Source of the DNA: an uncultured Coriobacteriaceae bacterium
Lineage (GTDB): Bacteria; Actinomycetota; Coriobacteriia; Coriobacteriales; QAMH01
Reading direction: 5' to 3'
Assembly (NCBI GenBank): GCA_964388185.1
Contig: CAYLYJ010000002.1
Location: 1 to 62,062 of the forward strand
DNA length: 62,062 bases
Shown here in pieces: positions 1 to 62,062 of the stretch. The translations under genes and the position numbers were made by a program. Each line of letters opens with the position of its first letter. Within the stretch, counting starts at the first letter, position 1. The notes under the pieces were generated by a model. That model saw only the letters and a list, made by a program, of their open reading frames with translations. It searched no databases and was not told where the DNA came from.

Positions 1-97
1 GAGGAAGTCGACTTGTTGAGCGGGAGACAATAGCTTTTTATCCACGTTCTTCCTTGCATCGAAAAAACGCCCTGACACGCGGGCGCATCAAGGCGTT

Positions 98-118
98 AAA
101 AGCGCGCAAGCGCTTTTT
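98..118 (+). terminator. Short GC hairpin AAAAGCGC-GCAA-GCGCTTTTT. Candidate intrinsic terminator for a gene lying left of the window.
   Basis: Perfect 8-nt arms at 98-105 and 110-117 with a 4-nt loop and a trailing T run, read directly from the sequence. Confidence 0.3.
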
Positions 119-474
119 GGTTCATGCATAGAGTAACACAGGGGGCATGCAATAAATCTAAGGAAATTGTGGATAAGTGGAATTCTTCGATGAAATGCCG
201 TCTCTTTCTTGTACGGGGAGCCTGTGAGTGTTCTGGATATTTGGGCTGCAGATGCGTTTCTTGTGATGAGGCTCGACGCAAGACAGCTCCGCACTCCACC
301 AGCTACTCCTCGCTCCAGCCCGCAAGTCCGCTTGACACACTGCCGTTACCCAAACCACAAGGCTGCGGATGCTATCATACCCCTGTACTATGTGAAGACG
401 CTCATAAGCCGCTCGGGCACAGCCAGAAGTGCCGGCGGTTGTCATCGCGAGAGCCAGAGGGCTGGTGGTGCACG

Positions 475-3400
475 ATGATGGGAACGGAAAAGCTCAACAG
501 ACGTCTTGTCGGCACGGTGCTCATATCCGTGCTGCTCAGTCTGCTCCTTGCGTTGACTCCGGTGCTCGCTCTTGCCGAGCCGTCTACCGCCGAGACGCCG
601 GCGCAAGCGAGCGCGCAATCGGTTATGGCAGGCGCTGACTGCGTCATGTCGAGCGACACGTACGAAAACAGCGTGACCGCTGCGAACATGGTCCTCCTAG
701 TTTCGTTCTCCGATACGTCCAAGGACATGTTGGATGCGTTTAACGCGAGCTATTACATAGCCGACAATGTTCTGGGAATAAAAACGAACTGGCAAAATTT
801 CATGTGGTCGGTTGACGGCATTAAGCAGACGTATATCCAGCGTACCTGGAGAGACTATCTCTACGAGATATCCCAAGGCCAGTGCAACGTGAAGAGTTAC
901 TTTCCTCAAACTCAAGCTGATGGGAAGGTTGCTCACATAACGCTTGACCGGCCTGCAAGCGACTACAAGGAAAACGACGGCCTGCTCGTGGGGGATGTCG
1001 CGAGCAAGTTCAACGCGCAGTTTGGTTCATATGATGCATCGAGGACCGATAAGAACGGTGATGGTTTCGTCGACAACCTCATGATCGTTCCCACTTCAAG
1101 CGGAGTGTTCACGAGTCATAAGGGATCTCTGGGAGAAGTGGTCAGGTTTGGCTCGGGTAGCAACGCGAGAAAGGTCAAGGAGTCGATCACGGTGGTCGAG
1201 GGACCGCTCAAGCTGTCGACTGGTGGTATGCCGAACTCTGGGTTCAGCGAAAGCGTTGCCGTCCATGAATATCTTCACACGCTTGGTGCGCGTGATTACT
1301 ATCGCAATTTCAATGGCATGAGCGGTAACCCCGTGAGCTATTGGGATGTGATGGCGAGTGGCGGCGTGTATTCGTGGCCTCTGGCCTTTACGCGGGAGAG
1401 TGTCGGCTGGACAAGCATTCCCGAGGTGAACCTGAAGGATCTCAAGGACTCCTATACGCTCTATGCCCCTGCAGATTCCGATGCGAAAAAGGGCGTGAGC
1501 AATCCTTCGAAACCACAGGCGCTCAAGATTAAGACATCGCTCTCCTCGTCGGAGTATTTCATCGTTGAATATCGCCAGAGGAGTACAAACTCGTTCGGCT
1601 ACGATCGCTATATCGGAGCATCGGGTCTCATCGTCTATCGCGTGAACGAGGCGCATTCCGTCATGGGCAACATACGCGGAGACGATTATGTGTATGTTTT
1701 CAGGCCCGGAGAGACGGGGTTGAAGGATTCTGCGGGGGATGTGAATCGTGCTGCGATAGCGGCAAGCACTCATGCAACGCAGAAAAATGAAACGACCGGC
1801 CAGACCATAACGCTCAATCAATCAATCGGCTCGACCGACCTCAACGCCAAGTTTACCGACAATACGATCTTCTTCGAGAACGGTTTGAACAGCGGAATCA
1901 AGATCGATGCGGTTTCCCAGACCGATGGCTCGATCACGTTCAAGATTTCCACGGCTGACTACACGCAGGCCGATATGTGGGAGCCGCTGACCAACGCAAA
2001 CGGAAGCACCCCCTTTGGAACTTGGACCTCGCCCAATGTCGAGGCGACAAGCGACGGCAGCTCCCCATACATTCTTGCGGGAAGCTACTCTTACGGGAGC
2101 TATCTTTGGGCGGCGTGGAAACACGACGGAACGAACTGGCAGCAGGTCGGGACAAAGCAAAATGACATGCGAAATGTTCGTATCGCGATTTTGAGTGGAA
2201 CACCGTATCTTTTGGGTGTGTCCACCTCAAATCAAAGGCAATTGGTTCTCAAGGCACTTGTTTCTGGTGGGTGGAGCACCGTTGTCACCGCAATGCTCAA
2301 CGATGAAATATGGTCTACCAACCTACGTGCCATCGACGGGAAGCTGTATGCTTTTGCAGGCGCCAATGGCGATTGTCGCATGTTCACGCTGGAGGGCTCG
2401 TCACTCAGGCAATACGGCACGACGTTGCCGGTTGCCTCGTCGTACGCTGTCTCGCTTGCCGATTGCGGCGGACAACCTCTGCTCGTTGCAAACGATCAAG
2501 GCGGGACGAAGACGAATGCCTACCGTCTCAACGGCTCTTCCTGGTCAGTTACCAAGATTAAGGACAGCCCATCTTCCGTGATCAAAAGCGTTGTCAAGGA
2601 CGGCAAGACCTACATCTACGCCTTCACATACAATGGGACAAGCAATGACGCACGGCTTTCGGTTCTGTCGAGCAATGCGACTGTTGAACGCTCGTACGTC
2701 CTTCCCGAATTGCAAGATGCCGCGTCGGATACCAGCATATGTGCTGGAAAGAACAACCTGTATTTCGTGAAGAGCACAGGCGATGGCGTGAAGGCATATT
2801 CGCTACCCTATAGTGCTGCCAATACGGGAGATGTTTCCCAGTTTGCACAACTTGGGGGAACGGTGTTCTCGAGTGTGAACTCGATGGATGCCGTGGCAAT
2901 TGGCGATAGCGCCTATTGTATGCTAGGAGACACGAATAGCAGTTCGATAGCCGTGAGGCACCACAAATTGCAGGCTGGCGATACCGCCGAGTCGCTCGAC
3001 CCGTCGCAAGGTGGTTCGACCGATCCAACCAAGACATCGATCGGCGACGCGACGGTGAGCGTCGCCAACCAGACCTACACCGGCAGCGCGCTCACGCCGA
3101 AGCCGACGGTCAAGATGGGTTCGACCACGCTCAAGGAGGGCACCGATTACACGCTCTCCTATGCGAACAATACCAATGTCGGAACGGCGACGATTACCGT
3201 AAGGGGTATGGGTGACTACACAGGCGCCATTACGAAGAGGTTCACCATAGCCCGGCGTTCGATCTCCGGCGCGACGATCAGCATCGCGCCTCAGACCTAC
3301 ACCGGCAAGGCGCTCACGCCGAAGCCGACGGTCAAGATGGGTTCGACCACGCTCAAGGAGGGCATCGACTACACGCTCTCCTATGCGAACAACGTCAGCG

Positions 3401-4150
3401 CCAGTATCGATGGGGCGAGCGTCACCGTCATCGGGAAGGGCAACTACGCAGGCACCATTACGAAGAGATTCACCATAGCCCGACGCCCGATCTCCGGCGC
3501 GACGGTCAAGATTCCGTCCCAGACATATACCGGCAGCGCGATCACGCCCGCACCTACCGTCACGATACCCGGCTGCGGAACCCTCACGAAGGGGAAGGAC
3601 TACACCGTCCAGTACTCCAACAACGTGAGCGCCGGCACGGCGAGCGCCATTATCATCGGCAGGGGCAACTACACGGGATCCCTGAAGCAGAGCTTCTCGA
3701 TTGTGAAGCCGGGCGAGGCGAATCCGGACGGTCGGGAGATGTACCGCCTGTACAATCCCAATAGCGGCGAGCATTTCTATACCGCCAATGCCTCGGAGCG
3801 TGACAACCTCGTGCGCGTGGGCTGGGTCTACGAGGGGGGTGGGCTGGACAGCGCCGGCGAGTTCGAATACCCCGGTGTACCGCCTGTATTCGGGAACGGA
3901 TCATCACTACACGACGGACGCCTCCGAGCGCGACATGCTGGTGCGTGCGGGCTGGAAGAGCGAGGGTATCGGCTGGTACTCCGATGATGCCAGGGGAACG
4001 CCGCTGTATCGCCAGTTCAATCCCAATGTCAATCCAAGTGCACCGCGCAACAACTCCGGTTCGCATAACTACACCACGAGCAAGGCCGAGCATGACCGCC
4101 TCGTCGCGATAGGCTGGAAGGGCGAGGGCATCGCTTGGTATGGAATGTAG
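475..4150 (+). pseudogene. Secreted zincin (M6/InhA-like HExxH) metalloprotease with propeller-like repeats, 3 Ig-like repeats and a C-terminal triple wall-binding-type repeat. The reading frame is broken by a G6 run.
   Basis: Taken from ORF 124..3987. The in-frame ATG at 475 precedes a signal-peptide-like segment (MMGTEKLNRRLVGTVLISVLLSLLLALTPVLALAEP). Motif VAVHEYLHTLGARDYY is present. After repeat 1 (MYRLYNPNSGEHFYT, starting at 3739) the frame is lost at GGGGGG 3834-3839. Repeats 2-3 continue in ORF 3788..4150 (GVGWTAP...YRLYSGTDHHYT...GWKGEGIAWYGM). The intact paralog is at 21518..25162. Confidence 0.8.
3040..3705 (+). repeat. Three tandem in-frame coding repeats (period 222-228 bp) that encode the Ig-like domains (QTYTG..TP.PTV....L..G.DYT..Y.NN...GTA).
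   Basis: CAGACCTACACCGGC recurs at 3070 and 3292, with variant CAGACATATACCGGC at 3520. About 100 nt after the first two copies is nearly identical. Confidence 0.75.
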
Positions 4151-4152
4151 AT

Positions 4153-4211
4153 ATGTGACAGGGGCCTGACCCCTGTCACATAAGGCCCCTGTCACATGAC
4201 CCCTGTCACAT
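4153..4211. repeat. REP-like palindromic element, site A. One full hairpin ATGTGACAGGGGCCTGACCCCTGTCACAT (4153-4181) plus two extra direct right-arm copies (4184-4197 and 4198-4211).
   Basis: Read directly. The 12-nt arms are perfectly complementary. The element starts 3 nt after the TAG stop at 4148-4150. Confidence 0.9.
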
Positions 4212-4325
4212 TGTGAAAACCTGCCCGTCGATTTATTCTATAATCTCCTTCAAGATGCCTTGCATCTACGACTCGAGGTATCTTGCATGCAATGATGTGA
4301 ACCCGTTCGATAGAGACTGTTTGAT

Positions 4326-5351
4326 ATGACAATTCTTGATCTCATGAGGCTCATCCAGCGCCATCTCAAGCTGGTTGTCGCGCTTCCCATTATCTTTGCT
4401 GTTGGGGCGCTCGCATATTCGTTCTTCATCCAGGCGAGCTATACGGCGACTGCCAACTTCATCACGAGCGGTGATCTTGCGTTTGCCCAGGGCCTTGCCA
4501 ACAAAGAGGCGACTTCCTATGCTAAATCGGGAGTTCAGATCTCTTGTTCGTCTCAGAGTTCGACAAAGCAGGTCACGGTGAGTGCGACCGGATCGGATGC
4601 AACGCAGTGCATCGAGGCGGCAAATACGGTTGCCGAAAACGCCGTCAACCAATATAAAAGCTCAAACAACAACGTCATTGCCACTGTGACCGAGGCCACC
4701 TCTGCGGTGCGCAACACGCCTTCTCCCCTTAGGGTTGCCGCGACGGCGTTCGCACTTGGCCTCTTCGTTGCCATCTGTATCGTCGTGCTCATCGACATCG
4801 CCAAGGCCCCCATCAAATCTCGCGAAGACGCCGAGAACGCCTGCGAGCTTCCGGTTCTTGGTACCGGCACCTCCGTAGAGGACGGCGACAGAATCCTCGC
4901 AAACCTGCAGTTCGCGTGTGGCAGGCGTCCTTCTACCATTGCCGTTGTCCCCATCGGGCAGGCAGAAAGCGCTGCCATCATCTCGCGAGAGCTTATCGGC
5001 GCTCTCGAGCGAAGCAACGTGAGGACCAAGCTCGTGAAGGGCTCGCCCCATGCTCGCAAGTTCAAGGTGACTGTGCCGGATGATGCCGCGGTCGTCGTAT
5101 GCTGCCCGCCCCTTGCCGCTGGCGCCGGGGCCTCCTACATAGCAAACAGCTCGGATGCGACAGTACTCTGCGTGACCGAGTGGACCGATTCCAAGCGTGA
5201 GCTTTTGGCGACCATGCGCGAGCTCGAGCTTGCGAAGGCCAACATCGCTGGCTTGGCGTATCTGCCCGAGAACAAGGATGCGGCTAGTGCCGCGAAGGCG
5301 GCGAAGAAAGCTGCGAAGGGCGCTCATAAGGCCAAGGGTCGTAAGGGATAA
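4326..5351 (+). CDS. Wzz/CpsC-like polysaccharide co-polymerase fused to a degenerate CpsD-like P-loop domain, with a Lys/Ala-rich tail.
   Basis: 341-aa ORF. The N-terminus (MTILDLMRLIQRHLKLVVALPIIFAVGALAYSF) is typical of chain-length determinants, and there is a second TM segment near residue 140. The C-terminal domain has GQAES where a Walker A GxGKS/T is expected. Confidence 0.6.
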   Translation: MTILDLMRLIQRHLKLVVALPIIFAVGALAYSFFIQASYTATANFITSGDLAFAQGLANKEATSYAKSGVQISCSSQSSTKQVTVSATGSDATQCIEAANTVAENAVNQYKSSNNNVIATVTEATSAVRNTPSPLRVAATAFALGLFVAICIVVLIDIAKAPIKSREDAENACELPVLGTGTSVEDGDRILANLQFACGRRPSTIAVVPIGQAESAAIISRELIGALERSNVRTKLVKGSPHARKFKVTVPDDAAVVVCCPPLAAGAGASYIANSSDATVLCVTEWTDSKRELLATMRELELAKANIAGLAYLPENKDAASAAKAAKKAAKGAHKAKGRKG

Positions 5352-5360
5352 GGAGAGGCC

Positions 5361-6356
5361 TTGACCGCCACTTCCACAGCACCGGGTTACGAGTTCTCCT
5401 CGGCCTCTGTCGATGCGGCTTGCCGCGGCCACGGTGTTGCCGTGCTCATTCCCTGCTACAACGAATCCCAGACCATCACCAGGGTGGTGGGGGACTTCAG
5501 GGCGGCGCTTCCCGATGCGGCCATCTACGTCTACGACAATAACTCCTCCGACGACACCGCCGAGCTCGCCGCTGCGGCGGGCGCCATCGTGCGTCGAGAG
5601 TCTCGTCAGGGCAAGGGCAACGTCGTGCGCTCCATGTTTCGCGATATCGATGCCGAGTACTACCTCATGGTCGATGGTGATGACACCTATCCGGCCGAGG
5701 CTGCAGCCGAGCTCCTAGCTCCCATTGCCGCCGGAGAGGCGGATATGACCGTGGGCGATCGCATCTCCAACGGTGCGTACGCCGCCGAAAACGGCCGCCG
5801 CTTTCATGGTTTCGGCAACAGTCTCGTTCGCAAACTCATCCGCGTGCTCTACGGATACTCCTTCGAGGATGTCATGACCGGTTATCGCGCTTTCTCCCGC
5901 GCGTTCGTCAAGACCATGCCCATCATGTCCGAGGGCTTTCAGGTCGAGACCGAAATATCCGTCTGGGCAGTCGACCATCGTTGGCGCGTGGTGGACGTGC
6001 CCATCGATTATCGAGACCGCCCCGAGGGTTCCGAGAGCAAGCTCTCCACCTATGCTGATGGCATGCTCGTGCTCGCTGCAATTGTGAGCCTCTTTCGCGA
6101 TTATCGTCCCATGGCCTTCTTCGGCTGGGTATCGCTTATCCTTGTCGCGCTCGGCCTCATCGCGGGCATTCCGGTGGTTGTCGAGTACTTTGACACGAGC
6201 TATGTGACCAAGCTGCCCTCAGCCGTCCTCGCCGTTGCCCTCGTGATCTGCGCTGTGCTCTCGTTTGCCGTGGGCACCATCCTCGATTCTGTTGCCAAGG
6301 CAAATCACCGTCAATGGGAGCTCGAAGTCTATCGCGTGATGGACGAAGACGATTGA
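5361..6356 (+). CDS. GT2 polyprenyl-phosphate sugar transferase (GtrB/DPM1-like) with C-terminal TM helices.
   Basis: TTG start 5 nt after AAGGAG. Motifs VLIPCYNES...YVYDNNSSDDT...MVDGDDTYP are present, and the C-terminus has two hydrophobic helices. Confidence 0.75.
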   Translation: MTATSTAPGYEFSSASVDAACRGHGVAVLIPCYNESQTITRVVGDFRAALPDAAIYVYDNNSSDDTAELAAAAGAIVRRESRQGKGNVVRSMFRDIDAEYYLMVDGDDTYPAEAAAELLAPIAAGEADMTVGDRISNGAYAAENGRRFHGFGNSLVRKLIRVLYGYSFEDVMTGYRAFSRAFVKTMPIMSEGFQVETEISVWAVDHRWRVVDVPIDYRDRPEGSESKLSTYADGMLVLAAIVSLFRDYRPMAFFGWVSLILVALGLIAGIPVVVEYFDTSYVTKLPSAVLAVALVICAVLSFAVGTILDSVAKANHRQWELEVYRVMDEDD

Positions 6357-6367
6357 CGCGGCTTGTT

Positions 6368-7882
6368 ATGACCGCAAACTCCTCCGCAAATAATCCGAAC
6401 TCCCTTGGAGGACGCGTCATTTACTGCATGGCGACGCTATGCCTCGTCGTTGCGTTTCTGCTCACCTTCATGCTTAACAGCGCGACCGGAACGCTCGAGG
6501 GGTTTCAGTTCTCGACGGAGTTCAACCACTACTTCGAAAACGATCAGTACGCGCTCTTGGCCGACGCGTTGCTCCATGGACAGCTCACTCTCGACCTGCC
6601 CGTTTCTCAAGAGCTTGCGGATTTGGCCAATCCGTACGATTACGACATGCGCGCCGCCATCGCCAGCGAGTCCGTCCCTGTCTTCTGGGACCATGCCTTC
6701 TATGAGGGGAGCTACTACTGCTATTTTGGCGTCGTACCTGCGGTTTTGCTCTACATGCCCTATCAGCTCATCACGGGTTCTTGGCTGTCCACACCCGTTG
6801 CCCTGGGCATCATTGGCGTCCTGGCCATCATCGCCATGAGTCTTCTGATTAGGCGTCTTGCGCTGCGCTACTTTGCAGGTAGCGTCACGACGCTATCGCT
6901 TCTGGCCTGCCTCTTCGTCGTCTTCAATGGCTGTAATTACATATACCTCGCCTTTGTTGCGCGCTTCTACTCCGTGCCTATCCTGAGCTCGCTGCTCTTT
7001 ACCGCCCTTGGCCTTTGGCTATGGCTCAAGGCGAGACGCGGTAACCATTCGAGCCTCTCCGTTCCCTGTCTTGCGCTCGGCTCGGCTTGCATGGCATTGA
7101 ACTTCGGCTGCCGACCGCAATTCATGCTTGCCTGTTTTCTCGCCTTTCCAATTTTCAAGGACGAGATATTCGTCTCACGACGCCTCTTCTCGAAGCAGGG
7201 CGTTTGGCAAACCGTGGCGGCGCTCCTGCCCTTTGTCATCGTGATTTCGCCTTTGCTCTGGTACAACTACGTCCGCTTTGGCTCCGTTCTTGATTTTGGG
7301 AGCAGCTACAATCTGACCGGCTTCGATATGACCGAGTATCACCAGCGCAATCTCGTGACGCTCATCATCATAGTGAAGTACCTGTTTCAGCCTCTGGCGC
7401 TCAGTTCGGCCTTCCCCTTCATTGAGCCGACGAGTATTACGTACCTTGATTTGGGATATGCGCCGCATGAGCCGTTCTTTGGCGGCATCTTCATCATGAA
7501 GCCCGTGCTCATCGTTGCATTCGCGTTTCCGTTTCTCTGGCGTTCCCTCAAAAAGAGGGGGCTTTGGGGCTTCTCGTGGCTATGCGTGCTCTTTACCGTG
7601 ATAGTGTTGTTCGCGGATACGCGGACGGCGGGCATTACCGAGCGTTACTTCAGCGATTTCGGCCTCTACATATCCCTGGTCGCCTGCTTCGTCATTCTCA
7701 CGCTGCAGATGCGAGGCATCGCAAAGCGGCCGGCCGTTCGGGTCATCTTCATAGCGCTTTTTATCTGTGCCGTTATCTTTACCCTGGTGCTGGGGACGCT
7801 CGAGCTTGTCAGTCCCTTGCGCTATGATTCCATAGCTGATAGCAATCCAGTGCTTTACGAGCAAATCGTTGCCTTCTTCTGA
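6368..7882 (+). CDS. Polytopic membrane protein. Putative GT-C type glycosyltransferase partner of the upstream GT2.
   Basis: ORF 6314..7882. The ATG at 6368 lies just past the upstream stop. More than 10 hydrophobic segments are visible. The functional call rests on gene context only. Confidence 0.45.
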   Translation: MTANSSANNPNSLGGRVIYCMATLCLVVAFLLTFMLNSATGTLEGFQFSTEFNHYFENDQYALLADALLHGQLTLDLPVSQELADLANPYDYDMRAAIASESVPVFWDHAFYEGSYYCYFGVVPAVLLYMPYQLITGSWLSTPVALGIIGVLAIIAMSLLIRRLALRYFAGSVTTLSLLACLFVVFNGCNYIYLAFVARFYSVPILSSLLFTALGLWLWLKARRGNHSSLSVPCLALGSACMALNFGCRPQFMLACFLAFPIFKDEIFVSRRLFSKQGVWQTVAALLPFVIVISPLLWYNYVRFGSVLDFGSSYNLTGFDMTEYHQRNLVTLIIIVKYLFQPLALSSAFPFIEPTSITYLDLGYAPHEPFFGGIFIMKPVLIVAFAFPFLWRSLKKRGLWGFSWLCVLFTVIVLFADTRTAGITERYFSDFGLYISLVACFVILTLQMRGIAKRPAVRVIFIALFICAVIFTLVLGTLELVSPLRYDSIADSNPVLYEQIVAFF

Positions 7883-7892
7883 GAGGACCCCC

Positions 7893-9917
7893 ATGAACAT
7901 CAAGCGTGAAATTGATCATATGAAGGCTCGCGCGGTAATGGCGTTTTCCTCGAGGCTTTCCAAGTCCGTGCGCGAGGCGATGACTTCATGCAAGGATGCC
8001 ACGGGCCTCATCGAATGTGTCGGCTTCTATGACCTGGAGAACGGCATGAGCTCCTTCAGGTTCCTCGTCGTCACGCCGAGTGATACGGAGCCCTCATTAC
8101 GGTTCTTTGACATGCGGGGAGTCGAGATACATGCGCCGATAAAGCTTCTCTCCAAAGAGCAGCTCGTAGATCAAGATGACCGTCCCGGAGCTACCGCTTA
8201 TGTCCTTGCCGCCGAGCTCCCCACGGATACGCTCGGGCTTTACGTTGCGGCAGGGGAGGGCGGCTTCCTTCGCTTTACGCCGGGGCAGCACACGCGTTTT
8301 CTGAACGAGCGCATAGCCAAGATGTGCAACCCGGGAGTCGACGGGCTCTACGGGGAGTGGATAAAGAAAGACGAGCGCCGGGACGATGCGGATGACTCGA
8401 GCGATCTGGCTCTCCGGCCGCTCATGAGCGTGATCACCCCCGTCTACAACACGCCCATCGGCTTCTTGAGCGACTTGACGGATTCCCTGAAGGCTCAGAC
8501 GTATCCCCGCTGGGAGCACATCCTCGTAAACGCAAGTCCCGACAACGAAGAGGTCTCGGCGTTCCTGCGCAGTCTGGACGATTCGCGTTTCAAGGTCATA
8601 ACTCTGGACGAGAACAAGGGCATAGCCGAGAACACCATCGCCGGAATCGAGGTGGCGAGCGGTGATTACCTCTCCTTCCTCGATCACGATGACATCGTCG
8701 ACGCCCGTATCCTGGAGGAGTACGTCCGCGCTATCAACGAGGATCCGAGCATCGACTTGCTGTACTGCGACGAGGATTCTGTATCCGAAGACGGATCATT
8801 CTTCTCGACTCCCAGATTCAAACCCGAGTTCAATATCGATTTACTCAGGTCATTTAATTACCCGCTCCACATGCTGGCGGTCAGCCGCCGCGCCTACGAG
8901 CGGGTTGAGCCCTACGGCGACGACGTGAGCGGCTCGCAGGACTACGACCTCACGCTCAAGATTGCGGAAGTCGCTGAAGGTGTTGTTCGCGTGCCCAAGG
9001 TTCTCTATCACTGGCGGGAAAATGAGGGCTCTCTCACTCACAAGGGGACGGATGAGGTCGATGTTCGGCGCTTCGATTCATCCATGTGCGCTATATGTCG
9101 CTATTACGCTTTCAGGGACATCGATGCGCAGGTAACTCCCAGTGACATTCCATGGCTTTACCGGACCGACTACGCGCCCTCGGCGGCGCGGGACGTCTCG
9201 CTCGTGGTCGTCAGCCATGACGAGGAGTCGACCCGGCGTCTCGAGGAGAGCCTGGGGGGACAGCGGACCTCCATCCTCGCGGAGAGGCTTATCGCCGGCG
9301 AAGACGACCTGGACGAGGTCATCCGCAGGGCCAAGGGCGACCACGTCATCGTGGTCGGCGACAACGTGACCTTCGAGGACGGTGTCGGCGCCCTCGGTCG
9401 CATGCGCGACGCGCTGGCACGGCCCGACCTGGGCGTCGTGTCCGCCAAGTCGGTCACCCCCGAGGGGCTCAACCTGCACGTCGGCCTCTGCGTGAAGGGC
9501 GACGGGACCATAGGCTACCTCAACCAGGGCTTCGTGCAGGGCATGGGCGGCGGGTACAACGGCTGCGCCGAGGCGCGGTGCGACTACAGCGCCGTCGACC
9601 TCTCGTGCGCGGCGTTTCGCAGGGCCGACTTCGAGGCGGCTGGTGGTCTTTCCGGGGAGTACGACACGCCGCTGGCCCGTGCCGTCGACTTCTCGTTCAG
9701 GATGCGCGACCTGGGAAAGCTCGTCATGGTCGATCCGGATGCGCGCGTCGTCGCGCGGGCCGGCCTGGAGCAGCTGCTGCTCGGGTACTCGCATCTGTCG
9801 GACCGGCCGCAAGACGTGGCGAGGCTCTGGTCGCGCTGGGGAGAGGAGTACAGGACCGACGTCCTCGCCAATCCCAACTACACGCTCGACAACTCGTACT
9901 TCAATTTGAAAATGTGA
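7893..9917 (+). CDS. Glycosyltransferase with a GT2 domain and a second degenerate GT2-like domain. Copy 1 of a tandem pair.
   Basis: The ATG at 7893 follows GAGAGGA and the upstream stop. Motifs MSVITPVYNTP...AQTYPRWEHILVNASPD...FLDHDD are present. The stop TGA at 9915-9917 lies inside palindromic element B. Confidence 0.8.
   Translation: MNIKREIDHMKARAVMAFSSRLSKSVREAMTSCKDATGLIECVGFYDLENGMSSFRFLVVTPSDTEPSLRFFDMRGVEIHAPIKLLSKEQLVDQDDRPGATAYVLAAELPTDTLGLYVAAGEGGFLRFTPGQHTRFLNERIAKMCNPGVDGLYGEWIKKDERRDDADDSSDLALRPLMSVITPVYNTPIGFLSDLTDSLKAQTYPRWEHILVNASPDNEEVSAFLRSLDDSRFKVITLDENKGIAENTIAGIEVASGDYLSFLDHDDIVDARILEEYVRAINEDPSIDLLYCDEDSVSEDGSFFSTPRFKPEFNIDLLRSFNYPLHMLAVSRRAYERVEPYGDDVSGSQDYDLTLKIAEVAEGVVRVPKVLYHWRENEGSLTHKGTDEVDVRRFDSSMCAICRYYAFRDIDAQVTPSDIPWLYRTDYAPSAARDVSLVVVSHDEESTRRLEESLGGQRTSILAERLIAGEDDLDEVIRRAKGDHVIVVGDNVTFEDGVGALGRMRDALARPDLGVVSAKSVTPEGLNLHVGLCVKGDGTIGYLNQGFVQGMGGGYNGCAEARCDYSAVDLSCAAFRRADFEAAGGLSGEYDTPLARAVDFSFRMRDLGKLVMVDPDARVVARAGLEQLLLGYSHLSDRPQDVARLWSRWGEEYRTDVLANPNYTLDNSYFNLKM
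8304..9909 (+). repeat. Left copy of a 1606-bp apparently perfect direct repeat (partner at 10438-12043, offset 2134 bp).
   Basis: The encoded proteins and all overlapping six-frame ORFs are identical, for example 8662..8928 vs 10796..11062 and 9142..9369 vs 11276..11503. Several 60-nt lines were spot-checked by eye. Confidence 0.85.
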
Positions 9918-9940
9918 CAGGGGCCAGGCCCCCGTCACAT
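9912..9940. repeat. REP-like palindromic element, site B (ATGTGACAGGGGCCAGGCCCCCGTCACAT).
   Basis: Read directly. There is one A/C mismatch in the stem. The element overlaps the stop codon of the upstream glycosyltransferase. Confidence 0.85.
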
Positions 9941-10029
9941 CCCGGCGGGATAAAGATACAGCCTGTTATACTCTCGTAATCGGGCGAAGGGCTCGGAAAT
10001 TATATGCTGAAGTATCATTTGGATAGGAT

Positions 10030-12057
10030 ATGGACGTCAAACGCGAAATAGCGTACCTGAGGGCATGCGGATTCATGAGGGCCTTCGGGCGTCGGTCCGC
10101 TGACGTGGGAGACGCGAGGGCCTCCTGCGTCGGTTCGCGCGGCCTGCTCGAGCTTATCGGCATCTACGACCTGGAGGACGACACGAGTTCGTTCCGCTTT
10201 CTCGTCGTCATGCCGAGCGATGCCGAGCCGTCACTGCGCGTCTTCGATGCTCTCGGTCACGAGCTGCGTCCCGAGGTGAGCCTCCTCTCGCGTGAGGCCA
10301 TAGGAGGAAGGGGGGATGCCCGGTCTGCCGCCTACGTTCTTGCGGCCAGGCTTCCCACGAACACCCTGGGATTGTTCGCCGCCGTGCCGGGCGCCGGCTT
10401 CCTTCGCTTCACGCCCGGCATGCACAGGAGGATGCTCAACGAGCGCATAGCCAAGATGTGCAACCCGGGAGTCGACGGGCTCTACGGGGAGTGGATAAAG
10501 AAAGACGAGCGCCGGGACGATGCGGATGACTCGAGCGATCTGGCTCTCCGGCCGCTCATGAGCGTGATCACCCCCGTCTACAACACGCCCATCGGCTTCT
10601 TGAGCGACTTGACGGATTCCCTGAAGGCTCAGACGTATCCCCGCTGGGAGCACATCCTCGTAAACGCAAGTCCCGACAACGAAGAGGTCTCGGCGTTCCT
10701 GCGCAGTCTGGACGATTCGCGTTTCAAGGTCATAACTCTGGACGAGAACAAGGGCATAGCCGAGAACACCATCGCCGGAATCGAGGTGGCGAGCGGTGAT
10801 TACCTCTCCTTCCTCGATCACGATGACATCGTCGACGCCCGTATCCTGGAGGAGTACGTCCGCGCTATCAACGAGGATCCGAGCATCGACTTGCTGTACT
10901 GCGACGAGGATTCTGTATCCGAAGACGGATCATTCTTCTCGACTCCCAGATTCAAACCCGAGTTCAATATCGATTTACTCAGGTCATTTAATTACCCGCT
11001 CCACATGCTGGCGGTCAGCCGCCGCGCCTACGAGCGGGTTGAGCCCTACGGCGACGACGTGAGCGGCTCGCAGGACTACGACCTCACGCTCAAGATTGCG
11101 GAAGTCGCTGAAGGTGTTGTTCGCGTGCCCAAGGTTCTCTATCACTGGCGGGAAAATGAGGGCTCTCTCACTCACAAGGGGACGGATGAGGTCGATGTTC
11201 GGCGCTTCGATTCATCCATGTGCGCTATATGTCGCTATTACGCTTTCAGGGACATCGATGCGCAGGTAACTCCCAGTGACATTCCATGGCTTTACCGGAC
11301 CGACTACGCGCCCTCGGCGGCGCGGGACGTCTCGCTCGTGGTCGTCAGCCATGACGAGGAGTCGACCCGGCGTCTCGAGGAGAGCCTGGGGGGACAGCGG
11401 ACCTCCATCCTCGCGGAGAGGCTTATCGCCGGCGAAGACGACCTGGACGAGGTCATCCGCAGGGCCAAGGGCGACCACGTCATCGTGGTCGGCGACAACG
11501 TGACCTTCGAGGACGGTGTCGGCGCCCTCGGTCGCATGCGCGACGCGCTGGCACGGCCCGACCTGGGCGTCGTGTCCGCCAAGTCGGTCACCCCCGAGGG
11601 GCTCAACCTGCACGTCGGCCTCTGCGTGAAGGGCGACGGGACCATAGGCTACCTCAACCAGGGCTTCGTGCAGGGCATGGGCGGCGGGTACAACGGCTGC
11701 GCCGAGGCGCGGTGCGACTACAGCGCCGTCGACCTCTCGTGCGCGGCGTTTCGCAGGGCCGACTTCGAGGCGGCTGGTGGTCTTTCCGGGGAGTACGACA
11801 CGCCGCTGGCCCGTGCCGTCGACTTCTCGTTCAGGATGCGCGACCTGGGAAAGCTCGTCATGGTCGATCCGGATGCGCGCGTCGTCGCGCGGGCCGGCCT
11901 GGAGCAGCTGCTGCTCGGGTACTCGCATCTGTCGGACCGGCCGCAAGACGTGGCGAGGCTCTGGTCGCGCTGGGGAGAGGAGTACAGGACCGACGTCCTC
12001 GCCAATCCCAACTACACGCTCGACAACTCGTACTTCAATTTGAGGTTTGGGGAGTAA
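10030..12057 (+). CDS. Glycosyltransferase (GT2 plus degenerate GT2-like domain). Copy 2 of the tandem pair, with a divergent N-terminal ~135 aa.
   Basis: 675-aa ORF. It is identical to copy 1 from NERIAKMCNPG to YFNL. The N-terminus MDVKREIAYLRA parallels MNIKREIDHMKA of copy 1. Confidence 0.8.
   Translation: MDVKREIAYLRACGFMRAFGRRSADVGDARASCVGSRGLLELIGIYDLEDDTSSFRFLVVMPSDAEPSLRVFDALGHELRPEVSLLSREAIGGRGDARSAAYVLAARLPTNTLGLFAAVPGAGFLRFTPGMHRRMLNERIAKMCNPGVDGLYGEWIKKDERRDDADDSSDLALRPLMSVITPVYNTPIGFLSDLTDSLKAQTYPRWEHILVNASPDNEEVSAFLRSLDDSRFKVITLDENKGIAENTIAGIEVASGDYLSFLDHDDIVDARILEEYVRAINEDPSIDLLYCDEDSVSEDGSFFSTPRFKPEFNIDLLRSFNYPLHMLAVSRRAYERVEPYGDDVSGSQDYDLTLKIAEVAEGVVRVPKVLYHWRENEGSLTHKGTDEVDVRRFDSSMCAICRYYAFRDIDAQVTPSDIPWLYRTDYAPSAARDVSLVVVSHDEESTRRLEESLGGQRTSILAERLIAGEDDLDEVIRRAKGDHVIVVGDNVTFEDGVGALGRMRDALARPDLGVVSAKSVTPEGLNLHVGLCVKGDGTIGYLNQGFVQGMGGGYNGCAEARCDYSAVDLSCAAFRRADFEAAGGLSGEYDTPLARAVDFSFRMRDLGKLVMVDPDARVVARAGLEQLLLGYSHLSDRPQDVARLWSRWGEEYRTDVLANPNYTLDNSYFNLRFGE
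10438..12043 (+). repeat. Right copy of the 1606-bp direct repeat.
   Basis: Same evidence as for 8304-9909. Confidence 0.85.
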
Positions 12058-12096
12058 ATCCTGTAGTGCAACGAGGCAGAATAACGGTCGACAGGT

Positions 12097-15096
12097 CTAT
12101 TTTCTGTAGTTCAATATATGGCTAGCAACTTTTCCTATGAAAGGAAACGTGCTTCGCGGATTAACATACTCTTCGGGCACAAGCGCAGTCTCGGCTTCGT
12201 TCGTATATTTGGCGCATATTGAATCTAGACAATGGGCTATATCCTGCGGGGTCACGCATCGCAGCGAGTGTATGTAAGGCGAAAAATCAGAGAGGTCCTT
12301 CCCTGAGTACGCATTCGTAATCGTTTGCACGCCGAACGACGCCATTTCAAGAGGCGGATAGCTTGGATGAGGAGACACCATAAGGGATATGCCTGCATAA
12401 GATTCTGTAAGCAGACGGGCGTAATCATCGATGGTGAGTTTGCCTACCGACACGAGGTTCTTCCCACGCCCAAGGGGGATTGGTTCGTGCTGTTCGCCGG
12501 CGGATACGAAATCCCATTGTGTGCCAGTCTCTTGCGTGTCGATCCATTCTCTGAGCGATTCGATGATGAGGGAGAAGGCGTTGCGGTCAGTGTTCGGTCG
12601 CCCGTATACGACTATTTGTCTGCGCTTCGCGGCCGTGCCCTCGAGCTTTTCAAGCTTATCTTTCAGACCACTATTGAGGGAAGGGTTGAATACGTACGAC
12701 GTATCGAAGGAATATCCCTTCTCGTCGAAATAGTTCTTGAGCTCCTGCGAATTGAATATGGCAACTATCGGGCTTTCGTTCAAGTATGTCGATTCCGCAA
12801 GCATGTATTTGCTCGACCAGGCATAGAAACCGGGTTCATAGTCCTGAATGCAATACAGAAGGGGCGTCTCTGAATGCATTGCTCCCTCATATTTCAAGTG
12901 GGCTCGCTCGGCTTGGACAATGAAGGCGCTCCACCATGAGGTGCAGAGGAACCAGTCATTTTCCCCGACGGGGACGCTTGATTCGCGTCCTCTTCGATAT
13001 ATGGATACGATTTGATGCGCGCATGAAGAGTCGTCATTCATATTCACAAATTCGTACTGAGGAAACCTCTTTGCTATCTCTTTTTCATATGGTTTGGCAT
13101 CCATAATGATGATCCTGGAGTTGCAATTCAGTTCTTTGACTAGGGTGTTGAATAAATTCAGTGCGGTTGAAATGCCACCAAAGATATCCTCGTTGTTCAA
13201 AGAGGGAATCATCAAATTGATTCTGGTTTTGTCATGATGGCTGTTCCGGAAATGAATCGGACGAATTTCGGGGACACTCGTCTCGATGCCCTCCTCGTCC
13301 TTTTCGCGCTTTAAGAACGTGCGATGCGAGATAGGTTGCGGAATGCAGCTGCTGTAATCGAGGTTTTTGTTGAAGAAGGGATCGCCGGCAAGAAGATATC
13401 CCTTGTAAGCTCTCCGCGAAAGTTCGAAGTCAATCTTGGGAATGTCCGTGGGGTTTCTGGTTTTCGATTCGAAGTGCGTGAGTCTCACATCTGGAAGGTA
13501 CAGGTTCCTGTATCCATTTCTGATTGCGCGCAGGCACATCTCGACATCACTTCCGCACACGATAAAGTCTTCGTCGAAGACGCCGATGTCGTCGACAAGG
13601 CTTCGCGAGAAAGCCATGCATGCGCCTGTGACAGCGGTGACGTTTCTGGGCACCATGGGGGATACAAATGGATTGCCGTGATGTACTGGTTGAGCACCTT
13701 TGTAAATGTGGTCAGCCCAACCTCCGAGGCCCACGACGACACCTGCATGCTGGATCGTGCCATCCGGGTAGAGAAGGAGGGATCCAACGACGCCGATATC
13801 TTCCCGCAGGGCGTTTTCGACAAGTCGATCGAGCCACTCGTCGGTCAAAATGACGACATCGTTATTCAGGCAGACAATTACCTCTCCCTTTGATGCCTCA
13901 ATGCCCTGGTTATTGACCTTGGACCAGTTGAAAGGATAATTTGCCCGTTCTATCTTTACGTTGTCACGTGTCTCCGTGAGATAGGAATAGTACTCCTCCG
14001 TCTTTGGGTCTTCTGAATTGTTATCAATGATGATAATCTCGTAATTGGGATACGTCGTGCGCATGAAGATGCTTTCGACGGCTGTTATCAAGTCATCAAC
14101 GTGATTCTTCGTGGGGATGATAATCGAGGCAAGGGGTCTGTCTTCGGGCAAGGTCCAACGCACGTCGTATACGAACAGCTTGTCTGTTTCTTCGACATGA
14201 ACAACGTCCTTGCCTTTTGTCCTATCGAAATGAGATTGAATTGCCCTCAGGCCGGCAATTTGAGAATAGGGTTTTGCATCGGGATTTGTTGCCGTTGAGC
14301 TTGGCAGGGAGCGCCATGAGTAGAGCACATGGGGGATGTGCTCTATGGAATCCGTCTTCTCCATCATCCTGAGGAATAGATCGTAATCTTGGCTTCCATC
14401 GAAGGCGCTGTCGAATCCACCGACTTCATCGAAGATGGATTTCTTGAAGGCGAGCAGGTGTCCGACATACATTTGGGCCATCATGAGGTCATATGACCAA
14501 TCTGGTTTGAGAAAAAGAGAAAGGCGCTTACCCTTTTCGTCTATGACGTCATTGTCGCTGTAGATGATGTCGGCATGGGTTGCGGATACCATGTAGAAAA
14601 GCTCTTCGAGCGCATTGAATGCGAGCTCGTCATCATCGTCGAGCAAGACCAGGTAGCTACCGCTCGCCAGCTCTGTTGCAGCATTGCTGGTCCCCGAGAT
14701 GCCGAGATTTTCTTCGAGGAATCTAATCTTGATCCTATCGCCTTGAATGCTCTTGAGGTAGTCGAGCAGTTCCTCGTTGCTCGAGCAATCATCTGCGATG
14801 CACAGTTCCCAATCGTTGTAGGTTTGCGCCTTAATCGATTCTACAGCTTTCTCGACCCACTTTTTCTCGACGTTGTATGTGGGCATGATGACAGAGAAAA
14901 GGATGGAGCCGCTCACGCTTCCCGGCTCTGTATTGGGCAAAGAAGAATACAGCTCATCGACGATTATCTCGTCGTGGATGCGATCACGTAATCCTTTAAT
15001 GCCATAAAGGCCCGCGAACCGTGTGAATCGCATCACGTTGTCAGGATACTTCTTGATCACCTTGGCGATTTTCTTTGCAGTGTCAATCTTGCTCAT
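12097..15096 (-). CDS. Large three-domain glycosyltransferase: two GT2 domains plus a C-terminal GT-B/WsaF-like domain. The gene has low GC.
   Basis: 999-aa ORF. Motifs FSVIMPTYNVEKKW...AQTYNDWELCIADDCS and ASIIIPTKNHVDDL...YPNYEIIIIDNNS are present. Sampled lines are ~37-45% GC against ~60-70% in neighbouring genes. Confidence 0.75.
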   Translation of the reverse strand: MSKIDTAKKIAKVIKKYPDNVMRFTRFAGLYGIKGLRDRIHDEIIVDELYSSLPNTEPGSVSGSILFSVIMPTYNVEKKWVEKAVESIKAQTYNDWELCIADDCSSNEELLDYLKSIQGDRIKIRFLEENLGISGTSNAATELASGSYLVLLDDDDELAFNALEELFYMVSATHADIIYSDNDVIDEKGKRLSLFLKPDWSYDLMMAQMYVGHLLAFKKSIFDEVGGFDSAFDGSQDYDLFLRMMEKTDSIEHIPHVLYSWRSLPSSTATNPDAKPYSQIAGLRAIQSHFDRTKGKDVVHVEETDKLFVYDVRWTLPEDRPLASIIIPTKNHVDDLITAVESIFMRTTYPNYEIIIIDNNSEDPKTEEYYSYLTETRDNVKIERANYPFNWSKVNNQGIEASKGEVIVCLNNDVVILTDEWLDRLVENALREDIGVVGSLLLYPDGTIQHAGVVVGLGGWADHIYKGAQPVHHGNPFVSPMVPRNVTAVTGACMAFSRSLVDDIGVFDEDFIVCGSDVEMCLRAIRNGYRNLYLPDVRLTHFESKTRNPTDIPKIDFELSRRAYKGYLLAGDPFFNKNLDYSSCIPQPISHRTFLKREKDEEGIETSVPEIRPIHFRNSHHDKTRINLMIPSLNNEDIFGGISTALNLFNTLVKELNCNSRIIIMDAKPYEKEIAKRFPQYEFVNMNDDSSCAHQIVSIYRRGRESSVPVGENDWFLCTSWWSAFIVQAERAHLKYEGAMHSETPLLYCIQDYEPGFYAWSSKYMLAESTYLNESPIVAIFNSQELKNYFDEKGYSFDTSYVFNPSLNSGLKDKLEKLEGTAAKRRQIVVYGRPNTDRNAFSLIIESLREWIDTQETGTQWDFVSAGEQHEPIPLGRGKNLVSVGKLTIDDYARLLTESYAGISLMVSPHPSYPPLEMASFGVQTITNAYSGKDLSDFSPYIHSLRCVTPQDIAHCLDSICAKYTNEAETALVPEEYVNPRSTFPFIGKVASHILNYRK

Positions 15097-15170
15097 GGAC
15101 GTCCTTCTCTTTCTTGCTTATCCTATCGAGTGGCACGGCATCCTTCTTGGAGAATGCCAATATTATGCAT

Positions 15171-15567
15171 GTCCCTACATCCCGTACCATCCGACGCCCT
15201 CGCCCTTCCAGCCTATCGCGACGAGCCTGTTGTGCTCGGCGAGGTCCTTGGTGTAGTTGTGGCTCCCGGAGTTGTTGCGCGGCGCGCTCGGATTGACGTT
15301 GGGGTTGAACTGGCGGTACAGCGGCACGCGCTTGCCGTCGTCGGAGTACCAGCCGATCCCCTCGTACCTCCAGCCCACGCGCACGAGGTTGTCGCGCTCG
15401 GAGGCGTCCATCGTGTAGTGGTGGTCGGTTCCCGAGTACAGGCGGTACACCGGGGTCTTGGAGGTCTTCGGCGCCGTCCACCCCACGCCCTCGTAGGCCC
15501 AGCCCACGCGTTTTAGGTTGTCGCGCTCGGAGGCGTCGGCGGTGTAGAAGTGCTCGCCGCTGTTGGG
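15171..15567. repeat. 397-bp segment identical to 21514-21910. It encodes the C-terminal anchor cassette.
   Basis: The terminal ~130 aa of the two proteins are identical, and so are the overlapping alternative-frame ORFs (15130..15516 vs 21425..21859). The first mismatches are at 15170/21513 and 15568/21911. Confidence 0.85.
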
Positions 15568-18500
15568 ATTATACAGGCGGTACATCTCTCGGCCGTCCGG
15601 ATTCGTTGCGCCCGACTTCGCGATCGAGAAGGTTTGCTTCAGGGATCCCGTGTAGTTGCCCCTGCCGATGACGGTTGCGCTCGCCGTGCCGACGTTCACG
15701 TTGTTGGAGTACTGGACGGTGTAGTCCTTCTCCTTCGTGAGCGTCCCGTGCCCGGGCATCGTGACGGTGGGATTGGGCGTGATCGCGCTGCCGGTGTACG
15801 TCTGGGACGGGATCTTGACCGTCGCGCCGCTGAGAGATACGGGCTTGATGGCATACCAGATGCGTACGTAGTTTCCGCTGCTGTGGTAGTTGCCTAAACC
15901 GACGACATCCGCGCGGGCGCTGTCTGTGCCGGCGTTTACGTTGTTCCAGAAGTTGACGATACGATAGTCCGTCCCTTCTTTGAGAACCTTGTTGCCATCG
16001 CGCACGGTGATGTTGGGCTTGAGCTCATGTCCCGTGTAGGTGGGGGCATCATTGATGGTGATCATGGAGCGTGTGATGGGATTGACGATATCGAATTCCG
16101 CGTTCTTGAAGCCGGAGTAATTTCCATCGTTCTTGGCGGTGATGACGGCCGTGGCAGTGCCGGGATTGGTGTTGTTGCGGTAGATGATGTCGTAATCAGT
16201 ACCCTCTTTGAGCGTGATGGAGTTAACTATGACCGTTGCCTTGGGCTTGAGCTCTTTACCCGTGTAACGTTGGGGGGCGATTGTCACGGTGGCGGTCTGC
16301 AGCTCGAGCTTGCTGATGGTGAAGTTGCACCTGCCCCATTCGGTCGCGCCCTCGAAATTACCCTTTCCGACGACGCGTATCTGGGCGGCGTTGCCCGCGT
16401 TCTTGTTGTTCTGGTATTCGTACGTGAAGTCCTTGTTCTCGGACAGGACGCCGAAATCACCGAGCGAAACGGCGGGTTTGGGAGTGATCACGTTTCCGTT
16501 GTATGGGTAGCTGCCGACGGTTCCGAATGTTGCGGTGGAGATGCTCGCCGGATTGATGGTAAAGGTTTTCGTGATCGTGCCGGAGCACTTGCCCGCGCCC
16601 TTGATGATGACGGTGGCGGTACCGGCATTGACGTTATCTTTGTAGCTGACCGTATAGTCGCTTCCCTTCGTGAGCGTCGTGCTGCCGTAGACTACCGTCG
16701 GGGTAGGCGATATGGCCTTGCCCGTATATGTGTAGCTGTTGTCGATTTTGCTTACGCTCGCAGAGCTGATATCGAGTCCGGTAACCGTGACGCTCTTGCT
16801 CAGCGTGATACCCGTATCCGCATTGCCATCGGCATCTTTGAGCGTGGCGGTGATGGTCGCCGTGCCTGGCTCCTTGCCCACGAACGAGACACCCATGTTG
16901 TCTCCGCTATCCGTGACGGTCATCTCGATGATGTTGGACTTATCGACGCTCCATGACCAATCGGAGGGGGAGCCCCCATCGCCCCATGCCGTACCATCGC
17001 CGTACAGCATCTTGACGCTGCCGTTTTCGCTGCGCTGAATCGTGTCGTCTCCTACGAGTGATGCACTCGTGACCTGAAGAGCATGGTAGGCATCGATCTC
17101 ACCGTAGCCGGTTTCGCGATCCCAGCCCGCGGCGTCTATGTCGGTGGCTGTCGCTTCGATGATGTCCGCGACCTGGCTTGCGTTGAGCTTGGGGTTTTCG
17201 GAGAAGATGAGGGCCGCGATGCCGGCGACGCAAGGAGCGGCCATGGAGGTACCGGTCGCGTTCGCAACATTACTTGTATTTGATAGGGAGAGAATACTGG
17301 TACCTGGGGCGCTAATGTTCTTGACATGCTTGTCGTCAACGTTGTAGTTGGAACTTGCATCGCGTGCGACACTGTTATTGGATGTCGTCCAATTGTCAGT
17401 CTTCTTGAGGTTGATAACTGATATGCCATTGGCGAAATCACCGGGATTGCTTATATAGGGACCATCAATGGGGTTGTTTCCGGCGGCAGTTACAGTGAGA
17501 ATACTCGGAAAGCGGGTCGTGATGTTTTCGCCATTTGTGTACGAGCCCTGTCGAGCTGAATCTATGCAGGACATGAGCACCTCGTCTTCTGTTGTCAGAG
17601 TTTCTTGTTTGGCGCCCAGGCTCATGTTTATGACACGCACGTTATAGAACTCGGCGTTACTCTTTGCTCCAGCAACGCCTTCGTGTGCGCTGAAGAGCCA
17701 ATTGTATGCATTGGCGATATCAGCGGTGTCAAAGAAGTGACCTGGATTACCCTCCTGATCCTCCCCGAAATAGCTTGCCTTGATGATGACGAGGCCGGCA
17801 TTGTAGGAGACGCCTGCGACATATTGGCCATTATTGGCTTCGGCTGACACGATGCCGGCAACATGGGTTCCATGCCCGCTTTCATCATCGACGTCATCTT
17901 CTCGCCCAAGGTTCTTCTTTGTCGCAGAGTTGTAGTGGGCGACGACATTGTTCTTCAAGTCTGGATGATTAATTTGAGCACCCGTGTCGATGACGGCGAC
18001 CGAAACGCGATTGCCGCCCTTGTCACCGCACTTCTCGATTCCCCATGCGTTGTATGCATTGACTGAGTCAAGCGCCCATTGTTGCACGCTTTGCGGATCG
18101 TTAATGCTCACCGCTGCCTGTGGTGTCACTGCGCCGTCGGCGTTTGTGGAAGCGGGCTGCACGGCAGATACGCTATTTGCGCTGCCGCTGTTTTCGGCAA
18201 GCTGGTAGACGAAGTTGGGTTGTGCCTTGAGGCCCGAGAGCTTGAGCGTCGTAACGGAGTCCTTCACGTCCGCGCCATCGGCGAGCTCGATGCTGACGTA
18301 GCCGGCGCTCAGGTCCTGGTCGGAGACGTCTCTCGTGGCCGCGAAGTCGCATGAGGCAAGTACCTTGTTAATGCTGTCGGCGCTCGTACCCGGCTCGATG
18401 CTGAGCAGCACCTCGTCGTGGACGTAGCCGAGTTCGACATCGAGGGCCACGTCCCTGTTGGTGTCTGTAGCGGTGTCCGGGGACTGTTCGGTTGCAGAGT

Positions 18501-18681
18501 CGTTCGCATCGGTGGAGACGGTAGCGTCACCGGGGGAGTCTGGACGAGGGGCCGGTCCTTGCGCGAGGAAGAATCCGCCGACAACGAGGGCAAAGGCCGC
18601 CACGAGGCATGCGGATACAACTGCGCGCATGCGACCGCGTGAATGCCTTTTTGTTTCGTTGCTATGTGCTCCGTTTTTCAT
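15175..18681 (-). CDS. Secreted S8 subtilisin-like serine protease with multiple Ig-like repeats and a C-terminal triple wall-binding-type repeat.
   Basis: 1168-aa ORF. Catalytic triad contexts are VAVIDTGAQINHPDL, HGTHVAGIVSAEANNG and GTSMAAPCVAGIAALIF. The N-terminus has a TM/signal segment. Confidence 0.85.
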   Translation of the reverse strand: MKNGAHSNETKRHSRGRMRAVVSACLVAAFALVVGGFFLAQGPAPRPDSPGDATVSTDANDSATEQSPDTATDTNRDVALDVELGYVHDEVLLSIEPGTSADSINKVLASCDFAATRDVSDQDLSAGYVSIELADGADVKDSVTTLKLSGLKAQPNFVYQLAENSGSANSVSAVQPASTNADGAVTPQAAVSINDPQSVQQWALDSVNAYNAWGIEKCGDKGGNRVSVAVIDTGAQINHPDLKNNVVAHYNSATKKNLGREDDVDDESGHGTHVAGIVSAEANNGQYVAGVSYNAGLVIIKASYFGEDQEGNPGHFFDTADIANAYNWLFSAHEGVAGAKSNAEFYNVRVINMSLGAKQETLTTEDEVLMSCIDSARQGSYTNGENITTRFPSILTVTAAGNNPIDGPYISNPGDFANGISVINLKKTDNWTTSNNSVARDASSNYNVDDKHVKNISAPGTSILSLSNTSNVANATGTSMAAPCVAGIAALIFSENPKLNASQVADIIEATATDIDAAGWDRETGYGEIDAYHALQVTSASLVGDDTIQRSENGSVKMLYGDGTAWGDGGSPSDWSWSVDKSNIIEMTVTDSGDNMGVSFVGKEPGTATITATLKDADGNADTGITLSKSVTVTGLDISSASVSKIDNSYTYTGKAISPTPTVVYGSTTLTKGSDYTVSYKDNVNAGTATVIIKGAGKCSGTITKTFTINPASISTATFGTVGSYPYNGNVITPKPAVSLGDFGVLSENKDFTYEYQNNKNAGNAAQIRVVGKGNFEGATEWGRCNFTISKLELQTATVTIAPQRYTGKELKPKATVIVNSITLKEGTDYDIIYRNNTNPGTATAVITAKNDGNYSGFKNAEFDIVNPITRSMITINDAPTYTGHELKPNITVRDGNKVLKEGTDYRIVNFWNNVNAGTDSARADVVGLGNYHSSGNYVRIWYAIKPVSLSGATVKIPSQTYTGSAITPNPTVTMPGHGTLTKEKDYTVQYSNNVNVGTASATVIGRGNYTGSLKQTFSIAKSGATNPDGREMYRLYNPNSGEHFYTADASERDNLKRVGWAYEGVGWTAPKTSKTPVYRLYSGTDHHYTMDASERDNLVRVGWRYEGIGWYSDDGKRVPLYRQFNPNVNPSAPRNNSGSHNYTKDLAEHNRLVAIGWKGEGVGWYGM

Positions 18682-18824
18682 GGCGCAATTGTAGCGAGAG
18701 AGTGCGATTTCCGCAGTAAGAGGGGTGGATTTGATAGAAAATTGGCAGGCAAATGTAACCTATCACTATGCCACTGGTTTCGGGCCTGTCACGCGTCCCC
18801 ACCCTCTCACAGAATGTCCACATG

Positions 18825-18863
18825 AATGTGACGGATGTGACAGGGGCCTGGCCCCTGTCACAT
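18825..18863. repeat. REP-like palindromic element, site C. Full hairpin ATGTGACAGGGGCCTGGCCCCTGTCACAT (18835-18863) preceded by a partial left arm AATGTGACGG (18825-18834).
   Basis: Read directly. It lies 16 nt downstream of the stop of the minus-strand subtilase 18880..21372. Confidence 0.85.
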
Positions 18864-18879
18864 TCCGCAGCATCGCAGG

Positions 18880-21372
18880 TTAGCGCATGCCGTACCAGGC
18901 GTAGCCTTCGTACCTCCAGCCGACTCGAACGAGTCTCTCGCGCTCGGAGGCGTCCGTGGTGTAGTGGTGACTACCGGAGTTGTTGCGCGGCGCCTGAGGG
19001 TCTACGTTGGGATTGAACAGACGGTGCAGGGCAACGCCTTTGGCGTCATCGGAATACCAGCCGATGCCCTCGTACTTCCATCCCACGCGCACGAGATTGT
19101 CACGCTCGGAGGCGTCCGTGGTGTAGTGATGGTCGGTACCCGAGTATAGGCGATAGACCGGCGTGTTGGATTTTGCCGGTGCGGTCCAACCCTCTCCTTC
19201 GTACTTCCAGCCTGCGCGACTGACCCTGTCTCGTTCGGTGGCATCCGCGGTGTAAAAGTGTTCGCCTGAATTGGGGTTGTAGAGGCGATACATGACTTTG
19301 CTCGTGGGCTGCGCGATGTTGACGGTGGCTCGGGCGCTAATGCTCGGGTTGGAGTCGAGCCGTGCGGTAATAGTGACCTGACCGGCAGCTTTGGCAGTGA
19401 GCTTGCCCGTTTCGGTAATCGTGGCGTCGATCTTGTTTGAGCTGACCTCGAAGGTCCAATTGCCATCGATGCTGCTCTCGACCTTGTATTGTGCCGTATC
19501 GTTTGCCGTCAATGACGAGGGTCCGCTTACCTTGCCGTCATATACCGTGATGGTTTTCTTGAGCGTCTGCCCATTCGCGCTAACGCTGATGGTCGTGTAG
19601 CCGGGTTTGACTCCGCGAACGACGCCGCTAGAGTTCACGGAGGCCACACTGGGATTACTCGAGCTCCATGTACCCGCACCGGGGCATTTGAGGTTCGTCG
19701 TCGTACCGGCGAGAAGCGAATCAGGACCCGCGATAGCCGCCTTGCTCTTGGCGAGGTTAACGGCATTGAGCGCATTGATCTTGCCATAACCGTACAGGTT
19801 GTCGAAACCCTGTGCGCCGATGTCATCCGCTGCCGAGAACAGGATGCTTTTGAGCTCTTTGGCGGTCAAATTGGGGTTGGCGGCAAACGCAAGTGCGACG
19901 ACGCCTGTCACGCACGGTGCGGCCATGGAGGTGCCACTCTTGATGTCATATCCGCCACCGGCCATTGTGGTGAGGATACTTGTCCCAGGAGCCGAGAGCT
20001 GCTTGGTCATGCGGCCGCTTACGTTGTAGTTCGAATCCGATTCGCGCGTGAGATCCTGCTTGATGTTGATGACACCGATGATATTGTCCGAGAAATCGCA
20101 GGGAAAGCAACGATAGGGGAGGTTGCCGTCGCGATTGCCGGCAGCGCTCACGGTCAGAAGGTCATGCTCGTTGTACGCCTCGTCGATGACGCGCATGATG
20201 GCTGCGTCGTTTTCTCCTAGCTCACCCGTGCGCTTGCTGCCGAGGCTCATGTTGATGACGCGGATCTTCTCGCCCGTGGAGTAATTGACGGTCTTATTGG
20301 CGATGATGTTCCTGTATGCCTTGATGATATCGGTTGACTGTGCCACGAAATCACCGTTTTGCTTGTGAAGGGCGCGCACGATGTAGAGTCCCGCGTTGTA
20401 CGAGATGCCGGCAACGCCTATGCCGTTATTGGCTTCGGCGGCGATGATGCCGGCAACGGGTGTACCGTGGTTTTGCTCATCGGCGACGGCCGATCCGCCC
20501 GTGATCGTGTCATAGGTACCGACGATGTTGTTCCTCAAATCGGGATGGTTGACGTTGCAACCCGAATCGATGACCGCGACGCTCACACGGCGTGTTGCAC
20601 CAGCGCTGGGGCGACATTTCGCGATGCTCCAGGCGTCGCGCGCCTGAATTGCCTGCAATCCCCATTGCTGGCCCGATAGGGGGTCGTTGACGGATGTTGC
20701 CTGTGCGACGAGGGGAGAGTCCGCCTCATCTGTGTTGCCCTGGGGGTCAGGTGCGATGTCTTCACTCGCAGAGGCATCGGAGTTTGGGGGCGCAGCGGTA
20801 AGGCCAGCCTCGTCATCTATTGTCGGGGACTGGGTGCCCTCGACCTCGTCAAGATCGAGCGCGTAGTACTTGAAGTTGGGCTGGGCGGTGAGGCCCTGTG
20901 CTTGCAGCTGATCGGCAACCTCTCCCGCGCTTGCCGCACCCTCGTAGGTGAGCGTCACGAAACCGCATGCAGCATCATCTGCGTTGATTGACGCATTGCC
21001 CGCAAAGCCAAGGGCGCCGAGCGCTGCCCGCGCGGATTCAACATCCTGTTCATCGTCAATCGAGATGACGACCGTGTTCGGCACGTATTCGTCTTGGGGA
21101 ACAGATGCGTAGACAGCAGTGGGGGTCGTTGCATCTTCGCCGGAATAGGGCTTGCCTTCGGTGGAGTTGCCTGTCGTAGCATCGGATTCTACAGAAGCAG
21201 AGCTCGAAGCAGGGGTAGCTTCATCGGGCGGAGTGCCTTGCGATACGTTGGTACTCAAGATGCCAATGCAGAAAACGAGCGCCACAACGCTTGTGAGGCA
21301 TGCCGAAATTGCCAGGCGAGCACGCATGGCTGTGCTTTTCTTTGTGTGCTTGGTGTGAGCTCCTCGTTTCAT
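18880..21372 (-). CDS. Secreted S8 subtilisin-like serine protease with Big_2-like domains and a C-terminal triple wall-binding-type repeat.
   Basis: 830-aa ORF. Catalytic triad contexts are VAVIDSGCNVNHPDL, HGTPVAGIIAAEANNG and GTSMAAPCVTGVVALAF. Confidence 0.85.
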   Translation of the reverse strand: MKRGAHTKHTKKSTAMRARLAISACLTSVVALVFCIGILSTNVSQGTPPDEATPASSSASVESDATTGNSTEGKPYSGEDATTPTAVYASVPQDEYVPNTVVISIDDEQDVESARAALGALGFAGNASINADDAACGFVTLTYEGAASAGEVADQLQAQGLTAQPNFKYYALDLDEVEGTQSPTIDDEAGLTAAPPNSDASASEDIAPDPQGNTDEADSPLVAQATSVNDPLSGQQWGLQAIQARDAWSIAKCRPSAGATRRVSVAVIDSGCNVNHPDLRNNIVGTYDTITGGSAVADEQNHGTPVAGIIAAEANNGIGVAGISYNAGLYIVRALHKQNGDFVAQSTDIIKAYRNIIANKTVNYSTGEKIRVINMSLGSKRTGELGENDAAIMRVIDEAYNEHDLLTVSAAGNRDGNLPYRCFPCDFSDNIIGVINIKQDLTRESDSNYNVSGRMTKQLSAPGTSILTTMAGGGYDIKSGTSMAAPCVTGVVALAFAANPNLTAKELKSILFSAADDIGAQGFDNLYGYGKINALNAVNLAKSKAAIAGPDSLLAGTTTNLKCPGAGTWSSSNPSVASVNSSGVVRGVKPGYTTISVSANGQTLKKTITVYDGKVSGPSSLTANDTAQYKVESSIDGNWTFEVSSNKIDATITETGKLTAKAAGQVTITARLDSNPSISARATVNIAQPTSKVMYRLYNPNSGEHFYTADATERDRVSRAGWKYEGEGWTAPAKSNTPVYRLYSGTDHHYTTDASERDNLVRVGWKYEGIGWYSDDAKGVALHRLFNPNVDPQAPRNNSGSHHYTTDASERERLVRVGWRYEGYAWYGMR

Positions 21373-21394
21373 AGTGCCGCTTTCTGCATCCCGA

Positions 21395-21498
21395 ATGTGA
21401 CGGGGGTCAGGCCCCTGTCACATCTTGCCGTCCGAACGTGACACATCGCGATGTGACAGGGGCCTGACCCCTGACACACTTCCTGACCCCCGTCACAT
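21395..21498. repeat. REP-like palindromic cluster, site D. D1 is 21395-21423 (loop in GTCAGGC orientation), D2 is 21451-21478 and D3 is a right-arm half-site at 21482-21498.
   Basis: Read directly. It lies between the start of the subtilase (21372) and the stop of the metalloprotease (21518). Confidence 0.85.
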
Positions 21499-21513
21499 TT
21501 CCGCCACGTCGTC

Positions 21514-21910
21514 GTCCCTACATCCCGTACCATCCGACGCCCTCGCCCTTCCAGCCTATCGCGACGAGCCTGTTGTGCTCGGCGAGGTCCTTGGTGTAGT
21601 TGTGGCTCCCGGAGTTGTTGCGCGGCGCGCTCGGATTGACGTTGGGGTTGAACTGGCGGTACAGCGGCACGCGCTTGCCGTCGTCGGAGTACCAGCCGAT
21701 CCCCTCGTACCTCCAGCCCACGCGCACGAGGTTGTCGCGCTCGGAGGCGTCCATCGTGTAGTGGTGGTCGGTTCCCGAGTACAGGCGGTACACCGGGGTC
21801 TTGGAGGTCTTCGGCGCCGTCCACCCCACGCCCTCGTAGGCCCAGCCCACGCGTTTTAGGTTGTCGCGCTCGGAGGCGTCGGCGGTGTAGAAGTGCTCGC
21901 CGCTGTTGGG
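21514..21910. repeat. Second copy of the 397-bp identical anchor cassette.
   Basis: Same evidence as for 15171-15567. Confidence 0.85.
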
Positions 21911-24900
21911 GTTGTACAGGCGGTACATGGACTTGCCGCCGGTCTCGGTCGGCTTTGTGTCGGTTGTGGTCTGCTCTCTCTTTATGTTGAACGTAGTGGT
22001 CGTCTGACCCGTGTAGTTGCCCTTGCCCTTGAACGTGATCGTCGCGACGCCCACGTTGACGTGGTTGCTGTAGATCATGTCATAGTCGACGCCGGCTCTG
22101 AGTATCTTTCCGTTAACCTTCACCGTCGGCTTGGGTGTCTTGACCTTGCCATCGTAGATTTGGGTGGCGATGGGCGAGACTGACGCCCCGCCGATGTTGC
22201 GGGGTGCGATGGTGAAGGTCACCTTCTTGGTGCCCTGGTAGCTCCCCCCGCCGGTGATTGTTACGGTTGCCGTGCCCGCGTTCGTGTTGTCGGAGTAGCT
22301 GAGCGTGTAATCAGTGCCGAGCCTGAGTGTCGTGCTGCCCATCTTCACCGTGGGCCTTGGCGTAAACGCGCTGCCCGTATACGTTTGCGATGCCGGAATG
22401 CCCGTAACGCTTGCGTTTGAGATGTTCGTCACCGAGTTCACGATCTTGAACGAGGTGGTCTTGGTTCCCGTGTAGTCGCCGATTCCGGTGATGGTTACGG
22501 TCACGGGACCCGGATTGACGTTTTCGCTATAGCTCACGGTATAGTCAGTATCCTTTACGAGCGTGCGACCGCTTAACGTCACAGTCGGGTTGGGCGTGAT
22601 TTTCTCGCCGGTATAGAGTTGATCGGGAATTGACGACACCTCGGCTGCGCTGATGTCCTGCGGTGGGATCGGGGGGTCGGGAGGCGTGCTCGATTCGATG
22701 ACATAGGAGCACACGGCAATCGTTCCCGCTGCGCTGTCAACGGCAGCAACATAGAGCTTGTTGCCGACGATGCAGCTTTCGGCCTCGTAGCTCGATAGAT
22801 ACACATAGTCGTCGAGCGACGTGATCTCATCCGCGTTGCCACCCGCGATCTTATAGGAGACGGTTCCGCGCGATGCCGTGCCGATGGTCAAAAAGAGATT
22901 GCGTCCATCAGTCACGAGGTCTCCGCCCTGCGTTCCATCGAAGGCCTGTTCGAGCACCCTGTTCTGAGTCGGGGTACCCGAGCTATCGTATTCGATGAGG
23001 CGGGCCTCTCTGCCCGAAGACAAGGTTCCGTCTGCGCCAAAGACATATACGTAAGTCATACCGTTCATCGTGGTGGCGCTGATGGTAGATGCGGCCTTGT
23101 TTGGCATGAGGGTTTCCGGCGCTGCGGAAGCATCTTCGAGGCGATAGAGGCTCGTGTCCGACTGGGTCGAGGAGCCGCCCGTTCCTGAGTCTCGCGTTTG
23201 ACCGGCGATAACGGCGGGCTTTCCGCCAATGCTGACAATCGTCGCATTGCGAGGATTGGCGATGGGAAGCGCATTGCCGTATTGTGCGAGCTTCGATCCG
23301 TCCAGCTTATACACCTGTGTCACGGAGGCACCACTTACGATGCTGCTCGTCAGCATATAGAGTGTTCCGTCAACGACTTCGAGATTGGGCGTGCCGTCGG
23401 CTTCGCCTATGTCGACACTTGCCACGTCCTTCCAGGAGCCACCTTGGAGACATCTGAGCTTTGCGGTTTTGGCACTGGACGCATCTTCCTGCACACCGGC
23501 TGCATAGAGTGCGCCATTGAACCAGATGATGTCGGCGTTCCTGATTCCCGCGCCAATTTCACCTTGGGAAATCCAGTTCTTTCCATCGTACTTGTACACG
23601 AGGCTGCTGTCGCTGTACGTGTCGCGTTTCTCTGCGAGTACGTACAGATTTGTCCCATCCGTCACGATGTTGCTCCGAGGCGACCCGAGGTCGGAAAACG
23701 GGTTGCTCCCGTCTGCGTTGAGAACGGGATCCCAGCTCGTGCTCGTATAGTCGGAAGAGGTCTTCAGGGTGAAGGTGATCGAATCGCTATCCTGCCCTAT
23801 CGCCTCGATGAGAATGCCGGTGTTCTTGCCATTCGAGTAGCAGATTGCGCCATCGCTCACTGTCGCGTTTGGGTCAAGGGAACCGATGGAATGGTTCGCG
23901 CCGAGAGAATCGTCATCTGCCCCGTACGATCCCGCGCGGATCGCCGCGCTCGAAATGTCACCTTGCGCATCGCCTATTCCCGTTTCTCCCGGCCGAAAGA
24001 CGTATACGTAGTCATTTCCCTTCGTATTGCCATCAGCCGCGTATGCCGGGTTCACGCGATAGACGATGAGGCCCGACGAGGGAATTTGCCCATCGTATCC
24101 AGGGAATGCCCCATTGCCGGCAGCTTCGTTTCTCTTTCGGTATTCGACGATGAAATACTCCGACTCCGAAGGCGAGGGTTTGATCTTGTAGGCCTGGGGT
24201 TTTGATTTCGTGTCATCAGACACGTTTGAGCTGTAAAGCGGGATGGACTGCCCGGAGTTTTGCGGGCTGATCTCGGGAATGCTGTCGAGCCAGCCAATTT
24301 GCTGTCGTGTGAAAGCGAGGGGCCAGGAATATGAGTCTGCCTTGGCCATGACATCCCAGACGCCAACGGGTTCGCCGCTGATTCCATCACGGTAGTAGTA
24401 GGGAGCGCCAAGGGCGTGCAAGCGTTCGTGGACAGCGACGCTCGCGTTAAAGCGATCGGCTCCGCTGCTGGTGCCGCCGCCGCTCACGATGGTGAAATCG
24501 CCTATTGTATGCATACCAAATGTGAGAGCTTGATTCGCTATATTGCCCGAATAGGAAGTGAATCCCTCGACGCTTTCAGGAAGGTCGATGATAACGAGCA
24601 TATTCTTTATGGAGGCGGACTCATCCATGAAGATGCCGGTATCAAAATGGGGACGGGCATAATTGAATTGCTGCGTAATCTGCTCGAAGAGTTCGCGATC
24701 TGTGTTCTTGTACGTGTTTCCTGCTTGCTCGACACCGTTGAGGTATTCCTCTGCGGTCATATTCACCCGGATATGCAGATATGTTCCGTCCGTATAGGCC
24801 TGGGGAAAGTACGCCGCGGTGTTGAGCTTGCCTTTCGAGATCGTGTAGAGGTAATTGCGGTAGCTACCATCAACCCCCATGCTGTTGATGGAGTGCGTGA

Positions 24901-25162
24901 GCTTCTCGAAATTCGTCTGATCGTAGAAGCCATCTTGCGGACTGTCCTTGAACTCGACGACAAGGACGAGAACGGCATCGTTTGCGCTCGTGTCTTTGAC
25001 GATGGGTGCAAACTCCTTGTCCACTTCGGCGTGGGCGACAGGCGCAAGGGCACTCTGTGCCGCGCCAAATGCCACGAAGGCGATGGCGAGAAGCAAGTAG
25101 GACAATATGTGAATCGCACGGGTGCGAGTATGTGAATGCCCGATACGGCAATCAGTCAGCAT
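21518..25162 (-). CDS. Secreted zincin (M6/InhA-like HExxH) metalloprotease with propeller-like repeats, 3 Ig-like repeats and a C-terminal triple repeat. It is the intact paralog of 475..4150.
   Basis: 1214-aa ORF. Motif VAVHERLHALGAPYYYRD is present, and the domain order matches the first gene in the window. Confidence 0.8.
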   Translation of the reverse strand: MLTDCRIGHSHTRTRAIHILSYLLLAIAFVAFGAAQSALAPVAHAEVDKEFAPIVKDTSANDAVLVLVVEFKDSPQDGFYDQTNFEKLTHSINSMGVDGSYRNYLYTISKGKLNTAAYFPQAYTDGTYLHIRVNMTAEEYLNGVEQAGNTYKNTDRELFEQITQQFNYARPHFDTGIFMDESASIKNMLVIIDLPESVEGFTSYSGNIANQALTFGMHTIGDFTIVSGGGTSSGADRFNASVAVHERLHALGAPYYYRDGISGEPVGVWDVMAKADSYSWPLAFTRQQIGWLDSIPEISPQNSGQSIPLYSSNVSDDTKSKPQAYKIKPSPSESEYFIVEYRKRNEAAGNGAFPGYDGQIPSSGLIVYRVNPAYAADGNTKGNDYVYVFRPGETGIGDAQGDISSAAIRAGSYGADDDSLGANHSIGSLDPNATVSDGAICYSNGKNTGILIEAIGQDSDSITFTLKTSSDYTSTSWDPVLNADGSNPFSDLGSPRSNIVTDGTNLYVLAEKRDTYSDSSLVYKYDGKNWISQGEIGAGIRNADIIWFNGALYAAGVQEDASSAKTAKLRCLQGGSWKDVASVDIGEADGTPNLEVVDGTLYMLTSSIVSGASVTQVYKLDGSKLAQYGNALPIANPRNATIVSIGGKPAVIAGQTRDSGTGGSSTQSDTSLYRLEDASAAPETLMPNKAASTISATTMNGMTYVYVFGADGTLSSGREARLIEYDSSGTPTQNRVLEQAFDGTQGGDLVTDGRNLFLTIGTASRGTVSYKIAGGNADEITSLDDYVYLSSYEAESCIVGNKLYVAAVDSAAGTIAVCSYVIESSTPPDPPIPPQDISAAEVSSIPDQLYTGEKITPNPTVTLSGRTLVKDTDYTVSYSENVNPGPVTVTITGIGDYTGTKTTSFKIVNSVTNISNASVTGIPASQTYTGSAFTPRPTVKMGSTTLRLGTDYTLSYSDNTNAGTATVTITGGGSYQGTKKVTFTIAPRNIGGASVSPIATQIYDGKVKTPKPTVKVNGKILRAGVDYDMIYSNHVNVGVATITFKGKGNYTGQTTTTFNIKREQTTTDTKPTETGGKSMYRLYNPNSGEHFYTADASERDNLKRVGWAYEGVGWTAPKTSKTPVYRLYSGTDHHYTMDASERDNLVRVGWRYEGIGWYSDDGKRVPLYRQFNPNVNPSAPRNNSGSHNYTKDLAEHNRLVAIGWKGEGVGWYGM

Positions 25163-25413
25163 AGAACCCTCCTACGCGGCCGAACGCTATTCGATACGAA
25201 GTATATGCACGGGATTCGCAAGGGCAACTTACGACTTCAAAACAATAGGCAAAGTGCACAATTTCCATAGCTTCCGGCGCTTAAACAGCCGCTCAAGGCA
25301 ACAGAATGGCAACTAAGCATGACGTAATGTGTCGTTTTTCTGATGGGGAAAAACGCAAATGTGCGTATGCTATATTGAGCGGACGTTAAGTTCAGAAAGA
25401 AGGAGACGTATTC

Positions 25414-26580
25414 ATGAACGAAATGATAAAGACTCGTGATTCGCGCAAGCGCGTTTTGGGTCTCGTGGCGAGCTTGCTCGCGTGCTTCGCCTTGGTCATG
25501 GCGCTTGTTCCCATGCAGGCAATCGCCGACAATGGGGGCCAAGACGATGCTAATGCCGAGGCAGCGGCCTCAGCCGAGCCCGCGGCTCCGGCCGATTCAT
25601 CTGATGCAGCTGCTGTCGCCGATTCTGCCGGCGCCAAAGAGGTCGCCATTCCATCGCCGGCTGCCAACTTGATCTATACCGGTGCTGCGCAGAAGCTTCT
25701 CCCCACGAACGACGGCTACAAGATCGAGCTCGTCAAGGAGGAGGGCCTCCAGCAGACCATCGACGACAAGACCGACAAGACTGCCATTCTGGCTACCAAT
25801 GCCGGCACCTATAAGTTCACGGTCACGTTGAACGATGGCTATGTCTGGAAGGGTGGCGGCACGAATGTCGAGACCGTCGAGGTCATCATTGCTCCTGCCG
25901 ACATCAACAAGGCGACAACGGCCAAGGCTCCGTCTTATGCCACCTTCCTTGGCGATCCCGTTACCGTGGAGATTGTTCTGAGCCTGTCCGACAAGACCGC
26001 TCTCAAGGAAGGCGTCGATTACACGGTCGAGTATGTCGACAATGACAAGGTCGGTAAGGCCACGGCAATCATTACCGGCATCGGCAACTTCCAGGCCAAG
26101 AAGATCGTTCAGTTCGAAGTTGTTGACGCGCAGGTCATGTATCGCCTCTATAACCCCAATAGCGGCGAGCATTTCTACACTGCCGACTCCAAGGAGCGCG
26201 ACAATCTCGTCAAAGCCGGCTGGAAGTACGAGGGCGAGGCGTGGACTGCCCCCAAGAAGTCTGACACGCCCGTATATCGTCTGTACTCGGGTACCGACCA
26301 CCACTACACCACGTCCTCTACCGAGCGCGACAATCTCGTCAAACTCGGCTGGAAGGACGAGGGCATCGGTTGGTATTCCGAGAACGTGAAGACCGCCGAG
26401 GATGCCGAGAACATCTGCGTTTATCGTCTGTTCAACCCCAACGTGGTTCCCACTGCCCCCACCAACAATTCCGGCAGCCATCACTACACGACCGATGCTT
26501 CCGAGCGCGATACGCTTGTCAAAGTCGGCTGGAAGTACGAGGGTATCGGCTGGTACGCGGCAAAGGCCGAGTCCAAGTAA
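25414..26580 (+). CDS. Secreted surface protein with Ig-like domains and a C-terminal triple wall-binding-type repeat.
   Basis: 388-aa ORF with GAAGGAG upstream of the ATG and a signal-peptide-like N-terminus. Contains DYTVEYVDNDKVGKATAIITG and three YRLYNP/YRLYSGTDHHYT/YRLFNPN repeats. Confidence 0.75.
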   Translation: MNEMIKTRDSRKRVLGLVASLLACFALVMALVPMQAIADNGGQDDANAEAAASAEPAAPADSSDAAAVADSAGAKEVAIPSPAANLIYTGAAQKLLPTNDGYKIELVKEEGLQQTIDDKTDKTAILATNAGTYKFTVTLNDGYVWKGGGTNVETVEVIIAPADINKATTAKAPSYATFLGDPVTVEIVLSLSDKTALKEGVDYTVEYVDNDKVGKATAIITGIGNFQAKKIVQFEVVDAQVMYRLYNPNSGEHFYTADSKERDNLVKAGWKYEGEAWTAPKKSDTPVYRLYSGTDHHYTTSSTERDNLVKLGWKDEGIGWYSENVKTAEDAENICVYRLFNPNVVPTAPTNNSGSHHYTTDASERDTLVKVGWKYEGIGWYAAKAESK

Positions 26581-26622
26581 AACGGAGCAAGCCAGACAAA
26601 ACGCGCTATAGAAAGACGTGAC

Positions 26623-27990
26623 ATGAGCAAACGAACCACAGTCTTCCTACCCAAAGTCCTGCTGCTTGCTGCGGCGTTAGCCATCGCGGTCCTTCCTATC
26701 CTGTTTGCGCAAAGTGCATTTGCCGAGCGGATAGAAGGACCGCTTCGCGCTGACCCCAAGGCCTACGAGCATATCGATGACGAGGCGTTGTCTGCGCAGT
26801 CGCTCGATGACATGTTCGATGGACAAGTGATTGCCCAGGCATCGGGTACGTCCAATATCGTGAGCCTCAACATTACCTTGAGCCAGATGATTCAAATGTG
26901 CATGGAGAATGACAATCGCTACGATCACTCCTATGCCCAATTTCAGTCTGCGCTTGATCCCAACACCTGCAACCTCACCGTTTTCGCAGACCTCAGAACT
27001 TCGTCGGGGCTTTCTGCTGCCCAGATCGATGCCTATATCGACTCTACGGCAAACGGCCGCGCGGGAATGCTTCATGGCCAGGGCGCGGCTTTCATCGAGG
27101 CCGAAGCGACCTACCACGTGAATGCCGTCTATCTTGTTGCCCATGCAATTCTCGAGACGGGATGGGGCACGTCCACGTTGGCAAGGGGACAAGTGCACCA
27201 AGGCGTTACCTATTACAATTTCTTTGGCATCGGTGCCTTTGACGGCGTTGCTGAAAGCGCCGGCTTGAGCATGGCGGTCAAGCAGGGCTGGACTTCTCCT
27301 CGAGCGGCTGTTCTGGGCGGAGCCGAATGGATTGCCAAGAACTATATCTATCGCAGCACCTATGCGCAGCCTACGCTCTATGCCATGAAGTGGGATTACG
27401 CACGTGCAAATGCCGAGGGCAGCTGTTGGCACCAGTACTGCACGGGCGTGTCATGGCAAGACGAAATTGGCAGGCTCATGGATCAGGCTTATGCCCGCAT
27501 TGGCGTTGAGCCCACGTACAATTACATCATCCCGCAGTACAAGGGGTCCACGGTTCCCGACACTAACTCGCGCGCCATGTATCGTCTGTACAACCCGAAC
27601 AGCGGCGAGCATTTCTACACGGCAAGTGTCAGCGAACGCGAGGATCTGATTTCTGCCGGCTGGACCTATGAAAACGTAGCCTGGCGAGCGCCCAAGGAGT
27701 CAAGCGTGCCGGTTTACCGTCTGTATTCTGGCACCGATCATCACTACACGACCGACGTCTCCGAACGTGAGATGCTCGTCAAGGCGGGCTGGAAGTACGA
27801 GGGGGTCGGCTGGTATTCCGATGAGGCCAAGGGGACGGTGCTATATCGACTGTTCAACCCCAACGTACAGCCCACGGCGCCTCGCAATAACTCGGGATCG
27901 CATCACTACACTGCAGATGCTTCAGAGAGAGACCATCTCGTCAGTGTTGGGTGGATTTACGAGGGGAATTGCTGGCACGGTCTTAAATAA
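26623..27990 (+). CDS. Peptidoglycan hydrolase: GH73 N-acetylglucosaminidase domain plus a C-terminal triple repeat.
   Basis: 455-aa ORF with a signal peptide. The GH73-type segment is YHVNAVYLVAHAILETGWGTS...YNFFGIGAFD. Confidence 0.8.
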   Translation: MSKRTTVFLPKVLLLAAALAIAVLPILFAQSAFAERIEGPLRADPKAYEHIDDEALSAQSLDDMFDGQVIAQASGTSNIVSLNITLSQMIQMCMENDNRYDHSYAQFQSALDPNTCNLTVFADLRTSSGLSAAQIDAYIDSTANGRAGMLHGQGAAFIEAEATYHVNAVYLVAHAILETGWGTSTLARGQVHQGVTYYNFFGIGAFDGVAESAGLSMAVKQGWTSPRAAVLGGAEWIAKNYIYRSTYAQPTLYAMKWDYARANAEGSCWHQYCTGVSWQDEIGRLMDQAYARIGVEPTYNYIIPQYKGSTVPDTNSRAMYRLYNPNSGEHFYTASVSEREDLISAGWTYENVAWRAPKESSVPVYRLYSGTDHHYTTDVSEREMLVKAGWKYEGVGWYSDEAKGTVLYRLFNPNVQPTAPRNNSGSHHYTADASERDHLVSVGWIYEGNCWHGLK

Positions 27991-28142
27991 CCCGTCTCGG
28001 TCGGGTGTGCGGCCGTATCTGCCCGGTAAAATGACCCATTTATGAATAAATAGTCGGCTTTTTTGCTCCGACATTTCGTCCGCGCTACACTGGTGCGTAC
28101 TCTGAAAAAGAACTATAAATGCACTATTCCAAGGGTGATAGC

Positions 28143-29483
28143 ATGAAACATCATCACGGCAGACTCATCTCATGCATCTCTATCGTCGCGTTTGCCTGCA
28201 CGCTCGTGTTGGGGTCGACTGTCGCCTTCGCAGACGAGCAGACTGCTCTAAGCGAGGATGGCGTCATCGAGGCTGTCCAAGTCGACGATGCTTCTGCTTG
28301 CATGATTACCGATGGCCCCGCTCAAGAATCCAGTACTTCCTCGGATGTCAAGGACGCCAAGGCAAGCAGCGAAAGCGCATCTCGCGAAGTGCAGTCTGCA
28401 TCACCGGCGGCCCAGCCGGCTGACGAAGTCGTGCCTGCCGCTGACAGCTCTCCCGATGCACCGCTTGCCGCCATGGCTACTGCCGAGACTGTGGACATGT
28501 ATCGCCTATACAACCCCAATTCCGGCGAACACTTCTATACGGGTAACTGGTCTGAGCGTGCGAATCTCGTCGAGATCGGGTGGATTTCCGAAGGTATCGG
28601 CTGGGTTGCTCCCAAGACATCCAAATCGCCCGTCTATCGTCTCTACAATCCCAATGCGGGTGACCATCATTACACGCTTTCGTCGTCCGAGCGTGACGGC
28701 CTTGCCCGTGTTGGGTGGATATTCGAGGGCATCGGCTGGTATTCCGATGACAAGATGAGGATTCCCATCTTGCGCCAGTACAACCCCAACGCCAAGGCGG
28801 GTGCGCATAACTTCACCTCGTCAAGCGAGGAGAACAAGGAACTTGTCGAAGCCGGATGGACGGCCGAAGGTGTCGGCTGGTACGCGATTTCGGGCGCCAA
28901 ATCCACGCCCACGCCTATTGCGGGCAGCAAAATCTATCTTGATGCCGGACATGGCGTTGGTAGCAGCGCAAAGGACGTCTATGATTCGGGCGCATGCGGA
29001 AACGGTTACGAGGAGGCAAAGCTCACGGCAGAGCTCGTGACGCTCACCGCAAAATACGCTCGCGAGTTATATGGTCTTGACGTGTATTCCAACGTCGCTA
29101 GCAATATTGAGTATTGGAACCGCCAGGCGGATGCGAAAGAGCATGGATGCACCTCGCTCGTCTCCATTCACTTCAATGCAAGCGGCGAGGGTGGTACCGG
29201 TACCGAGAGCTACATTCATAGTAGGAATGCCGCTGCGAAAGCAGACGAGCTTCAATCCATTATGCACAAGTCTCTTGTGAAGGGCATAGGCCTGCGTGAC
29301 CGTGGTATGAAAAACGCGGGTCTGGCCGTTTGCAGCGGTGCTGGAACGGGACTTCCCGGCGTGCTGCTCGAAATCTGCTTCATCGATAACTCATATGACA
29401 TGAAGCAGTACCAAGCCAAGAAAGATGCGGTCGCACGGGAGCTCGCAGCTGGCCTGTTCGAGGCAGCGCAAAAGGGATTCTAG
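28143..29483 (+). CDS. N-acetylmuramoyl-L-alanine amidase (Amidase_3) with an N-terminal triple repeat.
   Basis: ORF 28119..29483. The ATG at 28143 gives MKHHHGRLISCISIVAFACTLVLG. The repeats lie at 28497-28883. The C-terminal domain has KIYLDAGHG...SIHFNAS...GTESYIH. Confidence 0.8.
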   Translation: MKHHHGRLISCISIVAFACTLVLGSTVAFADEQTALSEDGVIEAVQVDDASACMITDGPAQESSTSSDVKDAKASSESASREVQSASPAAQPADEVVPAADSSPDAPLAAMATAETVDMYRLYNPNSGEHFYTGNWSERANLVEIGWISEGIGWVAPKTSKSPVYRLYNPNAGDHHYTLSSSERDGLARVGWIFEGIGWYSDDKMRIPILRQYNPNAKAGAHNFTSSSEENKELVEAGWTAEGVGWYAISGAKSTPTPIAGSKIYLDAGHGVGSSAKDVYDSGACGNGYEEAKLTAELVTLTAKYARELYGLDVYSNVASNIEYWNRQADAKEHGCTSLVSIHFNASGEGGTGTESYIHSRNAAAKADELQSIMHKSLVKGIGLRDRGMKNAGLAVCSGAGTGLPGVLLEICFIDNSYDMKQYQAKKDAVARELAAGLFEAAQKGF

Positions 29484-29514
29484 TATTCCAGTCCGGTAAA
29501 GGAGATGAGGCATC

Positions 29515-30096
29515 ATGAAACGAACTCGCATTGTCGCAACAATTCTCGTGGCCTGCCTCGGGTTATGCGCGCTTGCGCTTGTCATGGCGGGATGCGGACA
29601 GGCTACGACATCCGCCTCGTCGACGTCTCGGGCAAGTATGGGCTCAAGTAGCGCTTCCTCAAGTGTCGCAAGTGATGAATTGGCCATTCCCGTTATCGGT
29701 TCGGGGGATACGACCATACAGGTCAAAAACGAGACGGGCTACGACATCATCGGTATTCGCATCAAGCCGTCGAGTCAAGCCGATTACTCCGCCGAGAACA
29801 GCTTCGATGGTTTCAACTTTTCGAACGGAAGCAGCGTCAGTCTTTCGTTTACGCGCGCGCAGAGCACGTCGAGCTATGATGTCTTGCTTCTCACCTCTGA
29901 AGACAGCAAAATTGCGGTGCGCGACATCAATCTCATCGATACCAAGGACATGGTCTTTCACTTTGATGAAGGTGTCGGATACATCAGCTATACCGATGCC
30001 GATACGGGCGAGTCTGTAGACAACAGAACGCAGGCACTCGATGCGGAAGACGATGCCGATATCACCGTGTCCGATCTTGAGACCCAGAAGGGATAG
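29515..30096 (+). CDS. Lipoprotein of unknown function.
   Basis: 193-aa ORF with AAGGAG upstream. A lipobox-like LVMAGC follows a hydrophobic N-terminus, and a Ser-rich linker comes next. Confidence 0.6.
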   Translation: MKRTRIVATILVACLGLCALALVMAGCGQATTSASSTSRASMGSSSASSSVASDELAIPVIGSGDTTIQVKNETGYDIIGIRIKPSSQADYSAENSFDGFNFSNGSSVSLSFTRAQSTSSYDVLLLTSEDSKIAVRDINLIDTKDMVFHFDEGVGYISYTDADTGESVDNRTQALDAEDDADITVSDLETQKG

Positions 30097-30107
30097 CGTG
30101 AGGTTCT

Positions 30108-32915
30108 ATGCGGCTTAAGCTGCTCTCCATTGCATTTGTCACCACGTGCTTGCTGTTTATGGTCCCTGCCTATGCGGATCCGGCAGATGACGTGACGGGT
30201 ACGCCGGTTGGGGCTGCTCAGGTCGAGCAGGGTTCGGTGCAGCTTGCCTCAGCTCAAGATGCGGGCAATCAAGGTATGCAAACGCCGGACGATACGGGAC
30301 AGGGTCTCGGTCCTGCGTCTGATTCCGATTCCGCGCCTGATCCTGATCCGGTACTTCCTCCCGCGCATCCTGTTGACGAGGCGCCAGGCACTGTCGATGG
30401 AAATCAGGCGGCCGTCAGCAAAACCGAAACGAAAACCGAGACCGTCAAGATCGACAAGAAGGATATGCACCGCCTCTACAACCCGAACAGCGGTGAGCAT
30501 TTCTATACGGCAGATCTTGCCGAGCGCAACAATCTGATAAGGCTGGGATGGAAGTACGAGGGCGTCGGTTGGATGGCTCCCGTAGAGAGCGACCACCCTG
30601 TCTTTCGCCTCTACAATCCCAATGCGGGTGATCATCACTATACGCTGGATGTGAAGGAGCGCGACCATCTGAGGAGCGTCGGATGGATCTTCGAAGGCAT
30701 CGGCTGGTATTCAGCTCTTGCATCGGAGGGCAAGTCCGTCCTGCGTCAGTACAATCCCAATGCCGTGGCTGGCACGCATAACTTCACGGTCGACGCGAGC
30801 GAAAACCAGATGCTCATCCGCGCCGGCTGGCGAGCCGAGGGTATTGGTTGGTATGCGCTCGTGTCTGACACCAAGAACGTCCAGACGAGCACGGATACGG
30901 TGATCGAGGAGGCCCCTTACCTGACCGCCACGTTCACGACAGCACGCGGTGAAGCTCCCGAGACCATCGTATCGTATGGCAAGAAGAACGAGACCTACCT
31001 TTTCCTGCCTGCCTATGCATCGCTCGAAAGCATCTACCTGAGTGCCCGTACGGCGCAAGATAGGGCATGCACGCTCATGCTTGCCGGCAAAGGCGCGTAT
31101 GTCACCGTCGATCCGCGCTCTCCGATGAACTTGCTTTCTCTCGGCGTATCGCGTGATGCAAACGGCACGCTTAAGCTCAGCTTCAAGACATCGTTGAGCA
31201 AAACCGTCTTTCCGCTCATTGTCATGCAGTCGGCAAACGTATCGACGATATACATAAACAGCAACGACATCGATGCGCAGGGACGCGACTTCATCGAGTC
31301 GAGCAAGGACCATAGCGCCAAGGCGAACGTCGTCGTGCGCATGCTTGACCAACAGGGCGGTGTCATCTATGACGAGGACAGTTTCGGTAGTGACAAGAAG
31401 AAGCTTTCCACTATCAAGGGACGTGGTAATTCCACGTGGGCAAACGGCATCAAGAAGCCCTATCAGATTTCGCTGAGCAAGAAGACGGACCTCATAGGCA
31501 CCGATGCGGCTGCTAAGAAATGGATTCTGCTCGCCAACAGTGCTGATGCGAGCCTCATGCACTCGAGCGTTGCGTTTGATCTAGCTGCCGAGCTCGGGCT
31601 TGCAACAGTTGACGTGCGTCCGGTTGACCTGTATTACGACGGCGAGTATCGCGGAAGCTACCTGCTTACCGAGAAGATTGAAATTGGCACGGGGCGTGTT
31701 GACATTTTCGACCTGGAAGAAGAAATCGATCTTGCCAATCCCGGCGCAGAGCTCGACAAGCAGCCCGTTGCCAAGGCGACCAACGTCTATGGTAATGAGT
31801 ACCAGTACGTTACCGGTGTCAACGACCCCGCGGACATTTCGGGCGGCTACTTGTTGGAGCTCGACTGCGGCTATTACGCTGCCGAGCTGTGTTGGTTCAG
31901 CGCGACGTGGCCTGGTGCGAAGAAAAAGGTGTACTTCGTGCTCAAGAGCCCCGAGGTCGCCTCCAAGAATGCCGTTTCGTTCATCAGCGAAGCCGTGCAA
32001 GAAGCCCTCAACAACTTTGCCAACGACAAGCTTGCCGACGGCGCAGCGCTGGTTGACGGAACGTACGCGTTTGACCTTGACACCTTTGCGAAAATGTACC
32101 TTCTCGAAGAATTCCTCAAGAACAACGACGCATATACGAGCTCAACGTACTTCACCTTGGACAAGGGTAGCAAGGTCATCTACTCTGGCCCCGTCTGGGA
32201 TTTCGATGCCGGCATGGGAACGCGTACCGATGCCAATGACTCCATGCAGAGCAGCTATTGGGGCTGTTTCCTCGACACGCATCGCACGCTAGCGACTCCC
32301 TCGATCAAAAAGCGTGTCCAGGAGATTTACGCGGATTCCTTCAGGAACCTGATCGCCAATGTCGTTCTCGGCAGCACGCAAGCGCTTGGCCCTCTGGACA
32401 AGCTCCATTCCATCACCGCGTACGCGAGCCATATTACCGCCTCGCAGCGCATGAACGAGATCCCCTTTGGCGTGACCTCTTTCGATTTCCAGGCCAAGCC
32501 GTTTTCCACCTGGAAGCTTAATGTCGAGTACTTTGCCAAATGGCTCCAATGTCGCCTGCAATGGTTTGATGGGAACATCGCCGAGCTGGGCAATGTCATG
32601 CTTACGGGCAATACAAGCGCGAATCGTTGGAGCGGAGGCTTTGATTACGGTCTTGTTTTTGATTATCAGTACTATCTCGAGAAGAATCCTGACCTTGCCG
32701 CGGCAGGCATAAAGACGCCCCAAGAGGCTCTGGAACATTTCGTGACCTTTGGCATGTACGAGAGCAGCCGTATTGGCACGACGGCGCGTAACTTCAATGT
32801 CAAAGCCTACATGGATAAGAATCCCGAGCTGAAGAAGTCTCTGGGTACTGATATGGCCGCCTATTACAGGCATTACTGCACGAAGGGTTTCAAGGAGGGC
32901 CTTGTCTGCTGGTAG
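30108..32915 (+). CDS. Secreted CotH-family (kinase-like) protein with an N-terminal triple repeat and C-terminal Y..NPDL...HF...G..E motifs.
   Basis: 935-aa ORF. The repeats lie at 30465-30854. The central region (YQISLSKKTDL...KKWILLANSADASLMHS...VDLYYDGEYRGSYLLTEKIE) resembles the CotH family. Confidence 0.6.
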   Translation: MRLKLLSIAFVTTCLLFMVPAYADPADDVTGTPVGAAQVEQGSVQLASAQDAGNQGMQTPDDTGQGLGPASDSDSAPDPDPVLPPAHPVDEAPGTVDGNQAAVSKTETKTETVKIDKKDMHRLYNPNSGEHFYTADLAERNNLIRLGWKYEGVGWMAPVESDHPVFRLYNPNAGDHHYTLDVKERDHLRSVGWIFEGIGWYSALASEGKSVLRQYNPNAVAGTHNFTVDASENQMLIRAGWRAEGIGWYALVSDTKNVQTSTDTVIEEAPYLTATFTTARGEAPETIVSYGKKNETYLFLPAYASLESIYLSARTAQDRACTLMLAGKGAYVTVDPRSPMNLLSLGVSRDANGTLKLSFKTSLSKTVFPLIVMQSANVSTIYINSNDIDAQGRDFIESSKDHSAKANVVVRMLDQQGGVIYDEDSFGSDKKKLSTIKGRGNSTWANGIKKPYQISLSKKTDLIGTDAAAKKWILLANSADASLMHSSVAFDLAAELGLATVDVRPVDLYYDGEYRGSYLLTEKIEIGTGRVDIFDLEEEIDLANPGAELDKQPVAKATNVYGNEYQYVTGVNDPADISGGYLLELDCGYYAAELCWFSATWPGAKKKVYFVLKSPEVASKNAVSFISEAVQEALNNFANDKLADGAALVDGTYAFDLDTFAKMYLLEEFLKNNDAYTSSTYFTLDKGSKVIYSGPVWDFDAGMGTRTDANDSMQSSYWGCFLDTHRTLATPSIKKRVQEIYADSFRNLIANVVLGSTQALGPLDKLHSITAYASHITASQRMNEIPFGVTSFDFQAKPFSTWKLNVEYFAKWLQCRLQWFDGNIAELGNVMLTGNTSANRWSGGFDYGLVFDYQYYLEKNPDLAAAGIKTPQEALEHFVTFGMYESSRIGTTARNFNVKAYMDKNPELKKSLGTDMAAYYRHYCTKGFKEGLVCW

Positions 32916-32917
32916 CC

Positions 32918-32997
32918 ATGTGACAGGGGTCAGGCCCCTGTCACATTTTATTTTTGCTGGTCAACACCATGTGACAGGGGCCTGACCCCTGTCACAT
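32918..32997. repeat. REP-like palindromic pair, site E. E1 (32918-32946) and E2 (32969-32997) are identical 29-mers in inverted orientation. Each is followed by a T run.
   Basis: Read directly. E1 starts 2 nt after the TAG at 32913-32915 and is followed by TTTTATTTTT. E2 lies inside the 3' end of the minus-strand flippase ORF. Confidence 0.9.
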
Positions 32998-34273
32998 TTT
33001 TGTGGACGTTGCCGATCGCGATCACGAGGAAGAAAATGATCGTCGCGCCGTAGGCGATCATGATCGCGAAGCTTGCGCCATTCATTCCGAAGGCATGGAT
33101 CATGGGATACATGGTCGCAAGTATAATCACGAACGATATGGCATATCCTGCGAGGTTCATCGCGTTCTTTCGCATGGTGATAAGCACATCGCCCAAAAAC
33201 CACACGTATGCCGTCATGACCGTGCATAGCACGAGCGGAATAATCAGGTACGTATATGGTGCGATGCTCTGTCCGAAGATCAATACGAGCAGAGGCTCTC
33301 CCGCAAGTGCGAAGAGCGCGCCAAACGCAAACGCGAGCGCGAAGATGGCAAGCGTGACTTGCAGCACGAGACGCAGGAAACCGCGTTTGTCATGGGCTTG
33401 GAGGAGCTCGGCAAAGTGGGTCAGAAGCGGCGCGTAGATATACTGGGCACACATCTGCACGATGAGAACGGGCGCAGCCACTGACGAGTAGATGCCCAGG
33501 AACCACTCGCCCATGACGTCGTTGAGCGCTTGCCGGGGGATGGCGGGAACTGCCCAGCAGAAAAACGATGCGATGACGAGCGGCAGGCATTGAATGAACA
33601 GTGACTTGATGGCACGGGTCTCGAAGGCGGGTTTGAGGGGCTTGCCTGTCACCTTGAGAAATGCGATGCCGTCGAATAACGCGATTTCCAGATACGTCGT
33701 TACCGTCATGAGAATGAGGGCGATGTTGAGCGAATTGAAGAGCGCCATGCCGATGATGAAGGAGACGAGTAGCAGGATACCGCGCAGGATGAACGAGATG
33801 CCGATGACGTCCATGCGTGATTCGCGTTGCTCCTCGCCGTGCAAGACATCCACGAACACGGGGCCAAGCGAGAAGAAGCCGTACAGGATGACCGTAATCC
33901 AGGTACCTGGTGGACAGGTCAAGAAGCAGTAGGCGAACATGACGACGATGGCCATACCAACGGTGATGATCCTGAACCCCAAGTACTGCCTGAAGGTGAA
34001 CTCTTCCTCGAGATCGGACACTTGAAAGGCACGTATCTTGTAATAGCCGATGGGCGAGAAGATGTTCGATACGGCCATGCCGAGGGCGAGCAAACCGGCT
34101 GCATCATATCCAGTGGAAAGTCGCACGACGAGAATCGTGGTGAGCCACTGGGCGGCCATGTAGACCAGGGAACCCGCAGCATTCCAGATCATGTTGGCGC
34201 GTATAGATAGCGTTTTGCGTGTGTCCTGGCTCATATGTGCATCATGCCCGTCCGATATTGGTATGATTCGCAT
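32948..34273 (-). CDS. MOP-superfamily polysaccharide flippase (Wzx-like).
   Basis: 441-aa ORF with about 12-14 hydrophobic segments. The N-terminus (SIRANMIWNAAGSLVYMAAQW) is typical of Wzx. An alternative start is at 34234. The last 17 codons (NVTGVRPLSHGVDQQK) read through element E2. Confidence 0.7.
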   Translation of the reverse strand: MRIIPISDGHDAHMSQDTRKTLSIRANMIWNAAGSLVYMAAQWLTTILVVRLSTGYDAAGLLALGMAVSNIFSPIGYYKIRAFQVSDLEEEFTFRQYLGFRIITVGMAIVVMFAYCFLTCPPGTWITVILYGFFSLGPVFVDVLHGEEQRESRMDVIGISFILRGILLLVSFIIGMALFNSLNIALILMTVTTYLEIALFDGIAFLKVTGKPLKPAFETRAIKSLFIQCLPLVIASFFCWAVPAIPRQALNDVMGEWFLGIYSSVAAPVLIVQMCAQYIYAPLLTHFAELLQAHDKRGFLRLVLQVTLAIFALAFAFGALFALAGEPLLVLIFGQSIAPYTYLIIPLVLCTVMTAYVWFLGDVLITMRKNAMNLAGYAISFVIILATMYPMIHAFGMNGASFAIMIAYGATIIFFLVIAIGNVHKNVTGVRPLSHGVDQQK

Positions 34274-34334
34274 GTTTGGTTCAGCATTATCGCCTGCGCA
34301 TCTCTATGACGCAACAATCGAGAGCTCGGGCTGA

Positions 34335-36407
34335 TTGGGGGATCGCCTCGTGTGGCTGCTCTTTGGCATGGCTGTTATTGTCTGCGTACTCTCGTTTTAC
34401 CTGCCCGGTTTTCTTCTTTTCGCCGGTTTGGGCGTCAGCCGCCTGAGGGCGCTGCTCATTGCCCCACTTGCAAGTGTCGCGGGCTATTGTCTGCTCGGCA
34501 TCGTGTTGCCCAAGCTCGGCGTATTCTGCTCGTGGGCGAGCGTCTTTCTTCCCATGCTCGTAATCTGCGCTGCTGTCTTCGCCATTCGATCTGTGCACGA
34601 TCGCAAATCACCCTCGTCTGTTGAGCAGCCCGGCGTTCTTGACTGGAAGACGCTTGGCATATATGTCGCTTTCGGGCTTGTCATCGGTACGTACATGTAC
34701 GTAATGCCGCTCGGCGCGCCTGACGCCTTCTCGCAGGAATACGACAACGCCTTTCACATGGAGACGATTCGGGCCTTTGCCGATTCGGGTATATGGTCGG
34801 TTCTCGAGGTCTCCAAGTACATGACGCCCGCTGACCAGGCCATAGTTCCGCTCCCGGGCGCCGGCTTTTATCCGGCACTTTGGCACCTCATGTGCGCGCT
34901 CGTCGTGAACGTGCTCGATTGCCCGGTGGCCCTCGCTCTCAATGCCGTGAACTTTACGGTGGCTAGCCTTATTTTCCCGACGGGCATGTTGCTTTTGCTT
35001 TCGACCATCTTCACGCGACGAAAGACGATCCGCCTTGGCTCGATCTGCACGCTTGCCTTCCTGGGATTTCCCTGGCTCATTCTCTACTGGGGCCCTCTGT
35101 ACGCGAATGCGTTTGGGTTCGCGCTTGCCCCGGCGGTTTGTGCGCTGTTCGTGCGCATCGTCGATGCGCTTGCCGCTCACACGCTCAAAGCGGTAGATAT
35201 CTTCGCCTTTCTTCTCGGCACCCTTGTGCTCGCCGTTGCACAGGCGAGTTCCATTTTCTTCTGCATCATCTTCCTCGCGCCCTACTGCGTGTACCGTCTG
35301 TGGACGCATGACGGTGCCGTGCATGTTGGCTCGCATGCGCTGCCACAGAAGCCCTGCGCCGTGCTTTTCGCTATCTTCGTTGTGGCCGTGTGGACGGGGT
35401 TTGTTTTCGCTCCGTTTATGCACTCGCTCGTCTTCAATAACGAATGGGGTGTGACACGGACGCTTGACCGGGGCATATGGGATGTCGTCACGATGACTTT
35501 CGGATGGTTTGAGCCACAGTACCCACTCATGGTCCTCGTGCTTATCGGCATCATATACACGGTGCGTCATCGAGAGTATCTCTGGATTACCGTTGCCTAT
35601 CTCGTCTTTTGCGTGATTTACGTCATCTGCGTTTCCAGCAGCGGTTTTGCGCGGCATTTCTTTGCGGGATTCTGGTATACGGACTCGTATCGTATCGTGG
35701 CGTGTCTTACCTTGGTGGGCATTCCCCTTGCCACGCTCGGCCTTGCGGCTATCGTGCGCTTTCTACGCGCTCCTATCCGGCTGCGCGAAAGGTCGCTTCG
35801 CATCTGCATCGGGGTGCTGCTTGCCGTGCTCTGTGTTGTCCTCTATCTGCCATCCCTGAGTTTTGGCGATTTCAAGATGGACACTGCCCTGGGAAAGATC
35901 CAGGAGGAGTACTTCGGGGCAAACCATAACGAGATTCCGAGCCACCACGTCATGCTCGATGCGGAGGAGGAGGCTTTCCTCGACGAGGTTGCACGTATTG
36001 TTCCCGAGGGAGAGCTCATACTCAACATGCCGGATGACGGGTCGATCTTTGCCTATGCGACTGACGGATTGCGCACTTACTATCGAGATTACCGTTTCTA
36101 CGACAACGGTTGGTCTTCGGGAAATGGTTCGCGCCCGCTCGAGACGCCCGAAAGCAAGATCATTCGCAAATACGGGGTATGGGTAGAGACAGACGAGCGG
36201 GTGCATGATGTATTCGAGGAGGTCGGAGCTCGCTACGTGCTCCTTCTTGACCAGGGCGAGGCAATAAAGCATCAGCCCAAGGTGCAGTCATATGATGATA
36301 GGCTCTGGACGGGATTGGCGGCTATAATGGATGATACGCCCGGCTTCAAGCCGGTTCTAAGCAAAGACGACATGCGGCTCTACGAGATAACCGCATTAGA
36401 TGAATAG
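34335..36407 (+). CDS. Large polytopic membrane protein with a C-terminal soluble domain. Candidate polymerase, ligase or GT-C enzyme.
   Basis: 690-aa ORF starting at TTG, with later GTG/ATG starts possible. More than 12 TM segments are followed by a ~180-aa hydrophilic tail. The functional call comes from context only. Confidence 0.4.
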   Translation: MGDRLVWLLFGMAVIVCVLSFYLPGFLLFAGLGVSRLRALLIAPLASVAGYCLLGIVLPKLGVFCSWASVFLPMLVICAAVFAIRSVHDRKSPSSVEQPGVLDWKTLGIYVAFGLVIGTYMYVMPLGAPDAFSQEYDNAFHMETIRAFADSGIWSVLEVSKYMTPADQAIVPLPGAGFYPALWHLMCALVVNVLDCPVALALNAVNFTVASLIFPTGMLLLLSTIFTRRKTIRLGSICTLAFLGFPWLILYWGPLYANAFGFALAPAVCALFVRIVDALAAHTLKAVDIFAFLLGTLVLAVAQASSIFFCIIFLAPYCVYRLWTHDGAVHVGSHALPQKPCAVLFAIFVVAVWTGFVFAPFMHSLVFNNEWGVTRTLDRGIWDVVTMTFGWFEPQYPLMVLVLIGIIYTVRHREYLWITVAYLVFCVIYVICVSSSGFARHFFAGFWYTDSYRIVACLTLVGIPLATLGLAAIVRFLRAPIRLRERSLRICIGVLLAVLCVVLYLPSLSFGDFKMDTALGKIQEEYFGANHNEIPSHHVMLDAEEEAFLDEVARIVPEGELILNMPDDGSIFAYATDGLRTYYRDYRFYDNGWSSGNGSRPLETPESKIIRKYGVWVETDERVHDVFEEVGARYVLLLDQGEAIKHQPKVQSYDDRLWTGLAAIMDDTPGFKPVLSKDDMRLYEITALDE

Positions 36408-36428
36408 AGCTAGAGAGGCGTTACAGGA

Positions 36429-37559
36429 TTGATTAACTTCAATGAACCTCCCTTCGTGGGTACTGAGTTCGATTACGTACGGCAAGCCGTTGATAACAAG
36501 AAGATATGCGGGGATGGCCCCTTTACCAAACGTTGTCATAGATGGATAGAGGAGACCGCGGGCTGCCAAAAGGCGCTACTCACGACGAGCGGTACCGCCG
36601 CACTCGAGATGGCCGCATTGCTATGCGGCATCGAGGAGGGCGATGAGGTCATACTTCCGAGCTACACCTTCTCATCGACGGCGACGGCCTTCGTACTTGC
36701 CGGCGCCAGACTCGTGTTCGTGGATATTCGTCCGGATACCATGAACATTGACGAGTCAAAGATCGAAGCAGCCATTACGGACAGGACCAAAGTTATCGTT
36801 CCCGTCCACTATGCGGGTGTTGGTTGCGATATGGAAAAGATCATGGATATAGCCCAAAGACATGGGCTCAAGGTCGTCGAGGATGCGGCACAAGGCATTA
36901 TGAGCTCCTATCGCGACAAGGCTCTCGGCACGTTCGGAGACTTTGGCTGCTTCTCGTTTCACGAGACGAAGAATTACTCCATGGGCGAGGGCGGAGCGCT
37001 GCTCATCAACAATCCCGCTTATAATGACCAAGCCGAGATCTTGCGCGAGAAGGGCACGAATCGCACCCGCTTTTTCCGAGGCCAGGTCGACAAGTACACG
37101 TGGGTCGATTACGGGAGCAGCTATTTGCCCAGCGACATGAACGCCGCCTACCTCTGGGCACAGCTCGAGCAAGCCGATCGCATCAATGACAATCGTCTTG
37201 AGATGTGGAATCGCTACCATGACGCGTTTGCGAAATATGCGAATGGGGAGGGGTTGTCCCTTCCTGTAATCCCCGATGAGTGCACGCACAATGCTCACAT
37301 GTTCTACGTGAAGCTCGCGGATCTGGACGAGAGAACGGCCTTTATCCAGCATCTCAAGGACAATGGCGTTCAAGCGACCTTCCATTACGTCCCGCTGCAT
37401 TCGTCGCCAGCGGGAAGGAAATATGGCGCTTTTTCCGGTGCGGACGAGTTCACGACGCAAGAGAGCGAAAGGCTCGTGCGCTTGCCGCTGTATTATGGAT
37501 TGAGCCGCGAGGACCAAGACACGGTTGTACATGCGGTTGAGACATTCTTTGAAAGGTAG
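36429..37559 (+). CDS. wecE: dTDP-4-keto-6-deoxy-D-glucose aminotransferase (WecE/RffA, DegT family).
   Basis: 376-aa ORF that aligns end-to-end, from memory, with E. coli WecE. Shared segments include NFNEPPFVGTE..Y, GDGPFTKRC, LPSYTFSSTA, IVPVHYAGV, CFSFHETKNY and REKGTNRTRFFRGQVDKYTW. Confidence 0.85.
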   Translation: MINFNEPPFVGTEFDYVRQAVDNKKICGDGPFTKRCHRWIEETAGCQKALLTTSGTAALEMAALLCGIEEGDEVILPSYTFSSTATAFVLAGARLVFVDIRPDTMNIDESKIEAAITDRTKVIVPVHYAGVGCDMEKIMDIAQRHGLKVVEDAAQGIMSSYRDKALGTFGDFGCFSFHETKNYSMGEGGALLINNPAYNDQAEILREKGTNRTRFFRGQVDKYTWVDYGSSYLPSDMNAAYLWAQLEQADRINDNRLEMWNRYHDAFAKYANGEGLSLPVIPDECTHNAHMFYVKLADLDERTAFIQHLKDNGVQATFHYVPLHSSPAGRKYGAFSGADEFTTQESERLVRLPLYYGLSREDQDTVVHAVETFFER

Positions 37560-37566
37560 GCCTCGG

Positions 37567-38496
37567 TTGAGTATTTCGGTCGTCGTGCCCGTCTATGGTT
37601 GTCCCTCGGCTTTGCCTTCGTTGCACGAGCGCTTGGTGACAACGCTCGAGGGCATGCACCAAGATTTCGAGATCATTCTCGTCGATGACTGCTGTCCCCA
37701 GGATTCCTGGTCGCAAATCGTGAAGATTTGCGAGGACGATTTTCGGGCCAAGGGCGTCCGTCTGTCACGCAACTTTGGTCAGATACGTGCCATAACGGCC
37801 GGCCTCGACATATCCCGTGGCGACTGGGTCGTTGTCATGGACTGCGATTTGCAGGACAGGCCAGAGTCCATTCCCGAGCTTTACGAAAAGGCGCAGGAAG
37901 GTTATGACGTCGTCTTCGCTCGCCGCGTCGAGCGCAAAGACTCGGCCATGACCAAGTTTCTCTCCAAAACCTTCTACAAGGTTTACGATTACTTTTCCGA
38001 CGGCAATTACGATAATGCGATTTGCAATTTCAGTATCTCGCGACGGGTCGTCATTGATGCCTATTGCAGCATGCGGGAGCACAATCGCGCCTATACCATG
38101 TTTATCAAGTGGCTTGGCTTTAAGCAGACGTCCATAGACCTCAAGAGTGACGAGCGCTACGCTGGCGAGTCTTCCTATAGCTTCAAGAAGAAGCTCGTCA
38201 TGGCTATCGACATCATTACTGCACAATCGACCAAGCCCTTGAAGTTTGCCATGAACTTGGGTTTTATCATTGCGCTGCTTTCTTTCTTCGTTCTCATCTA
38301 CCTTGTCATTCAAAAGCTGTTTTTCGGACCCATATCGGTTGGCTACACATCTATGATGGCTTCTCTGTATCTCATGGGCGGTTTGATTCTGACAGCCATT
38401 GGCATTGTCGGGCTCTACATCGGCAATATCTTTACAGAGACCAAGAACAGGCCGCTTTACGTCATCGCCGAATATCTTAACCAGGAGGAAAAATGA
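37567..38496 (+). CDS. GT2 polyprenyl-phosphate amino-sugar/sugar transferase (ArnC/GtrB-like) with two C-terminal TM helices.
   Basis: ORF 37525..38496. A TTG at 37567 sits 7 nt after GAAAGGTAGG; an upstream ATG would overlap wecE. Motifs VVVPVYGC...IILVDDCCPQDS...RLSRNFGQ...VVMDCDLQD are present. Confidence 0.75.
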   Translation: MSISVVVPVYGCPSALPSLHERLVTTLEGMHQDFEIILVDDCCPQDSWSQIVKICEDDFRAKGVRLSRNFGQIRAITAGLDISRGDWVVVMDCDLQDRPESIPELYEKAQEGYDVVFARRVERKDSAMTKFLSKTFYKVYDYFSDGNYDNAICNFSISRRVVIDAYCSMREHNRAYTMFIKWLGFKQTSIDLKSDERYAGESSYSFKKKLVMAIDIITAQSTKPLKFAMNLGFIIALLSFFVLIYLVIQKLFFGPISVGYTSMMASLYLMGGLILTAIGIVGLYIGNIFTETKNRPLYVIAEYLNQEEK

Positions 38497-39503
38497 TTAT
38501 TGTTCTGGGTGCAACGGGGTTTATCGGCATGTACACGGTGAAGTACCTGCTCTCGCAGGGCAAGGACGTGTTTGCCACAGGTAGAAACGAGGAGCTCGGT
38601 GCTGCGCTTGTCGATATGGGCGCACGATTCGCGCGGCTCGACATCACATCGAAGGAAGATTTTGCGCAGTTGCCCACGGACGATGTCGAGGGCGTTATTG
38701 TCTTGGCGGGCCTTTTGCCGGCAAATGCGACTGCCGACCTGGAAGACGAGGAAAACGCTGCCGACTATTTCGAGGTTAACGTCATCGGGCTCATCAACGT
38801 GCTCGAATGGTGTCGCAAGCATGGTGTGAGAAAGGTCATCTCCACATGCAGCTATTCCGATGTGTCCGGAGCGTGGGGCAAAGGGTATCCCATCACCGAG
38901 GACGAGCCCCGGGATTTCAAGTTCACGGGCGATCATGCGGTGTATGTCATCAGCAAGAACGCTGCCAATGACGTGATGGAGTATTACAACCAGCAGCATG
39001 GCATGCAGTGCTCGTGCTTCCGGTTTCCCCCGGTATATGGCGTTGGTCCTCATGGGACGATTCTCGTCAACGGCAAGCCCTACAAGTCCGGTATCCAGAC
39101 TTTCATCGAGAAGGCCGAAGCCGGAGAGGATATCGAGCTGTGGGGTGACCCGCACATCAGCAGGGACATCATCTATGTCAAGGATGTTGCACGTGCCTTT
39201 GCGCTTGCGCTTGAAAGCGACAGGACCTATGGCCTGTACAACATGACAAGTGGCGTGGGGCTCGATCTGGAAGACCAAGCTCGTGCCGTCATTGACGTGT
39301 TTGGGCAGAACAAGGGCTCGCAGATTGTCTATCGGCCGGACAAGCCCAATAACACGCCGTCGTTCCTCTACTCGATGGAGAAGGCGGAACGCGACTTCGG
39401 TTTTGTGCCGGAGTACACTGATTATCACCTCATGATGCAGGACTACAAAGCCGAGCTCGAGAGCGGTCAATGGGACGAGCTCGCCACATCTCGTCCGCGA
39501 TAA
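38493..39503 (+). CDS. NAD(P)-dependent epimerase/dehydratase-family (SDR) enzyme.
   Basis: 336-aa ORF with GGAGGA upstream and an ATGA overlap with the previous stop. N-terminal Rossmann motif MIIVLGATGFIGMY is present, plus a YxxxK-like YVISK. Confidence 0.75.
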   Translation: MIIVLGATGFIGMYTVKYLLSQGKDVFATGRNEELGAALVDMGARFARLDITSKEDFAQLPTDDVEGVIVLAGLLPANATADLEDEENAADYFEVNVIGLINVLEWCRKHGVRKVISTCSYSDVSGAWGKGYPITEDEPRDFKFTGDHAVYVISKNAANDVMEYYNQQHGMQCSCFRFPPVYGVGPHGTILVNGKPYKSGIQTFIEKAEAGEDIELWGDPHISRDIIYVKDVARAFALALESDRTYGLYNMTSGVGLDLEDQARAVIDVFGQNKGSQIVYRPDKPNNTPSFLYSMEKAERDFGFVPEYTDYHLMMQDYKAELESGQWDELATSRPR

Positions 39504-39505
39504 CG

Positions 39506-40660
39506 ATGAAAAAGCTAGCAATCATAGGGGCGTCTTCCTTCCAGAACCCCCTAATTCTGAAAGCCAAGGACATGGGCGTCGAGACTCACGTGTTTGCGTG
39601 GGAATGCGGCGATGTCGGCGAGAAATCTGCCGATTTTTTTCATCCGATCAGCATCGCCGAGAAAGATACCATTTTGCAGGTGTGTCGCGAGATTGGAGTC
39701 GATGGCATCGCGAGCATCGGTTCGGATTTCGCGAATGTCACGGTTGCCCATGTTGCCGACGCCATGGACCTAACGGCGAATAGCGTCGATTGCGTGGAGC
39801 GCAGCACGAACAAGCATACGATGCGGCGTACGTTTGAGGCACATGGCGATCCGTCGCCGCGCAGCGTTCTCGTAGATGCGGATTTCGATCTGTCCACCCT
39901 CGACCTGAGCTTCCCAATCATCGTAAAGCCTGCCGATCGGTCGGGAAGCAGGGGGATAACCAAGCTGGCTAGCGAGGAGGGCCTGCAGGAAGCCATAGCG
40001 CACGCGCTTTCCGAGAGCTTCAGCGACACGGCCGTCGTCGAGGAATATGTATCCGGGAGCGAGTATAGCGTCGAGGTGCTCTCCTGGGAAGGCGTGCATA
40101 CGTTGCTTGCCATTACGGAGAAGTTCACGACGGGTGCACCGTGTTTCATCGAGATGGGGCATCTGGAGCCTGCGCGTGTGAGCAGTCAGGTCGCGAAGGA
40201 TATCGAGGCCGTTGTCATGCACGCACTCGACAGTCTGGGCGTGATGTATGGTGCGTCGCACGCGGAGGTTAAGGTGTCCGAAGACGGCGCTGTGCGTATC
40301 ATCGAGATAGGCAGCCGCATGGGTGGTGACTGCATCGGTAGCGACTTGGTTAGGCTTTCCACGGGCTACGACTTTGTCGAGGCCGTGATAGATGTCGCGC
40401 TGGGCATCAAACCTCCTGCGGCAGACCGGCTCACCAAAAGACATGCCGCTGTGCGCTTCATCTTTTCAGATGATGATAAGGAGGCGCTTGAGCGTCTGCG
40501 CTGCGACGCTCCGGGCGTGCTTGCATTTGTGAGCCACATCGACGAAAACGAGCATGATATAACTGACAGCTCCTCTCGCTATGGGTATTTCATCTTCTCC
40601 TCGGATTCTCTCGAGGACGTCGAACCCTACCTCCCGTCACATCAGTACTCTGATCGGTGA
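39506..40660 (+). CDS. ATP-grasp domain enzyme (carboxylate-amine ligase type).
   Basis: ORF 39470..40660. The ATG at 39506 gives MKKLAIIGASSFQNPLI. The ATP-grasp core is FPIIVKPADRSGSRGI...VVEEYVSGSEYSVE...HAEVKV...IIEIGSRMGGD. Confidence 0.7.
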   Translation: MKKLAIIGASSFQNPLILKAKDMGVETHVFAWECGDVGEKSADFFHPISIAEKDTILQVCREIGVDGIASIGSDFANVTVAHVADAMDLTANSVDCVERSTNKHTMRRTFEAHGDPSPRSVLVDADFDLSTLDLSFPIIVKPADRSGSRGITKLASEEGLQEAIAHALSESFSDTAVVEEYVSGSEYSVEVLSWEGVHTLLAITEKFTTGAPCFIEMGHLEPARVSSQVAKDIEAVVMHALDSLGVMYGASHAEVKVSEDGAVRIIEIGSRMGGDCIGSDLVRLSTGYDFVEAVIDVALGIKPPAADRLTKRHAAVRFIFSDDDKEALERLRCDAPGVLAFVSHIDENEHDITDSSSRYGYFIFSSDSLEDVEPYLPSHQYSDR

Positions 40661-41034
40661 TGCTCGTGAGCACGCGCTTGAAGTCACTTTTTGCCCTCCA
40701 TATACTCCTCATGGTGTATTCCCTGAGTGGTGTGTTGAGCAAACTCGCGGCAGATGTCGACTTCTTTAGCCTCGAGTTCTGTGCCCTCTATGCGGGAATA
40801 CTCTTTCTCTTGGGCCTCTATGCCCTTGGCTGGCAGCAGATACTAAAGCGTCTGCCGCTCACCACGGCGTTTTCGAACAAGGCCGTGACCATCGTGTGGG
40901 GCATCATTTGGGGTCTCGTGTTCTTTGCCGAGCCTGTGACCATCCCCGAGGTCATCGGTGCGCTCATGATCATTGCTGGCGTCGTTTTGTACTCGCATGC
41001 TGATGCAGAAGTATCGGAGAAAAGCGATGAATGA
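40657..41034 (+). CDS. Small 4-TM EamA/SMR-like membrane protein. ArnE/ArnF-like candidate flippase subunit A.
   Basis: 125-aa ORF whose GTG/ATG start overlaps the upstream stop. It has four hydrophobic segments. Confidence 0.55.
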   Translation: MMLVSTRLKSLFALHILLMVYSLSGVLSKLAADVDFFSLEFCALYAGILFLLGLYALGWQQILKRLPLTTAFSNKAVTIVWGIIWGLVFFAEPVTIPEVIGALMIIAGVVLYSHADAEVSEKSDE

Positions 41035-41380
41035 GTCGATGCTCCTGTACTCCGGCATACTCCTTTTGGGAACCTTCATCAGCGCCGTCTCGCAGGTCAT
41101 CTTGAAAAAGGCGGCTCTGAAGAAATACGACTCTCGTATCAAGGAATACCTTAACTTTCCGGTCATATTCGCCTACACGCTTTTCGTGCTGACGACCTTC
41201 ATGTGCATCATCGCGTACCGGGTGATTCCGCTTTCTTTTGGCCCGGTGCTCGAATCGACGAGTTATATCTATGTCACGATATTCGGTGTTCTCATCTTCA
41301 AGGAGAAGGTGACTAAGAAGAAGCTTGCCGCCTTATGCCTGATACTTGCGGGCATCGTGGTCTACTCGTTTGGAATCTAG
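41027..41380 (+). CDS. Small 4-TM EamA/SMR-like membrane protein. ArnE/ArnF-like candidate flippase subunit B.
   Basis: ORF 40973..41380. The ATG at 41027 (MNESMLLYSG) overlaps the previous gene by 8 nt. It has four hydrophobic segments. Confidence 0.55.
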   Translation: MNESMLLYSGILLLGTFISAVSQVILKKAALKKYDSRIKEYLNFPVIFAYTLFVLTTFMCIIAYRVIPLSFGPVLESTSYIYVTIFGVLIFKEKVTKKKLAALCLILAGIVVYSFGI

Positions 41381-41386
41381 CGTAAG

Positions 41387-42829
41387 ATGTGTGCGATGAG
41401 ATGCAATGGGGACAAAGGCGTTATGGTAGATCGCGCAGCAGAAGTCGTGCTGCTGGTTGCGTGCTTTGCCCTGTATGCATGGTGGGCATGCAATTTGCCC
41501 CAGACCATGGCGCCTGACGAGCGGATGAGGTATTTCGTCCCCACGTTCATCTACGAGAACGGCTGCTTGCCTCTAGGTGATGACCCTGCCATACGCGATG
41601 AGGTGTGGGGAACCTCATATGGGTTTTCTGTCTATGGCTCTTCGCTGCTTGCAGTTCTGTTCATGAGCGTTGCTGGCTTCTTTGGGGCGACGGGGCAATC
41701 ATTGCTCATCGCGGCTCGCTTTACGAGCGTGCTGTTTTCGGTAGGGTCCGTGTTTTTGTGCCTGCGCATCGGTGCGCGTCTTTTCCCTCGTGTCGTTACG
41801 GCCAAGTTCATGCTCGCGCTCTTCGTGGGCCTTCTTCCGCAATTTGTCTTCATCTCCTCGTATTTCAATTCCGATGCGATGGAGGTCTTCTGCGTTGCTC
41901 TGGTTGTCTATTGCTGGCTGCGAGGCGGGCAATCGCATTGGCGATGGGGAGATTGTGTCTTTCTGGGCTTTGCACTGGGCTTAACCGCGCTCAGCTACTA
42001 CTACGCATATGGCGCCATCCTCGCAAGCATCTTCGTGTATTACGCGAGCACGTGCGCTGTGAGAAAGAAAGACGGGGCTAAGGCGGACGGCGCGGCCGTT
42101 TCCTATGTCTGCAAGCCCCTTCTTATCTTTCTCGTCGCCTTTGCTATCGCGGGGTGGTTCTTCGTGAGGAACGTCCTTTTGTATAACGGCGATTTTTTCG
42201 GGATGACCGCGAGTTCTGTGACGGCAGAAATGTATGCGCAGGATAATCTTAAACCGTCAAATCGGGTGACACCGCGTGCAGACGGAATGTCTATTTTGGA
42301 TATGCTTTGGGGTGTTCACGGCGGTCTAAATTGGCTTTCTTCCACAATCAAGAGTTTTGTAGGCATTTTTGGATATATGTATATTCCACTTGGCAAGACC
42401 ACGTATTATGTTTATTTCGCATTGCTGGGTATTGGCTTACTTTTGTCTTTTATCTGCTTATTGCTTTGTGCGATGCGCCTATCTACCCAAAAAAAAGTAT
42501 TTATAATTGGATTGTCTGTGCTGATTATTGTTCCCTGCGCGCTGAGCATCTACTACTCGTGGGCAAGTGATTATGAGCCCCAGGGACGTTACCTGTTTGC
42601 CGCGCTCGTCCCTATCATGATTGCAATCGTGACAGGATATCTTTGGATTGCGAGTCTTTTCACATCCCGTCGTCTGAAACGCGACAAGCAGATTGCGCAG
42701 GCGCAACCAGCTTGTGTGAACGTCGCGCAAATCGTGCTGCCGTGTGCACTCATGGCAGTGTGGCTATTCCTATTCGTCTGGGTGTTCGCAACCCGGATCG
42801 TCATCGAGTGTATTGGTCCTGTGCTATAG
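41387..42829 (+). CDS. GT-C fold membrane glycosyltransferase (ArnT/PMT-like).
   Basis: 480-aa ORF with more than 10 TM segments. The first predicted loop carries MAPDERMRYF, which resembles the ArnT/PMT acidic loop motif. Confidence 0.6.
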   Translation: MCAMRCNGDKGVMVDRAAEVVLLVACFALYAWWACNLPQTMAPDERMRYFVPTFIYENGCLPLGDDPAIRDEVWGTSYGFSVYGSSLLAVLFMSVAGFFGATGQSLLIAARFTSVLFSVGSVFLCLRIGARLFPRVVTAKFMLALFVGLLPQFVFISSYFNSDAMEVFCVALVVYCWLRGGQSHWRWGDCVFLGFALGLTALSYYYAYGAILASIFVYYASTCAVRKKDGAKADGAAVSYVCKPLLIFLVAFAIAGWFFVRNVLLYNGDFFGMTASSVTAEMYAQDNLKPSNRVTPRADGMSILDMLWGVHGGLNWLSSTIKSFVGIFGYMYIPLGKTTYYVYFALLGIGLLLSFICLLLCAMRLSTQKKVFIIGLSVLIIVPCALSIYYSWASDYEPQGRYLFAALVPIMIAIVTGYLWIASLFTSRRLKRDKQIAQAQPACVNVAQIVLPCALMAVWLFLFVWVFATRIVIECIGPVL

Positions 42830-42923
42830 CCGGCATCATTTACATGATGTTGTATTGCAAACTTTGAGATACTATGCATCAAGCAAGAGACTGCATTGTT
42901 TTTTTGGGAGAACGAGCTAGAGC

Positions 42924-43607
42924 GTGCAATCGAAGGTCCTCCTCATAATTCCCGCGTATAACGAGGAAGCAAACATCGCCCGAGTTGTCGATACGCTCGA
43001 GGCAGATTATCCTCAATATGACTACGTCGTGATAAACGATGGTTCGAAGGACGATACGGCCATTGTCTGCCGCGAGCATGGGTTTCGCTTTCTTGACCTG
43101 CCCATCAATCTGGGACTCGCGGGCGCTTTTCAGGCGGGGCTCAAATACGCGTTCAACCACGATTACGATTGCGCCATTCAGTTCGATGCCGACGGTCAGC
43201 ATCGCCCGGAGTATGTCGCCGACATGGTCGCTGCTCTGGCCGACAATGACATCGTCATCGGTTCGCGCTTTGTCGACGAGCCTAAGCCCAAGAGCATGCG
43301 CATGTTCGGCAACAACCTTATCGAAGCGATGATAAGGATCACGACGGGCAAGACCATCAAGGATCCTACTTCAGGCATGCGTGCATACAACCGCCGCATG
43401 ATAAAGGAGCTCGCGTTTGGACCCAATCTTGGCCCCGAGCCTGATACGCTCGCGTATCTCATTCGCAAGAAGAACGCCAAGGTCACCGAGGTCCAGGTTT
43501 CGATGGACGAGCGCACTGCTGGCGAAAGTTACCTGAACTTCAGGACTTCGACCTCGTACATGGCACGCATGGCCCTGTCCGTCTTGCTCATCCAATTCTT
43601 TAGGTAA
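42924..43607 (+). CDS. GT2 glycosyltransferase (short DPM1/GtrB-like form without TM helices).
   Basis: 227-aa ORF with a GTG start. Motifs LIIPAYNEE...VVINDGSKDDT...QFDADGQH are present. Confidence 0.75.
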   Translation: MQSKVLLIIPAYNEEANIARVVDTLEADYPQYDYVVINDGSKDDTAIVCREHGFRFLDLPINLGLAGAFQAGLKYAFNHDYDCAIQFDADGQHRPEYVADMVAALADNDIVIGSRFVDEPKPKSMRMFGNNLIEAMIRITTGKTIKDPTSGMRAYNRRMIKELAFGPNLGPEPDTLAYLIRKKNAKVTEVQVSMDERTAGESYLNFRTSTSYMARMALSVLLIQFFR

Positions 43608-43618
43608 GGTGATATGAC

Positions 43619-43987
43619 GTGTCCCTTGCTTTGCGAATCATCTTGATATTGGCGGCAATCGGTCTCATCGCCTTTTTGCTTCACAGCATCAAAAAGTCCA
43701 AGATGAGCATCGAGGATTCCCTGTTCTGGACGGGTTTCTCGCTCCTCATTTTACTGATGAGCGTCTTTCCGGAAATACCCTCGTTTCTTTCGGATACCAT
43801 CGGCTTTATCTCGCCGGTAAACTTTGTCTTCCTCTTCTTCATCTTCATATTGATTGTTCGTGACTTTCTCTCCAATAGGCGCATTTCCCAGCTTGAGAAT
43901 CGCGTCAAGGAGCTGACTCAGCAAATTGCGCTCGATCGCCTCGATCACTATCAGCGCAGGCACCTTGACGAGACGGACGAGGAGTAG
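43619..43987 (+). CDS. Small membrane protein (DUF2304-like) that commonly partners such GT2 enzymes.
   Basis: 122-aa ORF with a GTG start after AAGGTGA. It has three hydrophobic segments and a charged coiled C-terminus. Confidence 0.5.
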   Translation: MSLALRIILILAAIGLIAFLLHSIKKSKMSIEDSLFWTGFSLLILLMSVFPEIPSFLSDTIGFISPVNFVFLFFIFILIVRDFLSNRRISQLENRVKELTQQIALDRLDHYQRRHLDETDEE

Positions 43988-43996
43988 TGCTCCATA

Positions 43997-45139
43997 TTGG
44001 GGCAAACGCATACATACGCGATATTCTCCGCGCTCTACGCGCCTCATACCGGAGGCGTCGAGACATTCACGCAGCGCCTTGCTCATCAGCTCGTCGAGCA
44101 GGGCAATCGCGTCATCGTGGTGACATCCAGGGTCGATATGCACGCGCCTGCGCACGAGGCACAAGATGATGGCGTCGAGGTATATCGCTTGCCGTGCAAT
44201 CCGCTATTGGGCGGACGCTTGCCCATTTCGCGCAAGAATGCGGAATACGGACGCATGCTCGCAGAGCTTGCTGATTCTGCAATCGAGAGGGTGCTCGTCA
44301 ACACTCGTTTTTACCGGCATTCCCTCGAGGGCGTGCGCTTTGCCAAGCGCGTTGGCGCTCCCGTAATCGTGCTCGATCACGGTTCGGCTCACTTGACGCT
44401 TGGGAGCACGGTTGTCGATCGGTTTGTCGAACAATATGAGCATGCGATTACCAGACGCATGAAGAAGCTTACTCCAGCTTTCGCGGGCATTTCGCGCGCG
44501 AGCGCCGATTGGCTGGCGCACTTTGGCATCGAGACGTCGGCAGTCATTCCCAACGCAATTGATGTCGAGCAGTTCAGAAATGCTGCATCGGGGCGTGAGT
44601 TTCGTGCTGAACTCGACGCGAGGGATAAGGCGCTCGTTGCGTTTGTCGGACGCCTCGAACCCGAGAAGGGTGCGCTTGCGCTTGTGCAGGCTGCTCCCTT
44701 GCTAGGTGATGCGTATGTGCTTGCCCTGGCAGGTGATGGTAGTCAGCGTGCCCAAATAGAGGAGCTACGTGCAGATAACGTCATTTTGCTCGGCCAGCTC
44801 GGCCAGCCCGACCTTTCGGCGCTATTGCGCGATGCGGATGTCTTTTGTCTGCCTACGCGCTCTGAGGGGTTTTGCACGTCGCTTCTGGAAGCAGCCGCGC
44901 AGGGTGTTGTTCCCGTCATGCCGCATGTGGGCGGAACTGATGAGGTCATGGGATGGGAGCCGATACGTTTTGGCGTGATGCTCGATGATGACGAGCCAGA
45001 AACCATTGCGCAAGCGATACGTGAAGCTGTTGAGCAAGATGGTATTGCTGCGCAAGAGCTTAGGGAGCATGTCGCAATGGATTGCTCGTGGGACGCGACG
45101 GTAAAGGCGCTGGAGGATGCGTTCGCGTCTATCGCATAA
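43997..45139 (+). CDS. GT4 (GT-B fold) glycosyltransferase.
   Basis: 380-aa ORF with a TTG start. Motifs YAPHTGGVETF and the C-terminal PTRSEGFCTSLLEAAAQG (E-x7-E type) are present. Confidence 0.75.
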   Translation: MGQTHTYAIFSALYAPHTGGVETFTQRLAHQLVEQGNRVIVVTSRVDMHAPAHEAQDDGVEVYRLPCNPLLGGRLPISRKNAEYGRMLAELADSAIERVLVNTRFYRHSLEGVRFAKRVGAPVIVLDHGSAHLTLGSTVVDRFVEQYEHAITRRMKKLTPAFAGISRASADWLAHFGIETSAVIPNAIDVEQFRNAASGREFRAELDARDKALVAFVGRLEPEKGALALVQAAPLLGDAYVLALAGDGSQRAQIEELRADNVILLGQLGQPDLSALLRDADVFCLPTRSEGFCTSLLEAAAQGVVPVMPHVGGTDEVMGWEPIRFGVMLDDDEPETIAQAIREAVEQDGIAAQELREHVAMDCSWDATVKALEDAFASIA

Positions 45140-45980
45140 CGTCGACACCATCGCCAAAGTCGAGGATGAGTGGAGCATGGGTGTAGCGATCCTCTTCGGG
45201 TGGCAGCTGCATGTAATCGCCGTATTCCGTCTTGAGATATGCGTCGCAGTCATGAGGCCCGCGTAAGGTGAGTCCGTCAAATGCGATGTCCTTGGTGGGG
45301 AAGAGGGTGTTGGAATCAAAGGTCCCGTAGTTCGTGTAGACCGCGCTCGTCCATTGTTCGGACGGATTGCTCGTATCAAATGCGTGGTCTATTTCTGCCT
45401 GCAGACCGGCCACGCTCCACGTGCGGGCAATGGTGTTGTGAACTATCTTGCAACCTAGCATGACAAGAGGGCGCAGCGGGGTGCTCGCTGGCAGCTTGGG
45501 GCGCGAGAAATGCTTGAGATACGACTTGAGCTGCGCCATACGGGCCCTACGGCATTGTTCTTGGGCGGCATCCGCGTTTGCGTCGAGGCGGCAAAACGGG
45601 AAGATGTCCACGAAGATGCCCTGCTCGCAGCCGGCTTCGGCGCAGTTGTCATCGATGAAACGCGTACCGTCTTTGAACACCTTTGCCCATAGCGGTGAGA
45701 AACCCTCAGTGTTCGTAGATGTGTGAAGCGAGTATCCATCAGGGAGCAATGCGGGCGCGAGCTTGCAGAAACGGTCGTAATCGGATTTGGGCATGCCCAA
45801 GTCAACGTCATCGTCCCAGGGGATAAAGCCGCCATGACGTATGGCCCCTAGTAGCGTGCCGCCGTCGATGAAGTAGTCGATGTCGTTTTCGCGGCATATC
45901 TTGTCGATGACGGATAGGATCTCACGCTCGGTCGTCTGGAGGCGCTTGAGCGAATCCGCAGGATAGGGTGACGTGCTCAT
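45129..45980 (-). CDS. licD: LicD-family phosphotransferase (phosphocholine or polyol-phosphate transferase).
   Basis: 283-aa ORF containing EILSVIDKICRENDIDYFIDGGTLLGAIRHGGFIPWDDDVDLGM. Confidence 0.8.
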   Translation of the reverse strand: MSTSPYPADSLKRLQTTEREILSVIDKICRENDIDYFIDGGTLLGAIRHGGFIPWDDDVDLGMPKSDYDRFCKLAPALLPDGYSLHTSTNTEGFSPLWAKVFKDGTRFIDDNCAEAGCEQGIFVDIFPFCRLDANADAAQEQCRRARMAQLKSYLKHFSRPKLPASTPLRPLVMLGCKIVHNTIARTWSVAGLQAEIDHAFDTSNPSEQWTSAVYTNYGTFDSNTLFPTKDIAFDGLTLRGPHDCDAYLKTEYGDYMQLPPEEDRYTHAPLILDFGDGVDVMR

Positions 45981-46118
45981 AAAGCCTCATTTCTAGTGGT
46001 GATGATATATAGGCGACCGTGAACCTCACGCCTATTCTGCTATCATCTGTGTGCAAATAACAGGTACTCGGACAAATGTAGATGATATGACATTACTACA
46101 TCAAAATGATGGGAAGTC

Positions 46119-48563
46119 ATGCATATGAAATTTGGAATCATTACACGCGGCGATAAAAAGATATACATATCGCTGACGGCATCATGTCCCAAGGGCGGTC
46201 GACTCCTCGCTGAATCATACGCCAAAGGTGCAGGCGTTGTCCCTGCTCTTATCGCCACGAGAGACGAAACACGTGGTGAGTATGTTCTCATCTTGCCTGC
46301 ACTTCGCGTCGGTCAGGAGGTTATGGTCCGTGTGCTTGATGCCGATGGCACGATTGTCGACACGGCAAAGCGTAATTTCGGGCATTTTGCGAGTGCATTT
46401 TCCAGTAAATTCAATACGTTCAGTAAAAAGTCAATGGTGGACGACATCCGTAACTTCGATAGATACGGTCGAAGTGATGTCTCCGAGATCGAGCTGAAAC
46501 GTCTGTGCGCTTTTGGTCCGGAAGCGGACGGCAGTGAGTTAATCCAGATCATGATTGTGACGCATTGCGACAGCCAAACGACATACAAGACACCCCTTTC
46601 AGTGTCTGTGTTCGACCGTCAGGGAAGGCAAATAGAGATAGAGAACTTGACCTTTTTGAGCGATAGAATTGATCATCCGGTACCTGGCTCCAATTTCTCG
46701 CGCCGGATTATTTATGCTTCGTTTCGCAAAATGCATAGTGAGGATTGGTTTTACATATGGGCGCGTTTTGAAGACGACGCGCTTCCGGAGGGCTTTCTCG
46801 GGATTGACGGAGCAAAGTGTGCTGAGATTCGCGAATGGTCCGAGAACGCGGCACAGGGAACGGCTGCGAGTAGCTCCTATGAAGGCTGGTTTTATAGCAC
46901 ACAAAAGAAAGCGCCGGCGGAGCTCGATGCGCAGAGGACAGCACATTTCGAAATCGAACCCACATTTTCGATTATCGTGCCGTTATATAAGACCCCGGTC
47001 CAGTTCTTCGAGGAGATGTGCGCCTCGGTGCTCGGACAGACGTATGCGAAGTTCGAGCTCATTCTTGTAAACTCCAGTCCCGAAGACAAGGCTCTGGGCG
47101 CTGCCGTTGCCAGATGTGTAGCTTCGGACAGCCGCATACGCGTCATCACTCTTGACAAGAATCTGGGTATTGCCGGCAATACCAATAAGGGAATTCGTGC
47201 TGCAATCGGTGATTTCCTTTGCTTTTTCGATCATGATGACGTGCTTGAGCCCAACATTCTTTTCGAGTATGTTGACGCACTCAACCGATATCCCGAGACT
47301 GACCTATTCTATTGCGACGAGGACAAACTGACCGATGGCTATTTGTATGATGGTTTTCTTAAACCTGATTTTAGCTGGGAGTTCCTGACAACAAACAATT
47401 ACGTCTGCCATCTTCTCGCTGTTCGTAAGTCGATTGTTGATACCGTCGAGCTTTCTCCGAATGAGCTTTCAGGTGTTCAGGACTGGGACATGACCATGAA
47501 AGTTGCGGAAAAGGCACGCAATATCTTTCACGTGCGCAAGGTGCTTTACCATTGGAGAGTCCATGGGCAATCAACAGCGAGCGGATCTGGCGCCAAGTCT
47601 TATACGCATGCTGCCGGTGAGCTCGCTCTGCTCAATCATTTCGAGCGTATTAATATTCCCGTATGCATCCATGACGGCTATGCGGAAAATCGACACCGGG
47701 TTGAGTATCTTCTTCCAGAGCAAGAGGATCTGGTTTCGATTGTCATTCCGAACAAGGATCACGTGGATATGTTGTCGCGTTGCCTTGATTCGATTAGGAA
47801 TAGGTCAACGTATCAAAATATCGAGATTATTGTTGTCGAGAATAACAGCACCGAAGATGAAACCTTCGCTTATTACGAACGCCTGCAAGCTGAGCATGAC
47901 GATGTTAAGGTTGTTTTCTACAGTGGCTCGTTTAACTTCGCGGCAATCTGCAATTTTGGTGTGAGACATTCCCAAGGTGTATACCTGCTCTTTTTGAATA
48001 ATGATATGGAAGTTATCACCCCAAATTGGATCGAACTCCTGATAGGCCCACTGCAACGCCCGGAAGTTGCGGTTGCAGGGGCAAAACTTCTCTATCCCGA
48101 TGATACGATTCAACATGCGGGTGTTGTCATACCCAAGAGTGGCCCGATGCATGTCGAGTGCATGATTCCAAGTAACGATCCTGGCTATTTCGGGATAATC
48201 CAAAATGCCCGTGACGTGTTGGCGGTCACGGGCGCATGTCTCATGACGCGACGTGAGGATTTTGATTGCATAAACGGTTTTGACGAGGACTTCATTGTGA
48301 ATTACAACGATGTCGATCTCTGCCTACGCCTTCGAGCGCAGGGCAAGAGCGTGGTAATGGTTCCATTCGTCGAGCTTTATCATTACGAATCTGTTTCAAG
48401 GGGCTCTCTGGAATCGAATGGTAATCTCATGCGGTGCATGCGCGAGCTTTCGCTTTTGCAACAGCGGTGGTTGCCCTATTTTGTCGAAGGCGATCCATTC
48501 TATGGGGTAAACATAAAAAAGGATTCACCGTATTACGTACTTGATTGGAATGTGCGCGCATAG
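46119..48563 (+). CDS. Large glycosyltransferase with an N-terminal accessory domain and two GT2 domains. The gene has low GC.
   Basis: 814-aa ORF. Motifs FSIIVPLYKTP...GQTYAKFELILVNSSPED...FFDHDD and VSIVIPNKDHV...YQNIEIIVVENNS are present. Sampled lines are ~40% GC. Confidence 0.75.
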   Translation: MHMKFGIITRGDKKIYISLTASCPKGGRLLAESYAKGAGVVPALIATRDETRGEYVLILPALRVGQEVMVRVLDADGTIVDTAKRNFGHFASAFSSKFNTFSKKSMVDDIRNFDRYGRSDVSEIELKRLCAFGPEADGSELIQIMIVTHCDSQTTYKTPLSVSVFDRQGRQIEIENLTFLSDRIDHPVPGSNFSRRIIYASFRKMHSEDWFYIWARFEDDALPEGFLGIDGAKCAEIREWSENAAQGTAASSSYEGWFYSTQKKAPAELDAQRTAHFEIEPTFSIIVPLYKTPVQFFEEMCASVLGQTYAKFELILVNSSPEDKALGAAVARCVASDSRIRVITLDKNLGIAGNTNKGIRAAIGDFLCFFDHDDVLEPNILFEYVDALNRYPETDLFYCDEDKLTDGYLYDGFLKPDFSWEFLTTNNYVCHLLAVRKSIVDTVELSPNELSGVQDWDMTMKVAEKARNIFHVRKVLYHWRVHGQSTASGSGAKSYTHAAGELALLNHFERINIPVCIHDGYAENRHRVEYLLPEQEDLVSIVIPNKDHVDMLSRCLDSIRNRSTYQNIEIIVVENNSTEDETFAYYERLQAEHDDVKVVFYSGSFNFAAICNFGVRHSQGVYLLFLNNDMEVITPNWIELLIGPLQRPEVAVAGAKLLYPDDTIQHAGVVIPKSGPMHVECMIPSNDPGYFGIIQNARDVLAVTGACLMTRREDFDCINGFDEDFIVNYNDVDLCLRLRAQGKSVVMVPFVELYHYESVSRGSLESNGNLMRCMRELSLLQQRWLPYFVEGDPFYGVNIKKDSPYYVLDWNVRA

Positions 48564-48673
48564 ACGATGTCGCTCGCAAATTATGTAAACCAGTTGCAGG
48601 AGCGTCATGTCACGTGTCACGGCTCTGTGCTAGCATCGCGTGTGTGGTATCGAGGCTAGGGAGTGATTGTTTC

Positions 48674-50557
48674 ATGGGTAAACGCTGTTCTTTTGGCCGT
48701 ATGCTTGCTGCAGCTTGTGTGCTTGCGTGCGCATGCATTTTTGCCGTGGGCCTGAGTCCTGCCTTTGCAGACGAGAGCACACCGCCAAGCGTTGATTCCT
48801 CTACGAAGCAAGTGCTTCAAGATTCGTCTGATCTTGCAAGTGCCCCCGCTGTCTCTGATGCGAACAAGGCTCCCAACAGCGACGAGAACGCAGATGCGTC
48901 GCATGAGGATGCCAAGGACGCGTCTATCGTCGATGCCGGCAAAGGGGACTCGAGCGTGACCTCCGGCGCGGACGTGGCAGAAAAGCCTGCCACTCCCACT
49001 ACCGATGCCAAAGATGATGGCAAGCAGACTACCTCGGAAGATTCCAAAGACGCACTCAAGGCAACCGAAGCAAAATACGAGGATACGCATACCAATACGT
49101 ATCGTCTTTACAATCCTAATTCGGGCGAACACTTCTACACCGTAAACCTGAACGAGGCAACGAGGCTCGCCAATATAGGCTGGCGTTGGGAGGGCGTCGG
49201 CTGGGTTGCCCCGCTTACGGGGAGTCCCGTATATCGTCTCTATAATCCCAACGCGGGCGATCACCACTACACTTTGAGCACCCGCGAGCGCGATAATCTC
49301 GTGCGTTTGGGCTGGAAGTATGAAGGCATTGGCTGGTATTCGGATGGTAAAGGCCAATCCGCAATCCTTCGCCAGTACAACCCCAATGCAAAGGCGGGCG
49401 CACACAATTTCACCGTCTCAAAGTCTGAGAACGACCATCTTGGTTCTGTCGGATGGAAGCGCGAGGGCACGGCTTGGTATGCCACGAACGGTCCCACGCT
49501 TGCCATCAAGGCCCAGTGGCTCGTCACGAGTGCATGGGGCACTCTCGAGCGATACTGGCTTGCCTCGGATGGCACCATCGCCAAGAACCGCTTCATCGAC
49601 CCCAAAGAAGGCTCGGGATACGCTGCCTATGCCACTGGCAGCGGTGCTGTCGTTCGCGGTGCTCGCGACATAGGTAACGGGTACGCGATTCTTGCCAACA
49701 ATGACGGCAAACTCGCATCGACTGCCAACGGGAAAGACGGCTGGCTTGTTACCAAGGCATATGCCGGTGGTATACAGCGCTACTACTACGTGGCCGCGAA
49801 GAAAGCATTTCGTGTCGGCTTCTTCACCGTCGATAAGGCGCAGTACTACGGCATTTCAAATAAGGCCTATGTTTTGCGCGGCAAGACCACCTACAAGAAT
49901 AATGTGCTCCTTGCCGATAATGATGGCAAGCTTGCCATGGGGACTGGATGGCTTGTTACCAGCAAGTACGACGGGGGCATGCAACGCTATTGGCTTGTCA
50001 AGGTGTCCGGTGATTACTCGGGTGCCAAGACCGGCCTCTTTACGGTGGGCAAGTCTCAATATTACGGAACGCCGCAAAAGGGTTATGTTGCCCGCAATCA
50101 ATACGTGAACAGTGGTCGCTGGTATAGGGCAAACAATGATGGCGTCCTTACCCCGAGTGCTGCTCCCGAAGAGGCAGACATGCTCCTGCGAGCCCAGGGT
50201 CTTTCGAGTCGTACCAACACGCTCGTTCTCGTCGACACCAACAAATGTCGTGTGGGCATCTTCAAGGGAAGCAAAGGCAATTGGGTTACCGATCGTTTCG
50301 AAGCTTGCGTCTGTGGCGCCCCGGGGTCACCCACCATCAGAGGAACCTATTCACTTGGTTATCACCTGCCAGTTCTCCCCGATTGGTCGAATGCCCTGTA
50401 TTGCACCAACATCTCGGGTGGCTACTTCTTCCATAGCGTTCTGGGTTCCACGAGTGAGCTTGGGCAGCATCTCTCCCATGGTTGCGTGCGCGTGAACTGG
50501 CCTACGGCTCAGTACATACAATCATTGCCGTACGGGTCAACGGTGCAACTCTACTAG
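48674..50557 (+). CDS. L,D-transpeptidase (YkuD domain) with an N-terminal triple repeat and central choline/glucan-binding-like aromatic repeats.
   Basis: ORF 48545..50557. The ATG at 48674 gives MGKRCSFGRMLAAACVLACACIFAVG. The triple repeat lies at 49100-49480. The C-terminal catalytic motif is HSVLG...LSHGCVRV. Confidence 0.8.
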   Translation: MGKRCSFGRMLAAACVLACACIFAVGLSPAFADESTPPSVDSSTKQVLQDSSDLASAPAVSDANKAPNSDENADASHEDAKDASIVDAGKGDSSVTSGADVAEKPATPTTDAKDDGKQTTSEDSKDALKATEAKYEDTHTNTYRLYNPNSGEHFYTVNLNEATRLANIGWRWEGVGWVAPLTGSPVYRLYNPNAGDHHYTLSTRERDNLVRLGWKYEGIGWYSDGKGQSAILRQYNPNAKAGAHNFTVSKSENDHLGSVGWKREGTAWYATNGPTLAIKAQWLVTSAWGTLERYWLASDGTIAKNRFIDPKEGSGYAAYATGSGAVVRGARDIGNGYAILANNDGKLASTANGKDGWLVTKAYAGGIQRYYYVAAKKAFRVGFFTVDKAQYYGISNKAYVLRGKTTYKNNVLLADNDGKLAMGTGWLVTSKYDGGMQRYWLVKVSGDYSGAKTGLFTVGKSQYYGTPQKGYVARNQYVNSGRWYRANNDGVLTPSAAPEEADMLLRAQGLSSRTNTLVLVDTNKCRVGIFKGSKGNWVTDRFEACVCGAPGSPTIRGTYSLGYHLPVLPDWSNALYCTNISGGYFFHSVLGSTSELGQHLSHGCVRVNWPTAQYIQSLPYGSTVQLY

Positions 50558-50583
50558 ACACGCTGTCTGTTTTATAGGCATGC

Positions 50584-50625
50584 GAGCGGGCATCTTCTAA
50601 TGGGAAGATGCCCGCTCTTATTCTC
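50584..50625 (+). terminator. Intrinsic terminator GAGCGGGCATCTTC-TAATGG-GAAGATGCCCGCTC followed by a T-rich tail.
   Basis: Perfect 14-bp stem (50584-50597 and 50604-50617), located 27 nt after the stop at 50557. Confidence 0.8.
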
Positions 50626-50679
50626 TCCATTAGATTTATAATCTATCGATATCTATACCCAAACTGAGGAGCAAATCAC

Positions 50680-51579
50680 ATGAAGGGAATCATCTTGGCA
50701 GGTGGCAGCGGCACGCGCCTCTATCCGCTTACGCTCGTTACGAGCAAGCAGCTCTTGCCAGTCTACGACAAGCCGATGATCTACTATCCGCTCGCCACGC
50801 TCATGATGGCGGGCATTCGCGACATCCTCATCATCTCCACGCCGACCGACCTTCCCAATTTCGAGCGTTTGCTGGGCGACGGAAGTCAGCTCGGTATCCA
50901 CTTGTCCTACAAGGTGCAGCCTTCGCCCGATGGTCTTGCCCAGGCATTTATCATCGGCGAGGAGTTTTGCGCAGGAGAGCCTTGCGCGCTTGTGCTTGGC
51001 GACAACATTTTCTATGGCAATGGCTTTCGCGATCAGTTGAAGCGTGCGGTCAATCGAGCCGAGAACGGGGAGGGCTCCACGGTCTTCGGCTATTACGTCG
51101 ATGATCCCGAACGCTTTGGCGTCGTCGAGTTCGACGAGAACTACAACGCCGTTTCAATCGAGGAGAAGCCCGAACATCCCAAGAGCAACTATGCGGTCAC
51201 GGGTCTGTATTTCTATGATGAGCGCGTGTGCGAGCTTGCAAAGAAGGTCAAGCCCTCGCCGCGCGGTGAGCTCGAAATCACCGACCTCAACGAGATGTAC
51301 CTCAACGACGGTTCTCTCAATGTCGAAGTGCTTGGGCGTGGCTATGCATGGCTCGACACGGGCACGATGGAATCGCTGTTTGAAGCGACGAATTTCGTGC
51401 GCACGGTCGAGCAGGCCCAAGGCATTCCCGTGAGCGTCATCGAGGAGATTGCCTATGGCAATGGCTGGATCGATCGCGATCAGCTTATCGAGGCCGCGAA
51501 TAAGTATGGCAAGAGCAGCTACGGTAAGTATCTCAAGAGTGTGAGCGAGAACAAGTTCTACGCAAAGGATGGTAAGTAA
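50680..51579 (+). CDS. rmlA: Glucose-1-phosphate thymidylyltransferase.
   Basis: 299-aa ORF starting [18 protein letters not shown], with [10 protein letters not shown] and a full-length RmlA pattern. Confidence 0.95.
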
Positions 51580-51582
51580 TCG

Positions 51583-52488
51583 ATGAAGATCCTCGTGACC
51601 GGTGAGCGCGGACAGCTCGGAAACGAGCTGAGGCGCTGTTTCGATACCATGCAGGCCGAGATTGGCCCCATTCCCGACCTGTACAGGGACGCCGAAGTCG
51701 ATTACATCGATTATCAGGTGCTCGACATCAGCGATGCATGTGCTGTAGATGCGTGGTTTGCCGAGCATGGCCCCTATGATCTCACGATTAACTGTGCGGC
51801 CATCACCAACGTGGACGGCTGCGAGCAAAACGAGGCGGGCGCACTGCACGTCAATGCTGTCGGTGCCGAGAACATGGCCCGCGCTGTTCGGGATTGCGGT
51901 GGCAAAATCGTTCATATTTCCACTGACTACGTTTTTCCGGGCACTAATCCCGTGCCTCGTGTCGAGACCGACGCGATCGCTCCCATCTCTGCGTATGGGC
52001 GTACCAAGTGGGAGGGTGAGGTGCTTACGAGCGCTGCATGCGAGAAGAGCTTCGTCGTGCGTACGGCATGGCTTTATGGCTACATCGGCAAGAACTTCGT
52101 CAAGACCATGCTGCGTCTGGCACGCGAGAATGGCAAGATTTCCGTCGTCAATGACCAGATGGGCAATCCGACGAGCGCCAACGACCTTGCCTACGAGATT
52201 CTCAAGATCGCGGCAACCGATAACTACGGCACGTATCACTGCACCAACAACGGTACGTGCAGCTGGTTCGATTTCGCCTGCGCCATTGTGGACGCAGCAG
52301 GCATCGAATGCGAGAAGGAGGGGCTGAGCTCCGCCGAGTACAAGGAACGCTTTCCGCAAAGTGCCGATCGTCCGGCTTATTCGAGCTTGGAGAACGCGCA
52401 TCTGGCGGCTACCATCGGAGACGAGATGCGTCCCTGGCAAGACGCGCTTGCGACGTATATGGACAAGTTTGAGGAATTGGCAGACTAA
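51583..52488 (+). CDS. rmlD: dTDP-4-dehydrorhamnose reductase.
   Basis: 301-aa ORF starting MKILVTGERGQLG, with STDYVF and YGRTK. Confidence 0.9.
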   Translation: MKILVTGERGQLGNELRRCFDTMQAEIGPIPDLYRDAEVDYIDYQVLDISDACAVDAWFAEHGPYDLTINCAAITNVDGCEQNEAGALHVNAVGAENMARAVRDCGGKIVHISTDYVFPGTNPVPRVETDAIAPISAYGRTKWEGEVLTSAACEKSFVVRTAWLYGYIGKNFVKTMLRLARENGKISVVNDQMGNPTSANDLAYEILKIAATDNYGTYHCTNNGTCSWFDFACAIVDAAGIECEKEGLSSAEYKERFPQSADRPAYSSLENAHLAATIGDEMRPWQDALATYMDKFEELAD

Positions 52489-52657
52489 AGAGAGGGGGAC
52501 GTTTTGCGATGCCCGATGAGCAGAAGGGCTAAAATCGCGAAGCGGTCTTGCGAGGACTGTTTGAGCGCGCTGTCCTTGCGCGCGAGTTCCGCAGCAGCTG
52601 AGCGATTTTAGCCCTTCGGGTGCGAATCATTGGCGAGCAAAACGCCTTCCTCTCTTT
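52488..52657. repeat. ~170-bp imperfect palindrome that fills the rmlD-rmlC spacer.
   Basis: Perfect 16-nt arms GAAGGGCTAAAATCGC (52523-52538) and GCGATTTTAGCCCTTC (52602-52617). Outer arms are GTTTTGC (52501-52507) and GCAAAAC (52637-52643), with AGAGAGG and CCTCTCT outside those. Confidence 0.75.
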
Positions 52658-52675
52658 TACTTGTAAAGGGGAGAA

Positions 52676-53242
52676 ATGACAGCTGACAGAGTCATTACGA
52701 GTGGCAACTTCACCTTCACGCAGACCTCCATCGAGGGTGTCATCATCGTGGATGTGAAGGCATATGGCGATGATCGCGGCTACTTCATGGAGACGTACAA
52801 GCGCCCCGATTTCGTGGCAGGCGGCATCGACGTTGATTTCGTGCAGGACAATCAGAGTTCGTCCACCAAGGGCGTACTGCGTGGCCTGCATTTTCAGATT
52901 GAGCACCCCCAAAGCAAACTCGTGCGCGTCGTGAGCGGAGAGGTTTTCGACGTGTGCGTTGACCTGCGTGAGGGAAGTCCCACCTATGGCAAATGGGAAG
53001 GCGTCGTGCTCTCTGCCGAGAACAAGCGTCAGTTCTTCGTGCCGCGTGGCTTTGCGCATGGCTTTCTCGTGCTCTCGGATACGGCGGAGTTCTGCTATAA
53101 ATGCGATGATGTATACCATCCCAACGACGAGGGCGGCTACATGTACAATGACCCGGCTTTCGGCATCGAATGGCCGCAGGTTGACTGCGAAATCAACCTG
53201 AGCGAGAAGGACCGCAAGCATCCCGCGTTCAAGCGCGACTAG
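52676..53242 (+). CDS. rmlC: dTDP-4-dehydrorhamnose 3,5-epimerase.
   Basis: 188-aa ORF containing DDRGYFMETY, RGLHFQ and FVPRGFAHGF. Confidence 0.95.
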   Translation: MTADRVITSGNFTFTQTSIEGVIIVDVKAYGDDRGYFMETYKRPDFVAGGIDVDFVQDNQSSSTKGVLRGLHFQIEHPQSKLVRVVSGEVFDVCVDLREGSPTYGKWEGVVLSAENKRQFFVPRGFAHGFLVLSDTAEFCYKCDDVYHPNDEGGYMYNDPAFGIEWPQVDCEINLSEKDRKHPAFKRD

Positions 53243-54277
<1,035 letters not shown>

Positions 54278-54285
54278 AGCAAGCA

Positions 54286-54615
54286 ATGGGTATCGATGAC
54301 CTCATGTTCGACGAACGCGGGCTCATTTCCTGTGTCGTGCAGCAATACGACACGAACGAGGTCCTCATGGTCGCGTGGATGAACGCCGAGTCTCTCGAAC
54401 TCACGCGCACGACGGGCACCACCTGGTTCTGGTCACGTTCACGTCAGGAGCTCTGGAACAAAGGTTTAACGAGTGGAAACATTCAGACAGTCAAGGAGCT
54501 GTATTATGACTGTGACGGAGATACGCTTCTCGTCAAGGTCGATGCTGCCGGTCCTGCCTGTCATACGGGTGCGACGAGCTGCTTCTACCGTAAACTAGAC
54601 ATCAAGCATGATTAA
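54286..54615 (+). CDS. hisI: Phosphoribosyl-AMP cyclohydrolase.
   Basis: ORF 54223..54615; the ATG at 54286 lies after the rmlB stop. Contains [32 protein letters not shown] and CHTG. Confidence 0.85.
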
Positions 54616-54657
54616 GAGGATGACATGTGCCGTCATCCAGGGGAAGGGGTAGGCGCG

Positions 54658-56037
54658 ATGTCGGATGCATTCGCCGATGAGTTTGGCGTGATAGGATCGG
54701 CTGCGGCCGAGGCGAACAGGGACTACGTCCTCAAGACGGTGCAAGAGCGTCACATCCACTTCATTCGCATGTGGTTTACCGATGTGCTTGGCCAGATGAA
54801 GTCCTTTGCCATCACGCCGAGTGAGCTTGAGACCGCTTTTGATGAGGGCATGGGTTTTGACGGTAGCTCGATCGAGGGCTTTGCCCGCTCGGCAGAATCC
54901 GACATGATCGCACTTCCCGATGCGAGCACCTTTCAGGTGCTGCCCTGGCGTCCCAAGGATGATGGCGTGGCCCGCATGTTCTGCAACATCTTCACGCCCG
55001 AGCGCAAGCCCTTCGATGGCGATCCGCGCTACGTGTTGCGTCGCATGCTCACGAAAGCAGCGCGCATGGGTTACACGATGAACGTCGGCCCGGAACTCGA
55101 GTACTTCTACTTCAAGAACGCGACGACGCCCGAGCCCATCGACTACGCTGGCTTCTTTGACCTGACTGCCGATGATACGGCATCCGATTTGCGTCGTGAC
55201 ACGATTCTCACCCTCGAGCAGATGGGCATTCCCGTCGAGTACTCGCATCACGAGACCGCGCCTTCGCAGCAGGAAATCGATTTGCGCTATAGCGATGCGC
55301 TCTCTATGGCAGATGCAGTCATGACCTATCGCCTCGTGGTGAAGGAGGTCGCTCTCAAGCACGGCGTGCACGCGAGCTTCATGCCCAAACCGATTCGTGA
55401 TATCGATGGCAGCGGCATGCATGTGCACATCTCGCTGTTCCGCGATGACGAGAACGTCTTCTACGATGCGAATGACCCGCTGGGCTTTGGTCTATCGCAG
55501 ACGGCCAAGCACTACATCGCCGGCCTTCTCAAATATGCTCCCGAGATGACCCTCGTCACCAACCAATACGTCAACTCGTACAAGCGCCTCATTCCCGGAT
55601 TTGAGGCGCCAGTGTACGTGACCTGGGCAAATCGCAATCGCAACGCGCTCGTGCGCGTGCCACTGTACAAGCCCGGCAAGGCCAACGCCGCGCGCTTCGA
55701 GTACCGCAGTCCCGACCCGGCGTGCAATCCCTATCTCGTGTTCGCAGCGCTTCTGGGCGCGGGGCTACGCGGCATCGAAGACGAACTCGAGCTCGAGGCA
55801 CCTTTGACCGACGACCTCTCGGCGATGAGCGAGGAGGAAGCGCTTGCAGCGGGGTACCGCATGCTTCCCGGTGACCTGCATGAGGCCATCGAGCTCTTCG
55901 AACGCTCCGAGCTCATGCGCGAGATTCTTGGCGAGGAGATGCATCATTTCATCGTTGAGAACAAGAAAGAAGAGTGGCGCTCGTATCGCTCCCAGGTTAC
56001 GCAATGGGAGATCGAGCGTTACTTTCCGATTCTGTAG
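54658..56037 (+). CDS. glnA: Glutamine synthetase, type I.
   Basis: ORF 54625..56037; the ATG at 54658 follows GGGGAAGGGG. Contains FDGSSIEGF, GPELEYF, MPKP...GSGMHVH and NRNALVRVP. Confidence 0.9.
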   Translation: MSDAFADEFGVIGSAAAEANRDYVLKTVQERHIHFIRMWFTDVLGQMKSFAITPSELETAFDEGMGFDGSSIEGFARSAESDMIALPDASTFQVLPWRPKDDGVARMFCNIFTPERKPFDGDPRYVLRRMLTKAARMGYTMNVGPELEYFYFKNATTPEPIDYAGFFDLTADDTASDLRRDTILTLEQMGIPVEYSHHETAPSQQEIDLRYSDALSMADAVMTYRLVVKEVALKHGVHASFMPKPIRDIDGSGMHVHISLFRDDENVFYDANDPLGFGLSQTAKHYIAGLLKYAPEMTLVTNQYVNSYKRLIPGFEAPVYVTWANRNRNALVRVPLYKPGKANAARFEYRSPDPACNPYLVFAALLGAGLRGIEDELELEAPLTDDLSAMSEEEALAAGYRMLPGDLHEAIELFERSELMREILGEEMHHFIVENKKEEWRSYRSQVTQWEIERYFPIL

Positions 56038-56061
56038 GAAACAGCGGCAAGGGATAGGGTC

Positions 56062-56724
56062 ATGCACCGTAAACGCGTGCTATACATACAGGAGGGCATG
56101 CAGACCTACGGGCGCCTTGCGCGCCTGACCGCCGAGCTTGATGCTGATTTCGAGCTGTGTGCCGCAGGGGCGGCTGCTTCCTCGGTTCCATCGGCCGACC
56201 TTGTCGTCTGTGCGCTGGCAGACCTGCGTCATGATGGTCTTGCCGAGCTCGAACAGCGGTTGCGCGCGGCCGAAAACGTTGCGCTGCTGCTCGTGGTTGA
56301 AGCCGAAACGCTCCAGACCCTGCGTTTGCCTGTCCATATTCGTGCTGATTTTGTTCTGTCAACCTCTCCGGATGCAGAACTGCTCATTCGCATGCGGCGG
56401 TTACTGTGGCCGGGGGAGGAGACGGCAAACTCTGATTTCATCACGGTCGATTCGATGGTCATCAACCTCTCGACCTATCAGGTGCTTGTCGACGGAAGTC
56501 CTGTGGACTTCACCTATCTCGAATATGCGCTCCTCGCGTTTCTCGTCACGCACTCCGGTCACGTTTATTCGCGCGACGCTTTGCTCTCGCGCGTTTGGGG
56601 TTTCGATTACTTCGGGGGCTCGCGCACTGTTGACGTACATGTGCGACGCGTGCGCTCCAAGCTTGGCAATGATCTTGCCTCGCATCTACGGACCGTTCGC
56701 GGCGTCGGCTACATGTGGGAGTAG
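56062..56724 (+). CDS. OmpR/PhoB-family winged-helix regulator with a degenerate (pseudo-)receiver domain.
   Basis: 220-aa ORF. The C-terminal Trans_reg_C pattern is LEYALLAFLV...SRDALLSRVWG...RTVDVHVRRVRSKL...TVRGVGY. The receiver lacks the phospho-acceptor Asp and the conserved Thr and Lys when aligned by hand to OmpR. Confidence 0.7.
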   Translation: MHRKRVLYIQEGMQTYGRLARLTAELDADFELCAAGAAASSVPSADLVVCALADLRHDGLAELEQRLRAAENVALLLVVEAETLQTLRLPVHIRADFVLSTSPDAELLIRMRRLLWPGEETANSDFITVDSMVINLSTYQVLVDGSPVDFTYLEYALLAFLVTHSGHVYSRDALLSRVWGFDYFGGSRTVDVHVRRVRSKLGNDLASHLRTVRGVGYMWE

Positions 56725-56766
56725 ACGGGCAGTCCCATACGGTGGGCTTGCCTTCGCACCCGACTC

Positions 56767-56826
56767 TGTGTCAGGGGTCAGGCCCCTGTCACATGCGATG
56801 TGACAGGGGCCTGACCCCTGACACAT
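56767..56826. repeat. REP-like palindromic pair, site F. F1 (56767-56794) and F2 (56798-56825) are exact reverse complements and together form a 59-nt palindrome.
   Basis: Read directly. It lies between the convergent regulator (stop at 56724) and vsr (stop at 56893). Confidence 0.9.
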
Positions 56827-56892
56827 CGCAAAAACCAGACAAAAGTGTCCCGGCGATTATTGTCTGGTTTCGGGCTACGAATCAGGCGTACA

Positions 56893-57324
56893 TTAAATCT
56901 TTACGAAGGCGTATTCGATTTCGTCGTGGAGGCGCTGGCGGGTCTCTTCGATGCGGTCTTTCTTGAGCTCGCATTCCCAGATGACGACGACGTGCCATCC
57001 TTCGCTCTCGAGCTGTTCCTTGACGCGTTTGTCGCGGGCCTTGTTGCGCGCGAACTTCTGCTCCCAGAACTCCACGTTGCTCTTGGGCTTGCTCGCATAC
57101 TTGCAGCCCTCGTGCTGATGCCAATAGCACCCATGGACAAACACCGCGATGTGTCTGCCGGGGTACGCGATATCGGGGTGTCCGGCACACTTCTTCCAGT
57201 CGCAGCGATAACCCGGCCAGCCCATCTCGCGTAGCATCTTGCGCACGACAAGCTCCGGCTTCGTGTTCGCGCGCTTGTTCGCGACCATGACGTTATGTAC
57301 GGCTTCGCTTACCATCTGTCCCAT
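56893..57324 (-). CDS. vsr: Very-short-patch repair endonuclease.
   Basis: ORF 56893..57435 containing NTKPELVVRKMLREMG, PDIAYPGRHIAVFVHGCYWHQHEGC and FWEQKFARNKARD. The start was moved to the internal ATG at 57324 because longer forms would overlap the polA start; the start is uncertain. Confidence 0.8.
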   Translation of the reverse strand: MGQMVSEAVHNVMVANKRANTKPELVVRKMLREMGWPGYRCDWKKCAGHPDIAYPGRHIAVFVHGCYWHQHEGCKYASKPKSNVEFWEQKFARNKARDKRVKEQLESEGWHVVVIWECELKKDRIEETRQRLHDEIEYAFVKI

Positions 57325-57409
57325 GATACTGCACGAACCTGCATCGCAATGTCCCAAGTTCGCGGTACTATGGGGGCATTGTTCGCACACTTCGCCTGAA
57401 AGGCCGCTC

Positions 57410-60043
57410 ATGTCTGATCGACTGATTGCCGTCATCGACGGAAACTCGTTGCTCCACCGTGCGTTTCATGCGGTTCAATCGCCCATGAACGCACCTGATG
57501 GCACGCCAACCAATGCCGTCTTCGGCTTCATGCAGATGCTTTTGAAGATGATCGAGGACTACCATCCCGATGCCATTATCTGTGCCTGGGATGTGCATCG
57601 TCCCGACTGGCGCATGAAGCTTCTCGAGGCATACAAGGCACAGCGTCCGCCCATGGACGAGGCACTTGCCGTGCAGTTTCCCATCGTGCGTGGTTTGCTC
57701 GAGGCGATGAACATCCCGTGCGTCGCGATGGACGGCTACGAAGGTGATGACATCCTGGGCACCATGGCTGCGCGCGGCGAGGCCAACGGCGATCGCGTTT
57801 TCCTCATCACCGGCGACAAGGATGCCTACCAGCTCGCGACCGATACCACGAGCATCGTGACGACGCGCAAGGGCATGTCCGATGTAGTCATCTACACGCC
57901 TGAGAAGGTTGTTGAGCGCTATGGCATTTCGCCCTCCCTCGTTCCCGATTTTCTCGGCCTCAAGGGCGATTCGAGTGACAACATTCCTGGTGTGCCCGGT
58001 GTGGGCGAGAAAACGGCAGCAAAATTGCTCGTCGAATGGGGTTCGCTCGATGATGTACTCGAGCATGCCGCCGAGATCAAGGGCAAGATGGGGGAGCGCA
58101 TTCGAGAACATGCGGAGGATGCACGCATCAGCCGTGCGGTTGCCACGATCAGGCGCGATGCGCCCGTCGAACTTTCCCTCGATGATGTCCATTTTCCGAG
58201 CTTCGCTGCGCAAGAGGTGAGTGAGGCCTTTGGTGCGCTGCACTTCAATCGCCATTTGCGTGCGGTGCTCGCCTTGCTGGGTGATGACGCGTCGACCGCC
58301 TCGGCTATGCCCCAGCCCAAGGTCAAGCTCAGCTATCACATGGCCCAAAACGCCGAGAGCTTCGTGAAGGCAGCGGTGCAGGCAGGCCGCAGGGTTGCCG
58401 TTGCTCTTGACGAGCCAGCCGAGCAATCGCTTTTCGCGCAAGAGCCTATGGTCGTTTTCTCTGACGGAGCGGGGCTTGCTGAGGCGTCGCTCGATGTGGC
58501 TGCGCCTCTTATTGGGCATATACTGGCCGAAGGTACCCTCGTGGGTATCGATATCAAGCGCTTGCTGCGCAAGGTGTTCACGCCGGGTCATCCCGCACAC
58601 GAGCTTGACGCGGTATTTTCTGCCCAGCTCTTCGATTGCAGTCTTGCAGCGTATCTACTCGATTCAAGCGGTAGCTATTTGACGAGCGAGCTTGCTGAGA
58701 AGTACCTCGACCTCATCAAACCGGTAGGCCAGGATGCACCGAGTGATGGACAATTTGAGGCGGCAGTTGCCGAAAGCCTGGTTGACATACTCACGGCCAA
58801 GCTCAAGGAAGACGATTCCTGGAATCTTTACTGTGACATTGAGCTGCGTCTCATGCCCGTCCTGCTCTCGATGGAGCGTTTTGGCGTCGCGATTGACGCG
58901 GGGGTGCTCAAAGACATTTCGACGGAGATTTCCGGGCACATCGAGGAGCTGCGCGCGCAAATCATCGAGCTGGCAGGAGAGGAGTTCAACATCGACTCAC
59001 CCAAGCAGCTTGGGCACATCCTCTTCGAAGTGCTCGGCTTGGACACGAAGAAGTCGAAGAAGAATCGCAATGGCTGGTCGACCAATGCCGCCGTGCTCGA
59101 GAAGCTGCGCGATGACCATCCGTTGCCGGACAAGGTCATCGAGTATCGCGAGCTTACTAAACTGCGCTCGACCTATCTCGACACCCTGCCGATGCTGGTC
59201 GATCGCGAAGACGGACGTATTCATACGAGCTTTAATCAGACGGTCACGACGACGGGCAGGCTTTCGTCATCGGACCCCAATTTGCAGAACATTCCCGTGC
59301 GCACCGAGCTCGGTCGTCGTATCCGCGAGGCCTTCGTCGCGCCAGAAGGCGGCGTGTTTCTCTCAGCCGACTACTCGCAAATCGAACTCAGGCTACTCGC
59401 GCACCTTTCAGGTGATGAAGGGCTCATCGATGCGTTCTTGAGCGGTGAGGACTTTCATGCCCATACGGCTTCCGATGTCTTCGGTGTATCGGTTGATGAG
59501 GTGACACCCGAGATGCGCAGCCGCGCTAAAGCGGTCAACTTCGGCATCGTTTATGGCCAGCAAGCGTTTGGCCTGGGCCAAACCTTGCATATTCCCATGG
59601 CCGAGGCACAGGAGATGATCGATCGCTATTACACCGCGTATCCGAAGGTGCGCCAGTATCTCGATGATGTGGTGGCCCAGGCGCACAAGGATGGTTATGC
59701 GACGACCATGTTCGGGCGCAAGCGTCACATTCCCGAGCTGCGTAGCTCGAACGTGAATCTACGTCATTTTGGCGAGCGTACGGCGATGAATCACCCCATG
59801 CAAGGCTCTGCGGCCGACATCATCAAGCTTGCGATGATTCAGGTTAACAAGCGTCGCCGTGAGGAAGGCCTGCATGCGCATATGGTCTTGCAGGTGCATG
59901 ACGAGCTCGACTTCGAGTGCCCGCTCGAAGAGGCCGATGCCATGGCTGCGCTTGTCGCCGATGTGATGGATAACGTGGTCGAGCTCAAAGTACCGCTCAT
60001 TGCCGATGTGCAGACCGGTCCCAACTGGGCGATTGCGCATTAG
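57410..60043 (+). CDS. polA: DNA polymerase I.
   Basis: ORF 57239..60043. The ATG at 57410 gives MSDRLIAVIDGNSLLHRAFHA (5'-nuclease N-terminus). Polymerase motifs are DYSQIELRLLAH, RSRAKAVNFGIVYG and QVHDEL. Confidence 0.95.
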   Translation: MSDRLIAVIDGNSLLHRAFHAVQSPMNAPDGTPTNAVFGFMQMLLKMIEDYHPDAIICAWDVHRPDWRMKLLEAYKAQRPPMDEALAVQFPIVRGLLEAMNIPCVAMDGYEGDDILGTMAARGEANGDRVFLITGDKDAYQLATDTTSIVTTRKGMSDVVIYTPEKVVERYGISPSLVPDFLGLKGDSSDNIPGVPGVGEKTAAKLLVEWGSLDDVLEHAAEIKGKMGERIREHAEDARISRAVATIRRDAPVELSLDDVHFPSFAAQEVSEAFGALHFNRHLRAVLALLGDDASTASAMPQPKVKLSYHMAQNAESFVKAAVQAGRRVAVALDEPAEQSLFAQEPMVVFSDGAGLAEASLDVAAPLIGHILAEGTLVGIDIKRLLRKVFTPGHPAHELDAVFSAQLFDCSLAAYLLDSSGSYLTSELAEKYLDLIKPVGQDAPSDGQFEAAVAESLVDILTAKLKEDDSWNLYCDIELRLMPVLLSMERFGVAIDAGVLKDISTEISGHIEELRAQIIELAGEEFNIDSPKQLGHILFEVLGLDTKKSKKNRNGWSTNAAVLEKLRDDHPLPDKVIEYRELTKLRSTYLDTLPMLVDREDGRIHTSFNQTVTTTGRLSSSDPNLQNIPVRTELGRRIREAFVAPEGGVFLSADYSQIELRLLAHLSGDEGLIDAFLSGEDFHAHTASDVFGVSVDEVTPEMRSRAKAVNFGIVYGQQAFGLGQTLHIPMAEAQEMIDRYYTAYPKVRQYLDDVVAQAHKDGYATTMFGRKRHIPELRSSNVNLRHFGERTAMNHPMQGSAADIIKLAMIQVNKRRREEGLHAHMVLQVHDELDFECPLEEADAMAALVADVMDNVVELKVPLIADVQTGPNWAIAH

Positions 60044-60064
60044 GACTCATGTAATTGCTTAAAG

Positions 60065-60128
60065 GCGGGGGGTGACAAGCGTCGGAGCTCCGAGACCCAG
60101 TCGCTCCGATCGCATGTCACCCCCCCGC
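60065..60128. terminator. Long imperfect hairpin in the convergent polA / zinc-ribbon gene spacer. Likely a bidirectional terminator.
   Basis: Arms are GCGGGGGGTGACA (60065-60077) and TGTCACCCCCCCGC (60115-60128, one extra C). Inner arms are GCGTCGGAGC and GCTCCGATCGC. Confidence 0.6.
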
Positions 60129-60222
60129 TTCATATGCGCAATGCAATTGCTTCTGCGCGAATGCCAGAAAGCCCGCCTCTTGCGCAGAGCGGCACGTTAA
60201 GCTTGACGATTGTTGGGGAAGG

Positions 60223-61737
60223 TTACCGAGTGCGCAGGCGGAGCCACTGGGCTGCACTCGGGCTCTGCTCGGCAATCGTCAGCAGGTTGTGCGCGGTGAT
60301 GTAGCCCGCACTGCCCGCCGGAAGTTCTCCACGCCATCCCTTATTGTGATACCAGCTACGCGCATTGAAGTACGCCTGCAACCCAGGGTTCCTGAAGCTG
60401 TAGCCCATGCGCGCGTACGGTTCGTTGCGCGCGATGCATAGCTCGGCGTCGTTGAGGCCGAGTGCGCGCAGCTCCGCAATGCTATAGGCCTTCTCGCTCG
60501 AGTTGGGGATGACGTAGCCATCATGCAGCCTGACCGTGCCCGTGAGCGTGCGTCCGTTGGAGGCAACCATGGAGACGTTGACGTTGCCGTTACTGACGCC
60601 GGGGCCATTCAGATTACTACCGCTCGAGCTGCCTGCGCCTGTGGAGCTGCCCGTATTGCTGTTTCCGCCACCAGAGCTACCGGATCCGCCAGACCCACCT
60701 GGACCTGCCGCGTTCGATGAACCCGAGCCCGAGCCTGAACCCGAACCCGATGTCGAGTTGCTCGAGCTGCTGCCGCTGGATGCCGAGCCGCTCGTTGCTC
60801 CGTTATCGGTGCTGGGGGTCGTTGCGTCTTGCGTTCCCGTCGACGAGGAGCCCGGAAGCGTGTTCGTGGCGCTCTCTTGTTTCCATTTGGCGTACAGGGT
60901 CATGTCCTGTGTGATGTCGACAGGGAAGCTGACTTCGTCGTTATAGTTGGCGTCGTAGTACCAGCCGTCAAAGACGTATCCAGGACGCGTTGGATTGGCG
61001 GGACGCTCAAGCTTGCCATTGTCGAGTATGTACTGGTTGCCGACGACGGTGCCGCCGTCAGTGTCGAAGCTCACCGTCTTCGTGTTGTTTGTCGGATTCG
61101 AGAAGAAGATGCCGAATGCCACGACGCAGCAGACGACGAGGAGGGCGACGATGATCGCGATGATGCGTTTTCTGTTGCCGCGGTTACTCGTGGTTGTCGC
61201 GGCATCATAACGTGCGTTGCGACGCGGACGGGGGGTTGGGCTCGTAGGTGCACTGGCACCCACTGCCGCTGCACTCGGCGCGGCGAGATCGTCGATGAGA
61301 ATTGGAGCGGTATCGCCTGGTGAGGGCTTGGTTGCAGTGTTGCTTTTGGCAGCGGCTGTCGAGGCTCGCTCCTCAGCGGGAATCTTGCCGGATTCGTTGG
61401 CGGGGCGCTTGATAGCGGGAATCCTGCCGGTGTTGCTGGTACTGCCGGTTCTGCGACGCGGAGTGGGGCCCTTGCCCGACGAGGCGTTTGCTCCTGCTAT
61501 TCCAGCGGCGTCATCCTGCACAGGGCTGTTGGACTCACGTTTGGGCACGCGCACTTCCCACGGACGCTCGATAGGCGCCTTCTCTTCGTGGCTCATATCG
61601 GATGGGAGTTTGATGACCTTACGGTTTGAGTTATGCTTTTCCTGCCTGCCGGCAACGGGCATCTCCATCGGAGAGCCGCACTCCGAGCAGAACTTAGCAC
61701 CGTGGATATTACTGAAACCGCATTTGGCGCAACGCAT
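60223..61737 (-). CDS. Zinc-ribbon membrane protein with a Listeria-Bacteroides-type repeat, a Ser/Gly-rich linker and a C-terminal YARHG domain.
   Basis: 504-aa ORF. The N-terminus is MRCAKCGFSNIHGAKFCSECG, with one TM segment (IIAIIVALLVVCCVVAFGIFF). Also contains PGYVFDGWYYD, an (SG)n tract and the C-terminal ELCIARNEPYARMGYSF. Confidence 0.7.
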   Translation of the reverse strand: MRCAKCGFSNIHGAKFCSECGSPMEMPVAGRQEKHNSNRKVIKLPSDMSHEEKAPIERPWEVRVPKRESNSPVQDDAAGIAGANASSGKGPTPRRRTGSTSNTGRIPAIKRPANESGKIPAEERASTAAAKSNTATKPSPGDTAPILIDDLAAPSAAAVGASAPTSPTPRPRRNARYDAATTTSNRGNRKRIIAIIVALLVVCCVVAFGIFFSNPTNNTKTVSFDTDGGTVVGNQYILDNGKLERPANPTRPGYVFDGWYYDANYNDEVSFPVDITQDMTLYAKWKQESATNTLPGSSSTGTQDATTPSTDNGATSGSASSGSSSSNSTSGSGSGSGSGSSNAAGPGGSGGSGSSGGGNSNTGSSTGAGSSSGSNLNGPGVSNGNVNVSMVASNGRTLTGTVRLHDGYVIPNSSEKAYSIAELRALGLNDAELCIARNEPYARMGYSFRNPGLQAYFNARSWYHNKGWRGELPAGSAGYITAHNLLTIAEQSPSAAQWLRLRTR

Positions 61738-62062
61738 TTTTGCTCCCCGTGTAATTGTTTAAACTGCGAGTAGAGCAGCATGTCCGTACATATACTTGAA
61801 CTTAGGTATTTTCCCTCAATTGCATACCGCATTTCAACCGGTATTTGCCCCGTTCTCAAAAAACATAATTGGACAGGATGTCCACGTGTTTATTCCCAAA
61901 CTTGCCGATGCGAAATCGGTATTATGAGGTACAATATAACGTTGCGTGCGGAATAGGCCGCACCATGATGTTTTTGTTGGCCCCGAGTAAAAAGCGTTCA
62001 CTACGACTTATTCGCGGGCCCCGAAGGAAGGGGTCCTCTTGAGCGTAATCAAGAATCCTACC

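Follow-up and report, generated by a model that had tools for sequence, protein, structure and literature searches.

A palindromic unit of 29 nt, with the consensus ATGTGACAGGGG-YCWGR-CCCCTGTCACAT, recurs at the 3' ends of genes in the 62-kb window analysed here, which is one whole contig of an uncultured Coriobacteriales bacterium. The unit is discrete and polymorphic, it is placed 3' of genes, rearrangements break at its edges, and its symmetry is kept. With moderate confidence we take it to belong to a REP/REPIN-like, copy-and-paste family of palindromes in gut Coriobacteriia, of which Clostridia have a sister form, and with a hairpin that would cap or end transcripts. DUF5648 surface proteins and enzymes for cell-wall glycans are encoded in the window, and there are no tRNA genes in it.

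When the window is scanned with the full-copy pattern TGTGACRGGGG-N5-CCCCYGTCACA, allowing at most two mismatches, nine matches are obtained (4154, 9913, 18836, 21396, 21452, 32919, 32970, 56767 and 56799), and none is obtained in 100 dinucleotide-preserving shuffles. The 12-nt arm with at most one mismatch has 19 matches against 0.32 expected, all within six sites. At two mismatches there are two more diverged arms, within sites D and F (21468, 56766), and three matches outside the sites (13626, 34748, 40631), where 4.3 are expected by chance at this setting. The palindrome family at six loci that was described in the initial annotation is in this way recovered at exactly those six sites, as nine full copies plus extra half arms, and its placement of every locus 3' of a stop codon or overlapping one is borne out, as all sites are 2-67 nt from a stop or overlap one.

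These counts bear on the explanation that the family is due to chance or artefact, i.e., to assembly artefacts, adapter-like sequence or independent GC-rich hairpins found in a very large search. A 596-Gb search with one 11-bp stem could give a few unrelated hairpins, and the matches in Streptomyces and Microthrix, with their unrelated loops, may be such cases. However, there are nine copies in 62 kb where zero are expected, the same sites are recovered with SNPs in independent ENA, Logan and NCBI assemblies, and chance would not be expected to give YCWGR loops in all Coriobacteriia copies and mostly ACNGT loops in Clostridia. For the copies in these two classes the explanation is effectively refuted, and we hold it to be very improbable.

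At site A, a full palindrome with loop CCTGA (4153..4181) begins 2 nt past the TAG (4148-4150) of the DUF5648 open reading frame (ORF) 3788..4150, and is followed on the plus strand by two extra right arms (4186..4211), CCCCTGTCACAT at 4186-4197 and at 4200-4211, in a direct array of the slippage type. Site B is a palindrome with loop CCAGG and one A/C arm mismatch (9912..9940), and the TGA in its ATGTGA is the stop codon of the GT2 ORF 7869..9917. Site C consists of a partial left arm on the plus strand, ATGTGACGG (18825..18833), which is missing in strains L071 and L072 where there is an extra right arm instead, and a perfect 14+1+14 palindrome with loop CCTGG (18835..18863), 16 nt past the stop of the subtilase/DUF5648 gene 18880..21372(-). 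Palindrome D1 (21395..21423), with loop TCAGG and one G/T arm difference, is 22 nt upstream of the start of that same gene, and D2 (21451..21479), with loop CCTGA and one arm mismatch, is inverted with respect to D1. Site D also has an extra right arm on the plus strand, CCCCCGTCACAT (21487..21498), located 19 nt past the stop of the DUF5648 gene 21518..25162(-), and, by direct reading, a fragment besides. Palindrome E1 (32918..32946), with loop TCAGG, is 2 nt past the stop of the CotH/DUF5648 gene 30108..32915 and is followed by TTTTATTTTT; E2 (32969..32997), with loop CCTGA, is its exact inverted partner. At site F, F1 (56766..56794; loop TCAGG) is 42 nt past the stop of a response-regulator gene, is missing in strains L029 and L032 and has direct orientation in strain L031, and F2 (56798..56826; loop CCTGA) is 67 nt past the stop of the convergent vsr gene 56893..57435(-). 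The arrangement noted earlier is seen again, with inverted doublets at E and F, and at D as well, and with the array of right arms at A. Within the inverted pairs at D, E and F the arms are 25, 22 and 3 nt apart, and each pair folds as one long hairpin; doublets are likewise present in L048 and L071.

It had also been proposed that no copy lies in a conserved coding region, and this requires qualification. E2 is inside the flippase ORF 32948..34273(-), which runs through the palindrome and has its final 16 codons made up of palindrome and spacer; the C-terminal tails of the homologues are unrelated, and the native 3' codons of the flippase have been replaced. The same replacement is found at site B, where the homology of GT2 7869..9917 to its tandem paralogue 10030..12057 stops at 9909.

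Presence/absence as well as copy-number polymorphism is seen, both among strains and among species. At sites B, C and F, strains of one species vary in how many copies they have, in the orientation of these and in their arrays of partial arms; site F, at 93-98% identity, holds a single copy, an inverted pair or a direct pair, and site B is a singlet in the window versus two palindromes plus partial arms in L071. In strain L071 a module-exchange breakpoint at the 3' end of the 15175..18681 orthologue carries, in addition, an extra copy. Related species (70-88% identity) have no copy across 21 kb of the homologous locus, with the CotH/flippase intergenic region, which in the window holds E1 and E2, included; at a second orthologous site the palindrome is present in one of seven contigs. 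Inheritance among strains is stable for sites D and E, and for C as far as its presence is concerned. The flanks common to sites C, D and the extra L071 site are paralogous DUF5648 3' modules, and from this follows that part of the spread is due to segmental duplication or gene conversion.

The edges of the unit are also the starting points of rearrangements. In the region 3' of a conserved LPXTG-like gene (11 contigs), four different right junctions and at least four left ones start at palindrome edges; the junctions include nested truncations of a CBS-domain gene, and in one case the TGA of the palindrome stands in for the stop codon. The minus-strand block 12097-25162 was considered as the product of a large inversion between opposed copies, which was rejected because the block ends carry no copies.

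Breakpoints of this kind can also be read with the palindrome as a recognition site, either for a dimeric DNA-binding protein or for a single (Xer-like) tyrosine recombinase, where two 11-nt inverted arms surround an asymmetric centre of 5-7 nt and the sites bound exchangeable modules in a hypervariable envelope locus, like the pdif modules of Acinetobacter plasmids. In Xer/dif-like sites and pdif modules, inverted binding arms are placed around a 6-8-bp crossover region, and exchange occurs in the centre by a cognate recombinase. The palindromes are similar in that they are 28-29-nt sites with a short asymmetric centre between inverted arms of 11 nt, laid out as 11+7+11 = 29 nt, with an arm sequence kept across two phyla, with synteny and module-exchange breakpoints at or near them, and, in L048, with copies on the flanks of a BrnT/BrnA toxin-antitoxin cassette. 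An unrelated inverting segment in a palindrome-bearing locus implies, furthermore, that site-specific recombination is active there. The symmetry reaches a 1-nt centre, with C14/G16 kept in 31 of 36 copies, and since a hairpin is unable to use the C14/G16 pair, the selection for this conserved C-N-G core is not hairpin-based. Against a recombinase site is that the breakpoints are at the outer palindrome edges and not in the centre, that the far-side deletion endpoints have no second site, that doublets 3-25 nt apart are too close for synapsis, that no recombinase gene is found in the window or recurs beside copies, and that most copies are solitary and follow housekeeping genes. For a protein half-site, the complementarity-keeping double changes described below are not expected. 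Taken as a whole, a recognition site of either type appears distinctly improbable.

The arms of the palindrome change in concert. There are changes on both sides at 7 of the 14 symmetric positions, and the observed covariation score was reached by none of 500 shuffles; arm symmetry is maintained through compensatory changes. The palindrome hairpins fold 3-12 standard deviations below shuffled sequence, and in five of six doublets the GGGGUCAGGCCCC orientation is the one met first by each convergent transcript, with U-G, not C-A, as the closing pair. In the transcript, the hairpin would be very stable (12-14 bp for a single copy and ~28 bp for an inverted doublet), and judged from the sequence it would most likely block 3' exonucleases and, where a U-run follows, terminate transcription. 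A T-tract (5 or more T within the first 8 nt beyond the stem, on either side) is present at E1 and E2 and in only 9 of 50 high-GC contexts; A-tract/T-tract flanks are found at E1, E2 and many Clostridia copies, and most Coriobacteriia copies are without a U-tract. A promoter role for the GTGACA hexamers was rejected, as there is no usable -10 element at the right spacing.

The palindrome could be an ordinary immobile bidirectional terminator or 3' stabiliser, the family look of which comes from duplicated gene ends and horizontal transfer of whole genes; in that case it would be an ordinary feature. Its placement after stops and often between convergent genes, as a GC-rich stem, is that of a Rho-independent terminator, and the A/T-tracts at E1, E2 and in Clostridia, the DUF5648 3' flanks shared by C, D and the extra L071 site, the vertical stability of D and E within the species and the unrelated terminator hairpins that serve other genes, both in the window and in L083, are all in accordance with this explanation. 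Terminator stems normally drift, however, because only their structure is selected, whereas here the sequence, beyond the structure, is conserved over unrelated genes and phyla, and an identical stretch of 27-29 nt follows about 20 unrelated genes with dissimilar flanks. Most copies have no T-tract, a terminator scan did not call the window copies within 1-20000, and copy-number and orientation polymorphism together with edge-precise rearrangements are not properties of terminators, so that we consider an immobile terminator unlikely.

The motif is not confined to the window, but occurs in other Coriobacteriia MAGs and in metagenome contigs, in about 15 unrelated contexts. In about 20 unrelated contexts spanning several genera, the likeness among copies ends at the 29-32-nt unit and the flanks are unrelated; the genes that precede these copies are housekeeping, transporter, surface-protein, tRNA and toxin-antitoxin genes, and the distance to the stop is usually 2-20 nt. 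Clostridia from rumen and gut carry …GGGGAC-N-GTCCCC… as a sister form. Species-representative Coriobacteriia genomes have only 1-3 exact copies each, the source species is without a match in either scanned collection, and a 10-kb housekeeping stretch, probably from the same species, has no copy. The few exact copies elsewhere and the empty housekeeping stretch give the window the look of a local hotspot, and not of a sample drawn from a swarm over the whole genome. A search with DUF5648 homologues for other loci of the species gave mostly fragments and one useful locus, L083; in this locus, as in the window, some genes have terminator hairpins of their own that are unrelated to the palindrome. 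In the literature searched, the arm TGTGACAGGGG is absent as a bacterial element and matched only unrelated eukaryotic primers, in line with the initial annotation, which knew of no described element with this sequence; searches on REP/RAYT in Actinobacteria or Coriobacteriia likewise returned nothing. Rfam gave no match at gathering score, and in E-value mode only below-threshold miRNA-precursor matches at doublets (sites D and E).

REP and REPIN elements are known together with the RAYT (TnpA-REP) transposases of Proteobacteria (Bertels & Rainey 2011, PMC3116915; PMC3337134; PMC5581495), and RAYT groups have been reported from Clostridia and other classes too (PMC5581495). The likeness to REP/BIME elements that had been pointed out holds for the dispersed 29-nt palindromes at gene 3' ends and for their occurrence as singlets, inverted doublets and arrays. 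As in REP/REPIN systems, short (20-40 nt) palindromes are limited to gene ends and appear as singlets, as REPIN-like inverted doublets that fold to one long hairpin and as BIME-like mixed clusters, cores are identical while flanks are unrelated and copy number varies between strains, and a hairpin or terminator role at the mRNA 3' end is likely. The likeness fails at the foot of the hairpin, where in REP elements a conserved asymmetric GTAG or CGTC tetranucleotide head serves as the RAYT cleavage signal and where the palindrome has no such head. REP/RAYT systems have a single-copy RAYT (a Y1 HUH transposase), typically repeat-flanked, and tens to hundreds of dispersed copies. Here, in contrast, copies appear to be few outside this locus, the palindrome is close to perfect down to its 1-nt centre, and the host is an actinobacterium (Coriobacteriales), with the same arms in Clostridia.

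Other known repeats compare as follows. The dRS3/NIME repeats of Neisseria are also short inverted-repeat units, clustered in intergenic DNA near surface-protein genes and coinciding with rearrangement breakpoints and variable cassettes. The dRS3 unit reportedly has the form 6-N8-6, is present hundreds of times in a genome, borders RS units and is targeted by an IS110-like phage integrase; none of these four traits is seen for the palindrome. Integron attC sites are imperfect palindromes of 57-141 nt with R''/R' core sites (GTTRRRY), co-oriented cassettes and intI; they were rejected because the present unit is 29 nt, has no GTTRRRY core and no integrase, and is flanked by genes on both strands. 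A MITE has terminal inverted repeats that match a parent IS, and target-site duplications, and was rejected as there are no flanking direct repeats and no parent IS was found in the copy-bearing loci. No palindrome match was found in viral contig, phage and plasmid collections, so that a phage or plasmid origin is unsupported. A DGR target hairpin was discarded: no reverse transcriptase is present, and the genes show no relationship.

A copy-and-paste mechanism would require an enzyme acting in trans. No Y1/RAYT, IS200 or other transposase or recombinase gene was found in the window with Pfam, as the initial annotation had stated for RAYT/IS200-like transposases, and a phmmer search through 852 kb of copy-bearing loci with YafM and IS200 TnpA queries, a weak test, likewise gave none. 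Among 126 neighbouring ORFs no transposase or recombinase family recurs. A recurrent neighbour of 427 aa, considered as an IS110 or other transposase, has no Pfam domain and resembles a sortase-anchored surface protein, and the genes between the L048 copies, where a RAYT was also considered, are BrnT/BrnA. Beside the copies compared there are no target-site duplications or direct repeats, no conserved insertion target and no conserved asymmetric head; the only conserved flank positions are A at -1 and T at +1, both parts of the palindrome. The missing RAYT signature could point to a different mobilising enzyme. There is a small but appreciable chance that a non-RAYT, structure- or sequence-specific nuclease or transposase, common to gut Coriobacteriia and Clostridia, cuts exactly at the palindrome edges, copies the 29-nt unit to gene ends and drives one-ended deletions and cassette exchange, which would amount to a recombination-hotspot system that diversifies cell-envelope loci.

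In the REP/REPIN-like reading that we favour, the 29-nt unit would be copied whole into the short non-coding stretch just 3' of a gene, where the insertion would sometimes clip the last codons and bring a new stop. A resident copy could then duplicate locally, in direct or inverted orientation, half arms could be lost or gained through hairpin-promoted slippage, and the palindrome may stimulate deletions and module exchange starting at its edges. Most work on REP/REPIN elements concerns Proteobacteria, and this would be a REP-like family in uncultured gut Coriobacteriales; the arms it has in common with Clostridia hint at a shared mechanism or at transfer across phyla. The palindrome would help to explain the strain variability of envelope glycan and surface-protein loci, and it could serve in strain typing. 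It can also give rise to spurious or altered ORF ends, through the stop codons it supplies and the C-terminal tail it encodes. Metagenome assemblies are broken by the palindrome, and two contigs end inside copies.

Nine matches to TGTGACRGGGG-N5-CCCCYGTCACA occur in the window when up to two mismatches are allowed over the full palindrome (at 4154, 9913, 18836, 21396, 21452, 32919, 32970, 56767 and 56799), against none in 100 dinucleotide-preserving shuffles. The 12-nt arm with at most one mismatch matches 19 times where 0.32 matches are expected, and all 19 lie within six sites: A (4153-4211), B (9912-9940), C (18825-18863), D (21395-21498), E (32918-32997) and F (56767-56826). The initial annotation had proposed a family of full and half copies at six loci, and these counts bear it out. 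At two mismatches, two diverged arm copies are added in sites D and F, and three matches outside the six sites, with 4.3 chance matches expected at this setting. Reading the sequence directly recovers the arrangements described there, with an array of right arms at A, a partial left arm at C, a mixed cluster at D and exact inverted doublets at E (29-nt arms, 100% complementary, 22 nt apart) and F (28-nt arms, 3 nt apart). Each of the six sites overlaps a stop codon or follows one by 2-67 nt, as had been claimed; the further claim, that no copy lies inside a conserved coding region, needs qualifying for E2 (32969..32997), the inverted partner of E1 (32918..32946) in site E, which is not strictly extragenic. 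The flippase ORF 32948..34273(-) reads through E2, and its final 16 codons (NVTGVRPLSHGVDQQK) consist of palindrome and spacer; the C-terminal tails of flippase homologues are unrelated to this palindrome-encoded tail.

Single copies are predicted to fold with about -23 to -34 kcal/mol, and doublets, as one hairpin of about 28 bp, with -62 to -73 kcal/mol; the folding energies lie 3-12 standard deviations below those of shuffled sequence. Among 36 distinct copies, 7 of the 14 symmetric positions have changed on both sides (e.g., A-T to G-C at 8/22, and C-G, T-A and T-G at 13/17). The covariation score was reached by 0 of 500 shuffles, for copies gathered by a pattern in which most arm positions are fixed and variation is confined to 8/22 and the five central bases. 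The symmetry runs to the 1-nt centre, and C14/G16 is retained in 31 of the 36 copies. Since a hairpin cannot use this pair, its retention suggests that, besides hairpin selection, duplex recognition or palindrome-correcting template switching is at work. The loop variants CCWGG, TCWGG/CCWGA and TCWGA differ by C-to-T transitions, which affect the first C of GGCC and could stem from deamination of cytosine where the loop is methylated or single-stranded. The centre of the palindrome is CCWGG/GGCC, where such transitions suggest 5-methylcytosine or loop deamination. A gene for Vsr, the T/G mismatch endonuclease, lies convergent to site F (56893..57435(-)), and no methyltransferase gene was seen adjoining it. 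In five of six doublets, each incoming transcript first meets the orientation whose closing pair is U-G and not C-A, a weak trend that is consistent with a role at the RNA level. When transcribed at the 3' end of a gene, the palindrome would form a hairpin that protects or ends transcripts, a role suited by both placement and stability.

The state of the sites varies between strains, as seen in same-species contigs at 93-98% identity (L-numbers denote contigs retrieved from other genomes and metagenomes). Site F is a single copy in L029 and L032, an inverted pair in the window and most strains, and a direct pair in L031. Site B, a singlet in the window, has two palindromes and three partial arms in L071, and at site C an extra right arm takes the place of the window's partial left arm in L071 and L072. 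In addition, L071 has a copy at the 3' end of its 15175..18681 orthologue, absent from the window and bordering a gene module that has been replaced. The anticipated strain polymorphism thus exists at B, C, F and this extra copy; it does not extend to D, E and the presence of C, which are otherwise stably inherited, with differences limited to the loop transitions CCTGA/CCTGG and TCAGG/TTAGG. In three related-species loci (70-88% identity), neither copies nor half arms occur over 21 kb of homologous locus, and in L069 and L070 the orthologous CotH/flippase intergenic region, home of E1 and E2 in the window, is without a copy. Part of the local spread accompanies duplicated 3' modules of DUF5648, a surface-protein domain.

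Beyond the window, a scan of 185,579 species (one genome each) for the exact pattern returned only 25 stretches, among them one or two copies apiece in six Coriobacteriia MAGs, and a metagenome scan limited to YCWGR loops gave 31 stretches, mostly of 57-64% GC. Combined, metagenome stretches and MAG loci amount to about 15 distinct Coriobacteriia contexts, and the palindrome is not confined to the window. Several rumen and gut Clostridia MAGs have a sister form, TGTGACAGGGGAC-N-GTCCCCTGTCACA. Streptomyces and Microthrix gave a few matches, possibly due to chance, whose loops are unrelated; viral, phage and plasmid collections gave no match. No copy occurs in 10 kb of housekeeping sequence, probably of the window's species, from the sample that yielded L026, where an ordinary terminator follows clpC. 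None of the loci from the two scans is homologous to the window, and in an alignment of all copies similarity ends at the 29-32-nt unit. Adjoining genes encode ABC transporters, an MFS transporter, a TetR regulator and a ferredoxin-domain protein; further neighbours are a tRNA 3' end and guaA (with the copy upstream of the gene) and, in Clostridia, cyclophilin, LeuA and glycogen phosphorylase. Most outside copies lie 2-20 nt from a stop codon, often amid convergent genes. This placement agrees with the palindrome being a plain terminator, but neither its sequence identity across unrelated genes nor its polymorphism does. T-tracts occur at E1 and E2 and in only 9 of 50 high-GC contexts, and terminator hairpins unrelated to the palindrome follow other window genes (e.g., 50584-50617). 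As a sequence of 27-29 nt cannot recur by point mutation after unrelated genes of several genera, it must be copied.

Rearrangement breakpoints occur at the edges of the palindrome. To exemplify, a 427-aa LPXTG-like surface-protein gene is conserved in eleven contigs, with a palindrome 9-22 nt after it. To the right there are four different junctions, of which three truncate a downstream CBS-domain gene to nested extents, starting 0-2 nt from the right edge of the palindrome; on the left, at least four occur, in one of which the gene's final codons are gone and the TGA of the palindrome is the new stop. At a second orthologous position, 3 nt past the stop of an ABC-2 gene, L037 alone has a copy, which is degenerate and beyond which the sequence is unlike that of the other contigs. 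In the window, the homology of tandem GT2 paralogues stops 3 nt short of site B, where the palindrome replaces the native RFGE-stop, and cross-species homology of the flippase stops 30 nt from E2. Copies do not mark every breakpoint, and the strain-variable boundary at 46878 is without one. The architecture of the palindrome would fit a site for a recombinase or regulator, but the junction positions and doublet spacing do not agree with such a site, and no enzyme was found: the 62-kb window has no transposase, integrase or Y1 enzyme.

Discrete boundaries, strain-level gain and loss, direct and inverted local duplication and edge-precise rearrangements are properties of REP/REPIN-type elements (PMC3116915, PMC3337134), and from these follows our reading of the 29-nt palindrome as, on balance, probably a REP/REPIN-like element. 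The suggested resemblance to REP/BIME elements holds for boundaries, placement, polymorphism and duplication, and does not hold for the asymmetric GTAG-type head of REP-RAYT elements proper, which the window family is without. The high genome-wide copy number of such elements was not seen in the six Coriobacteriia MAGs, with their one or two exact copies each. As had been noted before, the window has no RAYT (REP-associated transposase) or IS200-like transposase; nor was a RAYT found in 852 kb of copy-bearing loci, a weak test, or as a recurrent gene next to copies. That a putative edge-cutting enzyme is behind the copying as well as the turnover of cassettes in envelope loci is conceivable but rather unlikely. 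The arm TGTGACAGGGG was not found as a bacterial element in the literature searched, in line with the earlier impression that it had not been described. Published REPIN work centres on Proteobacteria, with some RAYT groups in Clostridia and other classes (PMC5581495). The family is best filed with the small palindromic repeat elements, a known kind, among which its unusual traits are arms common to two phyla and the absence of a RAYT signature.

The Clostridia sister copies (L006, L009, L013, L016, L021, L024 and L025, from rumen and gut MAGs) have 11-nt arms identical to those in Coriobacteriia and lie 2-22 nt beyond housekeeping genes, mostly flanked by A/T-tracts. L009/L021 has three on one contig, one with two compensatory arm changes (GATGACA...TGTCATC). 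At L048 1133-1971, a BrnT/BrnA toxin-antitoxin pair lies between an inverted doublet and a single palindrome, the latter 3 nt past the brnA stop. Another dispersed motif (GGGACAAATGACCTGTCCCCTTGTCCCAC, about 30 nt) occurs in Coriobacteriia contigs (L037 ~1601-1636, L053 4236-4270, L051 6678-6712, L007 4925-4952), in two cases at most 20 nt from a palindrome; related CCTGTCCC strings adjoin the palindrome in L066 and L051, and L051 also has an unrelated hairpin with a stem of about 28 bp next to it. Metagenome contigs terminate within copies (L079 in E1, L035 in F), and several others (L076-L082) start within the DUF5648 gene adjoining site D, so palindromes or repeated DUF5648 modules appear to interrupt assemblies.

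The window, an entire NCBI contig of 62,062 nt, is a cell-envelope locus with Wzz, many GT2/GT4 glycosyltransferases, a WsaF-like enzyme, LicD, a Wzx-type flippase and rml genes for dTDP-rhamnose, and DUF5648 is found on at least ten of its secreted enzymes (subtilases, amidase, glucosaminidase, CotH, YkuD). Among named organisms, its proteins are closest to those of uncultured Coriobacteriales/Coriobacteriaceae MAGs, Raoultibacter, Adlercreutzia and Olsenella. The GT2 paralogues 7869..9917 and 10030..12057 are 90% identical overall and virtually identical at residues ~150-680. Their N-termini diverge, and so do the last four codons, the native end having given way to site B; L071 has a single GT2 gene in place of the tandem pair. 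A large gene for an M6-peptidase-like surface protein appears split (124..3987 and 3788..4150) just upstream of site A: a partial DUF5648 match (profile positions 42-85) precedes an overlapping ORF that has positions 31-133 in a different frame, which reads as a frameshift or partial domain duplication. After polA, an inverted repeat at 60062-60130 with 20-nt arms (GGGGGGTGACA / TGTCACCCCCCC) holds the family's GTGACA and G-run in reversed order, and is probably an unrelated terminator. Between the rmlD-like 51583..52488 and rmlC-like 52676..53242 genes, a segment of about 140 nt (52503-52641) is bounded by inverted repeats of about 19 nt (AGAGAGGGGGACGTTTTGC / GCAAAACGCCTTCCTCTCT) unrelated to the palindrome; it is reversed, at about 90% identity, in L027, L029, L031, L032 and L034 and has the window's orientation in L026, L028, L030 and L035, which makes it a candidate invertible (phase-variable) switch upstream of the rhamnose genes. 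When L067 11292-21260, from a related species, is compared with 15175-30096 of the window, the orthologous subtilase, glucosaminidase and YkuD have choline-binding repeats instead of DUF5648, which looks like a wholesale exchange of the wall-anchoring module over the locus.
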